Positions 1 through 64,000 of a DNA stretch of 64,000 bases are shown piece after piece. The stretch spans positions 5,056,001 through 5,120,000 of the forward strand of contig OY761158.1 of assembly GCA_963664405.1 (NCBI GenBank), read 5' to 3'. The first letter of the stretch is position 1, and every line of letters begins with the position of its first letter. A program made the translations under genes and the position numbers. The stretch comes from Thermoanaerobaculia bacterium. GTDB taxonomy: Bacteria > Acidobacteriota > Thermoanaerobaculia > Multivoradales > Multivoraceae. The notes under the pieces are model-generated. The model was given only the letters and a program-made list of their open reading frames with translations. It was not told the origin of the DNA and made no database searches.

Positions 1-831
1 ATCGGCTGGGACAAGAGTGGCAAGACCCCCTTCTTCACCGACAAGCGGGTACGCCAGGCGATGGCCCACGCTTACGACCGCGACCGCGTCCTGCGCACCG
101 TGACCTGGGATCTCTACACTCCGTCGAACGGCATGTTCGGCCCCACCCACTGGGCTCACAACCCCGACATCGAGATCCTCGACTACGACCCCGACAGAGC
201 GGCGGCCCTCCTCGACGAGGCCGGCTGGCTGACCGACCCCGACGATGGCTGGCGCTACAAGACGATCGACGGCGAGCGGGTGAAGTTCCACTTCACCCTG
301 AACATCTCCCAGGCCTTCGTCGACGCCCGACGCTTCGCCGACATCTATCGCGATGACCTGCGTCGCATTGGCGTTTCCTTCGACACCGTGATCCAGGAAA
401 ACGCCAGCCGAAATAAGATGATGGTCGAGCACGAGTATGTCGCCCACGTCGAGACCTACCAGGTGTTCGCCGACCCTGACGTCTGGCGCAACATCTTCCA
501 CACTGACGCGATCGACAACGGGCGCAACTACGACAGCTACTCCAACCCCGAGGTCGACGACCTCTTCGATCGCTCCCGCCTCGAGCTCGACCGTGACAAG
601 CGGGCTGCTCTCTTTCGCCAGATCCAGCGGCTGATCTACGAAGATCAGGTCTGTCTCTGGATGTGGGAGTACAGCACCACCTGGGGCTTCTCCAAGCGGC
701 TGCGAGGCGTCGAGCTCGCGCCCTCCGGAGTCACCGCATTCCGACCCGGCACTCACAACTGGTGGATCGAGAAGCCTGGGGCGTTGGCGATGCCTCCAGA
801 GGGCCAGAGCCCGACCGGCGCTTCTCGCTGA
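1..831 (+). CDS. ABC transporter peptide/nickel-type substrate-binding protein (family 5), 5'-truncated by window edge
   Basis: Frame open from base 1 (IGWDKSGKTPFFTDKRVRQAMAHAYDR...). YDPDRAAALLDEAGW and YSNPEVDDLF...R...QIQRLIYED motifs of SBP family 5. Confidence 0.9.
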   Translation: MGWDKSGKTPFFTDKRVRQAMAHAYDRDRVLRTVTWDLYTPSNGMFGPTHWAHNPDIEILDYDPDRAAALLDEAGWLTDPDDGWRYKTIDGERVKFHFTLNISQAFVDARRFADIYRDDLRRIGVSFDTVIQENASRNKMMVEHEYVAHVETYQVFADPDVWRNIFHTDAIDNGRNYDSYSNPEVDDLFDRSRLELDRDKRAALFRQIQRLIYEDQVCLWMWEYSTTWGFSKRLRGVELAPSGVTAFRPGTHNWWIEKPGALAMPPEGQSPTGASR

Positions 832-840
832 GGAGGCCCC

Positions 841-1110
841 CTGACGTCCGCGGGCGATCCACTGCGCTTCTACTTCGATTACATCTCGAACAACGCCTAC
901 ATCGCCTGGACGCAGCTTCCGCGCCTGGAAAAGGAGTACGGCGTTACCGTCGAGCCGATTCCGGTTCTCTTCGCCGGGCTCCTCAATGCCCACGGCCAGG
1001 TCGGTCCGGCCGAGGTGCGACCGAAGGCGAGGTGGATGGGGCGAAACGTCATGCGCAAGGCCGCGATTCTGGGCGTGCCGCTGCAGCCACCTGTGGGGGG
1101 CGAAAACCCC
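841..1110 (+). pseudogene. Truncated DsbA-family 2-hydroxychromene-2-carboxylate isomerase/GST-kappa-like gene (N-terminal ~85-90 aa only)
   Basis: AGGAGG RBS then CTG at 841, reading LTSAGDPLRFYFDYISNNAYIAWTQLPRLEKEYGVTVEPIPVLFAGLLNAHGQVGPAEVRPKARWMGRNVMRKAAILGVPLQPP. Family resemblance is lost after ~1090; the frame runs on to 1344 through unrelated sequence. Confidence 0.75.
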
Positions 1111-1148
1111 ATTTGTCTCACGCAGCGAGTCGGCGGCGGTATCGATCG

Positions 1149-1225
1149 TGTGTCCATAACCACACGTCGGCTCGGCCCGGCTCGCTCGGCCCGGCTCGCT
1201 GCCGAGTTGCCCTGCACTCCTGACA
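1149..1225 (+). repeat. Copy 1 of a 63-bp TGT...ACA element (77 bp here because of a 14-bp internal tandem duplication)
   Basis: tgtgtccataaccacacgtcggctcggcccggctcgctcggcccggctcgctgccgagttgccctgcactcctgaca matches the reverse complement of 16558-16620 with few mismatches. ATCG lies on both sides. Confidence 0.85.
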
Positions 1226-1249
1226 ATCGAGCTCGAGGTTCCCGTCTCG

Positions 1250-1645
1250 TCAATCTGTCGAAAAGCCCTGAAGCTTCGAGTGCTGTGCCAGCAGGTCGAA
1301 GTGCGCATCCCGATGAAGGAGGCGCGCGTTGGCGAGGATCGTAGAGGCTGCGATTATCAGGTCGGTGGCTGGAATGGTGAGCCCTAGCCGCCGAAGCTGA
1401 AATCCGAGATCGGTGGCGAGATCAAAATCTGGAGGCCCGAGGTCGAGCCAGTGGAAACCCTGAAAATCCGCCTCCAGTTGCCGACGCTCCGAGTCCCCTG
1501 ACGCGTAGGAGCAGATCTCAACCTGGATGACGCCGTTGACAGCGACCTGATCCGCGGCGATCACGTTTGCAACGGCATCCTGGACGCTCCGCAAACCGGA
1601 GCTCCGGTAGTACTCTATGAAAGCCGAGCTATCCACGACGATCAT
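1250..1645 (-). CDS. vapC: PIN-domain toxin (VapC family)
   Basis: MIVVDSSAFI...E...TIPATDLIIAA...LLHRDAHF PIN motifs; 4-nt overlap with the upstream antitoxin. Confidence 0.92.
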   Translation of the reverse strand: MIVVDSSAFIEYYRSSGLRSVQDAVANVIAADQVAVNGVIQVEICSYASGDSERRQLEADFQGFHWLDLGPPDFDLATDLGFQLRRLGLTIPATDLIIAASTILANARLLHRDAHFDLLAQHSKLQGFSTD

Positions 1646-1848
1646 GGATCTCGCCGGAGCTGCTGCAAGGCCTCCTGGTCGAGATCCAACTGGATCCGCC
1701 CCCGATGCGTCAAGGCGGCTCTGAGGCGGCGCCTACGTACGACCTCCGACAGGGCAATGCGGATGGTCTCCGCTTTTGTCGGCGCTTCGAGAGCTGCTTT
1801 CGCTTGCTCCAACAGCTCAGGATCGACCGTGATCGTCATACGGCTCAT
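1642..1848 (-). CDS. vapB: Type II antitoxin (VapB family)
   Basis: MSRMTITVDPELLEQAKAALEAPTKAETIRIALSE, RHH-like; directly upstream of a PIN toxin. Start placed at ATG 1848. Confidence 0.85.
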   Translation of the reverse strand: MSRMTITVDPELLEQAKAALEAPTKAETIRIALSEVVRRRRLRAALTHRGRIQLDLDQEALQQLRRDP

Positions 1849-2049
1849 GCGCGTGCCTTTGAAGTCACCACTAGTATACACCACGTGATTGCACCGGGGC
1901 GGTGCGTTTCTCTCAATTCTCTTCGAGGCAACCTGGCTACGACAGTCGGCGGGTGTCTTCCAGCCAGTCGCTGTGATTCAGGCGACCGCGTCCTGTCCAG
2001 AAACTCGGCCGGCCGGTTCCGACCACCAACGCCGATTGAGTTCCCTGCT

Positions 2050-4104
2050 TCACTGTTGACCCCATCCCGGGTAGGGGCGGGCCTGTTTGACAAACAAGAC
2101 GGGCTCTCCGGTCGGATCGGCGTCAATCGGTTGATCGAATTTGAACTCCGTATCCATCGCGTACCACTCATTGGGATCCTTCCCGTAGAGTGGATAGAAG
2201 AATTCGTGGATCTCCTTCAACGCGATCCCCAGCTTGTGTGACTGGGCGGTGGTCAAGACCGTCGTACCCTTGGGCACGAGACTGGAATGGGCGATGAAGA
2301 CGATGGGCTGCCCAGGGAAATCGAACTGATAGACAAACTGATCCGTTGTCATCCCAGGCTCCGGCTGAACCACCGATGCACCGCCGAGCTGTACGTTGAT
2401 GTAGAACCCAGGCTCCATGCCGGACGGATCGAACGGGTTCGCCGTGATGGCAACCCCGTTCGCTTCCTCATAGGGGAACGAGTTGTGCACCAGAAGCGCC
2501 ATACCCACCGTCTCGTGGTCGATGTTGCGATAGCTACGTTCTTCAAAGGCCCGAAAGGACCACACGCTGGCCCAGACGGTGCGAACCGCACCGAGCACTG
2601 AGCCGGGCTCCTTCGGATCACCGCTCTTCGATGTGTAGAGGCCCGCGCCGGTGAAACCTTCCAGATCCTCGGCGTTGGTGCTCGAGCGGAAGCGCATTCT
2701 GATGCCGGGATAGTCCGAATTCAGTTTGTTCAACAGCGCCGCTTCGAACTCCGGATCGACCGGAGCCTTCATCATCGCTTCGCGCAGTTCGTCGAGACGC
2801 CGATCGCGGGTAGCCGGGTCGTCTTGAAACCGCCGGTCGGCAAGCATCTGGGTCACCTGGTCGAGGAGGCCGTTCTGCTTCATGAACTGCCAGTAATAGA
2901 AGATCGGCACGGCGAACGCCTTGGGGAAAGGCATCTTCTCGTTGTCCATATGCGGGAAAGCGCCATAGTGGCTCGCCTTGCCACCGAAGGCGGGAATCGC
3001 CAAGGCCAGGGCCTCTCCGAGGTCATGGCTCTCGAGATCGAGCATGTCTTCGATGTCTCTGAGCTCCTTGGTCTCTAGATCCCAAGACGGTACCGACACC
3101 CTTGCTGGCTTGTGCTCCTCCCACCATGCATCGGCCTCGTCGCTGGTCGCATCCGAAACCGAGTATTCAAAGGGACCGACATCGAGCTTGACCCACTTGC
3201 CTTCAAAGCGTCGGAGATCGTCTCCGGCATAGGCTCCTCGAAGACCCATATTGGGCGTGCCGCGATTCTGGGAAAGAACGTTGATATGCGATAGGGGAGT
3301 CTGAAAGTCCTCGGTGATGATGCCGGAGGTGACTGAGATGTCGTTGGGCACCCGGTCGAGCACGACGATGTCGCGGAAGCCCACGTACTGGGTCTCGAGC
3401 TCCTCGGCAGTGAGAAAGACCAGTCTGCCGATGCTCGCCCCGTAGTTGAGCGGTTGGTAGTCGATGTCTTCGTAGAGCTCGTCGGTGGTGATCACCTTGA
3501 CGGAGTCGGGGAGGTTCTCTGCCTCTTTGCCGATCGCTTGAGAGGTCGGATGAAAATAGAGCTCGTCTCCGAAGGGGGATGACTCGGCGATCTTTTGATA
3601 GGCCCAGCGGATCATCTCGGCATCGGCCTTGTCGTAGGGAGCTACTTCATAGGCCCAGAGCCCGGGACCTTCGTAGCGAGTGATGGCACCTGAGACGAAG
3701 CGACGATTGGGGCTGTAGTACTCCGTGGCATTGAATTGGGAGAGGCCCGGGACGATCGGTCTGCCGTCGCCGGAGAGGTGAGCCGAGGCGAAGTCCCAGT
3801 GGATTGGATACTTATCGCTGTTCTGAAAGTACAGTGTGTCGGCGTCTGCCCGATCGATGACCGTCTTGAGAGAGGTCGCCCCGGGGATGCTCGTGTCCAA
3901 TGGTGCCGAAGCCAGGGTCCTGAAGTCGCCCTCGCAGCCAATCATGTTCAAGAAATCGGGCTCGTCTCCTTCTTCAATCGCGCAGACCGCGTCCTCCTGC
4001 CTGGGCTTCAGAGCGCCGTCGCCGCACGAGAAGAGGAGGATCGGCGCAGCGAGCAGAAGCGAAAGTTTTCGTGTCAACTCGAGTTTTTTGCAGTTTGGCC
4101 TCAT
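2050..4104 (-). CDS. Lipoprotein with phosphohistidine-like segment and PEP/pyruvate-binding (PPDK_N, ATP-grasp) domain
   Basis: Lipobox-like ILLFSC; TPLSHINVLSQNRGTPNM; GGKASHY; RFRSSTNAEDLEGFTGAGLYTS; DTEFK; KQARP. Start at 4104 gives an ATGA overlap with the upstream gene. Confidence 0.85.
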   Translation of the reverse strand: MRPNCKKLELTRKLSLLLAAPILLFSCGDGALKPRQEDAVCAIEEGDEPDFLNMIGCEGDFRTLASAPLDTSIPGATSLKTVIDRADADTLYFQNSDKYPIHWDFASAHLSGDGRPIVPGLSQFNATEYYSPNRRFVSGAITRYEGPGLWAYEVAPYDKADAEMIRWAYQKIAESSPFGDELYFHPTSQAIGKEAENLPDSVKVITTDELYEDIDYQPLNYGASIGRLVFLTAEELETQYVGFRDIVVLDRVPNDISVTSGIITEDFQTPLSHINVLSQNRGTPNMGLRGAYAGDDLRRFEGKWVKLDVGPFEYSVSDATSDEADAWWEEHKPARVSVPSWDLETKELRDIEDMLDLESHDLGEALALAIPAFGGKASHYGAFPHMDNEKMPFPKAFAVPIFYYWQFMKQNGLLDQVTQMLADRRFQDDPATRDRRLDELREAMMKAPVDPEFEAALLNKLNSDYPGIRMRFRSSTNAEDLEGFTGAGLYTSKSGDPKEPGSVLGAVRTVWASVWSFRAFEERSYRNIDHETVGMALLVHNSFPYEEANGVAITANPFDPSGMEPGFYINVQLGGASVVQPEPGMTTDQFVYQFDFPGQPIVFIAHSSLVPKGTTVLTTAQSHKLGIALKEIHEFFYPLYGKDPNEWYAMDTEFKFDQPIDADPTGEPVLFVKQARPYPGWGQQ

Positions 4105-5090
4105 CGACATCGAAAGTCCGGCTGGCAGGCTTGCTCTTCGGGACAATCTGCATCCTCATTGCAGGAGATGACACCCGGGATCTCCAAGATCTTGGTGATC
4201 ATCGATTGGATTACGAGCTCTGTCTCGACCGATGGATCCGTCGTGCCGATCGCTTTTCGAGTGATCTCTACCTTGGGAAATCCCGAGACACCGAGAGCCT
4301 TGAGCTGATCCAGCAACGAGGCCGACACCTGCAGTGAGCCGGTGTCAGGAGACTCGCATTCGATCTTTCCCTTGGTTCCACCGTGGTAACTGATATCGAA
4401 GGCGGCCGAGATGGGGGCGAGCTCCGGTTGCTGCGCCGGTGTCCACTCCAGCGTCATCGGCCCGCCATCGAGTCTGAGGGTCTTGTCGGTCACTTCCAGC
4501 GGGCTAATAGCCTTGGCAGTCATGGTGAAAGGTGCCAGGGATGCTGTGCCGGAGGCAGAAAAGGTGATGTCGTCGCCTTCAGAGAAGGCGGGGTGGGGGA
4601 GACGGATACCGCCGGTTGGCTGGTAGTTGTTGGCAATGGGGTCCATGGAGAACGTGTTCGCTCCGGCGTCCGTCCGCAACCCATCCGCCTGTACCGTACC
4701 CACCGTGATGGGCGAAGGGTAGGGTTGGCACCGACCCTCTTCAACGCAGATAGTGCCACTGCCGCAGGGCTCTTCACAGAAAGGAACGCGCGGCGTGAGA
4801 AGCCGGCACGCACCGTCGCTTGCGGCTTCCTCCCAGATGAGTGCGGGAGGTGTCGGGCCGTCGTAGACCTTGCCTAGCACCGAGGTGAAGCCCGGCGTTT
4901 CACCCCGGGGTGCCACCAGAGCGACCTGAAAGGTGCCGAAAGGCTGTTGGGTTGCAGAACCCGGTATCTCTTGGTCAGACGGGGCGTCTACCGACGGGGT
5001 TTCACCACCGCAGGAGTAGCTGAGTAGCAGGAGCGCTGCGATCCCACCCCAGGCTGTCGTTGCACGAAGCATCAGGGCTCCGCGAGCCAT
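4101..5090 (-). CDS. Hypothetical Cys-containing lipoprotein
   Basis: LLLLSYSCGG lipobox; Cys clusters (FCEEPCGSGTICVEEGRCQP; C-terminal CNEDADCPEEQACQPDFRCR); TAATG coupling with the upstream gene. Confidence 0.75.
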   Translation of the reverse strand: MARGALMLRATTAWGGIAALLLLSYSCGGETPSVDAPSDQEIPGSATQQPFGTFQVALVAPRGETPGFTSVLGKVYDGPTPPALIWEEAASDGACRLLTPRVPFCEEPCGSGTICVEEGRCQPYPSPITVGTVQADGLRTDAGANTFSMDPIANNYQPTGGIRLPHPAFSEGDDITFSASGTASLAPFTMTAKAISPLEVTDKTLRLDGGPMTLEWTPAQQPELAPISAAFDISYHGGTKGKIECESPDTGSLQVSASLLDQLKALGVSGFPKVEITRKAIGTTDPSVETELVIQSMITKILEIPGVISCNEDADCPEEQACQPDFRCR

Positions 5091-5974
5091 TATGGCTCGA
5101 GAGCGAAACAGTAGATTCCGCCATAGCCGCCTCCGAGTCCCACGGTAGCGGCCTGCCTGTCCTTGCCGCTCGGAGTGATCTGGCCACCGGGCGCGCAGCC
5201 GATGGCATTGTAGTGGGAGATCCAGCTTTGGATTCGGGGTTCTGCACCCGGACGGGGGGCACGGGGCCAGGACAATCCAATGCGAGGTCGTCCAGAGGAC
5301 CCGAACGACTTTTTGAGATCGCGTGACCCTCTGATATCCACACCTTCCTCCATATAGCCGTCGGCGGTCGTCCAATCCGAGCATGTGGAGGAGAGGCTCC
5401 CGGCGTCGGGGTAGAGCCTTCCGTCCTTGCCCGAGCCGGTCAGGGTGTGGTGGTTCTCCTGTTGTGGCAGGCCCGGATCGGGCTGGTGATTCGGGACACC
5501 ATCCTCATTGGGGAGGTCGTCTCGAATCGCCGGGTCGCCGTTCTCCGGGCGGTCGGTCGCCACCAGGTCTGCCTTGGTCGGCGCCACCAGTCTACCGAGG
5601 CGGTCGTACCAGGGGCCCTCTCCAATCCGATCGATCGCGTCCACCTGCTTGCCGTTCTCGTCGGCGGTGACACTCAGGAACGCACGCCACTGTTTGGCCG
5701 ACGAGCCTGGCATGCTCTTTTCGGCGATGGTGGTACAGATCTTGTCTGCCCCTCGCAGGCCGGCCCCCTGACCGGTCTCACCAAAACGAAGATCGCCGCC
5801 AAAGCCATCCAGAGAGCCCGATAGTTCCTGCATCGCCTTGGTACTGGTCACGAAGAAGCTGAAATGAGGAAGGGAGTCCGCATCCCTCTGAGCTCCAGCC
5901 GCGGGCGCACCCTCCAGGATTGTCAGAGCCGTCGAAACGGAAAGGAGCATGGCTCCCGCAATACGATTCGTCAT
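5090..5974 (-). CDS. Secreted endostatin-like/C-type-lectin-fold protein, paralog 1
   Basis: Signal peptide; FSFFVTS...GL.GADKIC...WRAFLS...DAIDRIGEGPWYD...TC.DWT...GGIYCFAL, the pattern of bacterial endostatin-like proteins. Confidence 0.75.
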   Translation of the reverse strand: MTNRIAGAMLLSVSTALTILEGAPAAGAQRDADSLPHFSFFVTSTKAMQELSGSLDGFGGDLRFGETGQGAGLRGADKICTTIAEKSMPGSSAKQWRAFLSVTADENGKQVDAIDRIGEGPWYDRLGRLVAPTKADLVATDRPENGDPAIRDDLPNEDGVPNHQPDPGLPQQENHHTLTGSGKDGRLYPDAGSLSSTCSDWTTADGYMEEGVDIRGSRDLKKSFGSSGRPRIGLSWPRAPRPGAEPRIQSWISHYNAIGCAPGGQITPSGKDRQAATVGLGGGYGGIYCFALEP

Positions 5975-6039
5975 CGGTTCTCCTTAGGACATCTCCGCCA
6001 TAGGTCGAATAACGGAGGATCTCTCCTCCGCACTAATAT

Positions 6040-6072
6040 AAGAGCATTGTCGCCGCCCCGCCCAAGTGTGAC
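6040..6072 (-). promoter_or_regulatory. ECF-type promoter motif, copy 1 (upstream of 5974 operon)
   Basis: Minus strand GTCACACTT-GGGCGGGGCGGC-GACAAT-GCTCTT (12-nt spacer). Confidence 0.75.
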
Positions 6073-6101
6073 GGCGTTCTGCCGGGAAAGGCCGGGCGCC
6101 C

Positions 6102-6148
6102 CCGGCTAGGTGCGGCCGGCTAGGTGCGGCCGGCTAGGCCCGGCCGGA
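6102..6148. repeat. 14-bp tandem repeat (ccggctaggtgcgg) x ~3 between back-to-back promoter motifs
   Basis: ccggctaggtgcgg-ccggctaggtgcgg-ccggctaggcccgg-ccgg read directly. Confidence 0.85.
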
Positions 6149-6153
6149 GGTTC

Positions 6154-6186
6154 TGTCACACTTCGGGCCCACGCGACAAGACCTAT
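6154..6186 (+). promoter_or_regulatory. ECF-type promoter motif, copy 2 (upstream of DUF4956/CotH genes)
   Basis: T-GTCACACTT-CGGGCCCACGC-GACAAG-ACCTAT (11-nt spacer, one mismatch). Confidence 0.65.
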
Positions 6187-6247
6187 ATTGGACGTATGAA
6201 TCGGGTGCCGGTGCTCTTCATGCGCTACCAGCGCCGGCGTTGGGTAG

Positions 6248-6991
6248 GTGACACCGCTCCAACTACTCTCAGAAAGTGAGCCAGCGATGGGAAATCTGAC
6301 GTCAAGTCTCGAGCGGCTGCGAGAGTTGGGAGACCGCCAGATGGAGGAGGTCGGGATTGTTCCCTTCTTTCTCGTTTTAGCCCTGTCCCTGGCCAGTGCT
6401 CTATTCGTCGCCTACCTCTACTCGCGCTTCTATGGGAGTCGGCAGACCGGCACCGAGATGCATCGGGCGTTCCCGCTCTTGGGTCTGTCGATCACCGCGA
6501 TCTTCATCTGCATCCAGTTCTCTCTGCCGCTGTCTCTGGGCCTTCTCGGCGCTCTTTCGATCGTGCGTTTTCGCACCCCCGTCAAGGAGCCGGAGGAGAT
6601 CGGCTTTCTGATGGTGGTGATTGCCGCCTCGCTCGCCTGCGCCACCTTTAACTTCGCCTTCCTCGCCATCCTCCTGGTGATCGCTCTGGTTGCTGCGGCT
6701 ACCGGAGACAGGATCTGGGGGAAGCTTGGTGGCGGTGGCCGTAGCGGAGTCGTTCTTCTTTCGGCCGCTGTTGCCGAGTTTGACCAGAAGCGGGCGACGG
6801 TGCTGTCTCTGTTGGCAGAACGGATTCGCCGCGGGCGACTCGAGAGTCTTGCGCGTCATGACGGGGAGATGGTCCTCACCTACAGTTTCCGGGATCTCAC
6901 ACCGAGCACGCTCGCGGATCTGGAACAGGAGCTGAGCGGTGCCGTCGAGTCATCTCGCGTCAGCGTCGCGTATCAGAGGTCGGGGGTGTGA
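6248..6991 (+). CDS. DUF4956-family membrane protein
   Basis: SLPLSLGLLGALSIVRFRTPVKEPEEIGFL signature and several TM segments. The start may be ATG 6287. Confidence 0.85.
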   Translation: MTPLQLLSESEPAMGNLTSSLERLRELGDRQMEEVGIVPFFLVLALSLASALFVAYLYSRFYGSRQTGTEMHRAFPLLGLSITAIFICIQFSLPLSLGLLGALSIVRFRTPVKEPEEIGFLMVVIAASLACATFNFAFLAILLVIALVAAATGDRIWGKLGGGGRSGVVLLSAAVAEFDQKRATVLSLLAERIRRGRLESLARHDGEMVLTYSFRDLTPSTLADLEQELSGAVESSRVSVAYQRSGV

Positions 6992-8445
6992 AGCCTGAGC
7001 GTGGCCGTTCACGGCCGCGGTGGGTCGGGCTGGTTCTGCTGGCCCTTGCAACGACTTCGATCGTCGCTGCCGCCCTCTTTCTCGAGGGGTGGGAGGGGAT
7101 GGACCCCTTGCGGCAGGCGCTGCCGCCGACGGAAGTGGATGCGCGGGCGTTCGGCGTGGGCAAGCTCGACCGTCTGCTCTTCGAGCTCGGCGTGATCCAC
7201 GCCGTCACCTTCGACGAAGAGACGGCCAGGCGATCCGGAGTCCGCGACGGACCGGCCAAGTGGCGGGTCGGCAAGGTCGACGCGGAGTCGCTGCCCAGCT
7301 CCCTCGCCGTTCCCCGCCAGGTGGTGGAGAGCGGAGTGCGGGTGCTCTCACTGGTGCTCGAGCCGGAAGACTGGGAGTTCCTCGAGACGCATGCACGGGG
7401 TCGGGGGCTCGAATCGGAGCGCCCGGCATACGCTAGCCTGTATGAAGGCGGCGAGCTCCTGTTGGCCTCCGGCGTCGGCGTGCGCGTTCATGGCGGTCGC
7501 AGCCGTCGCCACGAGAGCGCAAGAAGTCTGCGCCTTTACTTCGACCGGAGCTACGGCATCGCCGGCGCTCCGGCTTCACGATTCGGATGGCAGCACGGTG
7601 GGGAGGTGGATCGGTTGGTGGTGCACAACGACCTACGCTGGGACTACGAGGGAGCGGAGTGGCGCTCGGCCAGCCCGCTCGCCTACGACCTTGCCCGGCA
7701 GATCGGCGCGCTGGCTCCCGAGACCTCGCCGGCCCTGCTCTTCGTCAACGGTGAGCCGTATGGACTCTTCTTCCTCACCGAGCGGCTAGATAGCGACTAT
7801 CTGCAGCGGCACTTCGGTCACGAGGACTTCGTCTTCCTGCGCACCAAGAGTGATGTCGGAGCTCGGCGCTGGCAGCAGGGCAACCGCGATCTGTTTCTCT
7901 GGCTGCAGGCCCGCGTGAGGGCACTTCCCGGTAGCGAGCTGGATCAGCTCGAGACCCTTGTCGATGTCGACAACCTCATCCGCTGGTTCCTCTCGGTCGC
8001 CTTCTGCGGCACCACCGATCCCTTTCAGGGGCCCCTGCTGCGGGACGCTTCGAGCCCCACCGGCCGCTGGTTCTGGGTCAACTGGGATATGGACCACAGT
8101 TTCATGAATACCCGCGCCAGTGCCCTGCCACCCTGGGAGATCGACCTGTTTTCCTGGATCCTCGAGGGGCGGCACCCCGACCTGCGAGCGATTCTGCTGC
8201 GCCGTCTGTGGAAAGGAAGCCCCGAGTTTCGCGGCCGCGTTAGTTCGGCGTTCGAGGAGATGCTCGACCAGCGTCTGACCGACGATTTCCTCGACGAGCG
8301 CTATGCCCACTATCGCCGGGTCGCGGCGGAGTATGAGGTCGATAACGACGACTATCTGGGGGTCATGGGCGAGTTTCTTGTGCGGCGAAAGGCGGTTGTT
8401 CGGCGTCAGATGAAGGGTCTGCTGGCCACCTCTTCCAGCGACTGA
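6988..8445 (+). CDS. CotH-family kinase, N-terminally anchored/exported
   Basis: GVRVHGGRSR...SLRLYF; LFVNGEPYGLFFLTERLD; WFWVNWDMDHSF; hydrophobic N-terminus. Confidence 0.85.
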   Translation: MKPERGRSRPRWVGLVLLALATTSIVAAALFLEGWEGMDPLRQALPPTEVDARAFGVGKLDRLLFELGVIHAVTFDEETARRSGVRDGPAKWRVGKVDAESLPSSLAVPRQVVESGVRVLSLVLEPEDWEFLETHARGRGLESERPAYASLYEGGELLLASGVGVRVHGGRSRRHESARSLRLYFDRSYGIAGAPASRFGWQHGGEVDRLVVHNDLRWDYEGAEWRSASPLAYDLARQIGALAPETSPALLFVNGEPYGLFFLTERLDSDYLQRHFGHEDFVFLRTKSDVGARRWQQGNRDLFLWLQARVRALPGSELDQLETLVDVDNLIRWFLSVAFCGTTDPFQGPLLRDASSPTGRWFWVNWDMDHSFMNTRASALPPWEIDLFSWILEGRHPDLRAILLRRLWKGSPEFRGRVSSAFEEMLDQRLTDDFLDERYAHYRRVAAEYEVDNDDYLGVMGEFLVRRKAVVRRQMKGLLATSSSD

Positions 8446-8472
8446 TCTACGTTCAAGCCTGCTCGTTCCTCC

Positions 8473-10689
8473 TCAGCCGTCGCCCAGGTCGACCCGTTGC
8501 AACGCCGCCTTGGTGACGATGCGCAACTGATCCGCGTCTTCGTGACCTCCGGCGTTGACCCCGCCGCCTTTGAGATCGATGACGATCGTTCTCCTGTCTT
8601 CGAGGATCTTCCAACTGTCGTCACCGGCTGCGACAGACGTGCGGCGCTCCCCCGCTCCGCCGAAATTGGGGTTGGCAAAGGCGAGAAAGTCGCTACCGGG
8701 GAGAGTCCTCAAACCAACCGAGACACCGAGGATCTCGTCGTCGAAGGTGATCCTCGCGCCCTCGAGCTTGGTGGCGGCGGTGGGGTTGTAGTGAAAGAGG
8801 TAGCTGTGAACCACCGTGCCGGCGGCAATAGAAGCCCCCGACGGCGGATGGCTCTCGTCGTAGGTCGCGGCTGCACCATCGCTGTCAACCTTCAGATCCT
8901 CCTCGAGGGTCGCGAACTGCCGCTCGACCACCAGCTCCGCCCGGCCCGCCGGTGTATTCCGACCGGCCGCCGACAGGTCGTCCGGAACGGTGTCGTCATC
9001 TTTGTCACCGAGAATCTCGACTCGCTCAGCCGAGGCGATACGGGTGTCGTAGTCGGCGCCGTCGCGGCTGGCCGCGGCCTCGACCTCGAACCAGGTGGTG
9101 AGCTCTTCGCGCAGGGATGCGAAGATCCGCTGGATCTCTTGTGGCTTCGAGGCGATGTTCGCGCTGGTGGCGACCGCCGCCGCCTCACGCGGGTCTTCGA
9201 TCAGGTCGTAGAGCTCCCACGTTCTTCCATGGCTGTTGGTGATCAACTTGTAGCTGTCATCGATGATCGACCGCCCGCCGCCGACCTTGGTCAACCCTCC
9301 ACCCCGGCCACGACCGGCGCTGTCGCAGTCCTCGGGCTCGTCGGCACCACGCTCAGGGGAGGGATCTCCACAGTGCTCGAACTCGATACGGCCGGCACGC
9401 CGAGTGGAGCGATCGCCGAAGATCACCTCGGTCATCGACTCGCCGTCGAGCGGCCGTGCATCGGGCATCTCCAGGCCCCAAATATCCATCAGCGTCGGCA
9501 GATAGTCGTGAGTGATCATCGCGGTATCGGTCTCGCCGGGAGCGATGTGCCCGGGCCACTCGATCAGGCCTGGCACGCGCACGCCGCCCTCCCAGAGGGC
9601 GCCCTTCCGGCCACGCAGCCCGCCGGTCGCGTTGTCCCAAAGGGGCGTACCGGGAGTCGCCGTGCCACGACTCTGCGACGGACCGGCACCGTTGTCGGAA
9701 GTGAAGCTGAGCAGGGTTTCACCCTCGATGCCGATGCTGCGCAGATGGGCGCGCAGCCGGCCGATCTCATGATCCATCGCCGTGAGCTGGGAGTAGAGCG
9801 TCTTCGCCCTGTCGTCGATCTGCGCCTGCTCGGCGGCGCTGTAAAAGATGTCCAGGGTCTTCTGGTGCAACCGCACCGGAACGTGGGGAGTGTGGAACCA
9901 GACCACGGCGAGGAAGGGGCGCTTCGCCGCGACCGCATCGTCGATGAGGCGGATGGTCTCGCGGATGACGATCGCCGAATCGTCGCCCGCGAGATCGGGC
10001 GAGTCGATGTCGACGGACTCCTCGTGGCCGGTAAAGTAATGGCCGCCGTGAAAGTTGCCCTCACTGGGGAGCGGGCCCGCCGGATCCCTGCGCATCGGCT
10101 CGAAGGTCGGCACCGCCTGCGGCGTGACGAAGCTGCGATCGTAGCCATGGTGCCAGGGCGCCGAGTAGAACTGACCGCCGGTGGTACCTTGGCATCCACG
10201 TGGCGCCCACTCGCCGTCGGCACCGGGGCAGTGGGCGAATTCGCCTCCGCCCCTCTCGGCTGCCTTGTCCAGATCGCCCAGGTGCCACTTGCCGAAGTGC
10301 CCGGTCATATACCCTTGCGTTTTGGCCAGCTCGGCCACCGTCAGCTCGAGATTCTTCATGCCACCGTCGTAGGCGTTGTCGACGTCGTTGCGGCGCGGGC
10401 CGCGGCCGGTTATGAACGAGGCCCGCGTCGGGCTGCAGCGCGACGAAGCGGCATACATGCGGTTGAATTTGAGGCCCCCTTCGGCCATCGCCCGCAGGCT
10501 GGGTGTCTTGAGCTGAGGATGGCCTGGGTAGACATTGCCGGGGCTCAGCTTCTCCGGATAGTCGACATCGCCCCAGCCCTGGTCGTCACTCAACATCAGA
10601 ATGACGTTGGGTCGCGACGGCGGCACCTTGGCAAGCGCCGCAACCGCGAAGCTCGAGAAAAGGACGCTGATCAGTGCTGTTCGTACCAT
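8473..10689 (-). CDS. Secreted Cys-type sulfatase with extra C-terminal beta domain, paralog A
   Basis: RPNVILMLSDDQGWGD, CSPTRASFITGR, GYMTGHFGKWHLG, FTSDNG, LWEGGVRVP. Start placed at MVRTALISV (10689). Confidence 0.92.
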   Translation of the reverse strand: MVRTALISVLFSSFAVAALAKVPPSRPNVILMLSDDQGWGDVDYPEKLSPGNVYPGHPQLKTPSLRAMAEGGLKFNRMYAASSRCSPTRASFITGRGPRRNDVDNAYDGGMKNLELTVAELAKTQGYMTGHFGKWHLGDLDKAAERGGGEFAHCPGADGEWAPRGCQGTTGGQFYSAPWHHGYDRSFVTPQAVPTFEPMRRDPAGPLPSEGNFHGGHYFTGHEESVDIDSPDLAGDDSAIVIRETIRLIDDAVAAKRPFLAVVWFHTPHVPVRLHQKTLDIFYSAAEQAQIDDRAKTLYSQLTAMDHEIGRLRAHLRSIGIEGETLLSFTSDNGAGPSQSRGTATPGTPLWDNATGGLRGRKGALWEGGVRVPGLIEWPGHIAPGETDTAMITHDYLPTLMDIWGLEMPDARPLDGESMTEVIFGDRSTRRAGRIEFEHCGDPSPERGADEPEDCDSAGRGRGGGLTKVGGGRSIIDDSYKLITNSHGRTWELYDLIEDPREAAAVATSANIASKPQEIQRIFASLREELTTWFEVEAAASRDGADYDTRIASAERVEILGDKDDDTVPDDLSAAGRNTPAGRAELVVERQFATLEEDLKVDSDGAAATYDESHPPSGASIAAGTVVHSYLFHYNPTAATKLEGARITFDDEILGVSVGLRTLPGSDFLAFANPNFGGAGERRTSVAAGDDSWKILEDRRTIVIDLKGGGVNAGGHEDADQLRIVTKAALQRVDLGDG

Positions 10690-11795
10690 TCTGTCTCCAG
10701 TAGGCGCGCTCCGCGCATGGTCATGCCCATCGAGTAGTTGCCCTCGTGGCAGGCGTACTCGTAAATGCGCTGGTCGGTTCTGAGCCATGGCGACGAGCCG
10801 CCCCAGGTGGCCTCGTAGTCGGGGTCGTCGACGCTGAACTCCCAGGACAGGCTCCCGTCGGCCTGCGGGGTGAAGCGTTCCACGATGTGCAGGCCGTGGT
10901 GGGGAACGTTCGCATAGCGCAGAAAATTGGTGCTGTCGACCACCAGAGTGTCGCCCTCGAACCAGCCGATGGCGTCGCCGCTGAACGAGGCGAGCTCCGG
11001 TGGCCGGTGCTCGACGGGGCGCCCCTTGGCGGCGAGGCGGATGACGCGCGCCCAGTGCAGGAGCTCGGCGAGGATCACGACGTGCGTCTCGGTCTGGGTG
11101 ATGCCGTAGTAGGCGCCGTATCCCCGGCGCAGCGCGGGGACGGTCCCCCTGTCGTAGTAGATGCAGCGCTCCCAAAGGCCGAGGATCTCCGGATGGTCGA
11201 AGATGCGATGCTTGCCATCGTTGGTGGGGATCATCCGCCCTCCAACCCCGGCGACTTCACCCACCCCCATCCACCAGGCGCCCTCGGGATTGGGCGGGCC
11301 CATACGATCGCCGGTGGTGAACGCCGGCCGCCTCTTCTTTCCCTCCTCGGAGACCGCCGGCATGCGGCCGTTCGGCGGGTCGGTGAGGACCGAGTTGCGG
11401 TACTTGCCGTCGACCTGGAAGGCGATCGTGCCCATGTCGAGCAAGGCGAAGCCGTTCCCGCCGGTGACCCTGCCTCCGCCGTAGCCACCTATCGGCGGCG
11501 CACTCCGATTCGGATCGCCGGGAGTACCCTCCGCGGCCAATCTTGCCGCCATCGCGCCTTCGATCTTTCCGGCGTCGGCCTCGTCCATGTACAGGTTGTT
11601 GCCATATTTCGGATGGCGCTGGATGGGCGTCAGTGTGTTGATGGTGTAGGTACCCGTCAGATCCGGCTCGCCGCCCGGCATGCGAGGGATGCCGCGTTCG
11701 GCAGCTACCACCGTCGTGGTGGAAGCAGCGATGCCGACGACGAGAGCCACGACCCTCTTTGCGATCGAGGAACGCTTCTCGCTCGACATCCACAT
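10671..11795 (-). CDS. Uncharacterised secreted protein, 'PDL.G.W...GWFEGDTLVVDSTN...EYACHEGN' family, paralog 1
   Basis: Signal peptide; shares motifs with 44971-47710 ORFs; RBS before ATG 11795. Confidence 0.8.
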   Translation of the reverse strand: MWMSSEKRSSIAKRVVALVVGIAASTTTVVAAERGIPRMPGGEPDLTGTYTINTLTPIQRHPKYGNNLYMDEADAGKIEGAMAARLAAEGTPGDPNRSAPPIGGYGGGRVTGGNGFALLDMGTIAFQVDGKYRNSVLTDPPNGRMPAVSEEGKKRRPAFTTGDRMGPPNPEGAWWMGVGEVAGVGGRMIPTNDGKHRIFDHPEILGLWERCIYYDRGTVPALRRGYGAYYGITQTETHVVILAELLHWARVIRLAAKGRPVEHRPPELASFSGDAIGWFEGDTLVVDSTNFLRYANVPHHGLHIVERFTPQADGSLSWEFSVDDPDYEATWGGSSPWLRTDQRIYEYACHEGNYSMGMTMRGARLLETEWYEQH

Positions 11796-11818
11796 GGTCA
11801 AGTCCTCTCTCATCGCCC

Positions 11819-13948
11819 TCACTCTCCTCGCTTCTCCCCCGCAAGCCGATAGCTGATCAGGCTCGGCACCGCACCGCCCACCATCAGCGCAATGTGCTGA
11901 CGGCCGTCCGATAGATAGGTCATCGGCGTACCGACGCCGCCGCCGGGCAGATCGATCGCGGCCACCTGCTTGCCCGATGTCTTGTCGTAGGCCACCAGCT
12001 GCGGGCCGTCGTCGGTGCCGCCGCTGGTCAGCGCATGGATGAGCAGGGTCTTGGTGAGCAGCGATCCGGCCCGACTGTGGTCGCCGCCGAGCTCCGGCAG
12101 ATCGAGATCGCGCAGAATCGGGTGATCTTGGTAGCGGGCGCCCCGACCGAGCGGGGTGGTCCAGAGCTGCTCGCCGCGGTTCATGTCGAAGGCCGTCATC
12201 TGCGAATAGGGTGGCTTCCACAGTGGCAGCCCCTGGGGCATGACCGGGCGTTGCCGGGGATTGCCCGCCGCCAGGAACGCGGCTTCTCTAGCTTCGGGTC
12301 GTTGCCGGGAGCGTTCGAAGAAGAGCCGGAAAAAGCTGGGAGCGTCGGTGCGCTTCGAGATGTAGCGCATGCCCTCCTCCGCGCTGCCGTCGCGGAAGCG
12401 AATAACCGAGTGACTGTTGGCGGCCGGCACGTAGAGCACACCCGTCTCCGGATCGACCGCGGCTCCCGACCAGTTGGCCCCACCCCCCGCATGGGGTCGG
12501 AAGATCGTCCCCCGCAGGGTGAGCGGCGTGTAGAGGGGGCCGAGGCGGAATCCCTTCACCGTCGCCATGGCCATCTCCCGGATCTCGGGGGTGAAGTCGG
12601 CGAGGTCTTCGAGGCGGGCGCCCTGAGCCGCGAACGGAGGCGGCTTGGTCGGAAAGGGCTGCGTGGGCGACATGATCTCGCCCTCGAGGTCGGTGTCGGT
12701 CGGCACCGGGCGCTCTTCGATGGGCCAGATCGGCTCACCGGTCACGCGGTCGAAGGTGTAGACGAAGCCCTGCTTGGTGACCTGGGCAATAACCTTTCTC
12801 CGCCGCCCGTCGACGTTGATGTCGAGAAGGTTGGGCGCGGCCGGGATGTCGTAGTCCCAAACGCCGTGGTGAATGAGCTGGAAGTGCCACACCCGCTCTC
12901 CGGTTGCGGCGTCGAGACACACGATGCTGTTGGAGAAAAGATTGTCGCCGAGACGAGGACCGCCGTAGTGATCGGGCGACGGCGCCGAAGTGGGCACATA
13001 GACATAGCCGAGCTCGGCATCGGCGCTCAGGGGGCCCCACGCGTTGGCGTTCCCCGAGTAGCGCCACGACCCATCGAGCCAGGTCTCGGCGCCGTCTTCG
13101 TCGGCGCTCTGGGGGATGATGTGAAACTCCCACAGGCGTTCGCCGGTGCGCGCGTCGTGGGCGAAGATGAAGCCAGGCGGCGCCTCTAGGAAGGGGGTGA
13201 AGTCGGTGTGGCTGGTCCCCACGACGATGATGTCGCCAACGATGAGCGGCGCGGCCGAGCGCGAGCCGACCGGTAGAGGAAAAGGATCGTCGGTCGCGCG
13301 GGGAGAGCGCGGGAGATCGGCGATCAGATCGACGCGTCCGCCGTCCCCGAACTCCGCTGCCGGAAGGCCGGTCTTGGCGTCGACGGCGATGAGGTATCCG
13401 GCGGAGGTCCCCCACACGATGCGGGCCTCGCCGTCCCCCTCCCAGTAGGCCACGCCGCGGTGGCCTCTGCCGGTCGGGAGTGAAGCCTCGGTATAGGTGC
13501 GCGGGTCATGCACCCACAGCGTCGACCCGGTGCGCGCGTCGATTGCCGCTGCCTGATCGAGCGTGGTGCTCACATAGAGCACACCGTCGACGGCGAGCGG
13601 CGTCGCCGAGGCGGCACGGATCGAAGGACGGCGAACCCAGAGATCGGGCTGCTCCTCGGCCACGCGATCGAAGACCACCCCCGCAGCCACCAGCGACGCG
13701 CCGCGCTCTCCGGCCACCACCAGATGGGTATCTACTGACTCCCAGCGCCACGCTGGCTCGAGATCGCCGAAGTTCTCGGCCGTGATCTGATCCAGCGGCG
13801 AATACTTACTCCCCCAGGTGTCGGCGGCGTAGGTGCGCCACTCGCCCTCCCTCGCACCCGGCTGTGCCGATACGGAGCCTGCCGCCAAAGCGCAAGTCAA
13901 GCTCAACGCTGGTCTAGATAGGTGCATCACACTTACGAAGTCTCTCAT
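11819..13948 (-). CDS. PQQ-dependent dehydrogenase, quinoprotein glucose dehydrogenase-like, paralog 1
   Basis: KYSPLDQITAENF, GDNLFSNSIVCLDA.TGERVWHFQ, HHGVWDYD, FDRVTGEPIWPIEERPVP, PTQPFPTKP, GTPMTY. Confidence 0.9.
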   Translation of the reverse strand: MRDFVSVMHLSRPALSLTCALAAGSVSAQPGAREGEWRTYAADTWGSKYSPLDQITAENFGDLEPAWRWESVDTHLVVAGERGASLVAAGVVFDRVAEEQPDLWVRRPSIRAASATPLAVDGVLYVSTTLDQAAAIDARTGSTLWVHDPRTYTEASLPTGRGHRGVAYWEGDGEARIVWGTSAGYLIAVDAKTGLPAAEFGDGGRVDLIADLPRSPRATDDPFPLPVGSRSAAPLIVGDIIVVGTSHTDFTPFLEAPPGFIFAHDARTGERLWEFHIIPQSADEDGAETWLDGSWRYSGNANAWGPLSADAELGYVYVPTSAPSPDHYGGPRLGDNLFSNSIVCLDAATGERVWHFQLIHHGVWDYDIPAAPNLLDINVDGRRRKVIAQVTKQGFVYTFDRVTGEPIWPIEERPVPTDTDLEGEIMSPTQPFPTKPPPFAAQGARLEDLADFTPEIREMAMATVKGFRLGPLYTPLTLRGTIFRPHAGGGANWSGAAVDPETGVLYVPAANSHSVIRFRDGSAEEGMRYISKRTDAPSFFRLFFERSRQRPEAREAAFLAAGNPRQRPVMPQGLPLWKPPYSQMTAFDMNRGEQLWTTPLGRGARYQDHPILRDLDLPELGGDHSRAGSLLTKTLLIHALTSGGTDDGPQLVAYDKTSGKQVAAIDLPGGGVGTPMTYLSDGRQHIALMVGGAVPSLISYRLAGEKRGE

Positions 13949-14041
13949 TGACTAGGAGTCCGCGCGGCAGGACTCCGGATGCGCCGTCCTCGGCGCCATG
14001 TTATCTCGGCGGAGCAAATGATAATTCATCATTTGTGGGGC

Positions 14042-14491
14042 CTAGTTTTCGGTGCTGGTGCGAGCCTCGATGATGATCGATTGGAGCGATTCAGTGTCGA
14101 GCGGCAATTCGCTCTCGCCGGCAGGAAAGCCGTTCCTCTGCAGCATGAAGCTGACGATGTCGACGTAGGCCTGAAGGCTGAGACCGGCAGGGGCTCCCTC
14201 CGGCATCGTCGTACGAGAGACCAAGACCAGATCGGCAACCGAGAGCTCACTCCAGCGGATGTTGAAGGGTTCGCCGATCAGGGACGGAATGCCGGCGCCC
14301 GACAGATCGTCGAGGTGGCACTCCGCGCATGACTGCTGGTACTCCTGCTCACCCCTCTTCGCCTGCTCGGTGGTGAAGACACCGTTCCATACCGACGGCT
14401 GGCCCTCAGCGGTCGCCACCGCATCAGTGGCTACGCCGTAGACGCAGCCGGCGAGGACCAAGACCACGACGACGGGAATGTACGAAAGCAT
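14042..14491 (-). CDS. Monoheme cytochrome c
   Basis: Signal peptide; SVWNGVFTTEQAKRG; CAECH heme motif; TMP axial Met. Confidence 0.9.
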   Translation of the reverse strand: MLSYIPVVVVLVLAGCVYGVATDAVATAEGQPSVWNGVFTTEQAKRGEQEYQQSCAECHLDDLSGAGIPSLIGEPFNIRWSELSVADLVLVSRTTMPEGAPAGLSLQAYVDIVSFMLQRNGFPAGESELPLDTESLQSIIIEARTSTEN

Positions 14492-14527
14492 AAAGGTAAT
14501 CTTCTCCAGTCAGCGACAATGCTGTCT

Positions 14528-14561
14528 ATGAGTATTGTTACAGGGGCTCCAAAGTGTGACA
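14528..14561 (-). promoter_or_regulatory. ECF-type promoter motif, copy 3 (upstream of cytochrome c operon)
   Basis: Minus strand T-GTCACACTT-TGGAGCCCCTGT-AACAAT-ACTCAT (12-nt spacer). Confidence 0.72.
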
Positions 14562-14640
14562 GGGGTCTTGTCGTTCGCGTTGGCCGCTTCTAAGCTAAAA
14601 GAAACCGTATCCGCACCATCGCTCGAGACCGCCAGATCGA

Positions 14641-14715
14641 GGTCACGAAGACGCGGATCAATTGCGCATCGTCACCAAGGCGGCGTTGCAGCGGGTCGAG
14701 GTGGCCTACGGCTGA
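14641..14715 (+). pseudogene. Orphan 3' tip of a sulfatase paralog
   Basis: Reads GHEDADQLRIVTKAALQRVEVAYG*, versus GHEDADQLRIVTKAALQRVDLGDG* at the end of 8473-10689. Confidence 0.85.
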
Positions 14716-14729
14716 GGGGGAACCAAAGA

Positions 14730-15776
14730 ATGAGGGCAAGTTTTGCAGGAACCGCGGTCTTCTCCCTTCTGACGGCTTCGATAATCCTGGGGGGTGGCCC
14801 TCTGAGTGGAAGCGATGAGGACACACTTCCTCATTTCAGCTTCTTCGTGACCAGCCTCAGAGCGATGCAGGATCTCTCGGGCAATCCGAGTGGCTTTGGT
14901 GGAGATCTTCGTTTTGGTGAGACGGGTCCGGGGGCCGGCCTGCGAGGGGCAGACAAGATCTGTACCACCCTAGCCGAGAGGAGCATGCCGGGGTCGTCGG
15001 CCAAAGAATGGCGTGCGTTCCTGAGTGTGACCGCCGATGAGAATGGCCGGCAGGTGGATGCGATCGATCGCATCGGAGAGGGCCCGTGGTACGACCGCCT
15101 CGGTAGACTGGTGGCTCAGGCCAAGGCCGACCTGCTGCACGACCGCCCACAAAACGGCGATCCAACGATACAGAATGACCTCCCCAATGAGGATGGTGTC
15201 CCGAACCACCAGCCCGATCCAAACCGACCGCTACAGGAGAACCACCACACGATGACCGGCTCGACGAGGCAAGGAACACTCTTCCCCTCCTGCCCTCGCG
15301 ACCCGGGATGCCGGGACGAGTGCCTGGAGGCGGTCACCGACAACCCCCAGGGCTGCCTCGATTACTGCATGGAAGACGGCACCGACGAGGCCACATGCCA
15401 ACGCCGATGCACGGATCACTTCATCCCCACGGCTTTCTGCAGTCACAACTGTCTAGGCCCCCGTGGGCAGATCGAGTGCGACAATCCTTATTCCTCCGCC
15501 ACCTGCAACGATTGGACGACCTCCGAGGGCGGCGGCGGCCGCGGCAAGGGGCCCCGCATCGGATTGTCCTGGCCACGTATGAACCCGTCCCCCCAACGGC
15601 ATACGACGTGGGCCCAGCATTGGCTTTCCTTCTGGTCCTCACCAGGCTGTGAACCAGGCGGCGAGGCCATTGAACGCTCTCGCGGACGCTTGGACCGACA
15701 AGCTAAAGAGGTGAGGCCAACCGTGGGCGGGGGAGGCGGCTATGGCGGGATCTACTGCTTCGCTCTCGAACCCTGA
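14730..15776 (+). CDS. Secreted endostatin-like protein, paralog 2, with Cys-rich insertion
   Basis: Same core as 5090-5974 plus an insert CPRDPGCRDECLE...CDNPY. Start placed at ATG 14730. Confidence 0.8.
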   Translation: MRASFAGTAVFSLLTASIILGGGPLSGSDEDTLPHFSFFVTSLRAMQDLSGNPSGFGGDLRFGETGPGAGLRGADKICTTLAERSMPGSSAKEWRAFLSVTADENGRQVDAIDRIGEGPWYDRLGRLVAQAKADLLHDRPQNGDPTIQNDLPNEDGVPNHQPDPNRPLQENHHTMTGSTRQGTLFPSCPRDPGCRDECLEAVTDNPQGCLDYCMEDGTDEATCQRRCTDHFIPTAFCSHNCLGPRGQIECDNPYSSATCNDWTTSEGGGGRGKGPRIGLSWPRMNPSPQRHTTWAQHWLSFWSSPGCEPGGEAIERSRGRLDRQAKEVRPTVGGGGGYGGIYCFALEP

Positions 15777-15787
15777 CCAGTCGAGGT

Positions 15788-16186
15788 TCAACGCCAGACC
15801 TCGACCTGCATGACGTCGAAGTGATGGTCGAAGGTCCAGACGGGCACTGCGAGGCGCTCTGCGACTTCGCCTAGTACGGCATCGAAGAGGGTGATGTCCT
15901 GATCCGGATACCTGCGCACCCGCTCGCACGCGGCCTCGACGTCGACGCCGAGGGGTTGGATACGGCCGGTGCCGAGCTCGATCTCCCGTAGCCATCGATG
16001 GGCCACAGAGAGGCCGAGGCGATGAAGCACCAGGGAGTATGACTCCATCAGAATCGGCGCTGCGAGACCGACGGCCCAACCACCGGCGCCGAGCCGTTCG
16101 AGCTCAGTCTGCGATCGCTTGTGGTGTCGATCGTCCGGGTCGACAAGCGCGTAGAGCGGGCCGGTGTCGGCGAGCGCGATTCTCAC
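15788..16186 (-). CDS. vapC: PIN-domain toxin (VapC family)
   Basis: IALADTGPLYAL...E...ITLFDAV...VWTFDHHF. Confidence 0.9.
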   Translation of the reverse strand: MRIALADTGPLYALVDPDDRHHKRSQTELERLGAGGWAVGLAAPILMESYSLVLHRLGLSVAHRWLREIELGTGRIQPLGVDVEAACERVRRYPDQDITLFDAVLGEVAERLAVPVWTFDHHFDVMQVEVWR

Positions 16187-16437
16187 AATCGCTCGGTCAG
16201 AGCGCGATCGTGTTGCTCAGAGGTGTCGGCGTGCCCACTCCCGGGCACGGCCGGAGTGACCTCGAGGGGCTGGGTAGGCGGAGTGAACCTTCGTCGTGAC
16301 CACTCCATCTCGTCGAGGTATCGACGAAGAGCCGCCTGTACGAGAGAGGTCAAACTGGGCTCGGGCTCTTGCTGGGCAAGGAACTCGACGACCTTGGCCT
16401 CGAGATCGTCGGGGAGGGAGATCGTGCTGCGCTTCAT
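16183..16437 (-). CDS. Ribbon-helix-helix antitoxin
   Basis: MKRSTISLPDDLE...SLTSLVQAALRRYL; overlaps the PIN gene start. Confidence 0.82.
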   Translation of the reverse strand: MKRSTISLPDDLEAKVVEFLAQQEPEPSLTSLVQAALRRYLDEMEWSRRRFTPPTQPLEVTPAVPGSGHADTSEQHDRALTERL

Positions 16438-16557
16438 CGGAGGAAGTTTATCACCGACTGGTGAAGCCGGTGCAGTCGAGTCGTCAACCGAGCGTCCGGA
16501 CCGAGCCTGGAGCTCGAGCGTCCCCCTTCTGAGAGGTGCCACCCGAATATTTCTTGG

Positions 16558-16620
16558 TGTCAGGAGTGCAGGGCAACTCGGCAGAGAGCCGGGCCGATCC
16601 GACGTGTGGTTCTGTACACA
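16558..16620 (-). repeat. Copy 2 (inverted) of the 63-bp TGT...ACA element
   Basis: Reverse complement is tgtgtacagaaccacacgtcggatcggcccggctctctgccgagttgccctgcactcctgaca. Confidence 0.85.
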
Positions 16621-16621
16621 G

Positions 16622-16656
16622 ATGTAGTGTACACTTCACTGTCGTGTACACTACAT
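16622..16656. promoter_or_regulatory. Perfect 13-bp inverted repeat, probable TA autorepression operator
   Basis: ATGTAGTGTACAC-N9-GTGTACACTACAT just upstream of the antitoxin gene. Confidence 0.65.
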
Positions 16657-16678
16657 TTCTGACAAGGTGAGAGGGGTC

Positions 16679-16906
16679 GTGAAGAACATCACACTTAGCG
16701 CTGACGAGAGGCTCATAGAGGCGGCTCGCGCAGAGGCCCGGCGAAGGAGAACCACCCTCAACGCGGAGTTCCGTGAGTGGCTCAGACAGTACGCCCGCAG
16801 GCAGCAGGGCGAGGAGCGGGTCAGGGACTACCGCCGGCTCATGGACGCGATGGGGGAGGTCTCGAGTGGCGGTCCGTTCTCGCGGGACGAGATGAATGCC
16901 CGCTGA
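16679..16906 (+). CDS. Putative antitoxin (RHH-like)
   Basis: VKNITLSADERLIEAARAEARRRRTTLNAEFREWL...FSRDEMNAR; overlaps the downstream PIN gene. Confidence 0.82.
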   Translation: MKNITLSADERLIEAARAEARRRRTTLNAEFREWLRQYARRQQGEERVRDYRRLMDAMGEVSSGGPFSRDEMNAR

Positions 16907-17315
16907 GTTCTTTCTCGACACGAACATCTTCGTGTACACCTTCGATCCTCGAGAGCCCGATAAGCAGTCCCGCGCCCACGTCCTTGTGGAGCGTGCCCTC
17001 GAGACCGGTGAGGGTGTCGTCAGCTCCCAGGTCGTGCAGGAGTTCCTGAACGTGGCTCTGCAGAAATTCGAACGGCCGCTCACCGAGGGAGAGGCGGTCC
17101 GCTATCTACAGGAGGTTCTGGATCCGCTGTGCTCCGTTTTCCCCAGCTGCGCTCTGTACGAGAGTGCGATCTCGTTCCACAGGCGGTGGCGATTCAGCTT
17201 CTACGATTCCCTGATCGTCGCGGCGGCCCACGAGGTAAAGTGCAAGGTGCTCTACAGCGAAGATCTACAAGATGGCCAAACAATCGAATCGCTGACCATC
17301 GTCAACCCATTCTGA
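16896..17315 (+). CDS. vapC: PIN-domain toxin (VapC family)
   Basis: FFLDTNIFVY...SSQVVQEF...SFYDSLIVAAA...LYSEDLQDG...IVNPF. Confidence 0.93.
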   Translation: MPAEFFLDTNIFVYTFDPREPDKQSRAHVLVERALETGEGVVSSQVVQEFLNVALQKFERPLTEGEAVRYLQEVLDPLCSVFPSCALYESAISFHRRWRFSFYDSLIVAAAHEVKCKVLYSEDLQDGQTIESLTIVNPF

Positions 17316-17466
17316 GGAGGGAGTCCGATGATGGCCAGGAGGGGTGAGATTACTCCTCCAACGCAATAGATAAACTGGTGGCGAGCCGGGCAGGACTCGT
17401 TACGCTCTCTCGCCTTGCCCGAGCGCTGGCGGAAGACAGTCTCTGGCCCTAAGAGAGTGGTGTCCA

Positions 17467-17524
17467 GTCACACTTCGAGCTCCTAGTGACAATACCTAAT
17501 AAGCTCCACGTGACAATACCTAAT
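17467..17524 (+). promoter_or_regulatory. ECF-type promoter motif, copy 4, with duplicated 3' half
   Basis: GTCACACTT-CGAGCTCCTAGT-GACAAT-ACCTAAT followed by agctccacgt-GACAAT-ACCTAAT and an in-frame GTG. Confidence 0.78.
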
Positions 17525-20056
17525 GTGAATCGGATTCTTTCGGCTTTCTTTGCATCTCTATTGATTCTCTCCAGCGTCACCCTGGCCCAGTCGTTCGAGG
17601 CCGATGTTGCGGCCCTGGTCGAGGGAACCTGTTTCCGCTGTCATGATGCCGAGACCGAGACGCCGCTCGATCTCGAGAACCTCGGGTACGACCTCACAGA
17701 ACCAGCCGCCTTTCGCACTTGGGTGAGGGTCTTCGAGCGTCTCGAAGCGGGCGAGATGCCGCCTCGCGGGGTGAAGCGGCCCCCCCAGAGGCTGGTCGAT
17801 GCTGCGCTTGGTGCGCTGAAGGAGGATCTGCTGGCCGCTGATCTGGCCACTCGCGAAAGCGGACGCGTCGCTCTGCGCCGACTCACCCGTCGCGAGTACG
17901 AATACACCGTCGAGGACCTGCTCTTGATCGAAGCGGATCTGGCGAGCCTGCTACCCGCGGAAAGCGCCTCCGCTGGCTTCGACACCGTCGCTCTGGAACA
18001 GGGCATCTCCCCGATTCACGCACGCAGCTACCTCGAAGCGGCCGACCAAGCGCTCGATGCGGCGATACGGCTCGGTCGATCTCCGACGCGCGCACGTTGG
18101 AAGATCGACTACCCCAACTCGCCAAATGCGTACCGGAAGGTGCGCTCGAGTGTCAATAAGAGGCTGGACGACGCGGTGGTGATGTTCATCGATGAGAACC
18201 ACCGAAATACCAGCGGGAGCTCCTCCCCTCGTTTGATGGCAAGCGACGGCAACGGCGTTTCGATACCCCATCCCGGCCTGTATCGCGTAACGGTAGAAGC
18301 CTACCCCTACCAAGCAGAGACACCGGTGACGCTGCTGCTCTTTCGCGGGAATCGTAAAGCCGGCACCAGGCAAGCGCTCGGCGCCTTCGACCTGGTCGCG
18401 CCGCGTAGCCTCGAGCTCACCGCCTATCTCCGCCCTTCCGACCATCTCTACCCCGAAGTGGCCGACTTAGACTGGGTCACCGAGATCGACGATTTCTACG
18501 CCCCTATCGGAGACTGGTCAGAAGCGGCGAATCTCATTGTTGCAGGGGGGCCGAGGGGACCCAAGCGCCTGCTCAACAACCGGCTCCATCACCCGATGTT
18601 CTACAACCCCACCGGGGGTGCCTTGGCCGATTGGGCGCCGACCTACAAGGGAGAGGGCGTTGCGGTGAAGTCGCTCACGATCGACGGTCCACTGCTCGAA
18701 GCTTGGCCGCCGCCGTCCACACGACGGCTGTTCGGGGACATCGAGCTCGACGCAGAAGGCGACCTCGAGCTGACCAAGGATCCGTACGACCACGTGGTCG
18801 ACATCGTCTCGGGCTTGGCACCGATCGCCTTCCGCCGGCCGTTGGAAGAGGGGGAAGCAGAGGCCTTCGCCAGTTTGGCCAAGCCCGCGATCGCGCAAGG
18901 TCGAAGCTTTGTCGATGCGGTCCGCGTTCCGCTGCGTGCGATGCTGAGCGCACCGCAGTTCCTCTACCTCTCCGGCGAGATCGGCGGATTGGACGGCTTC
19001 GCCTTGGCGAGCCGTCTCTCCTACTTCCTGTGGAAGAGCATGCCCGACGAAGAGCTCTTCGCGGTGGCACGTAGAGGCACGCTCTCCGATCCCGAGGTAC
19101 TGGCAAACGAGGTCGAGCGCATGCTCGACGACCCGAAGTCGATGCGTTTCGTCAAGGATTTTGTCGGCCAGTGGCTGCGCCTCTACGAGCTCAATCTGAC
19201 CACGCCCGACGAGAGGCTCTACCCGGAGTACGACGACCTGCTGCATCACTCGATCCAGCAAGAGACCGAGCTCTTCTTCGCCGAGCTCATCGCCGGCGAT
19301 CTGGCGGCTCGGAATCTGATCGACTCCGATTTCACCTTCCTCAATCGCCGCCTCGCCGAGCACTACGGCATCCCCGGCGTTGTGGGACAGCAGATGCGCA
19401 AGGTTTCGCTGCCGGAAGACAGTCCGCGCGGCGGGCTACTGACCCAGGCCAGCATTCTCAAGATCACTGCCAACGGGACCACCACCTCGCCCGTATTCCG
19501 CGGCAATTTCGTGCTGTCGAACCTCCTCGGCCAGCCGCCCAATCCGCCGCCGGCCAACGCCGGCTCAGTCGAGCCCGACACCCGCGGAGCGACCACCATC
19601 CGCGAGATCCTCGCCAAGCATCGCGAGATCGAGACCTGCAACGTCTGCCACCGCGCGATCGACCCGCCGGGCTTCGCACTGGAGAGCTTCGATCCGATCG
19701 GCGGATACCGCAATCGATATCGCTCGACCGGGGAAGGCGATCCTCCCCACACAACTCTCTACGGGCGCCCGATCCTCGAATACCTGAACGGTCCGCCCGT
19801 CGATGCCGCCGGAACGACTCCGGAGGGGAAGACCTTTGCGGGAATCGAAGAGTACAAGCGACTCCTGCTCGAGCAGGAGGACCAAATCGCGCGCCACTTC
19901 CTCTCGCAGCTGATCGTCTACGCGACGGGTGCCGAGATCGGTTTCGCCGATCGCGACGAGGTAGCGCAGATGGCCGCGCACAGCCGGGAGAGCGGCTATC
20001 CGGTGCGGGCCATGATTCACCAGATCACGCAGAGCAGCCTTTTCAGGGAGAAGTAG
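17525..20056 (+). CDS. Planctomycete-type cytochrome c / DUF1587-DUF1595-DUF1592-DUF1588-DUF1585 multidomain protein
   Basis: CFRCH and CNVCH heme motifs; LRRLTRREY..T; ALASRLSYFLWKSMPD; RGGLLTQASIL; TSPVFRG. The upstream GTG at 17486 lies inside the promoter motif, so 17525 is preferred. Confidence 0.9.
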   Translation: MNRILSAFFASLLILSSVTLAQSFEADVAALVEGTCFRCHDAETETPLDLENLGYDLTEPAAFRTWVRVFERLEAGEMPPRGVKRPPQRLVDAALGALKEDLLAADLATRESGRVALRRLTRREYEYTVEDLLLIEADLASLLPAESASAGFDTVALEQGISPIHARSYLEAADQALDAAIRLGRSPTRARWKIDYPNSPNAYRKVRSSVNKRLDDAVVMFIDENHRNTSGSSSPRLMASDGNGVSIPHPGLYRVTVEAYPYQAETPVTLLLFRGNRKAGTRQALGAFDLVAPRSLELTAYLRPSDHLYPEVADLDWVTEIDDFYAPIGDWSEAANLIVAGGPRGPKRLLNNRLHHPMFYNPTGGALADWAPTYKGEGVAVKSLTIDGPLLEAWPPPSTRRLFGDIELDAEGDLELTKDPYDHVVDIVSGLAPIAFRRPLEEGEAEAFASLAKPAIAQGRSFVDAVRVPLRAMLSAPQFLYLSGEIGGLDGFALASRLSYFLWKSMPDEELFAVARRGTLSDPEVLANEVERMLDDPKSMRFVKDFVGQWLRLYELNLTTPDERLYPEYDDLLHHSIQQETELFFAELIAGDLAARNLIDSDFTFLNRRLAEHYGIPGVVGQQMRKVSLPEDSPRGGLLTQASILKITANGTTTSPVFRGNFVLSNLLGQPPNPPPANAGSVEPDTRGATTIREILAKHREIETCNVCHRAIDPPGFALESFDPIGGYRNRYRSTGEGDPPHTTLYGRPILEYLNGPPVDAAGTTPEGKTFAGIEEYKRLLLEQEDQIARHFLSQLIVYATGAEIGFADRDEVAQMAAHSRESGYPVRAMIHQITQSSLFREK

Positions 20057-20058
20057 CC

Positions 20059-21352
20059 ATGACCGACCCACTCGCGCCCCACCTCGATCGGCGCACCTTT
20101 CTGAGGGCCTCCGGAGTGGCACTGGCCCTTCCGCTGTTGGAGGTGATGAGCCCGGCGTTGGCGAAAGCCGCTGCCACCGCGCCCAAGCGGATGGTGATCA
20201 TCTGCAACGCGCTGGGACTGCACGCGCCGGCACTCTTCCCCACCAAGGCCGGCGCCGACTACGAGCTGACCGAGTACCTCGAGGTTCTCGAGGACCATCG
20301 GCGCGACTACACCCTGTTCTCGGGTCTCTCTCATGAGGGTCAGACCGGCCGTCAGGCCCACAGCTCGGAGATCACCTGGCTGACCGCCGCGCGCCATCCC
20401 CAGCTCGCCGGCTTTCGCAACACCATCTCGCTCGATCAGTTTGCCGCGGACAAGCTCGGCTACGTCACTCGCTTTCCATCGGTGATCCTGGGCACCAACA
20501 CCACCGATCAGGGCGCCAAGGGCTCGTCGAGCCAGTCGTTCACGAGTCGGGGCGTCATGGTGCCGTCCGAGGCCAGTCCAGCGGAGGTCTTCGCCAAAAT
20601 GTTCCTGCAAGGCAACGCCGCCGAGGTCGCGCAACAGAAACGGAATCTAGGTGACGGGCGAAGCATTCTGGATGGCTTGATGGTCCAGACCCAATCCCTC
20701 AATCGGCGCGCGAGCGCAGCCGACAGGCAACGCTTGGACGCCTATTTCGAGGCCATTCGCACGGCCGAACGGGACCTCGGAGAAGCTCAGGCCTGGCTCG
20801 ATACGCCGAAACCTGCGGTGGACTGCGAGCCGCCGGCTGACATCCAGGATCGCAGTGATCTCATCGGCCGCATCAACCTGCTGATGAACCTGATACCCCC
20901 TCATCATCCAAACCGACTCCTCTCGTGTCGTCACGGTGATGATTCAGGAGCTGCGAGAAGTGCCCAAGGTCCCGGGAGTTTCCGGCACCCATCACAACCT
21001 GTCGCACCACGGTCAAGATCCAGACAAGATCGTCCAATTGAAGAAAGTAGAGACAGAGATCGTCAAGTGCTTTGGCAGTCTCTTGACGCAGATGAAAGGG
21101 ACAAGTGAGGGGGAGGGCACACTGCTCGATAGCACAGCACTTCTCTTCGGCAGCAACCTCAGCAACGCCAACTCGCACGATACGCGAAACCTGCCGATCT
21201 TCCTGGCGGGTGGTGGCTACCAGCACGGTCGCTATGTCGCACATGACAGTGACGACAACACGCCGCTGAGCAATCTCTTCGTCACCATGCTGCAGCACAT
21301 GGGGATTGAAACCGAGTCGTTTGGGCAGAGCAACGGCGCGCTGAGCTTGTAG
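20059..21352 (+). CDS. DUF1552 (HXXSHH) family Tat-exported protein, +1 frameshift near 20895
   Basis: MTDPLAPHLDRRTFLRASGVALALPLLE; HHNLSHH; NLPIFLAGG; PLSNLFVTML. The frame change at ataccccctcatc (C5 run) joins the two ORF pieces. Confidence 0.85.
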
Positions 21353-21408
21353 AGAGCCGCGGAGATCCCAGGGTCTTCACTCTTGCCGATTAGCCCTGCA
21401 CCTTGCTC

Positions 21409-21920
21409 TCATCCGTCAGCCTCGCCTATGAACCATGGGCTCGACCATGCCCGGCCGCCGTCGATCTGGCTCACGCGCACGTAGTAGTAGTCACCGGCGG
21501 ACGGAGGGTCGAGGTCACGGAGCTCGAGCACCTGATCGAGGGAGGCGTCGGGCCTCACTACCTGGAGGCTGACGCGGTCGGTGTAGCGACCGCTCTCGAT
21601 GGTGTGCTCCAGCCGGCCGGCTTCGATGGCGGCGAAGCCTAGAACGAAGTCGCTGCGAGCCTCGGCACCCCGGCCCCCAGCGGCCCTAGGCCAGGAAGGT
21701 AACGAAGCGACCTTCCTCGTTGTACTGGCTCGACAACTCTTGCATCAGGCGCCACTCGTAGTCATCGAGGTAGTTGTCGTGCTCCGAGTAGCCCAGAAAA
21801 TCGAGCCGCGCGTCCTCGGTGGCGTAGCGAAAGACCTCCTCGGCCGAGCCCTGGCCTTCCGCAAACCCGCTATGGACGTGGGTCTCGCCGAAGTAGATGC
21901 GCGGGTCCGGATCGCGCTCG
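21409..21920 (-). pseudogene. Internally deleted, 5'-truncated duplicate of the DUF3604-like gene at 27202-29784
   Basis: 21409-21687 matches 27202-27480 and 21687-21920 matches 28436-28669, i.e. a 956-bp internal deletion. Confidence 0.9.
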
Positions 21921-21938
21921 GAGCGAATGCGAGGATGA

Positions 21939-21986
21939 TGGTGGAGCCGAAGGGAATCGAACCCTCGACCGCTTGAATGCCATTCA
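21939..21986 (-). repeat. att-like repeat: 3' half of tRNA-Ala(GGC), copy 1
   Basis: Minus strand TGAATGGCATTCAAGCGGTCGAGGGTTCGATTCCCTTCGGCTCCACCA: anticodon arm, T-arm and CCA, but no 5' half. Confidence 0.9.
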
Positions 21987-22069
21987 GGGGGTGGCAGTTT
22001 GCTGGTGTCTGCTGCAGTTTGTTTCCCTTAGGGTTCTACAGCCATTTCTTTTAGTTCTGTTTGCTGGGG

Positions 22070-22430
22070 TGAGGTGGCTCTCGATGTCTCGTCCAGGGAA
22101 CACCCATCTAGTTGTCGTTGGGAGGGCCCGGAGAACCCCGATCGCCTCAGCTGGGAGCTGGCGATGCTCTTCCCGCGCGGTCTTCGTCATCAGCAGTTTC
22201 GCTTTGCCTCGTTCGAGATCGAGATTCGCCCACTCAAGGCGCAGCACCTCGCCGATGCGCCACCCTGTCCAGAAGGCGACTCGGATTGCGGCGCACGCCA
22301 CTGAGTTCGTGTCAGTTGTCTCTTCCAGATCGATGGCTTCGAGAAGCTTTGCCATCTGCTCGGGAGAGAGCATCACTTCTTTCCTCTCGCCGCGACGCTC
22401 CTCGGGATAGCGGTCGCACCCGACGCGCTA
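22070..22430 (-). pseudogene. Tyrosine recombinase/integrase internal fragment
   Basis: LSPEQMAKLLEAID...AIRVAFWTGWRIGEVLRLEWANLDLE...TKT...LP..AI.VL...WVFPG. It has the first catalytic Arg box but lacks the N-terminus and the HxxR/Tyr boxes. Confidence 0.85.
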
Positions 22431-22452
22431 AAGCGCGCGGCTGATGAGCGCG

Positions 22453-22800
22453 CGGAGGCGATGCGCATGGCGGTTGAGGCAACGAGGGAAGGAGAGCGCT
22501 CCTGACAGCACCAGAGCACTTAGCCACCCCGACATCGGTCTGCTGAAAGAACGGCGACATGGCGCCCAAACTCTGCGCCGTGGGCCGACCTGCACCAGCG
22601 ATTCTGGCGCTCACGAGACATCGCCCGGAGGCGATGCGCATGGCGGTTGAGGCAAGAGGAAGAGAGGAGAGCGCTCCTGACAGCACCAGAGCACTTAGCC
22701 ACCCCGACATCGGTCTGCGAAAGAACGGCGACATGGCGCCCAAAACTCTGCGCCGTGGGCCCGCTGCACCAGCGATTCTGGCGCTCACGAGACATCGCCC
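22453..22800. repeat. Tandem duplication of a ~174-bp unit (2 copies)
   Basis: cggaggcgatgcgcatggcggttgaggcaa...cacgagacatcgccc at 22453-22625 and 22626-22800, with small indels. Confidence 0.9.
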
Positions 22801-22816
22801 GCCGGCTCGGATCAGG

Positions 22817-23041
22817 TCAGCTCTGCGAAAGGCTCAGGCTCGATACGGGCAGAGCTTCGGCCTCGAGCCGTTCGAGGTCCGCGACTCGGCTCGCGTGATC
22901 GATGTCGATTCCTACCAGTTTGCCGTCCTCGTCGAAATCGAGGTTGACCCCTGGCGCGGCCTCCCGCACCTCCGCACCCGGACGACCAGCGAGATCGATA
23001 TATAGAGAGTCGGTCTCGGGGTAGTAGTGGAATCTCATCAT
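22817..23041 (-). CDS. DUF2283-family putative antitoxin
   Basis: MRFHYYPETDSLYIDL...EAAPGVNLDFDEDGKLVGIDIDHAS. Confidence 0.88.
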   Translation of the reverse strand: MMRFHYYPETDSLYIDLAGRPGAEVREAAPGVNLDFDEDGKLVGIDIDHASRVADLERLEAEALPVSSLSLSQS

Positions 23042-23274
23042 CAGTCCTCTCGAAATCCTCGATCGAAGAAAGCGTTGTGAACGGTTTCGCCGTCTTCCAA
23101 AGTCACGACCCGGAGATACTTGCCCTCATCGGGCACCAGAGCCCAGTATCTTACCCTACCGTCCGGTTGGGCTTCCCGACGCAAAGGATCTGAGAGAACA
23201 GCCTCGCACCACTCGCGCCGGAGATAGCGTCGTTTTCGGAGCACCTGTTCTTCGAAGTAGCGAGTGGTCTTCAC
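23041..23274 (-). CDS. Small RelE/BrnT-like putative toxin paired with DUF2283
   Basis: VKTTRYFEEQVLRKR.YL..EWC...P.RREAQPDGRVRYW...YLRVVTLEDGETVHNAFFDRGF; coupled to the DUF2283 gene. Confidence 0.72.
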   Translation of the reverse strand: MKTTRYFEEQVLRKRRYLRREWCEAVLSDPLRREAQPDGRVRYWALVPDEGKYLRVVTLEDGETVHNAFFDRGFRED

Positions 23275-23498
23275 GCGAAAGGTCCTTCCGCTCCCAGTCA
23301 TTCTTCCACGAAGCCGTGCATCGCCTTCGCCAGGGAGCACGCCCTTCGCGACGAGTCTGTGTACCATCGTGTTCGAGTGCTTATCGATCATGACCTTTCT
23401 CGGTGCACCAAGTACGATCAACTAGTTCGATCATGTCTGGCCCTCGCAGGTCCCTGGCTGGCAGGGACCGAAAAGGCTGACTAGGGAACGATGACCGC

Positions 23499-25952
23499 AT
23501 GGGCAACGACTCCCGCGAGAACACTCTCCGCGAACGGATCGCCGAGGAAGAAAAGCATCTCGAGGAGCTCGACGGAGAGCGGCAGAACGCTCTGTCCCGG
23601 ATCCACAAGCTTCGCGAACAGCTCAATGGGAGGGTTGCTGGAACCGAAGTGGAGATCCTCGCGCAGCCCAACCTTTCGCAAGGTCTAACTTCTTCTCAGA
23701 AGCTCACTCTCTTTGGCCATCGGTTTCGCGGCCGCCAGGACGTGTTCGCCAAGCGATGGCCGAACAGCCGAACGGGGCGCAGCGGCTATGCTCCCGCTTG
23801 TGCCAACGACTGGGTGACGGGAATCTGTGAGAAGCCGCGCATCAGGTGCGGCGAGTGCCCCAATCAGGCCTTCCTGCTGGTCACCGATCAGGTGCTTCGG
23901 GATCATCTCTTCGATCGATATGTCGTGGGCGTCTACCCGCTTCTCCTCGACGAGACATGCTGGTTCCTAGCCGTCGACTTTGATGGCGAAGCCTGGCAGG
24001 AAGACGTTACAGCGTTCGTAGAGACGTGTCGCGGGTTCGAACTGGCTCCCTCCGTCGAGCGATCGAGGTCCGGTCGAGGAGCCCACGTCTGGTTCTTCTT
24101 CGCCGAGACGGTAGCTTCTACCGTGGCACGAAACCTCGGCTGCTGCCTCATAACGGAGACAATGTCGAGGCGGCACCAGCTGCCGATGACCTCATACGAC
24201 CGGCTCTTTCCCAGCCAGAACATTCTGCCGAAGGGAGGCTTCGGGAACCTGATCGCGCTGCCCTTCCAGGGTGACCCCCGCCAGGCCGGCAACACTCTGT
24301 TCCTCGATGAACACCTCAAACCCTGGAACGACCAGTGGGGGTACTTGGCGTCGACACCACGGATCGAGCTGAGCAGCGTCGACCGGATCGTGGGCGACGT
24401 TCAGGGCAGGGGAGGAATCCTCGGGGTTGCCAACGAGGAGGAGCTCGACGAGGAGATCACCCGGCCTTGGAAGCAGCGCCCGTCGCGACGGAGGACAGAG
24501 TCGAGGATCGCGGGCCCGCTCCCCAAACGAGTGCAGGCGGTCCTCGCACAAAGGCTGTTCGTCGAGACGGCTGGACTTCCATCGCCGCTCGTCAATCGAA
24601 TCAAGCGGCTCGCCGCATTTCAGAATCCGGTGTTCTATAAGAAACAGAGCCTTCGCCTATCTACGGCGTTGACTCCCCGGATCGTCTGCTGTGCTGAAGG
24701 GCTTCCGAAGTACGTGTCTCTTCCGAGAGGGTGTCAAACGGGCCTCGAGGAGCTACTCGAAGACCACGGAGTGGGACTAGCAATCCGCGATGAACGAGTC
24801 GCCTCGGAAGGGCCGGAGCTGTCCTTCGAAGGCGAGCTTACGCCGCTGCAAGCCGTAGCAGCCAAGGCGGTCCTCGACAGTGACACCGGGGTGCTCGTGG
24901 CCCCGCCTGGGATGGGGAAGACGGTGGTCGGCGCATACCTCATCGCCCAGCGCCGACTGCGAACGTTGGTGCTGGTCCATCGCCAACCACTCGCCGAGCA
25001 GTGGCGGGCACAGCTGGCTCTCTTCCTCGGAATCAAGGAGAAACAGATCGGGCAGATCGGAGCGGGCCGGAGCAAACCGAATGGTTGCCTCGACATCGCC
25101 ATGTTCCAAAGCCTCGTTCGCAAAGACTCCGTTCGAGATCTCGTTGCCGACTACGGTCACGTAATCGTCGATGAGTGTCACCACGTCCCAGCAGTTTCGT
25201 TCGAGCGAGTGCTCAACGAGGTGAAGGCGCGCTACATCGTGGGCCTGACGGCGACGCCAAGCCGACGGGACGGCCAACATCCCATCACTCGAATGCAATG
25301 CGGACCGGTTCGATACACAGTGAACCAGCGAGACCAGGCAAACCAACGCCGTTTCGAGCATCGGCTCCGAATCCGCAAAACCCTCTTTGGCTTCGAGGAA
25401 TCGGTCATTGAGGCCGGCATTCAGGCCGTCTACGGGAGGATGACCGTGGATGAGAACCGGAACCGTCTGATTCTCGACGACGTACTGCTGGCGCTGGAGG
25501 CCCGCCGGTCACCAATCGTTCTGACCGAGCGCAGGGACCACCTTGATTTCCTGGCTGCAGAGCTCGACGGATTCGTCCGGAATCTCGTCGTTCTTCGTGG
25601 AGGCATGAGCGCCAAAGAGAGACAGGAGGCGATGCGGTTGCTCAAGGAGCTCGATGACGGGGAGGAGAGGCTCGTCTTGGCCACTGGGCGCTATGTCGGA
25701 GAGGGCTTTGACCATTCACGCCTCGACACCCTCTTCTTGACCATGCCGGTGTCGTGGAAAGGCACCCTCACACAGTACGTGGGCCGGCTCCACCGACACC
25801 ACGCCGGCAAGTTACGAGTCGTGGTCTACGACTACGTCGACACCAGGGTGCCGATGCTAGCTCGCATGTTCGACAGGAGACTTCGGACCTATCGAGCCCT
25901 CGGCTACAAGATCGACGAGCATGTCGCCCAGCGGGGGCTTGTCCTGCCCTGA
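23499..25952 (+). CDS. Archaeo-eukaryotic primase-like (TOTE-type) domain fused to SF2 DEAD/DEAH helicase
   Basis: FRGRQDVFAKRW...GYAPAC; GVYPLL.DETCWFLAVDFD; ERSRSGRGAHVWFFF; GFGNLIALP; APPGMGKT; DECHH; GLTATP; QYVGRLHR. Confidence 0.88.
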   Translation: MGNDSRENTLRERIAEEEKHLEELDGERQNALSRIHKLREQLNGRVAGTEVEILAQPNLSQGLTSSQKLTLFGHRFRGRQDVFAKRWPNSRTGRSGYAPACANDWVTGICEKPRIRCGECPNQAFLLVTDQVLRDHLFDRYVVGVYPLLLDETCWFLAVDFDGEAWQEDVTAFVETCRGFELAPSVERSRSGRGAHVWFFFAETVASTVARNLGCCLITETMSRRHQLPMTSYDRLFPSQNILPKGGFGNLIALPFQGDPRQAGNTLFLDEHLKPWNDQWGYLASTPRIELSSVDRIVGDVQGRGGILGVANEEELDEEITRPWKQRPSRRRTESRIAGPLPKRVQAVLAQRLFVETAGLPSPLVNRIKRLAAFQNPVFYKKQSLRLSTALTPRIVCCAEGLPKYVSLPRGCQTGLEELLEDHGVGLAIRDERVASEGPELSFEGELTPLQAVAAKAVLDSDTGVLVAPPGMGKTVVGAYLIAQRRLRTLVLVHRQPLAEQWRAQLALFLGIKEKQIGQIGAGRSKPNGCLDIAMFQSLVRKDSVRDLVADYGHVIVDECHHVPAVSFERVLNEVKARYIVGLTATPSRRDGQHPITRMQCGPVRYTVNQRDQANQRRFEHRLRIRKTLFGFEESVIEAGIQAVYGRMTVDENRNRLILDDVLLALEARRSPIVLTERRDHLDFLAAELDGFVRNLVVLRGGMSAKERQEAMRLLKELDDGEERLVLATGRYVGEGFDHSRLDTLFLTMPVSWKGTLTQYVGRLHRHHAGKLRVVVYDYVDTRVPMLARMFDRRLRTYRALGYKIDEHVAQRGLVLP

Positions 25953-26081
25953 CGAAACTGACCGCTTGTCAAGACACCGCTCAAGTTCTTCGCATGAGCA
26001 ACTGATGGGAGTCGGCCGGCCGCCAGCGCCAGGGATTCTTGTAGGCAACCTCGAGTCCACCAACCCAAAAGGATTGAGAAT

Positions 26082-26129
26082 TGGTGGAGCCGAAGGGAAT
26101 CGAACCCTCGACCTCTTGAATGCCATTCA
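26082..26129 (-). repeat. att-like repeat: 3' half of tRNA-Ala(GGC), copy 2
   Basis: Minus strand TGAATGGCATTCAAGAGGTCGAGGGTTCGATTCCCTTCGGCTCCACCA; upstream sequence does not form a D-arm or acceptor 5' strand. Confidence 0.9.
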
Positions 26130-26208
26130 TAGGGCGCCGGTTTGGCGGAGTTTGCTGTGGTTTGCGATGCAGCAAGAAGGCCGAGGTGCAGGGTTATTCG
26201 GCAAGAGC

Positions 26209-27086
26209 TCATGGAGTGAGCGCGAAACAGTAGATACCGCCATAGCCGTCTCCGAATCCCACTGAAGGGACGGTCTTGTCGGAGAAGTTCGGGGTGACAG
26301 CGCCACCCGGCGCACAGCCGACAGCAGTGAAGCGAGACAGCCAGGGATCCTCTTTTCCAGCACGCGACCACGACAAGCCACCGTGGGGTCGTCCGGAGGA
26401 GCCGAATGACACGCGTGTGCGGGTCTGTCTTATTTCTATCCCTCCAGGGTAGGAACCGTCGGCGGTGGTCCAATCGCTACAGGTGGAGGACAGGGGATCC
26501 CCACCCCCATCCGGTTCCAGGTCGGGGTACAGCTCTCCCTTCTCGGTGGACCCGGTCAAGGTGTGGTGATTTGCCTGCTGCGGCTGGTTGGGGTCCGGCT
26601 GGTGGTTCGGGACACCATCCTCGTTGGGGAGGTCGTTTCTTATCGCCGGGTCTGCGTTGGGTCGGACATCCGCCACCAGGTCCGCCTTTGTCTGAGACAC
26701 CAGTCTGCCGAGTCGGTCGTACCACGGACCCTCGCCGATCCGATCGATCGCATTCACCGACTTGCCATTCTCGTCGGCGTGGGCACTGAGGAACGCGCGC
26801 CATTGCTTGGCAGACGAGCCCGGCATGCTTCGCTCGGCAATGGTGGCGCAGATCTTGTCGGCTCCGCGCAGACCGGCCCCCGGACCCGCCTCACCGAAGC
26901 GAAGATCGGCGCCGAAGCCATCGGATTGCCCGATAGTTCCTGAATCGCTTTGAGGCTGGTCACAAAGAAGCTGAAATGAGGAAGGGAGTCCGCATCCCTC
27001 TCGGCTCCAGCTACGGGCGCACCCACCAGGACTATCGAAGCGGTCAAAACGGACCAGAGCATGGCTCCTGCACTACGATTCGTCAT
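26209..27086 (-). CDS. Secreted endostatin-like protein, paralog 3, -1 frameshift near 26925
   Basis: N-terminus MTNRSAGAMLWSV...FSFFVTSLKAIQELSGNP parallels 5090-5974. One missing base in ggcaatccgatggc shifts into the 26209-26826 frame. Confidence 0.8.
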
Positions 27087-27152
27087 CGGTTCTCCTTATG
27101 GGCAACTCTGCCATGGATCGAGGGACAGAGAATCTCCTCCGCCGAGCTGACA

Positions 27153-27186
27153 TAAGAGAATTGTCGCCGCTCGGCCCAAGTGTGAC
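27153..27186 (-). promoter_or_regulatory. ECF-type promoter motif, copy 5
   Basis: Minus strand GTCACACTT-GGGCCGAGCGGC-GACAAT-TCTCTT; homologous to the 6040-6072 region. Confidence 0.75.
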
Positions 27187-27201
27187 GGCGTCCGAGCGGC
27201 G

Positions 27202-29784
27202 TCATCCGTCAGCCTCGCCTATGAACCATGGGCTCGACCATGCCCGGCCGCCGTCGATCTGGGTCACGCGCACGTAGTAGTAGTCTCCGGCGGACGGAGG
27301 GTCGAGGTCACGGAGCTCGAGCACCTGATCGAGGGAGGCGTCGGGCCTAACTACCTGGAGGCTGACGCGGTCGGTGTAGCGACCGCTCTCGATGGTGTGT
27401 TCCAGCCGGCCGGCTTCGATGGCGGCGAAGTCTAGAAGGAAGTCGCTGGGAGCCTCGGCACCCCGGCCCCCAGCAGCCCTGGTTCCCCCTCCTCCGGCCG
27501 GATCGATCTGGAAGTCGAAGCTCGTGCTCGAGGTCGCACCCTCGAGCTCAATCAGCATGGTGTCGATCCGGCCACGGGTCCAGGTCTCAAAGTCGATCTG
27601 CGCCCCCCCTTCGGCATCGACGATGGCGGCACTCTCGAGATGGGGATTCTCGAAGCCGGGTGCAGAGACACCGAGAAAGTGCGCGCCCTTGACAGTGAGG
27701 GTGCCCTTCCACCGCCGGTGGCTGCGCCCTCGGGAAGGATACGCCTCCGAGGCCGGCTCGCTCGACGACTCGAAGCCAACCAGGATCCACGAGTGGGAGG
27801 TGAGCGGCGCGGGGAGATAGGAGCGACCGAAGACCACCTCGCCGTTGCGGATCACCTCGATCCGGTCGATGGCGGCGGTACCGGAGACCCGGCACACCAG
27901 ATGCCGCTCGTCAGACACTTCGTCGACAGCGAGCCTGCTGCCCATGCGACGGCCGTTGAGTCGAGCGTCGAGCAGGATGCGCTCGCCAGAGGTGGCGTAA
28001 GCTGAAAGGCCGCGCATCGCATCGAAGAGGGCGTCGCGGGTCTTGGCGGGGGCGATCACCGCCGCCAAACCGGGGAACTGCCGCAGCCGCCCGCTCCTCG
28101 CCGCCGAGTAGCCCGGCTTCGCTCGGTGATCGTCGGAAGCGGCGACGAAGCCGACCTCGAAACCGTTCTGGAGGAAGAGGTTGCCGAACCACTCGAAGCT
28201 GCCGTGCATCGAGTAGATCTCGACCAGTTTCTCCATCTCCGGATCGTTCCTCGTCCAGTCGCCGGGCTCGTGAGCGTGGGGAATGATGAGCACATCCTCG
28301 GGATCGTTCCCTCTGCGGAGACCTCGGTAGAGATCCGGCAAGGTGGCAGCGACCTGGCGACCCACACGGTCTCGGTCCGGGGTTCGGAACAGCACGTTGT
28401 TGTGCCCGCCCTGAGCTGCGGGCACCGTCCACTCGTAGGCCAGGAAGGTAACGAAGCGACCTTCCTCGTTGTACTGGCGCGACAGCTCTTGCATCCTGCG
28501 CCACTCGTAGTCATCGAGGTAGTTGTCGTGCTCCGAGTAGCCCAGAAAATCGAGCCGCGCGTCCTCGGTGGCGTAGCGAAAGACCTCCTCGGCCGAGCCC
28601 TGGCCTTCCGCATACCCGCTGTGGACGTGGGTCTCGCCGAAGTAGATGCGCGGGTCCGGATCGCGCTCGACCCAGATCGGATTGGTGGTGGTGCGAAGGG
28701 TGCCATCCTCAGAACGAACGGTGAAGCGATGGGCTCCCGGCTCGTCGATCGAGAGGCCCTCGACCACGACAGCCGGCTCTTCCCCGGCAGGGATCGTGTG
28801 CACGACCTCGTTTCCGAGCAGGACTTCGTAGCCGGGAAGCGCACCGACGGCGCGGTTGAGATAACGATCCTGGCTGCGCACCAGGAGATCGAAGGGCTCG
28901 CCCACCCCGACCGTCGACGGCGCGAACGCCACCACCGAATCCAGCGCGGAGCCGACCACGCGCAGCACGGGCCAGTCGAGACTGAAGAAATTGTCTTCGC
29001 CTTCGAAGTCGACGTAGAGCGGCATGAGTAGACGGTCGGTGCTCCAGGTCTGCACCAGAAGGCCTCTCGAGCCACCGCTGCGATCTCCGTAGGTCACGGT
29101 AATCATGTCGCCCTGCTCGAGGGCAGCCCCCGCGACCCGGTAGGCGGCGTGCACACGGGTCGCGGTCCCCAGGCGCCTCGGTGGGAAGTCGAAGGCTTCG
29201 AGCCGTGTCGCTTCCCTCGAGACACGAATCGAGAAGTAGTTGTCGGCCGCCGGATCCTCGGTCTGAAGGCCTCCCTGGTCGATACCCAGTTGGCTACCGA
29301 CGAGGACACCTCCGCCGAGTTGTATCGGCATCTCGCCCACGGTGAAGGTTTGCTCGATCTCGATCCAGCTACCCGACTCGACAGGGGCGTCAGGGACCAG
29401 GCGGAGGCTGCCGAGGGCGGCAGGCTTCTCGTCCTTGACTTGGAGCTCCCGCAGGTAGTCGTCGGTGAGCTTCAACAGCTCGTCGCTCGGCCCCTCCGCA
29501 AGAGCAGTCGCCAGGCGGGCGCGGGCCACGTGACGGGTGAGAGCGATCGGCAGCGAGGCGCCGGTGAGAGCGTAGGCGTTGGCCCAGTCCCAGAGCACAT
29601 CGGTGCGCTCCGCAAAGGTCCCAGCGGTGGTCGGGGCGAGCGACATCTCTTGCTTCACCTCCTCGACGCGGGCGCGGAGGTCACTCGGAAGGTGGTCGTC
29701 TTCGCTGGTTGGCGAGCAGGCGAATGTGCTGACGATCGCTATCAGGAGCGATGATCTCGTAATCGCCGCCGGCACCTTCTTCAC
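27202..29784 (-). CDS. DUF3604/PHP-like metallohydrolase lipoprotein
   Basis: STFAC lipobox; YFGETHVHSGYAEG; LDFLGYSEHD; AYEWT; GGHNNV; IIPH; VEIYSMHG; GFVAASDDH; DYYYVRVTQ.DG.RAWSSPWF. Confidence 0.85.
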   Translation of the reverse strand: MKKVPAAITRSSLLIAIVSTFACSPTSEDDHLPSDLRARVEEVKQEMSLAPTTAGTFAERTDVLWDWANAYALTGASLPIALTRHVARARLATALAEGPSDELLKLTDDYLRELQVKDEKPAALGSLRLVPDAPVESGSWIEIEQTFTVGEMPIQLGGGVLVGSQLGIDQGGLQTEDPAADNYFSIRVSREATRLEAFDFPPRRLGTATRVHAAYRVAGAALEQGDMITVTYGDRSGGSRGLLVQTWSTDRLLMPLYVDFEGEDNFFSLDWPVLRVVGSALDSVVAFAPSTVGVGEPFDLLVRSQDRYLNRAVGALPGYEVLLGNEVVHTIPAGEEPAVVVEGLSIDEPGAHRFTVRSEDGTLRTTTNPIWVERDPDPRIYFGETHVHSGYAEGQGSAEEVFRYATEDARLDFLGYSEHDNYLDDYEWRRMQELSRQYNEEGRFVTFLAYEWTVPAAQGGHNNVLFRTPDRDRVGRQVAATLPDLYRGLRRGNDPEDVLIIPHAHEPGDWTRNDPEMEKLVEIYSMHGSFEWFGNLFLQNGFEVGFVAASDDHRAKPGYSAARSGRLRQFPGLAAVIAPAKTRDALFDAMRGLSAYATSGERILLDARLNGRRMGSRLAVDEVSDERHLVCRVSGTAAIDRIEVIRNGEVVFGRSYLPAPLTSHSWILVGFESSSEPASEAYPSRGRSHRRWKGTLTVKGAHFLGVSAPGFENPHLESAAIVDAEGGAQIDFETWTRGRIDTMLIELEGATSSTSFDFQIDPAGGGGTRAAGGRGAEAPSDFLLDFAAIEAGRLEHTIESGRYTDRVSLQVVRPDASLDQVLELRDLDPPSAGDYYYVRVTQIDGGRAWSSPWFIGEADG

Positions 29785-31997
29785 CTGACTCGCTGCAGCG
29801 CCGCACGAGTGAGAATGCGCAACTGGTCCACGCCGTCGCCGCCTGCTCGAGTGTCGACGATGATCTTCTTCCCGCCCTCGAGCACCTTCCAGCCATCGAA
29901 GCCGGGCTCACCGACCAGCGTTCCGCGATCGGTCGAAGTCCCGAAGTCGGGGTCGGCAAAGGCGAGAAAGTCACTGCCGACCAAGCTCGCCGAGCTCGCT
30001 GCCACTCCCACGATCGGATCGTCGAGCTCGATCTCCACTCCGCCGAGGTCGGTCGCAGCCTTCGGGGCGAAGTGAAAGAGATAGCTGTGGACGACCGTAC
30101 CTGAAGGTATCGTCGCTCCCGCCGGAAGGTTACCGGCATCGTAAGCGGCGGCGGCACCGTCGCTGTCGACCCTCAGGTCCTCTTCGAGGGTCGCAAACTG
30201 CCGCTCGACCACCAGCTCCGGCCGGTCGGCGGCGGTGAGACGGCTCGCCGATAGATCGTCGGGGACGGTCTCGTCGTCGGTGTCGCCGAGAATGTCTACG
30301 CCCTCCGTGGCCGCGATTCGGGTGTCGTAATCGGCACCGTCGCGACTGGCGGCGGACTCGACTTCGAACCAGACGGTGATGTCCTCCAGCAGCGACGCGA
30401 AGAGCTGCTGGACCTCCGCCGGCTTCGAGGCGATGTCGGCGCTGGTGGCGACAGGGCTCGTCTCCCGCGGATCTTCGATCAGATCGTAGAGCTCCCACTC
30501 CCTGCCGCTGGTCTCGGAGATCAGCTTGTAGCGATCATCGATGATCGAGCGTCCGCCGCCCACCCTCTGCACCGTTCCGCCACGTCCTGCCTGCCGGCTG
30601 TCGCAGTCGTTGGGCTCGTCAGGGCCGCGGTTGGTCGTCGAGTCACCACAGTCTTCCCACTCGATACGGTGGGAGCGTTTGGCTGAGCGATCACCGAAAA
30701 GCACCTCGGTCATCGACTCGCCGTCGAGCGGCCGGGCGTCGGGCATCTCCACTCCCCAGATGTCCATCAGCGTCGGCAGGTAATCGCTGGTGATCATCGG
30801 CGTATGGGTTTCCCCCGGGGCGATCTGCCCCGGCCACTCGATGATGCCAGGCACCCGGACCCCACCCTCCCAGAGCTCGCCCTTGCGCCCGCGCAGGCGC
30901 CCGGTGCCCTCGCTGGGATCGTCGACTCTCACCGATGCCGACATACCGTTGTCCGAAGTGAAGGCCACGAGAGTTTCTCTTTCGATGCCGCGACTGCGCA
31001 GCTGCGAGCGCAGACGACCGATCTCCCGGTCTAGCGCGGTGATGCCCGAGTAGTACGGCGCCTCGTAATCGTTCATCTCGTCGCGCTCCTCGGCCGTATA
31101 GAGCTCATTCAGAGTCTCCGGGTGGAGGCGGTGCGGCCCGTGCGGTGGATGGAACCAGATGACGGCGAAGAAAGGCCGGTCGGCGGCCTTGGCATCGTCG
31201 ATGAATTGGAGGGTCTCGCGGACGAGGATCGCCGAGGTGTCGCCCCGTAGCTCTTGCGAGTCGATGTCGACGTACTCCCGGTGGCCGGTAAAGTAATGAC
31301 CGCCGTGAAAGTTGCCCTCACTGGGGAGCGGCCCTGCCGGATCCCGGCGCATCGGCTCGAAGGTCGGCAACGCCTGCGGGCTGGCGAAGCTACGGTCGTA
31401 GCCGTGGTGCCATGGCGCCGAATAGAACTCGCCACCGCTGGTACCTTGGCATCCAGACCGGCGGTTGTCACCGGCGCAGCGGGCGAAGTCTCCTCCTCCC
31501 CGCTCGCTTGCCCTGTCGAGATTGCCCAGGTGCCACTTGCCGAAGTGCCCGGTCATGTAGCCCTGGGTTTTGGCGACCTCGGCGATGGTCAGCTCGAGGT
31601 TGCGTAGGCCTCCATTGTAGGCCCAGTCGATTCCGGTTCGCCGTGAAGCACGACCGATGACGAAGGAGGCCCGCGTCGGGCTGCATACCGAGCCGCCGGA
31701 GTACATGCGATGGAATTGCAGCCCCTCTGCAGCCATCGCCCGGAGGTTAGGAGTTTTGACTTCGGTATGGCCCGGGTAGACATCACCGGGGGCGCGCTGC
31801 TGTGGGTACTCGACGTGGCCCCAGCCCTGATCGTCGCTCATCATCAGAATCACGTTCGGCCGGGATGGAGCCTTCGCTGAGGAGGGAGACGGCGCCTGCG
31901 CCACCAGTCCAGCAGCGCAGCCGAGGGCGGTGAGGATGGCGACCCCAGCTCTCCCTCGAGGTACGCCAACCACGAAGCTGGGCTTACAGCTCGTCAT
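29781..31997 (-). CDS. Secreted Cys-type sulfatase with extra C-terminal domain, paralog B
   Basis: RPNVILMMSDDQGWG, CSPTRASF, GKWHLG; near-identical to 36013-38238 after the signal region. Confidence 0.92.
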   Translation of the reverse strand: MTSCKPSFVVGVPRGRAGVAILTALGCAAGLVAQAPSPSSAKAPSRPNVILMMSDDQGWGHVEYPQQRAPGDVYPGHTEVKTPNLRAMAAEGLQFHRMYSGGSVCSPTRASFVIGRASRRTGIDWAYNGGLRNLELTIAEVAKTQGYMTGHFGKWHLGNLDRASERGGGDFARCAGDNRRSGCQGTSGGEFYSAPWHHGYDRSFASPQALPTFEPMRRDPAGPLPSEGNFHGGHYFTGHREYVDIDSQELRGDTSAILVRETLQFIDDAKAADRPFFAVIWFHPPHGPHRLHPETLNELYTAEERDEMNDYEAPYYSGITALDREIGRLRSQLRSRGIERETLVAFTSDNGMSASVRVDDPSEGTGRLRGRKGELWEGGVRVPGIIEWPGQIAPGETHTPMITSDYLPTLMDIWGVEMPDARPLDGESMTEVLFGDRSAKRSHRIEWEDCGDSTTNRGPDEPNDCDSRQAGRGGTVQRVGGGRSIIDDRYKLISETSGREWELYDLIEDPRETSPVATSADIASKPAEVQQLFASLLEDITVWFEVESAASRDGADYDTRIAATEGVDILGDTDDETVPDDLSASRLTAADRPELVVERQFATLEEDLRVDSDGAAAAYDAGNLPAGATIPSGTVVHSYLFHFAPKAATDLGGVEIELDDPIVGVAASSASLVGSDFLAFADPDFGTSTDRGTLVGEPGFDGWKVLEGGKKIIVDTRAGGDGVDQLRILTRAALQRVR

Positions 31998-32139
31998 GAC
32001 ATCAGTCAGGAGCCCAATTCTCCTTCTCGTGGCGGGTCCAGGGCAAGTCCTACTTTTCTCTGCGATTGGCGCAGCACCTCGTGCGCGAAGCTATCAGGTA
32101 GGATCGGCGGGACTCGAAGACTCCCCGAGGATCAATCGA

Positions 32140-33780
32140 ATGCTCTCGAAGGCTCTGCTCCGCACCCTCTTTCTCTCGCTGGTGGGATTGGCTCCGCTTA
32201 CCCTGTCGGCTCAGCCTGATCTCGCACGAACGGATGATCGGGTCGACTACCGAACCCAGATCCGACCGCTCCTCGCCAGATACTGCTACGAATGTCACGG
32301 CAGGGATCATGCCAAGCGAGAGGCCGATCTGAGGTTGGACGCTCAACGATACGCCTTCCGCGACCTCGGCGGCTATCGGACCATCGTGCCCGGAAAGCCG
32401 CAGCAGAGCGAGCTCTACCTACGCGTGGCGTCCGAGTACGCCGAGACCCGAATGCCGCCTTACGAGGCCGGCACCCAGCTCGACGAGGAGGCCATCGATC
32501 TCATCCGCCGCTGGATCGAAGAGGGAGCCGAATGGATCGACGACGATCGCGATCGGGTGCGGTCGAGCCAGCGGTCAGGGCGGCGGGCCGGCAAGCTGCC
32601 CGACCAGCCCTTTCTCATCCACACCCACGACATCGCGGACGTGCGGGTGTCGGTGCTGGCTCGAGGTCTCTCCCACCCCTGGTCACTGGCCTTCCTGCCC
32701 GGCGGTGACCTGCTGGTCACGGAGCGCAGCGGCAGCCTGCGTAGGGTCCACGACGGAGTGCTCGTGCCCGAGCCTGTCGCGGGATTGCCGACCGATGTGG
32801 TCACCCAAGGTAGTGCCGGATTGATGGAGGTGGCGCTCCATCCCCGCTTCGACGACAACCGCTGGGTCTACCTGAGCTACACCCGCCAGCTCGACGAGAC
32901 CACCGGCACGGTCGCCCTGATTCGCGGCCGTCTCGACGGCCTGGCTCTGCGTGACGTCGAAGACGTGTTCGTGGCCGAGCCTTGGCGCACCAGCGAGACT
33001 GGCGACACCGAGAGGCCGCAACGCCGCCTGCATCGCACAGCGGCGGCGCGGCTCGCCTTCGCACCGGACGGGACGCTCTTCATGACCATGGGCTGGACCT
33101 TCGGCGACCCGAGACCGAACGGAACAACCAGCCCCTCCGACTACCCCGTGCTCGCCCAGGATCTGAGCAGTCACGCCGGCAAGATCCTACGCCTCAACGA
33201 CGATGGCACAGTGCCGCGTGACAACCCCTTCGTTGGGCGCGAGGGAGCCAAGCCGGAGATCTACTCGATGGGGCATCGCAACCCGCAGGGGCTGGCCATC
33301 CATCCGCAGACCGGGGTGCTCTACGCCACCGAGCACGGAATGCAGGGCGGCGACGAGCTCAACGTCATCGAGGCGGGCGCCAACTATGGCTGGCCCCTCA
33401 TCTCCTACGGGCGCCTCTACGAAGGCCCGCGCATCTCCGAGCGGTTCTGGAAGGAGGGTATGAAGGAGCCGGCGGTGTTCTGGGTACCCTCGATCGGCCC
33501 GTCGGGTCTCGCCATTTACACCGGCGATCGCTTTCCCGACTGGAAGGGCAACCTCTTCGCCGGCTCCTTGAGGGAGGGCAGCATTTCGTACACCGGCCAC
33601 CTCGAGCGCATCGTCTTCAACAGAAGAGGCGAGGAGGTGAGGCGCGAGTCGCTCCTCACCGAGCTTCGTCAGCGCATCCGTGACGTGCGCCAGGGTCCCG
33701 ACGGACTGTTGTATCTGCTCACCGAAGAGAACGAAGCCGCGGTCCTGCGTCTCGAGCCAGTCGACAGCGGGGTCGAGTGA
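32140..33780 (+). CDS. Planctomycete cytochrome c domain fused to soluble PQQ aldose/glucose-sorbosone dehydrogenase
   Basis: VDYRTQIRPLLARYCYECHG...LRLD...IVPG...MPP...LIRRWIEEGA, followed by GLSHPWSLAFLP..DLLVTER, GKILRLNDDG.VP.DNPF, GHRNPQGLA, NYGWP, RIRDVRQGPDG. Start placed at ATG 32140. Confidence 0.88.
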   Translation: MLSKALLRTLFLSLVGLAPLTLSAQPDLARTDDRVDYRTQIRPLLARYCYECHGRDHAKREADLRLDAQRYAFRDLGGYRTIVPGKPQQSELYLRVASEYAETRMPPYEAGTQLDEEAIDLIRRWIEEGAEWIDDDRDRVRSSQRSGRRAGKLPDQPFLIHTHDIADVRVSVLARGLSHPWSLAFLPGGDLLVTERSGSLRRVHDGVLVPEPVAGLPTDVVTQGSAGLMEVALHPRFDDNRWVYLSYTRQLDETTGTVALIRGRLDGLALRDVEDVFVAEPWRTSETGDTERPQRRLHRTAAARLAFAPDGTLFMTMGWTFGDPRPNGTTSPSDYPVLAQDLSSHAGKILRLNDDGTVPRDNPFVGREGAKPEIYSMGHRNPQGLAIHPQTGVLYATEHGMQGGDELNVIEAGANYGWPLISYGRLYEGPRISERFWKEGMKEPAVFWVPSIGPSGLAIYTGDRFPDWKGNLFAGSLREGSISYTGHLERIVFNRRGEEVRRESLLTELRQRIRDVRQGPDGLLYLLTEENEAAVLRLEPVDSGVE

Positions 33781-33852
33781 GGAGGGCTGACCAGGCTGCC
33801 CGACTCGCGCTCGAGACCACGAAGCCCTGCTTCGCTGGTTGATTCGTCACGC

Positions 33853-35898
33853 TCAAGAGGAGGCGGGCAGCGCGAACGCCACCAACTGACCGATGACGCT
33901 GCCGCCACCGCCGGGGACTACGATGAACTGGCGGCCCTCGTGCATGTACGTGATGGGCACACTGTTGAGAGTGATGTCGGTCTTTACCTGCCCCAGCACT
34001 TTGCCCGTGAACTTGTCGTAGGCCACGAGGAAGCTCCCGTTCGGCCGGCTAGCGTCCCAACTCTCGAAGTTGCGCACATGAGTGATGAACAGGGTCTTGG
34101 TGAGGACGTGCCCACCGTAGGGGGTGCGCGGGACGATCTCGCCCAGAGGACCGAGATCGAGGTGCCGAATGGCGGGATGATCGGTCGGACCTCTACCCAA
34201 AGGAGCCTTCCAGAGATGCGCCCCCGTCTTCAGGTCGATCGCCGTGATCCGCCGCCAGGGAGGCTTGACCAGGGGCAGTCCCTGCGGCTTTCTGCTCCCA
34301 GGTTGCGAGTCCTTGACATATCTGAACTCGGTCCGCTCCGCGTCCGGCTTCACCACGCTCAGCGCCATGACCTTGGTGTGCGACTGCACGTATAGGATGC
34401 CAGTGAGGGGATCGACCGAAGCTCCCGGGTGACTGGATCCACCTGAGGCGCTGGGGAGTATGAGCGTCGCGATCTTGCCTCCTTCACCGGTGACGATCGT
34501 AGGGGCAAACATCGGCCCGAGAACGTACTGCTCGGCGATCTCGAGCGCCTCGCGGCGGAGCTCAGGAGTGAAGTCGATAAGATCGTCGACGCTCACCCCT
34601 TGGCGATCGAAGGCAGCCGGCTTGGTCGGAAAGGGCTGGGTCTTGGCGAGCCTCTCGCCCGGAACCGTGCTCTGCCCGACCGGTCGCTCTTCGATTGGCC
34701 ACAGAGGCTCGCCGGTCACCCGATCGAAGACATAGGCAAACGCCGTCTTCGACACCTGGGCCACCGCCTTTCTCAGCCGGCCGTCGACCACCACATCGAC
34801 GAGAACCGGAGCCGAGGCGATGTCGTAGTCCCAGATGCCGTGATGCACGGTCTGGAAGTGCCACACGCGCTCGCCCGTCTCCGCGTCGACACAGACCAGG
34901 CTCTCGGCGTAGACATTGTCGCCGTGACGGTCGCCGCCCCAATAGTCGCTCGACGGGGTGCTGGTGCCGAAATAGACATAGCCCAGCTCCTCGTCGGCGG
35001 CGAGCGGCGCCCAGACGTTGGTGTTGCCCATCCACTTCCACGAGTCGTTCTCCCAAGTCTCGGTGAACGCCTCGCCTTCCTCGGGGATGGTGTTGAAGCG
35101 CCACTTCTGCTCGCCGGTGCGTACATCGTAGGCACGCACGTGGCCCGGCGGAATGTTGTGCTTTTGCAGGGGAACGTCGAAGATCCTCGAGCCGACGATG
35201 TAGGTGTCGCCGACCACGATCCCCGGCGATCCGGCGCTGATGTTGGTCAGGAGGATCTGCTCACGTCCGAGAAAGTCTCGCGACATGTCGACGATGCCGT
35301 CCTCACCGAAGGCGGAGTCAGGTCGTCCGGTCTCGAGATCGACCGATACCAGCTGCTTGCCGGCGGTAGCAAAGAGAATGCGCTCTTCTCCACCGGCCTG
35401 GCCGGCGACCCCATCCGTCCAGTACGCGATGCCCCGCGGCGAAGTGTAGGCCCGCGCCTTCGGACGCTCGTAGCTCTTCGGGTCGTAAAGCCACAGCTCC
35501 TCACCGGTGCCGGCGTCGAGAGCCGCGAGCTGCCATCGGGTGGTGATCATGTAGACGCGACCACCGATCATCAGCGCTGAGCCCCCCAATCCCGGATGCC
35601 TAGGCGCCGATGCCGACCGCCCACCTGCCTCACGTCCTCTTCCTGCCGCCCGAGCTTCGCGGCCTCCACCGCGAGCCGGAGCTTGTCCTCGAGGAGTCTC
35701 CTCTAGGCGGCTATCGGCAGTCTCCCAGCGCCAGGCCACCTCGAGCTGCGAGAAGTTCGTGGCGTCGATCTGATGGAGCGGTGAGTAGCGGGTGAAGGAA
35801 GGGTCGCCGCCATGGTGCCGCCACTCGCCGCCGGCAGCACCTGGCTGCGCCGAAGCGGAGGTCGCCACCAAAGCACAGATCAAGACCAGCCTCAACAT
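33853..35898 (-). CDS. PQQ-dependent dehydrogenase (GDH-like), paralog 2
   Basis: RYSPLHQID, HHGIWDYD, FDRVTGEPLWPIEERPV, TQPFPTKP. Start placed at MLRLVL. Confidence 0.9.
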   Translation of the reverse strand: MLRLVLICALVATSASAQPGAAGGEWRHHGGDPSFTRYSPLHQIDATNFSQLEVAWRWETADSRLEETPRGQAPARGGGREARAAGRGREAGGRSASAPRHPGLGGSALMIGGRVYMITTRWQLAALDAGTGEELWLYDPKSYERPKARAYTSPRGIAYWTDGVAGQAGGEERILFATAGKQLVSVDLETGRPDSAFGEDGIVDMSRDFLGREQILLTNISAGSPGIVVGDTYIVGSRIFDVPLQKHNIPPGHVRAYDVRTGEQKWRFNTIPEEGEAFTETWENDSWKWMGNTNVWAPLAADEELGYVYFGTSTPSSDYWGGDRHGDNVYAESLVCVDAETGERVWHFQTVHHGIWDYDIASAPVLVDVVVDGRLRKAVAQVSKTAFAYVFDRVTGEPLWPIEERPVGQSTVPGERLAKTQPFPTKPAAFDRQGVSVDDLIDFTPELRREALEIAEQYVLGPMFAPTIVTGEGGKIATLILPSASGGSSHPGASVDPLTGILYVQSHTKVMALSVVKPDAERTEFRYVKDSQPGSRKPQGLPLVKPPWRRITAIDLKTGAHLWKAPLGRGPTDHPAIRHLDLGPLGEIVPRTPYGGHVLTKTLFITHVRNFESWDASRPNGSFLVAYDKFTGKVLGQVKTDITLNSVPITYMHEGRQFIVVPGGGGSVIGQLVAFALPASS

Positions 35899-36012
35899 GT
35901 ACCCCCGTTCGCGGACTTTGTCATGCAGACTGATGCATCCGTTGGCGAGGTATTGCATGCACTCGGTTTTGGCGAAAAGGGGACTGTGCCCTTGCCCAGA
36001 CTCGAGGCAAGT

Positions 36013-38238
36013 CTAGCGGTTTGTCAAAGGGTCGACCCGCTGCAGCGCCGCACGAGTGAGAATGCGCAACTGGTCCACGCCGTCGCCGCCTGCTCGAGTG
36101 TCGACGATGATCTTCTTCCCGCCCTCGAGCACCGCCCAGCCATCGAAGTCGGGCTCACCGACCAGCGTTCCTCGATCGCTCGAAGTCCCGAAGTCGGGGT
36201 TGGCAAAGGCGAGAAAGTCACTGCCGCTCAAGCTCGCCGAGCTCGCAGCCACACCCACGATCGGATCATCGAGCTCGATCTCCACTCCGTCGAGGTCGGT
36301 CGCAGCCTTCGGGGCGAAGTGAAAGAGATAGCTGTGCACGACCGTACCCGAAGGTATCGTCGCTCCCGCCGGAAGGTTACCGGCATCGTAAGCGGCGGCG
36401 GCACCGTCACTATCGACCCTCAGATCCTCCTCGAGGGTCGCGAACTGCCGCTCGACCACCAGCTCCGGCCGGTCGGCGGCGGTGCGGCGACTCGCCGATA
36501 GATCGTCGGGGACGGTCTCGTCGTCGGTGTCGCCGAGAATGTCTACGCCCTCCGCGGCCGCGATGCGGGTGTCGTAATCGGCACCGTCGCGACTGGCGGC
36601 GGACTCGACCTCGAACCAGACGGTGATGTCCTCCAGCAGCGACGCGAAGAGCTGCTGGACCTCCGCCTGCTTCGAGGCGATGTCGGCGCTGGTGGCGACA
36701 GGGGTCGTCTCCCGCGGATCTTCGATCAGATCGTAGAGCTCCCACTCCCTGCCGCTGGTCTCGGAGATCAGCTTGTAGCGATCATCGATGATCGAGCGTC
36801 CGCCGCCCACCCTCTGTACCGTTCCGCCACGTCCTGCCAGCCGGCTGTCGCAGTCGCGGGGCTCGTCGGGGCCGCGGTCGGTCGTCGAGTCCCCACAGTC
36901 TTCCCACTCGATTCGGTGGGAGCGCTTGGCCGAGCGATCACCGAAGAGCACCTCGGTCATCGACTCGCCGTCGAGCGGCCGGGCGTCGGGCATCTCCACT
37001 CCCCAGATATCCAATAACGTTGGCAAGTAATCGCTGGTGATCATCGGCGTATGAGTCTCCCCCGGGGCGATCTGCCCCGGCCACTCGATGATGCCGGGCA
37101 CCCGGACCCCACCCTCCCAGAGCTCGCCCTTGTGCCCGCGCAGGCGCCCGGTGCCCTCGCTGGGATCGTCGACTCTCACCGATCCCGACATACCGTTGTC
37201 CGAAGTGAAGGCCACGAGAGTTTCTCTTTCGATGCCGCGACTGCGCAGCTGCGAGCGCAGACGACCGATCTCCCTGTCTAGCGCGGTGATGCCCGAGTAG
37301 TACGGTCGCTCGTAATCATTCATCTCGTCGCGCTCTTCGGCCGCATAGAGCTCATTCAGAGTTTCCGGGTGGAGGCGGTGCGGCCCGTGCGGTGGATGGA
37401 ACCAGATGACGGCGAAGAAAGGCCGGTCGGCTGCCTTGGCATCGTCGATGAATTGCAGGGTCTCGCGGACGAGGATCGCCGAGGAGTCGCCCCGTAGCTC
37501 TTCCGAGTCGATGTCGACGTACTCCCGGTGGCCGGTAAAGTAATGACCCCCGTGAAAGTTGCCCTCACTGGGGAGCAGCCCTGCCGGATCCCTGCGCATC
37601 GGCTCGAAGGTCGGCAACGCCTGCGGGCTGGCGAAGCTACGGTCGTAGCCGTGGTGCCACGGCGCCGAATAGAACTGGCCACCGGTGGTACCTTGGCATC
37701 CAGGTGGCCTCGACCGGCGGCTGTCACCGGCGCAGCGGGCGAAGTCACCTCCGCCCCTCTCGCTTGCCTTGTCGAGATTGCCCAGGTGCCACTTGCCGAA
37801 GTGCCCGGTCATGTAGCCCTGGGTCTTGGCGACTTCGGCGATGGTCAGCTCGAGGTTGCGCAGGCCTCCATTGTAGGCCCAGTCGATTCCGGTTCTCCGT
37901 GAAGCACGACCGATGACGAAGGAGGCCCGCGTCGGGCTGCATACCGAGCCGCCGGAGTACATGCGATGGAATTGCAGCCCCTCTGCAGCCATCGCCCGGA
38001 GGTTAGGGGTTTTGACTTCGGTATGGCCCGGGTAGACATCACCGGGGGCGCGCTGCTGTGGGTACTCGACGTGGCCCCAGCCCTGATCGTCGCTCATCAT
38101 CAGAATCACGTTGGGCCGCGACGGCCGCGAGGGCGCCGGTTGCGATCGCGACGTCGCTTCCTCGGTCGGCGGAGCCGCGCAGCCCAGGAGAGAGAGACCG
38201 ACCGCAAGAATCGCCACCAGCGCCGGCACCTTCTTCAC
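36013..38238 (-). CDS. Sulfatase lipoprotein with extra C-terminal domain, paralog C
   Basis: LSLLGC lipobox; CSPTR; GKWHLG. Confidence 0.92.
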   Translation of the reverse strand: MKKVPALVAILAVGLSLLGCAAPPTEEATSRSQPAPSRPSRPNVILMMSDDQGWGHVEYPQQRAPGDVYPGHTEVKTPNLRAMAAEGLQFHRMYSGGSVCSPTRASFVIGRASRRTGIDWAYNGGLRNLELTIAEVAKTQGYMTGHFGKWHLGNLDKASERGGGDFARCAGDSRRSRPPGCQGTTGGQFYSAPWHHGYDRSFASPQALPTFEPMRRDPAGLLPSEGNFHGGHYFTGHREYVDIDSEELRGDSSAILVRETLQFIDDAKAADRPFFAVIWFHPPHGPHRLHPETLNELYAAEERDEMNDYERPYYSGITALDREIGRLRSQLRSRGIERETLVAFTSDNGMSGSVRVDDPSEGTGRLRGHKGELWEGGVRVPGIIEWPGQIAPGETHTPMITSDYLPTLLDIWGVEMPDARPLDGESMTEVLFGDRSAKRSHRIEWEDCGDSTTDRGPDEPRDCDSRLAGRGGTVQRVGGGRSIIDDRYKLISETSGREWELYDLIEDPRETTPVATSADIASKQAEVQQLFASLLEDITVWFEVESAASRDGADYDTRIAAAEGVDILGDTDDETVPDDLSASRRTAADRPELVVERQFATLEEDLRVDSDGAAAAYDAGNLPAGATIPSGTVVHSYLFHFAPKAATDLDGVEIELDDPIVGVAASSASLSGSDFLAFANPDFGTSSDRGTLVGEPDFDGWAVLEGGKKIIVDTRAGGDGVDQLRILTRAALQRVDPLTNR

Positions 38239-40388
38239 CTTACTCGCTGCAGCGCCGCACGGGTGAGAATGCGCAACTGGTCCACGCCGTCGCCGCCGGC
38301 TCGAGTATCGACGATGATCTTCTTCCCGCCCTCGAGCACCTTCCAGCCATCGAAGTCGGGCTCACCGACCAGCGTTCCGCGATCGCTCGAAGTCCCGAAG
38401 TCGGGGTCGGCAAAGGCGAGAAAGTCACTGCCGCTCAAGCTCGCCGCGCCCGCGGCCACGCCCACGATGGGATCATCGAGCTCGATCTCCACTCCGCCGA
38501 GGTCGGTCGCAGCCTTCGGGGCGAAGTGAAAGAGATAGCTGTGGACGACCGTACCCGAGGGTATCGTCGCTCCCGCCGGAAGGTTACCGGCATCGTAGGC
38601 GGTGGCGGTACCGTCGCTGTCGACCCTCAGGTCCTCTTCGAGGGTCGCGAACTGCCGTTCGACCACCAGCTCCGGCCGGTCGGCGGCGGTGCGGCGACTC
38701 GCCGACAGATCGTCGGGGACGGTAGGGTCGCCGATATCGCCAAGAATGTCGACGCTCTCGGCTGCCGCGATGCGGGTGTCGAAGTCGGCGCCGGCGTAGC
38801 TTGCGGCGGACTCGACTTCGAACCACCGGGTGATCTGCTCCTGGAGCGAGGCAAAGAGGCTCTGGATCTCCGCCGGCTTGGAGGCGATGTCGGCGCTGGT
38901 GGCGACAGGGGTATCCTCCCGCGGGTCTTCGAGCAGGTCGTAGAGCTCCCAATCCCTGCCGCTGGTCACGGAGATCAACTTGTAGCGCTCGTCCATGATC
39001 GAGCGATCGCCGCCGACCTGGCTCAAACCCCGCCCACCGCGACCCCGGCCGGCGCTGTCGCAGTCGTCGGGCTCGCCCTCGCCGCGCACGGGAACGCGGT
39101 CTCCACAGTTGTCGAACTCGATGCGCTTGGAGCGCCGCGCCGTACGATCGCCGAAAAGAACTTCGGTCATCGACTCGCCGTCCAGCGGGCGCGCGTCGGG
39201 CATCTCCACTCCCCAAATGTCCGCGAGCGTCGGCAGGTAGTCGCTGGTGATCATCGGCGTATCGGTAGTGCCGGGGGTGATGCGACCCGGCCACTCGATG
39301 ATGCCAGGCACCCGCACCCCACCCTCCCAGATCGAGCCCTTGAAACCACGAAGGCCACCCTTACCCTCGCTCTTGTAGTCCATCCTCACCGAGCCCGAGA
39401 GACCGTTGTCGGAGGTGAAGGTCACCAGGGTGTCTTTCTCGATGCCACGACTTCGCAGGTACGCCCGCAAGCGGCCGATCTCCTTATCCATGGCGGTGAT
39501 GCCGGAGTAGTAGCGGGCCTCGTACTCGTTCCACGTCGACTGCTCTTCGGGCGTGTAGAACTCGTCCAGGGTGGCCTGGTCGAGGCGATGCGGCACATGC
39601 GGGGGGTGAAACCAGATGACGGCGAGAAAGGGGCGGCCGGCGGCGGTGGCATCGTCGATGAATCGCATCGCTTCGCGCACCAGGATCGCCGAGGCGTCGC
39701 CGCGCAGCTCCGCGGCGTCGGGATCGACGTGCTCTCCCGGGCCGGTGTAGTAGCGACCGCCGTGAAAGTTACCTTCGCTGGGAAGGGGGCCCAGCGGATT
39801 CCCCTTCATCGGCTCGAAGGTCGGCAGTGCCTGCTCGCTGGCGAAGACGCGGTCATAGCCGTGGCTCCAGGGAGGCGAGTAGAACTCACCACCATTCCTG
39901 TCCTGGAGCGTCTTGGAGAGATCGCCGAGGTGCCACTTGCCGAAGTGCCCGGTCATATAGCCCTGCGTCTTGGCGATCTCGGCGAGGGTCAGCTCGAGGT
40001 TCCTCATCCCCCCGCTGTAGGCCATCTCGATGGCGTTGCGCCGCGGCGCGCGGCCGGTGATGAAAGAGGCGCGGGTCGGGCTGCAGTTCGACCCGGCCGA
40101 GTACATGCGATGAAACTTGAGCCCGGCTTGGGCCATCGCCGCCAGCTCGGGGGTCTTGAGCTCGGGGTGGCCCGGGTAGACATCGCCGGGGGCGCGCTCC
40201 TGGGCGTACTCGACATCACCCCAGCCCTGATCGTCGCTCAACATCAAGATGATGTTGGGCCGCGACAGAAGCGACGATGCCTGCTCGGACGAAGACGCAG
40301 CCTCCTCGGCCGGCGGCGCCGCGCAACAGGTGAGTGCGACGGCGAGCAACAGGATCAGCGACTGCAGAGGTGTGGTTCCAACGCGCAT
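38235..40388 (-). CDS. Sulfatase lipoprotein with extra C-terminal domain, paralog D
   Basis: VALTCC lipobox-like; RPNIILMLSDDQGWGD; CSPTRASFITGR; RBS before ATG 40388. Confidence 0.92.
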   Translation of the reverse strand: MRVGTTPLQSLILLLAVALTCCAAPPAEEAASSSEQASSLLSRPNIILMLSDDQGWGDVEYAQERAPGDVYPGHPELKTPELAAMAQAGLKFHRMYSAGSNCSPTRASFITGRAPRRNAIEMAYSGGMRNLELTLAEIAKTQGYMTGHFGKWHLGDLSKTLQDRNGGEFYSPPWSHGYDRVFASEQALPTFEPMKGNPLGPLPSEGNFHGGRYYTGPGEHVDPDAAELRGDASAILVREAMRFIDDATAAGRPFLAVIWFHPPHVPHRLDQATLDEFYTPEEQSTWNEYEARYYSGITAMDKEIGRLRAYLRSRGIEKDTLVTFTSDNGLSGSVRMDYKSEGKGGLRGFKGSIWEGGVRVPGIIEWPGRITPGTTDTPMITSDYLPTLADIWGVEMPDARPLDGESMTEVLFGDRTARRSKRIEFDNCGDRVPVRGEGEPDDCDSAGRGRGGRGLSQVGGDRSIMDERYKLISVTSGRDWELYDLLEDPREDTPVATSADIASKPAEIQSLFASLQEQITRWFEVESAASYAGADFDTRIAAAESVDILGDIGDPTVPDDLSASRRTAADRPELVVERQFATLEEDLRVDSDGTATAYDAGNLPAGATIPSGTVVHSYLFHFAPKAATDLGGVEIELDDPIVGVAAGAASLSGSDFLAFADPDFGTSSDRGTLVGEPDFDGWKVLEGGKKIIVDTRAGGDGVDQLRILTRAALQRVR

Positions 40389-40395
40389 GCCTTCC

Positions 40396-42420
40396 TCATT
40401 TCTCGTTCGGCAGGGCGAACGCCACCACCTGCGCGATTTCCGGCTCACCGCGCAATCCCCTGCCGCGCACCGTGCCACCCGCCGGCACGACGATGTACTG
40501 GCGGCCCTCCTGCATGTAGGTCATCGGCACGCCATGCAAGGTCGCCTCGGTCTCCACCTCCGCCAGCACCTTCCCGGTGGCCTTGTCGTAAGCCTGGAGG
40601 TAGCTGCCTTTGGCCCCCGGAGCGTCCCAGCTCGCCCACTTCGGCACATAGGTGATGAGCAGCGTGCGGGTGATCAGAAACCCGCCCTCCCGGTTGCCGC
40701 TCGAGTGGCGACTTCCCAGCGGGCCGAGATTCAGGTGCTTGATGGCAGGGTGGTCGGTCGGGCCCTCGCCGAGGGGCACCATCCAGGCGTGCTCACCGGT
40801 TTTGAGATCGATGGCCGTGATGCGCCGGTAGGGAGGCTTGAGGAGTGGCAGCCCCTGCGGCCCTCTCCCACCGCCACCACGGCTCACCCATCTCCACTCG
40901 CTGCGCGTCGGGTCCGGTGGCGCGACCGCCAGGGCGGTGGGCTGCGTCGCCGACTGTACGTAGAGGATGCCGGTCACGGGATCGAGAGAGGCCCCGGGAT
41001 GGTTCGCTCCGCCCGCCATTCCCGGCACCGACAGCGCCCCCGTCTTGCCCCCTTCCTCCTTGACGATGGGAGGAAGGAACATCGGTCCAAGCACGAGCTT
41101 CTTAGCGATCTCGAGCGCCTCCTGCCTCAGCTCGGGGGTGAAGTCGATCAGATCGTCGACGGTCGCGCCCTGGCGATCGAAAGCCGCCGGCTTGGTGGGA
41201 AAAGGTTGGGTGGCGGCCGTCCACTCACCTGGCACCGTGGTCTGGGGAACCGGACGCTCTTCGATCGGCCAGATCGGCTCCCCCGTAACCCGGTCGAAGA
41301 CGTAGGTGAACGCCGTTTTCGACACCTGGGCCACGATCTTGCGGAGCTTGCCCTCGATCACCACATCGAGGAGATTGGGGGCCGAGGCGATATCCCAGTC
41401 CCAGATACCGTGATGCACCCCCTGGAAGTGCCAGATGCGCTCGCCGGTCTCGGCGTCGAGGCAGAGCAGGCTCTCGGCGTAGAGGTTGTCGCCGGGTCGA
41501 TGGCCACCCCAGAGATTGCCGGTCGGCGTAGTGGTGGGGATGTAGACATAGCCTAGCTCTTCGTCGCCGGCCATCGCTCCCCACACGTTGGTGCCGCCCA
41601 GCCACTTCCAGGAATCGTTGTGCCAGGTCTCGGTGAACTCCTCGCCCTCTTGCGGAATGGTGTTGAAGCGCCACTTCTGCTTGCCGGTGCGCACGTCGTA
41701 AGCACGCACGTGTCCGGGAGGGAGGCCAGACTTATTGGCGGGCGCGTCGGCGATTCTCGAGCCTACGATGTAGGTGTCGCGGATCACGATCCCCGGCGAG
41801 CCGGCGCTGATGTCGCGCAGAACGATCTCTTCGCGCCCCAGCATGTCGCGCGACATGTCGACGATGCCGTCTTCGCCGAAGGCCGGGTCGGGTTTGCCGG
41901 TCGCAAGGTCAAGGGAGATCAGCTGCTTGCCACCGGTGGCGAAAATGAGGCGCTCCTCCTCGCCGTCGGTCCAGTACTCGAGGCCCCGGGGAGTGGCTCC
42001 ATAGCCCTGCGCCAGCTCATAGCTCTTCGGGTCGTAGACCCACAGCTCCTCACCCGTGCCGGCGTCGAGAGCAGCGATCAGCCAGCGATTGGTCGCCATG
42101 TAGACCCGGCCATCGATCATCAGCGCCGAGCCCCTGAAGGTGCCCGACCCGTCGTCTGCCCCGCCACGAGTGGGTGAGGATCCGGCGAGCGCGCTAAGGC
42201 GGTGATCGGCAGATTCCCAGGCCCAGGCCAGCTCGAGCTTGGGGAAGTTGGCTGCGTCGATCTGATCGAGCGCCGAGTAGCGGGTAAAGGCGTGGTCGCC
42301 ACCATGGTGACGCCATTCCGCGTCAGCCGCTCCTGGCTGCGCTGAAGCGGAAGTCGCCGTAAACACGCAGATCAGCGCGGGTATCAGCATGCCTCGCGTC
42401 GATGGTCGCCTCACGCTCAT
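40396..42420 (-). CDS. PQQ-dependent dehydrogenase (GDH-like), paralog 3
   Basis: RYSALDQID, GDNLYAESLLCLDA, HHGIWDWD, GVPMTY. Confidence 0.9.
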   Translation of the reverse strand: MSVRRPSTRGMLIPALICVFTATSASAQPGAADAEWRHHGGDHAFTRYSALDQIDAANFPKLELAWAWESADHRLSALAGSSPTRGGADDGSGTFRGSALMIDGRVYMATNRWLIAALDAGTGEELWVYDPKSYELAQGYGATPRGLEYWTDGEEERLIFATGGKQLISLDLATGKPDPAFGEDGIVDMSRDMLGREEIVLRDISAGSPGIVIRDTYIVGSRIADAPANKSGLPPGHVRAYDVRTGKQKWRFNTIPQEGEEFTETWHNDSWKWLGGTNVWGAMAGDEELGYVYIPTTTPTGNLWGGHRPGDNLYAESLLCLDAETGERIWHFQGVHHGIWDWDIASAPNLLDVVIEGKLRKIVAQVSKTAFTYVFDRVTGEPIWPIEERPVPQTTVPGEWTAATQPFPTKPAAFDRQGATVDDLIDFTPELRQEALEIAKKLVLGPMFLPPIVKEEGGKTGALSVPGMAGGANHPGASLDPVTGILYVQSATQPTALAVAPPDPTRSEWRWVSRGGGGRGPQGLPLLKPPYRRITAIDLKTGEHAWMVPLGEGPTDHPAIKHLNLGPLGSRHSSGNREGGFLITRTLLITYVPKWASWDAPGAKGSYLQAYDKATGKVLAEVETEATLHGVPMTYMQEGRQYIVVPAGGTVRGRGLRGEPEIAQVVAFALPNEK

Positions 42421-44519
42421 CTACCCACCGGTAGGGCAAACGCCACCAGCTCCGCCGGTTCCGCTGTGACCGCTTGGCCCTCTCTGCCTCGACCCATCAG
42501 GGCTCTGCCGCCGGGCTTGCCGCCACCGGGAACCACGATGTACTGGCGACCTCGATGCCTGTAGCTGATAGGCACCCCGTGGAGCGTCATGTCGGTCTCA
42601 ACCTCCGCCAGCACCTTGCCGGTGGCTTTGTCATAAGCGGTGAGGTAGCTCCCATTCGCCGTCGGAGCGTCCCAGCTCTCCCACTTCGGCACGTGGGTGA
42701 TGACAAGAGTCTTGGTGACCAGAAGCCCGCCCTCTCGGGTGCCGCTCGAGATGCGGCTCCCCAGATAGCCGAGATCGAGATGGGCGATGGCCGGGTGGTC
42801 GGTCGGGCCCTCGCCCAAAGGCGCCTGCCACGCGTGCTCCCCGGTCTTGAGATCGATCGCCGTGATCCTCCGGTAGGGAGGCTTGAGCAGCGGCAACCCT
42901 TGAACTGCCGCACCGAAGAGTGAGTACTCCGTACCCCTGTTCAGCGGTGCATGCTTCTTGACATAGCGAAAATCGCTGCGCGCGGGATCCGATTCCCCCA
43001 GGCCCCAGGCGCCGGCCTGCGTCGTCGACTGCACATAGAGGACCCCGGTCTCCGGATCGTGAGAGGCGCCCGGGTGATTGGCTCCGCCGCCGGCGCTGGG
43101 CAGGACGATGGTACCGAGCTTGCCTCCCTCGCCGGTGAGGATGGTCGGAGTGAAGATCGGCCCGATGACGAAGTCCTTGACGATCTCGAGCGCCTCGGCT
43201 CTGAGCTCCGGGGTGAAGTCGATGAGATCGTCGACGGTTATGCCCTGCTGATCGAAGGCCGGCGGCTTGGTCGGAAAGGGCTGGGTCGGTGAGAGCTTCT
43301 CGCCGGGAACCGTCGACGGCGCCACCGGTCGCTCTTCGATCGGCCATATGGGCTCGCCGGTGACCCGATCGAAGATGTAGGCGAAAGCGGTCTTCGACAC
43401 CACCGCCACCACCTTTCTGAGTCGGCCGTCGACCACCACGTCGAGAACATTGGGTGCCGAGGCGATGTCGTAGTCCCAGATGCCGTGATGCACGGTTTGA
43501 AAGTGCCAGACACGCTTGCCCGTCTCCGCTTCGACGCACACCACGCTCTCGGCGAAGACATTGTCGCCGTGGCGGTCGCCGCCCCAGTAGTCGCTCGACG
43601 GGGTCGAGGTGGCGAAGTAGACATGGCCAAGCTCCTCGTCGGCAGCGAGCGGCGCCCACACATTGGAGTTGCCCATCCACTTCCAGGAGTCGTTCTCCCA
43701 GGTCTCGGTGAAGTCCTCGCCCTGTTCGGGGATGGTGTTGAAGCGCCACTTCTGCTCACCGGTTCGCACATCGTAGCCGCGCACGTGGCCGGGAGGGATA
43801 TTGTGCTTGCGCAGCGGAACATCGAAGATTCTCGAGCCGACGACGTAGGTATCGCCGACCACGATGCCGGGTGAGCCGGCGCTTATATTCTTGAGGAGGA
43901 TCTCTTTGCGACCGAGAAGATCGCGCGACATGTCGACGATACCGTCCTCGCCGAAGGTGGGATCGGGGCTGCCGGTGGCGAGGTCGATCGAGATCAACTG
44001 CTTGCCGACGGTGGCGAAGAGAATGCGCTCCTCGACCCCATCGGTCCAGTACTCGATACCGCGTGGGTTGCCATACCCCGCCTTGGGGAGCTCATAGCTC
44101 TTGGGGTCGTAGACCCACAGCTCCTCACCTGTGGCGGCATCGAGGGCCGCCAGCTGCCACATCGCAGTCATCATGTAGACCCGGCCGCCGATCATCAGCG
44201 CCGAGCCGGTGAAGCTGCCTGGGGTCTCGCGGATGCTGTGATCGGCGGACTTCCAGCGCCAGGCTACCTCGAGCTGCGGAAAATTTCCGGCGTCGATCTG
44301 GTCGAGCGGTGCGTAGCGGGAAAAGGAGCGGTCACGGCCGTGATGGCGCCACTCGACGTCGCCTTCGCCCGACTGGGCAACGGCACCGGTCGCCAACGAC
44401 GTGGCTACCAGTACCGTCAGCAGGGTACGCTGGCGGCGACGGCAAGCAGATTCCCAGGCCCGACTGGATCGCCGGGAAACGAGCGAAAGCATCAGAGCTA
44501 TTCCTGTCTTGCCGTTCAA
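42417..44519 (-). CDS. PQQ-dependent dehydrogenase (GDH-like), paralog 4
   Basis: RYAPLDQID, HHGIWDYD, PTQPFPTKPP; overlaps both neighbours. Confidence 0.9.
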   Translation of the reverse strand: MNGKTGIALMLSLVSRRSSRAWESACRRRQRTLLTVLVATSLATGAVAQSGEGDVEWRHHGRDRSFSRYAPLDQIDAGNFPQLEVAWRWKSADHSIRETPGSFTGSALMIGGRVYMMTAMWQLAALDAATGEELWVYDPKSYELPKAGYGNPRGIEYWTDGVEERILFATVGKQLISIDLATGSPDPTFGEDGIVDMSRDLLGRKEILLKNISAGSPGIVVGDTYVVGSRIFDVPLRKHNIPPGHVRGYDVRTGEQKWRFNTIPEQGEDFTETWENDSWKWMGNSNVWAPLAADEELGHVYFATSTPSSDYWGGDRHGDNVFAESVVCVEAETGKRVWHFQTVHHGIWDYDIASAPNVLDVVVDGRLRKVVAVVSKTAFAYIFDRVTGEPIWPIEERPVAPSTVPGEKLSPTQPFPTKPPAFDQQGITVDDLIDFTPELRAEALEIVKDFVIGPIFTPTILTGEGGKLGTIVLPSAGGGANHPGASHDPETGVLYVQSTTQAGAWGLGESDPARSDFRYVKKHAPLNRGTEYSLFGAAVQGLPLLKPPYRRITAIDLKTGEHAWQAPLGEGPTDHPAIAHLDLGYLGSRISSGTREGGLLVTKTLVITHVPKWESWDAPTANGSYLTAYDKATGKVLAEVETDMTLHGVPISYRHRGRQYIVVPGGGKPGGRALMGRGREGQAVTAEPAELVAFALPVGR

Positions 44520-44953
44520 CGCCTGCCAGCCGGCTCGGTCACGTCAGCCCCGTCTCTCGGCGCGCCGGTGCCCGAAGACCCCACGAAGAGCTTTTTCCCG
44601 TCAGGGTAGGTCACGCTGCGCCCGTTCATCTTGTTCGAGCGATCCTTGGCGTGGAAGCCCTCGACCGTGATCTCGGTTCCCGGCGGCAGCGAGTTCTTGG
44701 TGAACCCGCGACGGAAGAGACTCGGCGGGCTGCCACTCTCGACCATCCAGCTCTCGACCGAGCCGTCTTCCCGAACGATGTCGAGATGGATCCAAGCATG
44801 GGGATTGATCCACTCCATCTTGGTGACCTTGCCGGTCAGCTCGACCGGGCTCTCGGCATCGAACTCGGCCGCGAACGCATGGTGCCCCAGAACCGGGACG
44901 GCGACCAGGGCGAGAAGCAGAGCAGCTGCAGCGATGATGGTGTTATTTCGCAC
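44516..44953 (-). CDS. DUF6152-family small secreted protein
   Basis: HHAFAAEFD...LTGKVTKMEWINPHAWIHLD...WMVE...PG.EITVEG; AGGAGG RBS before GTG 44953. Confidence 0.85.
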   Translation of the reverse strand: MRNNTIIAAAALLLALVAVPVLGHHAFAAEFDAESPVELTGKVTKMEWINPHAWIHLDIVREDGSVESWMVESGSPPSLFRRGFTKNSLPPGTEITVEGFHAKDRSNKMNGRSVTYPDGKKLFVGSSGTGAPRDGADVTEPAGRR

Positions 44954-44970
44954 TTTCTTTACCTCCTTGT

Positions 44971-45816
44971 TCATTCGGAATCTCCGGCCTTCCACACACC
45001 CTTGCTCAGGTGCCCGAACATCAGCTCTTCCGCAAAGGGAACGCATTTGAACTCGAGCAGCTGCATATTGGGCTCGACCCGACGATAGAGCGGGAAGCTC
45101 ACCTTCCACGGGCGGGTATAGGTCTGCGGATCAGTGATCGTTGCCTCGTAGTGAATGTGGTTCGGGCCCCGCGCCGTATAGCGCTCGACGACGTGAATCT
45201 CGATGCTGTGGTGATTGCCCGAGCGATCGAGCCAGGTATCGGGGACCTGGGCGCTGACGTCGATCACCAGAGTCTCCCCCTCCCAATGACCGCGAGAGTG
45301 CCCCATCCAGTTGTCACCGGGGGCCTCGAAATCGGGTCGGTTCATGTACACGATGCGGCTGGCATCGGCGAACTCGTAAGCGAAGATGACGTTCTGCGCC
45401 GACTGGATGATCTGAAATGGGTAGGGCATGTAGTTGGCGCGTGGGATCCCAGGCATGAAGCATTTGATCGCCGGATCCAGCTTCCACCACCGCTTCAGGT
45501 TCTCCTGTTGCTTCGCTCGCGCCGCGGGGCTGTAGGGGATCTCCCCGCCTTCGACGATGCCCAGCCCAGCCGGAACGGCACCAAGTGCTCCGAGCTCGAC
45601 GATCGGGCCCATCCGAGCAGAGTGGCCTTCGATGTCCCAGTGCGCCGCGCCCATCGCCTGCCAGATACCGTTGAGGTCCGGCTCGCCTTCAGAGGTGCGC
45701 GGGGCTCTGTAGTCCTGGGCGAGAACGGACCCTGCGGCCATCACCAGCGCCAACGCCACTACCGCAGGAGCCATGTCTTCTCTGCGATTCGGTTTCTTCA
45801 TATTCTCGTTTCTCAC
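44971..45816 (-). CDS. Uncharacterised secreted protein of the same family (variant C-terminus LEFKC), paralog 2
   Basis: PRTSEGEPDLNGIW; DPAIKCFMPGIPR; WMGHSRGHWEGETLVID; VVERYT; ITDP.TYTRPW. Confidence 0.82.
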   Translation of the reverse strand: MRNENMKKPNRREDMAPAVVALALVMAAGSVLAQDYRAPRTSEGEPDLNGIWQAMGAAHWDIEGHSARMGPIVELGALGAVPAGLGIVEGGEIPYSPAARAKQQENLKRWWKLDPAIKCFMPGIPRANYMPYPFQIIQSAQNVIFAYEFADASRIVYMNRPDFEAPGDNWMGHSRGHWEGETLVIDVSAQVPDTWLDRSGNHHSIEIHVVERYTARGPNHIHYEATITDPQTYTRPWKVSFPLYRRVEPNMQLLEFKCVPFAEELMFGHLSKGVWKAGDSE

Positions 45817-46745
45817 TTGGAATCAGCCTCCGCGGCGGCCGCCTCTTGCTCCGAGACCCGAGCGCCGGAGAGGATATTCGCAAGGTTGTAATTACCTTCG
45901 TGGCAGGCGAACTCGAAAAGCGGCTCGTTCTGCTTTTTGAGCGGTATCATCACCGTCCAGGGCCGGGCCCAGATCAGCGGATCGTCGATGGTCACGTCAT
46001 AGAAGATCAAGTCGGGGGCGATAAGGGTGAAGCGCTCGGTCACTACCAGCTCCTTCGAATTGAGGGAGTGAAACCACCCCTGCGGAGTTCCTCGCTGGTG
46101 GGTTCCGGCATACCCCTTGGGCAGGTAGTTGGTGGTCTCGACGACCAGTGATTCGCCCTCCCAGCGGCCGCGCGAGTCGCCGAGCCACAACTGGATGTCA
46201 GGATCGGGGTGGGGCGATCCATCGAGGAGAATGACGCGTGCCTCGTGAATCCACTCCATGACGATGACGACGTGGTCCTTGTTCTGGACCAGCTTGTAGT
46301 ACTGGTTGAAGTTCGCCCGGACCGGCGCTCCCAGGGTCACGCAACGCTCGCCCAAGGAGCGATCAGCCCAGGTGTCGGCCGGATGCTCCTCGAGATAGGC
46401 CTGGAGCGCATCCCAGTCCTCCTGTGCCTGCGCGGTGAGAGCTGGGATGCCACCCTCGGGCGGGTCGGTAAGCAACTCAGACAACTTGCGGCCGCCGCGG
46501 GGACCGCCAGGCTCGACCCACACTCCGCGCAGATCGGGATGGCCGTCCGAGGTGCGAGGTACCGTCCACCCAGGAGGCGCCCCGTGTCGTTGGGCCAAAG
46601 CGGCCCGGTCCTCCGCGGTGGCCCTGGCCGGCACGGTGATCCGCCCCTCGCCGCGGCCACGGCCGCGCTGAGCAGAGCTCAGGCCGGGCAGCAGTAGGAC
46701 GATGGCGACGGCGGCCGCTAGGAATCGTGAGAACCGTGGTCGCAT
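45813..46745 (-). CDS. Uncharacterised secreted 'FACHEGN' family protein, paralog 3
   Basis: PRTSDGHPDLRGVW; LGERC; WLGDSRGRWEGESLVVETTN; FEFACHEGNY; RBS before ATG 46745. Confidence 0.82.
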   Translation of the reverse strand: MRPRFSRFLAAAVAIVLLLPGLSSAQRGRGRGEGRITVPARATAEDRAALAQRHGAPPGWTVPRTSDGHPDLRGVWVEPGGPRGGRKLSELLTDPPEGGIPALTAQAQEDWDALQAYLEEHPADTWADRSLGERCVTLGAPVRANFNQYYKLVQNKDHVVIVMEWIHEARVILLDGSPHPDPDIQLWLGDSRGRWEGESLVVETTNYLPKGYAGTHQRGTPQGWFHSLNSKELVVTERFTLIAPDLIFYDVTIDDPLIWARPWTVMIPLKKQNEPLFEFACHEGNYNLANILSGARVSEQEAAAAEADSK

Positions 46746-46789
46746 CGACGGTCTCCTCGGTACGAATAATGGCTTCATCAGCAAAGAAC

Positions 46790-47710
46790 TCATCTGGAGT
46801 CGGCGGCCGCGGCGGTCTTCGCGGCCATGGCCGCGGCGGCCTCTTGCTCGCTGACGCGAGCGCCATTGAGGATATTCGCCATGTTGTAGTTGCCCTCGTG
46901 GCAGGCGAACTCGAAGAGCGGCTGGTTCCGCTTGGTCATCGGAATCTTCAAGGTCCACGGCTTCGTCCAGATCGCGGGGTCGTCGATCGTCACTTCATAG
47001 AGCATCCACTCCGGACCGACCCGAGTCAGGCGCTCGGTCACCACCAGATCTTCCGAATTGAGAGAGTGAAACCAAGACTGCGGAGTTCCCCTTTGGTAGG
47101 TGCCGCGGGAGCCCTTGGCCAGATAATTGGTGGTTTCGACGACCAGCGAGTCGCCCTCCCAGCGGCCCCGCGAGTCGCCGAGCCACAGCTTGATGTCGGG
47201 ATCGGGGTGAGGAGACCCATCGAGTGGGATGACCCGCGCCTCGTGTATCCACTCCATGAGGAAGACGACATGGTCCTTGTTCTGGACCAGCTTGTAGTAC
47301 TGCGTAAAGTTCGCCCACATCGGCGCTCCCAGGGTCACGCAGCGCTCTCCCAGGGATCGATCCTTCCAGGTGTCTGCCGGATGCTCCTCGAGATACTGCT
47401 GGAGCTCATCCCAGTTCTTCTGCGCCTCGGGGGTGAGAGGCGGGATGCCCTCCGGAGGATCGATGACCATCTGACTCAGCGTGGGCCCGGTACGACCGTT
47501 GTCGGCCCATACCCCCCGAAGATCGGGATGGCCGTCAACGGTGCGCGGTACGCTCCAGCCGGCCGGCGGCGGGGGCGGGTAAACAGGTTCGCGCCCACGT
47601 CTCTGAGCTACGCCAAGGCCCGGCAGAAGTAGAGCGCCGGCGACCGCAGCCGCCAGACAAAGCACAAGGCCCTTACACACTTTGCTCGATCGCTGTTTCC
47701 GCCGAATCAT
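46790..47710 (-). CDS. Uncharacterised secreted 'FACHEGN' family protein, paralog 4 (tandem duplicate of paralog 3)
   Basis: Highly similar to 45813-46745; RBS before ATG 47710. Confidence 0.82.
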   Translation of the reverse strand: MIRRKQRSSKVCKGLVLCLAAAVAGALLLPGLGVAQRRGREPVYPPPPPAGWSVPRTVDGHPDLRGVWADNGRTGPTLSQMVIDPPEGIPPLTPEAQKNWDELQQYLEEHPADTWKDRSLGERCVTLGAPMWANFTQYYKLVQNKDHVVFLMEWIHEARVIPLDGSPHPDPDIKLWLGDSRGRWEGDSLVVETTNYLAKGSRGTYQRGTPQSWFHSLNSEDLVVTERLTRVGPEWMLYEVTIDDPAIWTKPWTLKIPMTKRNQPLFEFACHEGNYNMANILNGARVSEQEAAAAMAAKTAAAADSR

Positions 47711-47855
47711 CAAATGCTCACCCCTCTCAGACGCAACCACACTCTGCGATGCCCTGCAGACGTCGTGGATCAGCCTCATTGTGGCGAAAGGTCCGGCGGC
47801 TGTCCTGCAGCGCGGATGACGCGGCGCTGGGATTTTCTTGCGCATTCTTTGGCGG

Positions 47856-49265
47856 TCAGCGCCCGAGAAACTCCACGCCGATGATCTCGAGCTCGGCCTC
47901 TCTTTCGTCGGTCATGCCGAACCAAGTGAATAGCTCCTTGCCCCAGCGCGACCCCTCGGAGCCGCGGAAATCGGCAAGCTGCACCACAATGTCGAACTCA
48001 TCTTCGACCCGGATCTGGCGACTCAGGTCTCGACCGCTGGCTCTTCCGCCAAGCTCGCCCAATCCCAGGCCGATCACCAGATCGGCAGGCTGCTTGACCC
48101 GCCCGCGGACACGGAAGCTGCCACCCTCGGCCAGCACGACGGGAGCCTGCTCGAGTGAGACATCCAGCACCGCCATGTAGCGAACATCCCACTCAGAATC
48201 AGGTCGAACACGCCGCGGGGCAGCGCGCAGCCCCCCCTCGTCCTCGAGCCGTGAAGCGTAGGCCTCGAACTCACGCCCGGCTTGATCACGGGTCATCCGG
48301 CCGGTCTCGACAGAGCGCGCGAGCCGGCGACGATATGCGGTCAGATAGTCGATCCACTCTCCGTGGGTCGCCTCTTCCTCGACATCCGCCCGCCAGAAGT
48401 GCGTCGCCTCATCGCGCTCCACAACACGGAGATCGTCTTCGACGTCAAGCGAGGCAACGGTCCGATGCGCGGCTGGCACGTCGACCGTGCGCCCGTCACT
48501 CAGGCGCTCGACGCGCACGCGGCCGTCGCTCACCGCCAGCGTCGTCCGTGAAGCGTCGGCCGACACCCGACACCGCGTGGACCCCAACCGCAGCTCCGCC
48601 GTCGGTGTCACCATGACCAGCGGCCGCCCCGCTGGCTGGGGCGTGACGTCGGCCGACAGACTGCCTCGGCGAAGATGCACGATCTTCTGTCGGTCTGCCG
48701 AAATCGTGATCGTCGACTGGCCGCTAATCGTCACGGCGGTTTTGTCGGGGAAGCGAACCGTCGCCCACGCATCCGGCGCCAGCGACTCCAGCGTGCCACC
48801 CGACAACCGCCGACCGCCGGTCGGCGCCGTATCGACCTGGCCGCCGTCGCCTGTCCACTGAATCGGTCCCGAGACCTCGGTCAGCTCGGCAACCGTCGCC
48901 TCCGCCGTGGTCTGCCAGAGCAGGCCTCCAGTACCGACGAAGCCGAGCAGCGCCGCCGCCGCGACACCCCAGGGCAACAGTCGCCGAGGCCGACGCAGAG
49001 AGCCGCCGCGTCGGATTCCCGCCCGCACCTCCGACACGAAAGGATCCTCGAGGATTCGGCCCTGCAGCGCGGAGACGAAAAGCGCGCTATCGCGAAGCTC
49101 ATCCTCGGCGAGCGCAATCATCTCCGAGGTCTCCAGCTGCTCCTGGATCTCCCGGAGACGCGCGGGATCCCCTTTCGACAGCCGGACCAGCTCGGTTATC
49201 TCGTCGGGCGAGATCTCGCCGTCGAGCAAAGATCCCATCAGATCTTGGAAGCGCTCGTCGCTCAT
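47856..49265 (-). CDS. FecR-like transmembrane anti-sigma factor
   Basis: N-terminal LLDGEIS..E..EL anti-sigma helix; TM LLPWGVAAAALLGFVG; FecR-like L.RGSLSADVTPQPAGRPLVMVTPTAELR.GST; directly downstream of the ECF sigma gene. Confidence 0.82.
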   Translation of the reverse strand: MSDERFQDLMGSLLDGEISPDEITELVRLSKGDPARLREIQEQLETSEMIALAEDELRDSALFVSALQGRILEDPFVSEVRAGIRRGGSLRRPRRLLPWGVAAAALLGFVGTGGLLWQTTAEATVAELTEVSGPIQWTGDGGQVDTAPTGGRRLSGGTLESLAPDAWATVRFPDKTAVTISGQSTITISADRQKIVHLRRGSLSADVTPQPAGRPLVMVTPTAELRLGSTRCRVSADASRTTLAVSDGRVRVERLSDGRTVDVPAAHRTVASLDVEDDLRVVERDEATHFWRADVEEEATHGEWIDYLTAYRRRLARSVETGRMTRDQAGREFEAYASRLEDEGGLRAAPRRVRPDSEWDVRYMAVLDVSLEQAPVVLAEGGSFRVRGRVKQPADLVIGLGLGELGGRASGRDLSRQIRVEDEFDIVVQLADFRGSEGSRWGKELFTWFGMTDEREAELEIIGVEFLGR

Positions 49266-49266
49266 C

Positions 49267-49797
49267 TCAGGTCTCAGTCGCCAACCTTTCCTCGACGCAG
49301 ATGCGAAGCTGACGGCGAACCCTCACTAGCATCTGGCGTACGGCGGCGGCCGACTTCCCCAACAGGCTCCCCAGCTCGGGCGCCGAGAGGCCGTCACGAT
49401 AGCGGCCCCGAACCACCTTCCGACTTGCCGGTGCTAGCTCACCCAGGCAGGCTCGAATGGCGTCGACGGCGAGCGGCTCGACGCGCTCCTCGGTGGCCTC
49501 TCTGTGCCGCCACAGCAACAGGTCGGTCAGTTCGGTATGCAGAATCCGTTGCCGTCGCGCATGTTTACGGATCTCGTTGCGCACGATGTTGGCGGCGATC
49601 CCTCGCACCCATTTTCCGAAGTCTCGCGATGGATCGAACGAGCTCCACTCGCGGTAGGCGGTCATGAAGGCTTCCTGAGCGATGTCGTCGACCCAGTCGG
49701 TGTCGACACCCAGCGAGCGAACGAAGGCCCGCACCCGCACGTGGTGCTCGCTCACCAGGAGCTCGAAACGATGATACTGCTCCGCCGACTCACCCAT
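49267..49797 (-). CDS. ECF sigma-70 factor (Planctomycete/Verrucomicrobia-like type)
   Basis: VDDIAQEAF..AY...FDPSRDFGKWVRGIA.N region 2; IRACLGEL....RKVVRGRYRDGLS..EL...LGKS..AVRQML.RVRRQLR.CVE region 4. Confidence 0.93.
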   Translation of the reverse strand: MGESAEQYHRFELLVSEHHVRVRAFVRSLGVDTDWVDDIAQEAFMTAYREWSSFDPSRDFGKWVRGIAANIVRNEIRKHARRQRILHTELTDLLLWRHREATEERVEPLAVDAIRACLGELAPASRKVVRGRYRDGLSAPELGSLLGKSAAAVRQMLVRVRRQLRICVEERLATET

Positions 49798-49800
49798 CTC

Positions 49801-49834
49801 TTAGGTATTGTCCCCTGGGACCCGAAGTGTGACA
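49801..49834 (-). promoter_or_regulatory. ECF-type promoter motif, copy 6 (putative autoregulatory, probably leaderless transcript)
   Basis: Minus strand T-GTCACACTT-CGGGTCCCAGGG-GACAAT-ACCTAAGAG-ATG; the sigma start codon is 9 nt after GACAAT. Confidence 0.82.
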
Positions 49835-49906
49835 AGGAGCCCAGATCGAAGCAGCGGGCATCGCCGCCTGAGAACTACTCGCCGGTCCGAATTCTCGGAC
49901 ACCCCG

Positions 49907-51247
49907 CTAGCGCCCACCGAGGGCGAAGAGATGCTCGTCGGAGCGAACAAGGATCCGGCCGCGAGAGATCGCCGGTGATGCGAGGATGCGCCCTCCGAGC
50001 TCGCTCCGTTCTACCAGCCGGAAACTACGCCCGGCCTCGATGACGAAGAGCTCTCCGTCCTCGTTGACGAGATAGACCATGCCATCGGCAGCTACTGGAG
50101 AGGCCGAAAAGAAACCGCCCACTCTCTCCTTCCACACCGTACTGCCATCCGCTATGTCGACCGCGCTGATCACACCGTTCTCGTCGGCCATATAGATCAG
50201 GCCCTGGTACTGCAGCAGCGATGAGATGCCGGGCGCTCCGGTAGGGATCCTCCACAGGACCTCGGGCTTTCGTGGCACCTCACGCTTTCGTAGCGCCTCA
50301 CCCTCTGGTAGCCGCAGCGCCGTAAAGGGACCGTTGTAACCGCGGCTGGCGTAGAGCACACCATTGGCCCACACTGGAGCGCCGATGGTGAGGCGCCCAC
50401 GCTCCCCGGCCGTAGAGAGGAGCTCCCCGCTGTTCGCGTCGTAGAACGCGATGTGCGCTTCTGAGCTGACCGCCAGCGCAGCGCCCGTCGCCGGCGGCAC
50501 CACGAAGGGAGTCGAATACCCCTGCACCCCCTCCCCACGCTCGGCTCGCCACTGGGGCTCGCCCGTCGTCTTATCAAGTGCGAGGAGATAGGCCTCCCGC
50601 TGGTGATCGCAGAGAAAGATCACTCTTTCGCGGTGGAGGACGGGCGAGCTTCCGTGGGCATAGAGGATCTCGAAAGGGCCGTAGTCCTCGGCCAGGTTGC
50701 GGCGCCAGATCTCTTTCCCCTCCAGATCCAGACACACGACCTGACCGGTTCCGAACCACACGATCAGTCTCTCGCCGTCGGTGACCGGGCTCGGCGTGGC
50801 CAGGTTGTGCTTCGCGTGCGCGGGCTCGAGCGCTCCTTCGGAGGGGCGCTCGAAGCGCCACAGCTCGCGACCGTCCTCGAGGTGAAAGGCCTGGACGACG
50901 AAGAGAATCCCTTCGTCACCCTCCTCCACGCGTCCGGACTGTCCGCCGCGACGAATGTCGCCGGCGCCTCGAGCCGCCCGCGAAACGACCGGCGACTTAC
51001 CGACCTGAGAAGTGACGAAGACGGCATCCTCCCAAACGATCGGCGTCGAGGTCGCGATCCCGGGCAGCTCGATCTTCCACGAGCCCTCCGCCTCCGGGTG
51101 CCAGCCGAGTGGCAGATTCTCTTCCGACGACACCCCGAGGGCGTTCGGCCCTCTCCACTGCGGCCAGTTCGACCAGGCCGGGGAAGCTAAAGAGAAGACC
51201 GCTATACAGCCGGCAATGAGGTCTCCTCGCAGTGAAGCGACCTTCAT
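49907..51247 (-). CDS. PQQ-binding-like beta-propeller (BamB-like) protein
   Basis: NWPQWRGP; STPIVW; ATPSPVTDGE; SSPV; FSASPVAADG; ILASPAIS.G.ILVRS..HLFALG. Confidence 0.88.
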   Translation of the reverse strand: MKVASLRGDLIAGCIAVFSLASPAWSNWPQWRGPNALGVSSEENLPLGWHPEAEGSWKIELPGIATSTPIVWEDAVFVTSQVGKSPVVSRAARGAGDIRRGGQSGRVEEGDEGILFVVQAFHLEDGRELWRFERPSEGALEPAHAKHNLATPSPVTDGERLIVWFGTGQVVCLDLEGKEIWRRNLAEDYGPFEILYAHGSSPVLHRERVIFLCDHQREAYLLALDKTTGEPQWRAERGEGVQGYSTPFVVPPATGAALAVSSEAHIAFYDANSGELLSTAGERGRLTIGAPVWANGVLYASRGYNGPFTALRLPEGEALRKREVPRKPEVLWRIPTGAPGISSLLQYQGLIYMADENGVISAVDIADGSTVWKERVGGFFSASPVAADGMVYLVNEDGELFVIEAGRSFRLVERSELGGRILASPAISRGRILVRSDEHLFALGGR

Positions 51248-51284
51248 TTTCGTGGGCTTATTGGGTCAATTAGGTCTAGCATAT

Positions 51285-51575
51285 ATGAGCATGAAGACCA
51301 TATCGGTTTCCGACCTGAAGGCGCACCTCTCCGAGCAGCTCCGTTCGGTCAAAGGAGGCTCGCGCCTGTTGATCACCGATCGCGGCAAGCCGGTGGCCGA
51401 GCTCGGCCCACCGATATCAGCCGCGGACGAGACTCTTTCCGCCCTTCAGGGGCAAGGCATCTTACGGCTCGGAGCGCGCACCCCGTCACCCGACTTTTGG
51501 CAGCGAGACAGGCCACGAGACGCTCAGGGCTCCGTGCGCCAAGCGCTCCTGGAAGAGCGCGATGGGGGGCGATGA
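51285..51575 (+). CDS. Phd/YefM-family antitoxin
   Basis: MKTISVSDLKAHLSEQLRSVKGG..LLITDRGKPVAEL; ATGA overlap with the toxin gene. Confidence 0.9.
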   Translation: MSMKTISVSDLKAHLSEQLRSVKGGSRLLITDRGKPVAELGPPISAADETLSALQGQGILRLGARTPSPDFWQRDRPRDAQGSVRQALLEERDGGR

Positions 51576-51995
51576 TTTTCTGGGACCCGTCTGTGATCGT
51601 GCCTTTGCTGGTCGACGAACCGGAGTCGTCAACTGTCGGTAGCATCGCGCGCGATGATCCAGTGCTCGTGGTCTGGTGGGGAACCCGAATCGAGTGCGCC
51701 TCGGCACTCTCCCGCCTCGAGCGAGAAGGCGGGCTTGCTGTAGAGGAGACCGAAATCGCCCGCGATCTCTTGAGCGAGGCTCTCCGAGTGCTGGGCGGAG
51801 GTGCTCCCGACGGACCCTCTCCGGCGCCAGGCCGAGAGGCTTCTACTCCGTCATCCCCTCCGCGCAGCTGACGCGCTCCAGCTGGCGGCGGCCACCGCCT
51901 GGGCCGAGTCAGAACCTGACCGACATCCCCTGTGCACACTCGACGATCGGCTGGCCGAGGCCGCGAGAGGCGAAGGCTTCAAGATATTGCCTTGA
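51572..51995 (+). CDS. vapC: PIN-domain toxin (VapC family), frameshifted near 51770-51785
   Basis: MIFWDPSVIVPLLVDE...VVWWGTRIECASAL, then in another frame AERLLLRHPLRAADALQLAAA...CTLDDRLAEAARGEGF. Confidence 0.85.
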
Positions 51996-52039
51996 ACCGC
52001 AAGCCGCTCACTCACGGGATCTCGGGCGGTATCAGTCCG

Positions 52040-53608
52040 TCAACTCCTGCGTTGCCTCGGCCGCTCTGCCTCGAGTTTTTCTGTATCCATCTCACTCAAG
52101 AGCGGTGCCAACTGCTCGATCAGAAGTTCTTCACGCACCTGCGCCAGTCCAGGATCGTTGGCTAGATTCCGCAATTCGCGCGGATCACGAGCGAGATCGT
52201 ACAACTCAACGACGTCTCGCGACGCGGCGTCGATAGCCATCTTGTACCGATCACCGCGGACCATCGAGTAGCCCGCCAATTCGCTGAAGACAGCCGCCCT
52301 ACCCTCCTGAGCGTCTAAGGCCCTCGGACCCGCGGTGACCCTGGGCACAAGCGAGCGGCCGGGGCTATCCGCGAGGGGCTCAGCTCCGGCGATATCGATC
52401 AGAGTGGCGGCAATGTCGAGGTGATCGATCTGTGCCTTCGTGTGCCAGCCTTGCACCCTCCTCGGCGGCCTGACAAGGCAGGGAACATTGAGCGCACCTT
52501 CATAGAATACCGACTTACCCTCCAGACGGTGATCGCCAAGCAGCTCCCCATGATCGGAGGTGTAGATGATCCAGGTGTCATCCATCAGCCCTTTCGCCTC
52601 GAGGGCCGCAATGACCTGGCCGATGCCATCATCGATAAGGGTGACCTTGCCATAGTAGTTGGCTCGCAAGACCTGAGCCCGCGCCTTGCCCATGCTCGTC
52701 AGCCCTCTGCCCAGTCTCGTCTGAGCCTCAACCAGTGGTGGCGTCGGTCCAACCGGCGCATCCATGATCGGCAGGGGCATGTCATCGGCGTCGTATTTGG
52801 CGCGGTACTCCGACGGTGAATCGAACGGCGGATGCGGGCCGACCGGGCACACCTGCAGATAGAAAGGCTTATCGCTCGAATAGTTTCTTATCCATTGAGC
52901 CGACTCACGCAAGATAAACATATCCAGATGATCTTCCGGCGGCATGAGGCTCGGAGGTGTTTCCCAACTACGCCCACGCCCCCCCAGCTGTTTGTCGCCG
53001 ACGCGTACGCCCCGGCCACCGGACTTGTAACCCGCATTGTGGTGGGCCAGGTTGAGCTCCAGTAAGCCTTTTTCTGCCAGATAGTCCGTGTAGGGCGACA
53101 TCGTCGTGTTGCCGCCGCCGGTCTCTATGGCTTCCATATAACCCCAGTCCTCGAGATCTGGAGTACCTAGACGGGTGTGGCCTCTCGCCCGGTGGAGGTG
53201 GGTCTTCCCGATGACGGCAGTGTGGTACCCCGCGTCGCGGACGTTGCGAATGTGGCTCGGGCCTTCGCGGTCAGCGAGAACTCCGTTGCGCCAGGCGCCG
53301 TGCACATTGACATACTGTCCGCTCGCCAGCGAGGACCGGGCAGGCATACATAACGGCGAGTTGCAGATGCACCGCTCGGCCACCATCGCCTCGCTCGCCA
53401 GTTTGTCCAGGTGCGGCGTGATGACCACGTCGTCGCCCATGAAACCGAGCGCATCCGCACGCTGTTGGTCGGGCATGATCAGAATGATATTGGGCTTGCT
53501 CGCTGCCCTTGGCGCCTCACTTGCCACGACGCTCTGTGGGAGCGCTGCTGCGGTACCGAGCCCCGCGGTCGCTTTCAGGAATTCCCGACGGTTTGGATTC
53601 CGGCCCAT
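52040..53608 (-). CDS. Tat-exported sulfatase (choline-sulfatase-like subfamily)
   Basis: NRREFLK Tat motif; KPNIILIMPDQQRAD; CMPAR; GKTH; PHPPF; YTSDHG. Confidence 0.92.
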   Translation of the reverse strand: MGRNPNRREFLKATAGLGTAAALPQSVVASEAPRAASKPNIILIMPDQQRADALGFMGDDVVITPHLDKLASEAMVAERCICNSPLCMPARSSLASGQYVNVHGAWRNGVLADREGPSHIRNVRDAGYHTAVIGKTHLHRARGHTRLGTPDLEDWGYMEAIETGGGNTTMSPYTDYLAEKGLLELNLAHHNAGYKSGGRGVRVGDKQLGGRGRSWETPPSLMPPEDHLDMFILRESAQWIRNYSSDKPFYLQVCPVGPHPPFDSPSEYRAKYDADDMPLPIMDAPVGPTPPLVEAQTRLGRGLTSMGKARAQVLRANYYGKVTLIDDGIGQVIAALEAKGLMDDTWIIYTSDHGELLGDHRLEGKSVFYEGALNVPCLVRPPRRVQGWHTKAQIDHLDIAATLIDIAGAEPLADSPGRSLVPRVTAGPRALDAQEGRAAVFSELAGYSMVRGDRYKMAIDAASRDVVELYDLARDPRELRNLANDPGLAQVREELLIEQLAPLLSEMDTEKLEAERPRQRRS

Positions 53609-53662
53609 GGAAATGCTCCGTAATCAGAAGGGAGTCGGAGTAAGGCGATTCGCCACCCGTCA

Positions 53663-53695
53663 TTGGGTATTGTCACCAGGGACAGAAAGTGTGAC
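53663..53695 (-). promoter_or_regulatory. ECF-type promoter motif, copy 7
   Basis: Minus strand GTCACACTT-TCTGTCCCTGGT-GACAAT-ACCCAA. Confidence 0.8.
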
Positions 53696-53722
53696 CGACG
53701 CTAGGCGTGCTCGCCCCTCCAC

Positions 53723-54118
53723 TCAGAGAAGAGTGAAACCTTCGTCGTCGCGCAGGTCTCGATCGAAGGTGTAGACGGTGCGTGCTCCAGCTTCGCTGGC
53801 TCGAAGTCCAACGAGGTAGTCTGACAAATCCCCTTTGCCCGTCTGGTAGAGGCGCAGTGCGTTGGTTAGCCGCGCCCGGTCCTCGAAGGCGAAACGAGAA
53901 TCGGCTAGCAGGGCCTGTATCGCTTGAAGAATGCTCTGACGAGGAACCTTGTAGGCACTCTCGAGGACCCACTCGATCTCGACGACCACGAGGTCGCTGA
54001 TGAACGCGAGCTCTTCCTCCTCGGCGGCCTGGTTCAGCAGTGCTCGTAGGCGCCCTAGCTGAGCTTTGTCATCTTCGACGAGAACGCGCACCAAGACGTT
54101 GGTGTCGAGCGCAATCAT
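53723..54118 (-). CDS. vapC: PIN-domain toxin (VapC family)
   Basis: MIALDTNVLVRVLVEDD...E..WVL...DLSDYL...VYTFDR. Confidence 0.93.
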   Translation of the reverse strand: MIALDTNVLVRVLVEDDKAQLGRLRALLNQAAEEEELAFISDLVVVEIEWVLESAYKVPRQSILQAIQALLADSRFAFEDRARLTNALRLYQTGKGDLSDYLVGLRASEAGARTVYTFDRDLRDDEGFTLL

Positions 54119-54124
54119 CGCGGC

Positions 54125-54373
54125 TCATCGAGCCTTCTTCTCAGCTCGCTCGCGGACAGCCTGCTTCATCTCCTCGACCGTTACCGGTGAGGAGGGGGCA
54201 AACTCCCGAAGAAAGCCGGATGCATCACCTCCAGGACGGCGGTGGCGGACCAGAATACGGCCCGACTCGTCTACTACAAACTCCAAGATATCTCCCTCTA
54301 GCAATCCGAACCGCTCTCGAATCGCCTTGGGGACGGTTATTTGTCCCTTGGATGTGAGGGTTGATGTGGGCAA
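54125..54373 (-). CDS. AbrB/MazE/SpoVT-family antitoxin
   Basis: (M)PTSTLTSKGQITVPKAIRERFGLLEGDILEF; TTG start inferred. Confidence 0.88.
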   Translation of the reverse strand: MPTSTLTSKGQITVPKAIRERFGLLEGDILEFVVDESGRILVRHRRPGGDASGFLREFAPSSPVTVEEMKQAVRERAEKKAR

Positions 54374-54543
54374 AAAATTCCTTACCCGATAGACACTATC
54401 ACCGAGATAGTAAGGAGGGGGGGGCCGCCAACTCACCGTGACGGGAGCTGTGCCTTGGTGAATGAGTAGATGCGAGTCAGTGCTCTAGCCCGGGTTGATC
54501 CAGGACGATGGGTCGCCCTCAAGTTCTCCTTCATCGCACCAAG

Positions 54544-54571
54544 AAAAAGGGGAGGGCCTAGGCCCTCCCCT
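54544..54571 (-). terminator. Rho-independent terminator downstream of the TonB receptor gene
   Basis: Minus strand AGGGGAGGGCCTAGGCCCTCCCC-TTTTTCTT: GC stem plus U tract, ~25 nt after the stop codon. Confidence 0.85.
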
Positions 54572-54595
54572 GAACTGCCGCTCCGTTGTGCTACC

Positions 54596-57370
54596 TCAGA
54601 AGCGAAGAGCTACGTTGAAACGGTACTCCTGCGGCCTCTGGTAGGCAATGTCGCCGCCACCTCTTCCGGTCGGGCGGCCCGTAACTGTGTTGACAAACAG
54701 CTGGGAATCACCGTCGAGCGCGTTGGCAAGCTCGGCTCCCAGCTGAATCTCGTACTTCCCTCGGATCGGCGGGAAGATCCAGCTGGCATTGAGATTGAGC
54801 TCCGTCGAGGTGTCGAGCTGCTGAGAGGCCTGGGGTTGGAGGTACTCCGAGACACGAATCCGTGCGTTCGTCAGCGGATGGCGAAGCGAGGCGGTCCGTG
54901 TCATCTGCCATAGTCGGCCCGTGCGAGCGCGGTAGTGGGCACCCGTATTCAGCGTGTGCTTGCCGATCTGCCAGCGCTTGATGCCGAGGAGATTGAAGAC
55001 CTCCGGAAACTCCGAATTGTTGGCGAACTGGCCAGGTTTATTGAGGGTGTTCACATTGTTACGCCCGCCTTCGAGGCCGCCGATGCCGGCCAGGTAAGCG
55101 GTCCCTTCGGTGCCCTTCGCCTCGCCTACATAGAGGTTGGAGATCAGCGTCCAGTTGTTGCGGAAGTTGCGGTTGAGCTCGAGGATGAAGCCTTCGTGCT
55201 CGCGCGTCAGGCCCGAGCGGGTGGGCACTCCGTGCAGAGCGGATTGCGCCGCCACCTCCCCCGCGGTCCAGTTGCGCACGTCCAAGAAGATATTACCGTC
55301 CGCGTCATACTGTCGGTTCGTTTCCCAGACATCGTCATTCTCGCTGGCGGTGAACATGACTTTGGCGACCCAGTTGCGGTGGAACTGCCAATCGACACCG
55401 ATCGTGTAGGCGTCCATGTACTCGGGGTCGAGAAGCCTCGTCGCCTCCCGACCGGCACTGGCAACGATGCTGCTGACCAAGATGTCATACTCTTGTGTCA
55501 CCGGATTCCAATCGAAGACCTGGCGGGTGTTGGTGCCATTCGAACCTTGGTCGAAGTCATCCGACAGGCCCATGTTGAAGAGATTGAGGTAGCGCCCGGC
55601 GGTACCGCGCACCAGCAGGTTGCCGTCACCCTTGACGTCGTACACCACACTCAGCCGAGGCGCCAGCTCATCGTAGTCGTTGACCTGTTCCCCGAGGTTG
55701 TTGTCCATCGACTGACCCTCGAGACGCAGTCCCGCGGTAATGACCCATTTGTCTCCGATGTCGATGCGGTCCTGGACGAAGAGAGTGTTGAGCTCGCTCT
55801 CGCGGCTGAACAAGCCCCCATCCGGCGGCGCGTAGATCGTCGTGTCTCCGGGTGTCACAAAGCCGCCAGGCAAGTCATAGCCGAAGCCAAACCCGCGGAA
55901 CTCCTGCTCGGGCCAGTTTCGGGTATCGAGGCCCAATATGTGGCGCTCGGCGCCGACCCTGAGCTCGTGGCTGCCCAGAAAGATCGTCCCGTAGGCATTG
56001 AACTGCTCGCGGGGACCGTCCGTGAAGCGACCGGTTGTACCACCAACAGTGCAGCCGTTGAAAAAGAGGTCGGTGCCGTCGTCGAAATAGCGAAAGTTGT
56101 TGCTATCCGGGGTATTCGACGGTGCGCTGCTGTCGATCGACTTGGGATTGATGCAGTTGTCGTTGCGAACATCTTCGCTGTCGGCAGCCCGGAACTCCAG
56201 AAAGACTTTCGGGCTCACCGCCCAGTTCCACGACGCCGTATTCAACTCGGCCGTCTCCTGCCGCCCATTGAGAGTGTAAATGTCCCCCGTTCGGTTGCCC
56301 CCCCCGACGCGGAAGGCCGGCGTGCGAAGGTAGGTCGCAGCGATCTGATGCGCGTCGCCAGGCTGAAAGTTGACCTTGGCGAGCGTCGACTCGCCCTCGT
56401 AGCTCCAATCGAAAACAGGGTCCGAGATGACATCCGGATTGGAATTGCCGCTGGCCCCGCGGATCCTGTTGTCGGACAGGGCAGAGTGGGCGACGAAGAA
56501 CCACGCACGATCCTTGTAGATCGGGCCGCCGAGAGCGGTCTCGTAGTTGTTGATAATTTTATCGGGACCATTGAGATCGGGAAATTCTCGGAACTCACCG
56601 ACCCACGCCTGGTTCTGGGCGACATAGTAGAAGTCGCCGTGGAACTGATTGGTGCCCGACTTGATCACCGTATTGACGCTCGAAGTCTGGGTGCGCCCGT
56701 ACTCGGCGCCGCGCCCCTGGGTCTGCACCTCGGTCGAGGCGACCTGAGTCGTCGCCATTCTGAACTTGTACACCCCGTAGTTGGAGGTGACCTGACTGAC
56801 ATCGACGCCGTCGATGTTCACCGTGCCGCCGTCTCGAGGCCCACCCATGAAGCTGTTGAGCCAATCTTGCTGCTTGGAGCCGGAATTGCCAGGCAGAACC
56901 GCCAAGCTATTGACGTAATGACGGGAGATGAACGTCGTCAACTCCGCCACCTCTGCATCGATCCTTGCCACCGCCCCGGGCTCGTACTTGTTGATCATCG
57001 GCGCTTCGGAGGTGACGGTGATCTGCTCCGCGGTCCCACCGCCAAGGGTGAGGTTGACACCACGGCGCTGACCGGGGGACAGATTCAGCGAAGTCTCGGC
57101 TTCACCCAGCCCCTCCAGCTCGGCGTTGACGGTGTAGGCCCCATCTATCAGTAGGGTAAAGCGATACTTCCCGTCGGCATCGGAGCGCTCGGTTTTCTCG
57201 CCCTGCGGTCCCACCAAATTCACGGTGGCGCCGGGCAGGGCATCGCCCTGGGCGTCGATCACGCGGCCGTCGATGGTTCCGGTCCCCGGACCGTCCGCCC
57301 ATAGCGGCATGTTCACGCAGACGAGGATGGCGAAAAGCCAAATACTGGATCTGAGGGTGTTCCTATGCAT
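54596..57370 (-). CDS. TonB-dependent receptor with N-terminal carboxypeptidase-regulatory-like domain (Oar-like)
   Basis: GTIDGRVID.QG.ALPGATV; GAEYGR...VNTVIKSGTNQFHG; LGGPI.KDRAWFF; LFVQDR; APRLSVVYD; terminal Phe. Confidence 0.92.
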   Translation of the reverse strand: MHRNTLRSSIWLFAILVCVNMPLWADGPGTGTIDGRVIDAQGDALPGATVNLVGPQGEKTERSDADGKYRFTLLIDGAYTVNAELEGLGEAETSLNLSPGQRRGVNLTLGGGTAEQITVTSEAPMINKYEPGAVARIDAEVAELTTFISRHYVNSLAVLPGNSGSKQQDWLNSFMGGPRDGGTVNIDGVDVSQVTSNYGVYKFRMATTQVASTEVQTQGRGAEYGRTQTSSVNTVIKSGTNQFHGDFYYVAQNQAWVGEFREFPDLNGPDKIINNYETALGGPIYKDRAWFFVAHSALSDNRIRGASGNSNPDVISDPVFDWSYEGESTLAKVNFQPGDAHQIAATYLRTPAFRVGGGNRTGDIYTLNGRQETAELNTASWNWAVSPKVFLEFRAADSEDVRNDNCINPKSIDSSAPSNTPDSNNFRYFDDGTDLFFNGCTVGGTTGRFTDGPREQFNAYGTIFLGSHELRVGAERHILGLDTRNWPEQEFRGFGFGYDLPGGFVTPGDTTIYAPPDGGLFSRESELNTLFVQDRIDIGDKWVITAGLRLEGQSMDNNLGEQVNDYDELAPRLSVVYDVKGDGNLLVRGTAGRYLNLFNMGLSDDFDQGSNGTNTRQVFDWNPVTQEYDILVSSIVASAGREATRLLDPEYMDAYTIGVDWQFHRNWVAKVMFTASENDDVWETNRQYDADGNIFLDVRNWTAGEVAAQSALHGVPTRSGLTREHEGFILELNRNFRNNWTLISNLYVGEAKGTEGTAYLAGIGGLEGGRNNVNTLNKPGQFANNSEFPEVFNLLGIKRWQIGKHTLNTGAHYRARTGRLWQMTRTASLRHPLTNARIRVSEYLQPQASQQLDTSTELNLNASWIFPPIRGKYEIQLGAELANALDGDSQLFVNTVTGRPTGRGGGDIAYQRPQEYRFNVALRF

Positions 57371-57642
57371 GTGTTACTTCTCCCGGATTCTCGACCCCGG
57401 AACAAGGTCTACGTCGAGCCTCACTGGCAAGCCGGCCGCAGCCTTGGCTTCGAAGTCAGTTTACGACAGCTGCCTCACTTCCTTGCAAAATCTATTCCTT
57501 AACAACATACGGTATACCGTGCCCTCATCAGGCTCCCTGAACACACTATGTTGTGGTTCGAGATTGAAACCATGGAACACAATATTGAACAATATTCATT
57601 GAGTTGAACCGACTCCGATCGCCGTATGCACTAACCCCTTTG

Positions 57643-57676
57643 CTAGGTATTGTCACGTGGAGCTCAAAGTGTGACA
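57643..57676 (-). promoter_or_regulatory. ECF-type promoter motif, copy 8 (upstream of TonB receptor)
   Basis: Minus strand T-GTCACACTT-TGAGCTCCACGT-GACAAT-ACCTAG. Confidence 0.8.
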
Positions 57677-57840
57677 TGCCCGTGCATTCCGACTGACGCG
57701 CGGGAGGAAGGCTGCAAGCAGAATTCTGCACGAACACCTGCGAGCGCGTCCTGAAACGACTGTGGTTCTTTCGGGGGAGTTCTTTGCAACACCTGGATTG
57801 AACTGTTCCATTCATGGGGTTTTGTTAAACTCTGTGAACT

Positions 57841-59616
57841 TTGCCCCCAACGTCTCGGACTCCTCGACGCCGGTCTTACAGCTTCGGCCCCTTTTCGCTG
57901 GATACCGCGGAGCGCTTGTTACGGCGTGAGGGACGCCCTCTTCCACTTCAATCGAAAGTCTTCGACACCCTGCTGGCCTTCGTCGAGAACACCGGTCGCC
58001 TGCTCGAGAAAGAGGAGCTGATGAGCCTGGTCTGGCCCCACTCGTCGGTCGAGCAGGGCAACCTCACCCACAACGTCTCGATCGTGCGCAAGACCCTTGG
58101 CGAAGCGGCCGGCGCCGCCCCCTACATCGTTACCGTCCCCGGCAAGGGGTACCGCTTCGCGGCGACCGTCGAGATCCAGATGGAGGCGTCGATCGCGGTG
58201 CTTCCCTTCGTCAACATGAGCCCGGAGCCGGCGCAGGATTTCTTCTGCGATGGAATGACCGAGGAGCTGATCAACGTGCTGACGCACGTCGAAGGACTGC
58301 GGGTCATCGGCCGAGCTTCTTCCTTCGAGCTCAGAGACAACGTCCTGGAAGCCTTGGAGGTGGGAGAGAAGCTCGGCGTGTCGGTCTTCTTGGAGGGCAG
58401 CGTTCGCAAAGCGGGCAACCGTGTGCGGGTCACCGCGCAGCTGGTCCGGACCTCGGACGGCGTGCACATCTGGTCGGAGCACTACGATCGGGATCTCGCC
58501 GATGTCTTCGACATCCAGGACGAGATCGCCCAGGCGATTGTCGGGCAGGTGCAGAAGAAGATGCTGACCCCGCCCGCTGTGCCCTTGGTGAAAAAGCTCA
58601 CCGACAATCAAGAGGTCTACAACCTCTACCTGGAAGCTCGGCACCACTGTTCAGACGAGTCCCGCGCCGGCATGGAACGGGCGATCGGGCTCCTCGACCG
58701 TGCGATCGAGCTGCAGCCGGACTTTGCAGCCGGCCATGCCCTGCTGGCGCTGATCTACACCAATCAGACGGTCTACGGGTTCGCGCCCGTCACCGAGACC
58801 CTCCCCAAGGCGGAGGAGGCGGTCGGCCGCGCCCTCGAGCTCGACGAGACTCTCTCCGATCCCCACCGCATTCTCGGGGTCATCCGCTCCACCTTCTACT
58901 GGGATTGGCTGGAGGCGAAGAGAGCGATCGAGCGCGCGGCGCAGCTCGACCCCGGCTCGTCCAGGGTGTCCCTGGCCCTCGCGAGTAACTTCCTGGCCCC
59001 GGTCGGCCGCCTCGACGAGGCCGAGCAGGCGATGAAGACAGCGGTCGATCTGGACCCGCGCTCGCCGATCATGAACCGAGTTCTGGGGCAGGTTCTTTTC
59101 TGGTCGCGTCAATACGATTCGGCTGTTGTCCAGCTTCGCCACACCCTCGAGCTCGACCCAGACCTCCCGATGGCGCGCACTCTGGTCGCTGCCACCTACA
59201 CCGCGATGGGCCGACCCGATGACGCGCTTCGAGAGCGGCTGCTTCACCTCGAGAGCGTGGGTCGGCAGGAAGAGGCGGACGAGCTGGGGCGCATCTATGA
59301 GACCGGCGGCGAGGAGGCCGTGCTCCGCTGGCTGGCCAAAAGACAGCTCCCGCGGGTCGAGGCGGGAAAGAGTCACCCCTTCAGCTTGGCGCTCCTCTAC
59401 TCCCAGCTCGACGAAAAGGGGGACGGTCTGCGCTGGTTGGAGAGGGCGGTCGACAGCAAAGGCGGGTTCGTTCGCTTCGCCAAGGTCCACCCCTGGCTCG
59501 ACAACCTACGCGAGGAGCCCCGCTTCAAAGCGCTTCTCGAGCGCATGGGAGTCAACGACCCCAGAGTGGCGACGCCAGGGGTGGTGGCGGCGCCGGGGGT
59601 GGTGGCGGCCTCGTAG
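57841..59616 (+). CDS. Winged-helix (CadC/OmpR-type) + TolB-like + TPR transcriptional regulator
   Basis: YSFGPFSLD.AERLL...KVFDTL...KEELM..VWP...YIVTVPGKGYRF; SIAVLPFVNMS...FFCDGMTEELI; TPR repeats. Confidence 0.9.
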   Translation: MPPTSRTPRRRSYSFGPFSLDTAERLLRREGRPLPLQSKVFDTLLAFVENTGRLLEKEELMSLVWPHSSVEQGNLTHNVSIVRKTLGEAAGAAPYIVTVPGKGYRFAATVEIQMEASIAVLPFVNMSPEPAQDFFCDGMTEELINVLTHVEGLRVIGRASSFELRDNVLEALEVGEKLGVSVFLEGSVRKAGNRVRVTAQLVRTSDGVHIWSEHYDRDLADVFDIQDEIAQAIVGQVQKKMLTPPAVPLVKKLTDNQEVYNLYLEARHHCSDESRAGMERAIGLLDRAIELQPDFAAGHALLALIYTNQTVYGFAPVTETLPKAEEAVGRALELDETLSDPHRILGVIRSTFYWDWLEAKRAIERAAQLDPGSSRVSLALASNFLAPVGRLDEAEQAMKTAVDLDPRSPIMNRVLGQVLFWSRQYDSAVVQLRHTLELDPDLPMARTLVAATYTAMGRPDDALRERLLHLESVGRQEEADELGRIYETGGEEAVLRWLAKRQLPRVEAGKSHPFSLALLYSQLDEKGDGLRWLERAVDSKGGFVRFAKVHPWLDNLREEPRFKALLERMGVNDPRVATPGVVAAPGVVAAS

Positions 59617-59766
59617 CTGCACCCTTAGGAGCGTGTCCGAGAATTCGTCCTGAGCCGCTTCCCGGAGGGAATAGGAAGCAAGGCCCAAGTGCGCCGTCCT
59701 CGGCGCCAAAAGACAACTAGGTGGGGCGCGCCTAGCGGAGGAAATGATAGCAATCATTTCTGGAGC

Positions 59767-60333
59767 CTAGTCCGTGGCGCCGGCTCGCAGTGCCAAGCTC
59801 CACTCATCGGCCAATCGCAGCCTTGCGACCCAGCCGGCGATGTAGTCGACGTCGATGTGGGCGGCTGAGACCCGCAGGACCCCGGCGATGTCTCGGATGT
59901 GCTTCTCCGATCCGCCCTCTCGGTAGTACTCGAGCTTCTTCAGGATGACGTCTTCGGGGGTTGCGAAGCAGACGGACGGGCCGTCCCCGAGTTCGAGTCG
60001 CATCGCGCGCTCGAAACGGCTCACATTGAAGGGAGAGTCGTCGGTCACCATGAAGTCGACCTTCAGCCCGGAGGCCGGATGAATGAGATTGAAGCTCGAG
60101 TGATCTCGAACCGCGCGCGCTGCGGACTCGGTCGACACGTAAAAGTCAGGAGACGGAAACGCCTCGCAGAGCGCTTCTGACTCGGTGACGTCGAGGCGAA
60201 CGGCGATATCGATGTCGTTGGTGAAGCGTGGCTCGCCGTAGGTGATCGTTGCGGTCGAGCCAGTCACGAAGTGAACGATGCCGAGACCGTCGAGAGTCGC
60301 GGCTACGAGCCGAAGAAGCTCACCAGGATCCAT
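59767..60333 (-). CDS. Nucleotidyltransferase-fold protein (TA-associated, AbiEii-like)
   Basis: FVTGS.A...YGEPRFTNDIDIAV; FNLIH...GLKVDF; ATPEDVILKKL.YY..GGSEKHIRDI. Confidence 0.78.
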   Translation of the reverse strand: MDPGELLRLVAATLDGLGIVHFVTGSTATITYGEPRFTNDIDIAVRLDVTESEALCEAFPSPDFYVSTESAARAVRDHSSFNLIHPASGLKVDFMVTDDSPFNVSRFERAMRLELGDGPSVCFATPEDVILKKLEYYREGGSEKHIRDIAGVLRVSAAHIDVDYIAGWVARLRLADEWSLALRAGATD

Positions 60334-60574
60334 CTGCCATTCGCCGAGCAACCTCGCGCGACCGTTGCTCCTCGGTCCAGTCCGGATGAGTCTGCTTCAG
60401 CCGAGCCTGAAGAAGATCCTCGGCGAAGTGCCACAGCTCGTTCGAGATCTCGAGGCGTTCGGCGGGGGACTTCCCTTGCAGGACGGTCACCATCTCAGGC
60501 GCCACGACCTCGAACCTCGCCGGGCCCGGTCTGGCCTCAGTCTCTTTCGAGCCGGTTTCCATACTTCGGAGCAT
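60320..60574 (-). CDS. Small helical partner of the nucleotidyltransferase (putative antitoxin)
   Basis: VLQGKSPAERLEI...HPDWTEEQ..REVARR; overlaps the NTase start. Confidence 0.7.
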   Translation of the reverse strand: MLRSMETGSKETEARPGPARFEVVAPEMVTVLQGKSPAERLEISNELWHFAEDLLQARLKQTHPDWTEEQRSREVARRMADGSW

Positions 60575-60675
60575 ATCGGCTCCCTGGGCCAGACTACCAT
60601 CGGAGGCCTGCCGACCGGCCGCTCGCTAGCGCGCTAGACTAACGAGAAGCGCCAAGCCCCGAGAAGGGGTAGCCG

Positions 60676-61278
60676 ATGTCATCGAGACCCATACTCCTTC
60701 TGGCCTTCGGCCTGTCGATGTTCTCCTCCCTCGTCTACGAGGTGGCCTGGTCTCGGTCGCTCTCTCTGGTCTTCGGCACCACGATCTACGCCTTTTCTGC
60801 GGTTCTGACCGCGTTCATGGCGGGCCTCGCGCTCGGCGCGTACTTCTTCGGGAAGGTCGCCGACCACGCAAGCAAGCCCCGCCTTCTCTTCGCCAGGCTC
60901 GAGCTCGTCCTCGCTGCCTGTGCGCTTCTTCTCATCCCCCTCTTCAAGCTCACCTACCAGATCCGTCTGGCTCTTTTCAGTCAGCTCCAGGGTTCTTCGA
61001 CGATGGTGTTCATCATGTTCCTCATCGTCTTTGTGCTGCTCATCATCCCCACCGGAATCATCGGCGCCACCTTCCCGCTGATGAGCAAGATCTACTCCGA
61101 GCGCTTCGACACCGATATCTCGGATGTGTATGCGGTCGACACCCTCTGCGGCGGAGCCGGCGCCCTGTTTGCGGGATTCTTGTTCCTGCCCTACCTGGGC
61201 CTGTGGCAGACGATCGTCCTCGCCGCCGTCTTGAATCTCATGGTCGGCGCTCTCCTCTACGCGAGGCGCGAGCGATGA
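60676..61278 (+). CDS. Stand-alone membrane module of fused MFS/spermidine synthase-like proteins
   Basis: SLVYEVAWSR.L.LVFGTTIYAFSAVLTAFMAGLALG; PT..IGATFP; YAVDT..G..GA. Confidence 0.82.
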   Translation: MSSRPILLLAFGLSMFSSLVYEVAWSRSLSLVFGTTIYAFSAVLTAFMAGLALGAYFFGKVADHASKPRLLFARLELVLAACALLLIPLFKLTYQIRLALFSQLQGSSTMVFIMFLIVFVLLIIPTGIIGATFPLMSKIYSERFDTDISDVYAVDTLCGGAGALFAGFLFLPYLGLWQTIVLAAVLNLMVGALLYARRER

Positions 61279-63419
61279 GACTCAGGCCTCTGCTCCTTAT
61301 GCTCTTCTTCTTCTCGGGTTTTGCGGCTCTCGTGTACGAAGTCATGTTCACGCACGGCTTGATCCTCATCGTGGGGGGAAGCGTCTTCGCCTACACCATC
61401 ATCTTGACCACCTTCCTCACCGGCATGGGGTTCGGAAGTCTGCTGGCAAAGAGATTCGTGAGCACGGATCTCGCCACGCTCTTCGCCTACGTCGAGCTCG
61501 GGATCGGCACCTTCGGCCTTCTTTTCGTTCCCATCGTCAACAACCTTGACCTCGCCTACCTTCAGATACACCTCGGCTCGAAGGGCAATTTTCTCACCTT
61601 CTATCTGCTTCTTCTCCTCCTGCTCTACACCGTTCTCCTCGCGCCGACGGTGCTGATGGGCATGACCTTCCCCATCGTGGCCCGCATGCTCACGCGCCTA
61701 GAGAACGTCGGTACCGACGTCGGAGCCGTGTTTTCCTTCAACACTCTCGGAGGTATGGTGGGCGCCTTCGTTGGTGGCTTCCTTCTGCTGCCCGGGATCG
61801 GGCTCGAGAAGTCGATCGTTGTGGCCGCCTCGGTCAACCTGCTCATCTCGGTCGTGATCTTCGTCCGCGCCGCAAAGGGCGCCGCCATCCCCTACTACGT
61901 CGCTCTCGGCGTGGTCCTTGTTCTGGGGGCGCGGCTCTTCGACACCCAGATCGACCCCTATCGTCTCGGCGTTTACCACCGACATGGGGAGTTCGAGAGC
62001 GTAGACGACTACAGACTGGCCGTCGCGAAAGACCGAGAGAACGCGGCCATCACCTTCTCAGACTACGGACTCTATGGGTCGGTCATCGTCAAAGAGGGCA
62101 CGCATAAGGTGCTGATGATCAACGGCAAAGTCGATGCCGGTACCGGGCTCGATGTGCCGACCGAGCTGCTCCTGGGGTACATCCCCGCCCTGATGCACCC
62201 GGACCCTAAGGACGTGGCCATCATCGGCCTCGGCAGCGGAATCACCCTCGCCGCGGTGGAGAGATTCCCGGTGGAGCACATCGACATGCTCGAGCTCAAC
62301 CCCACCGTCGTCGAAGCCGCCGAGCTCTTCCGTGAAGAGAACCGAGCGTCCCTCGACGATGAGAGGGTCGAGCTCACCGTCGGCGACGCGAGAGACTTTC
62401 TGGCGACCACGGATCGGGTCTACGACATCGTCATCTCCGAGCCTTCGAATCCCTGGATCGAGGGCGAAGTCTTTCTCTTCACCCGGGAGTTCTACGCTGT
62501 CGTGGCAGAGCATCTCGAGCCGGGAGGACTCTTCCTGCAATGGATCGGCGCCTACGACTTCAACCCCGAGGATCTGAAAGTCTCGCTCGCCACCGTCAAA
62601 ACCGCCTTCCGCCACGTTCAGGTGTGGGCGGAAGCAAGGGGCGTGGACTTCTTCATCCTCGCCTCCAAGGAACCGATCGTGGGGAGCTACACCAAGATCG
62701 CGACTGCGCTGCAAGACCCGGTGATCGCGTCGGATATGAGCAACATCGCCCTGATCTCGAACCGCAAGCCGCTGAGCGGAGCCGACCTATTCTTCTCGTT
62801 CTTCGTCGCCGCCGACGAGGCCGTCGACTCCTATGTCGTCGGATCGCCGATCAACACCGACAACCGCCCGATCATCGAGTTCAGGACGGCAAAGAATCGA
62901 GTGCGGCGCACCAAGAGCAACCTAGGGGCGCTCCTTGCGCATCTCAGCGCAGGAGGGGTGACGACCGAGATCTCACCTCCCGTCACCGACCAAATCTCGG
63001 GGGACGAGCTGTCTTTCCTCGGGCTGCACGCGAAGATCGACATGCCTCCGGCGGAGATCAAATACGAGTATCAATTCACTACTCGCGGAGAGGACCCCTA
63101 CAACCTGTTCCTCTCCCTCGACCTGGCGAAGTACGTCATTTTCCGCGACGAAGCCGGCTTGCTGGTCGTTCGTGCGCATCCGCGAGAAACAGAGCCGCCC
63201 GCCGAGGAGTTCGCCGGAATCGCAGACTCTCTCGACTCGAATCTTGTGGGCACGATCGAAGTCGATGGGCGAACGAGGTACCTGAGCCAGGGCGAGACCA
63301 TCACCGCACTGCTCTGGCACTGTAACCAGCATATCTACGTGACCTACTTCGAGTACCCGCGCGGCGGAGCGCTCCCGTCGATGGTTGACACCCTCGGAGG
63401 TATTCGCTGCGTTGACTGA
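61275..63419 (+). CDS. Membrane module + spermidine synthase-like SAM-binding domain protein
   Basis: FFFSGFAALVYEV; LMINGKVDA; IIGLGSGIT; GDARDFL; YDIVISEPSNPW; LFTREFY; INTDNRPIIEF; ATGA overlap at 61275-61278. Confidence 0.85.
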   Translation: MRLRPLLLMLFFFSGFAALVYEVMFTHGLILIVGGSVFAYTIILTTFLTGMGFGSLLAKRFVSTDLATLFAYVELGIGTFGLLFVPIVNNLDLAYLQIHLGSKGNFLTFYLLLLLLLYTVLLAPTVLMGMTFPIVARMLTRLENVGTDVGAVFSFNTLGGMVGAFVGGFLLLPGIGLEKSIVVAASVNLLISVVIFVRAAKGAAIPYYVALGVVLVLGARLFDTQIDPYRLGVYHRHGEFESVDDYRLAVAKDRENAAITFSDYGLYGSVIVKEGTHKVLMINGKVDAGTGLDVPTELLLGYIPALMHPDPKDVAIIGLGSGITLAAVERFPVEHIDMLELNPTVVEAAELFREENRASLDDERVELTVGDARDFLATTDRVYDIVISEPSNPWIEGEVFLFTREFYAVVAEHLEPGGLFLQWIGAYDFNPEDLKVSLATVKTAFRHVQVWAEARGVDFFILASKEPIVGSYTKIATALQDPVIASDMSNIALISNRKPLSGADLFFSFFVAADEAVDSYVVGSPINTDNRPIIEFRTAKNRVRRTKSNLGALLAHLSAGGVTTEISPPVTDQISGDELSFLGLHAKIDMPPAEIKYEYQFTTRGEDPYNLFLSLDLAKYVIFRDEAGLLVVRAHPRETEPPAEEFAGIADSLDSNLVGTIEVDGRTRYLSQGETITALLWHCNQHIYVTYFEYPRGGALPSMVDTLGGIRCVD

Positions 63420-63520
63420 GCCCGCGCGGCCTCGGCCGTCAGACCGGGAAGTCCGCCGGGTCGATTCGAAGCGGTTGCCGGCGTCCGGCGCTTCTCGGTT
63501 CGCGAGCGTTCGAGGCGGAC

Positions 63521-64000
63521 TCAGACCGGCTTTCTGGCCAGGAAGGCGTAGCCGAAGACCTCGAACTGCCTGGCCTTGTCTTCGCCACCGGCTCCGCCGA
63601 AGGTGTCCACCGGAGGGCCGATCTCGATGTCGACAAAACCGCGCTCCTCGAGCAATCTCTGCCAGCCTGCACACGGCAGGCCGCCGGCGATTCAGGCGGT
63701 CCAGAGGTCAATGTCGCGGATGGCGGCCTCCGGCACCTCGGCTCCGTTGGCGATGTCGGCGAACTGGAGGGTACCTCCAGGTCGAAGCACTCGCCAGATC
63801 TCGGCGAAGATATGAGTCTTGTCGGCACATAGGTTGAAGACGCCGTTGCTGATGACGACGTCGGCCCATTCGTCGGTGACCGGAAGATCTTCGAGCAGGC
63901 CTTCGAGAAACTCGACGTGCTCGAGCTCCATCTGCTTTGCGGTGGTGCGAGACTTTGCCAGCATCTCCTCGGTCATGTCGATGCCGGCGACCTGCCCGCC
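63521..64000 (-). CDS. ArsM (arsenite methyltransferase)-like SAM methyltransferase with in-frame TGA at 63692-63694 (probable selenocysteine), 5'-truncated by window edge
   Basis: GIDMTEEML...DVVISNGVFNLCADK...RVLRPGG.LQFADI...IDLWTA-(TGA)-IAGGLPCAGWQRLLEERGFVDIEIGPPVDTFGGAGGEDKARQFEVFGYAFLARKPV*. Confidence 0.82.
63661..63691 (-). promoter_or_regulatory. Putative bacterial SECIS hairpin
   Basis: After UGA: AUC-GCCG-GCG-GCCUGC-[CGUGU]-GCAGGC-UGGC. The apical loop starts 16 nt after UGA and has GU at positions 2-3. Confidence 0.65.

What the first reader, a model, noticed from the sequence alone, without database searches (positions are those of the whole stretch)
6040..57676. Eight-copy bipartite promoter motif defines a self-contained ECF sigma regulon
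Seen: GTCACACTT-N12-GACAAT(ACCTAA) occurs at 6040-6072(-), 6154-6186(+, N11), 14528-14561(-), 17467-17499(+), 27153-27186(-), 49801-49834(-), 53663-53695(-) and 57643-57676(-). Every copy is intergenic and points into a gene. Spacer sequence varies while spacer length is conserved. One copy ends just before the ATG of the ECF sigma gene. Copies 1 and 5 come from one duplication, so about seven are independent. Known: ECF sigmas usually autoregulate through a fixed-spacing -35/-10 pair. Inference: the sigma/FecR pair at 47856-49797 controls the TonB receptor, four of five sulfatases, four PQQ dehydrogenases, cytochromes c, DUF1592/DUF1552, CotH/DUF4956, two endostatin-like genes and the exported dikinase. 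That links many unknown-function families in one envelope-sensing response.
Basis: partly seen in the sequence, partly recalled or inferred. Interest (0 to 1): 0.9.

Follow-up and report, generated by a model that had tools for sequence, protein, structure and literature searches.

The report
Imported sigma factor's private promoter set
The eight repeated two-part DNA signals are very probably the promoters of a neighbouring alternative sigma factor of a planctomycete-like type that is foreign to this bacterium's phylum, and they place it in front of a sulfatase, dehydrogenase and outer-membrane receptor gene set that close relatives carry without this regulator.

Summary
All eight copies are real and far above chance; 8 of about 12 genuine genome copies lie in this window. 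The motif behaves as the -35/-10 promoter of the ECF sigma at 49267-49797 (TIGR02989 family). It sits directly upstream of 54 of 56 homologous sigma genes, mostly 7-10 nt before the start codon (leaderless). A distant sigma clade keeps the right box and swaps the left, which argues against a dimeric operator. The anti-sigma is FecR-like with a predicted carbohydrate-binding-module fold, so a glycan signal is likelier than envelope stress.

The regulon is not self-contained: four copies lie elsewhere, and one window target is frameshifted. The host looks acidobacterial; this sigma was found in 0 of 400 phylum genomes. Two relatives carry 12 of the target genes as one block with neither sigma nor motif, and PVC genomes with the sigma show only 0-2 sites. 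That suggests regulon rewiring, direction unresolved.

No RNA evidence. The circuit type is ordinary, and this scan has noted similar ECF regulons on other DNA (no sequence match to this one). The motif was not found in the papers I could search.

The parts
6040..6073 (-). Promoter copy 1; predicted start about 6036-6038; 65 nt to DUF1554-like gene 5090-5974, then lipoprotein 4101-5090 and PPDK_N-domain protein 2050-4110
   Evidence: start site inferred
6154..6186 (+). Promoter copy 2 (short spacer); precedes a short remnant of a VTC-domain gene start, then DUF4956 (about 6287-6991) and CotH (6988-8445)
   Evidence: the paralogous copy at genome 1230919 precedes intact VTC-DUF4956
14528..14561 (-). 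Promoter copy 3; 36 nt to cytochrome c 14042-14491, then PQQ dehydrogenase 11819-13948, unknown exported protein 10671-11795, sulfatase 8473-10689
   Evidence: sequence confirmed by short-read contigs
17466..17523 (+). Promoter copy 4 (17466-17499) plus a 24-nt tandem duplication carrying a second right box; precedes DUF1592 (about 17525-20056) and DUF1552 (from 20056)
27154..27187 (-). Promoter copy 5, duplicate of copy 1; target DUF1554-like gene 26209-27086 is frameshifted
49801..49834 (-). Promoter copy 6, autoregulatory; ends 3 nt before the sigma ATG (leaderless; predicted start 49797-49799)
49267..49797 (-). ECF sigma factor, 176 aa, TIGR02989 (Rhodopirellula/Verrucomicrobium family)
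   Evidence: (136.1 bits, cut-off 124.55)
47856..49265 (-). Putative anti-sigma, 469 aa: helical N-terminus, one hydrophobic helix (about 101-116), FecR beta-domain, CBM-like beta-sandwich (286-469)
33853..47710 (-). Nine co-oriented genes behind the anti-sigma: three unknown exported proteins, DUF6152, three PQQ dehydrogenases, two 740-aa sulfatases; mostly overlapping stop/start
   Evidence: gaps 145, five of -4, 7, -4, 114; single transcript inferred
53663..53696 (-). Promoter copy 7; 54 nt to Tat-signal sulfatase 52040-53608
57643..57676 (-). Promoter copy 8; 272 nt to outer-membrane beta-barrel (TonB-type) receptor 54596-57370, followed by a strong hairpin and T-run at 54548-54571

Best explanation
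The motif is the -35/-10 promoter of the ECF sigma encoded at 49267-49797. Sigma region 4 reads the left box and region 2 reads the right box across a 16-17 bp spacer. The sigma is held at the membrane by the FecR-like protein next door, whose periplasmic CBM-like domain probably senses a glycan, plausibly a sulfated one. On release, the sigma boosts its own leaderless mRNA and transcribes about eight units here (some 25 genes, one broken) plus two or three elsewhere: an uptake receptor, exported sulfatases, PQQ dehydrogenases with a cytochrome c, and exported unknown proteins. This reads as a periplasmic desulfation and oxidation response. Shown: motif, position, conservation and covariation. 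Inferred: transcription itself, operon extent, anti-sigma action and the signal.
For: Motif directly upstream of 54 of 56 homologous sigma genes, against 7 of 168 control stretches; start codon 7-10 nt after the right core in 45 of 54. A distant 23-row sigma clade with similar region 2.4 but different region 4.2 keeps the right box and has a different conserved left box in 21 of 22 scored. The residue at the RpoE-Lys56 position tracks the variable base of the right box (T/V/I with A 50 of 50; K/S/A with C 6 of 6; top of 160 columns), a known -10 contact (PMC7776599). Arg at the RpoE-171 position fits C at -31 (0.88 in Dataset S3), and the left box fits Table S1 at -36 to -34. Only this one of 24 ECF-like ORFs in the host has both signatures. 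Motif and sigma co-occur by genome: motif 0 of 40 relatives, sigma 0 of 56 family genomes. Anti-sigma fold: PupR Z 17.0, CBM22/15/11 Z about 10.
Against: No transcript or binding data. The six C-variant cases come from perhaps 2-4 lineages. The published code fits the distant clade only partly, and the -10 register is uncertain by one base. A CBM-like fold shows no function; a complex I assembly protein scores Z 10.0 too. Two copies (27154 and genome 1230956) have a broken or missing target, so some may be remnants. The 16-kb operon has gaps of 145 and 114 nt that could hold other promoters. Relatives keep 12 of these genes without this sigma, so it is not obligatory for them. One other host ECF (genome 5642773) has a region 4.2 like that of some left-box-bearing homologs.
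Confidence: 0.88

Rival explanations
1. The site is an operator for a dimeric transcription factor that binds the partial inverted repeat formed by the two boxes.
For: The outer hexamers match as a dyad at 4-6 of 6 positions in 9 host copies. A CadC-like OmpR/TPR regulator lies at 57841-59616, beside copy 8.
Against: A perfect dyad in 1 of 9 host and 2 of 24 homolog sites; inner positions show no symmetry. All eight copies are oriented into genes. The left box is swapped while the right is kept in the distant clade. Fixed 7-10 nt distance to start codons. Base variation tracks a sigma region 2 residue.
Confidence: 0.04
2. The promoter reading is right, but most non-sigma copies are passive remnants spread by local duplication, so the working regulon is small.
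For: The window is full of duplications. Copies 1/5, 2/genome 1230919 and 4/8 share history; two copies lack an intact target. PVC genomes show only 0-2 sites.
Against: Both boxes are near-invariant while 30-nt flanks are mostly unrelated, and the copies precede unrelated gene families. Six of eight sit 25-67 nt before a start codon. They mark the starts of units whose genes also cluster in relatives.
Confidence: 0.12
3. The signal comes through the outer-membrane receptor, as in FecA-FecR-FecI cell-surface signalling.
For: The anti-sigma FecR domain resembles PupR. The receptor gene carries a copy. Close homologs of sigma, anti-sigma and receptor are recorded on contigs of the same length in another organism.
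Against: No STN domain hit on the receptor and no FecR C-terminal hit on the anti-sigma. No such receptor among the neighbours I annotated at 14 homolog loci (66 of 131 ORFs), and none found in 5 PVC genomes that hold the sigma. The receptor ortholog exists in relatives without the sigma.
Confidence: 0.15
4. The motif is a mobile-element end or a short repeat, not a regulatory site.
For: The region is rich in repeats and toxin-antitoxin modules. IS ends in relative G021 contain similar hexamers.
Against: Conserved just before sigma start codons in Planctomycetota, Verrucomicrobiota and Lentisphaerota. Spacer and flanks are not conserved. Strand bias towards genes.
Confidence: 0.01

Closest known systems
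ECF46 (Casas-Pastor et al. 2021, PMC7826278; supplement passages seen)
   Same: PVC-centred group; one-helix FecR-like anti-sigma in position +1 with an extracytoplasmic carbohydrate-binding-type domain; sulfatases nearby; proposed to sense periplasmic carbohydrate.
   Different: ECF46 anti-sigmas typically carry Laminin_G_3, which was not found here; the sensor fold resembles CBM22/15/11. ECF46 promoters are described as not conserved, whereas this clade has a strongly conserved autoregulatory promoter.
TIGR02989, sigma-70 factor of the Rhodopirellula/Verrucomicrobium family
   Same: Scores above the curated cut-off; nearest named homologs are PVC.
   Different: Here it is in a genome that looks acidobacterial. 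I found no paper giving a promoter or regulon for the family.
ECF41 and ECF103 promoters (PMC7826278 supplement)
   Same: Their predicted -35 equals the first seven letters of the left box.
   Different: Different -10 element. ECF41 is controlled by a fused SnoaL domain, absent here; ECF103 is from Firmicutes.
FecI/FecR/FecA and PupI/PupR/PupB cell-surface signalling
   Same: Sigma plus FecR-fold anti-sigma, with a receptor gene among the targets; PupR is the top fold match.
   Different: No STN signalling domain found on the receptor, an extra CBM-like domain on the anti-sigma, autoregulation, and targets unrelated to iron uptake.
SigX of Pseudomonas as a case of regulatory capture (PMC7776599, passage seen)
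   Same: A probably imported ECF with targets beyond those of its donor lineage.
   Different: Here the proposed capture is a local catabolic block, and the direction (gain here or loss in relatives) is unresolved.

Membership tests
Autoregulated ECF (group IV) sigma promoter | Sigma with only regions 2 and 4 | tested here: met
   176 aa; Sigma70_r2 and r4_2; TIGR02937 and TIGR02989 over cut-off
Autoregulated ECF (group IV) sigma promoter | Bipartite motif with fixed spacer upstream of its own gene and of orthologs | tested here: met
   54 of 56 homologs against 7 of 168 controls
Autoregulated ECF (group IV) sigma promoter | Boxes covary with sigma regions 4.2 and 2 | tested here: met
   Left-box swap in the distant clade; Lys56-position covariation. 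Few independent events.
Autoregulated ECF (group IV) sigma promoter | Sigma-dependent transcription start just downstream | not testable with these tools
   Needs 5'-end mapping or a reporter assay
TIGR02989 | Score above curated cut-off | tested here: met
   136.1 bits against 124.55
ECF46 | One-helix FecR-like anti-sigma in position +1 | tested here: met
   FecR hit in the +1 gene at 9 of 12 homolog loci whose +1 gene was scanned (none at L016, L019, L040)
ECF46 | Laminin_G_3 domain on the anti-sigma (typical, not universal) | tested here: not met
   No Pfam hit in P0002 or in the 12 +1 genes
ECF46 | Promoter motif not conserved | tested here: not met
   Motif strongly conserved in this clade
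ECF46 | Match to the ECF46 group HMM or clade | not testable with these tools
   Group models are not among the libraries
FecIRA-type cell-surface signalling | FecR-fold periplasmic domain | tested here: met
   PF04773; PupR Z 17.0, rmsd 4.0, 175 aligned
FecIRA-type cell-surface signalling | Receptor with N-terminal STN signalling domain | tested here: not met
   Receptor N-terminus is CarboxypepD_reg; no STN hit at E 0.001. That STN defines transducers is recalled.
ECF41 | Fused C-terminal SnoaL domain | tested here: not met
   Protein ends after region 4

The most novel reading that the evidence does not exclude
A sigma/anti-sigma pair imported from the PVC superphylum, where it has only one or two sites per genome, took over a pre-existing acidobacterial block of sulfatase, PQQ dehydrogenase, DUF1592/1552 and receptor genes. 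Its promoter appeared in front of about ten units, partly by copying of the promoter itself. Sister genomes would show the same block before capture, giving a rare before-and-after view of cross-phylum regulon capture. The clade also offers naturally swapped -35/-10 modules and a new CBM-like sensor domain.
Probability: 0.4. Interest if true: 0.65.

Novelty: new member of a known kind. Interest (0 to 1): 0.48.

Why it matters
It gives a precise, testable promoter and predicted start sites for an unstudied, widespread PVC clade of ECF sigma factors. It ties several families of unknown function (DUF1592/1552, DUF6152, a 51-locus exported family, a 740-aa sulfatase subfamily) to one probable glycan-responsive pathway, backed by both motif and synteny. 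It also supplies a natural test of the sigma-promoter recognition code and, if the gain reading holds, a tractable case of regulon rewiring after transfer between phyla. The circuit type itself is textbook.

Tried and rejected
No RNA holder listed for 44500-54000. Single-sequence fold of the anti-sigma C-terminus was poor (pLDDT 56.5) and was not used. Composition: the window is mostly not atypical in tetranucleotides, so a recent single foreign island was rejected. Decayed motif remnants at the orthologous operon starts of G018 and G021: best scores -1.2 to -5.5, null 95th percentile 0.5, so none. No motif faces the DUF1592 gene next to the sigma in L011. Extra genome hits at 4369124, 1656817, 3110648 and 6551627 lie inside long ORFs, and 6673487 faces against the flanking genes; I treat all as chance. 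General spacer copying among host sites: mean identity 4.7 of 11 against 4.0 among homologs, not convincing except for pairs 1/5 and 4/8. The distant-clade promoter model has one host hit (1815151) with no sigma gene behind it. The sigma-70 and terminator scan of 30001-49900 was at or below chance. The careful tree did not finish; the quick tree was used, and no one-clade test was run. Four look-ups for two planctomycete ECF classification papers (recalled: Jogler 2012, Wiegand 2020) found nothing held. Earlier-findings look-ups by sequence, relatives and family words returned nothing. No complex prediction was run.
Full report
Observation. Six match the literal consensus, against a shuffle mean of 0.01. 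A two-box matrix from six copies finds 13 sites at 19 bits or more in the 6.78-Mb genome, eight of them in this window, and none in two order-5 Markov genomes. Twelve of the 13 lie outside long ORFs, which cover 72.5% of the genome; among weak hits of 12-15 bits, 15 of 35 are inside. A matrix from 42 homolog promoters puts the eight window copies in the top ten. Short-read contigs reproduce copies 3 and 4 without differences; these runs may be the source sample. Four genuine copies lie outside the window: one 86 nt before a paralogous 742-aa sulfatase, one 9 nt before VTC-DUF4956, one facing the 3' end of a gene, and one before a short ORF near IS genes. The copies are less independent than stated, because several share duplication history.

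What reads it. The sigma (P0001) belongs to TIGR02989 and has no host paralog above 32% identity. I collected 98 homologous loci (18, 80 of 121). After dropping six fragment or over-long rows, duplicates and loci without upstream DNA, 54 of 56 homologs scoring 100 bits or more carry the motif upstream, against 7 of 168 control stretches; the misses are L073 and L074. In 45 of 54 the start codon lies 7-10 nt after the right box, so the sigma mRNA is predicted to be leaderless; in the window the gap is 9 nt. Spacer length largely follows the tree: long in the 28-row clade that holds the window sigma, except L045 and L064, and short in most outer groups.

Two natural experiments point to the sigma itself. 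First, a distant 23-row clade shares the region 2.4 signature but has Glu-Ser in place of Arg-Gln in region 4.2. It keeps the right box, and 21 of 22 scored loci have a different conserved left box at the same distance. A dimer binding an inverted repeat would not behave so, and the dyad is perfect in only 1 of 9 host and 2 of 24 homolog sites. Second, among 59 of 63 sites above threshold, the residue aligned to RpoE Lys56 tracks the variable base of the right box: T/V/I with A in 50 of 50, K/S/A with C in 6 of 6, E with A or G. It ranks first of 160 columns, but the six cases come from perhaps two to four lineages. Todor et al. 2020 (PMC7776599; I read part 2 of 7 of the text, passages, the SI PDF and part 1 of 3 of Dataset S3) name this position as a -11/-12 contact and Arg171 as favouring C at -31 (0.88). 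The left box fits their -36 to -34 consensus; Gln at 172 has only a weak preference (0.33). The code fits the distant clade only partly, and the -10 register is uncertain by one base. Of 24 ECF-like ORFs in the host, only this one has both signatures.

Signal. The next gene folds with confidence (pLDDT 86.7, 47 sequences) into a helical N-terminus, one hydrophobic helix, a FecR domain like PupR (Z 17.0) and a C-terminal beta-sandwich like CBM22, CBM15 and CBM11 (Z about 10, rmsd 3.2-3.5). A shared fold shows no function, but with sulfatases as targets a glycan signal is the most likely reading (inference). No STN domain was found on the receptor, so classical cell-surface signalling is less likely.

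Targets. Copy 6 heads sigma, anti-sigma and nine further genes with mostly overlapping joints. Copy 3 heads cytochrome c, a PQQ dehydrogenase, an unknown protein and a sulfatase. Copy 8 heads the receptor, closed by a strong hairpin. Copy 7 probably covers one sulfatase, since about 790 nt containing what reads as an antisense PIN gene follow (my reading of the frame). The target of copy 5 is frameshifted. Four of the five members of the 740-aa sulfatase subfamily lie behind a copy, but the genome holds about 60 sulfatase, 50 PQQ and 29 receptor loci, so the regulon takes a small subset.

Evolution. The host looks acidobacterial: 29 matches to TIGR03436, most over the cut-off (inference). The sigma was found in 0 of 60 relatives, 0 of 56 family genomes and 0 of 400 phylum genomes, and its named neighbours in a quick tree are Planctomycetota and Verrucomicrobiota. 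In seven PVC genomes with the sigma, the motif model found 1, 2, 1, 1, 2, 2 and 0 sites, against 11 in the host; these are incomplete assemblies, only 150 candidates were scored, and the model included several of their promoters. Two near-complete relatives, G018 and G021, carry 12 of the target genes as one 21-22-kb block at 69-86% identity, with no sigma of this clade and no motif. A full-length or near full-length DUF1592 ortholog occurs in 16 of 42 genomes of that genus, none with the sigma. The functional link among these families therefore has independent support, while control by this sigma is lineage-specific. Either the host lineage gained it or the sister genus lost it. For loss: the DUF1592 protein is closer to one beside the sigma in a planctomycete (47.8%) than to host paralogs (35-36%). 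For gain: the receptor family is present in 24 of 24 family genomes and was not found in 5 PVC genomes, and no motif remnants were found.

Known or new. In Casas-Pastor et al. 2021 (PMC7826278; passages of text and of a supplement that was cut when stored), the closest description is ECF46, but its Laminin G domain and unconserved promoter do not match. The -35 of ECF41 and ECF103 equals the start of the left box; the right-box core had no occurrence in the held text. PMC7671368 (passages) shows that ECF transfer between phyla is known. Eight paper searches listed no paper on this clade or motif; I read only the three papers named. Datasets S1 and S2 of Todor et al. and two planctomycete ECF classifications (recalled, not held) could not be seen and may already contain it. 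This scan has noted several similar local ECF regulons on other DNA, none matching by sequence.

Verdict. A well-supported new member of a textbook circuit, with a clean promoter definition, a natural module swap and a plausible case of regulon rewiring. No experimental support yet. Interest 0.48.

Noticed in passing
window 20896: Short-read contigs of runs X2 and X3 lack one base here, so the apparent early stop of DUF1552 is probably an assembly error.
   Followed up: partly
window 14724-15776 (+): A third DUF1554-like gene without a forward motif; its upstream DNA resembles the 3' end of a sulfatase gene. All three genome members of this family are in the window.
   Followed up: partly
window 46790-47710, 45813-46793, 10671-11795: An exported protein family with no Pfam or NCBIfam hit, about 51 loci in this genome, with unnamed Atlas clusters in Acidobacteriota and Pseudomonadota; it ends in a conserved cysteine-containing motif.
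   Followed up: partly
L080-L104 (metagenome loci): A distant ECF clade with its own conserved promoter (same right box, different left box), mostly with leaders of about 30-40 nt; not checked in print.
   Followed up: partly
window 21409-21920: 97% identical partial copy of the DUF3604 gene (27202-28669), a recent duplication fragment.
   Followed up: no
window 29787-31868 and 36034-38124: Two sulfatase genes 95.7% identical in DNA; only the second lies behind a motif copy.
   Followed up: partly
window 23499-25952: AEP-TOTE primase fused to a superfamily 2 helicase, amid several PIN modules and an AbiEii-like gene at 59767-60351.
   Followed up: no
window 13951-14045: Short intergenic repeat with many copies in the genome, between cytochrome c and the PQQ dehydrogenase.
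   Followed up: no
P0144-P0183: Many anti-sigma homologs of about 600 aa carry ankyrin repeats, so the added domain varies within the family.
   Followed up: no
G000:C1:3207503-3207584: ARAGORN calls a tRNA with a CTA anticodon ('Pyl'), and a tRNA-Sec at 3996757; it calls no tRNA between 235 kb and 2.65 Mb. Unverified.
   Followed up: no
L127:15650-16900: An insertion sequence with inverted ends sits between the divergent PQQ dehydrogenase and receptor genes in relative G021.
   Followed up: no
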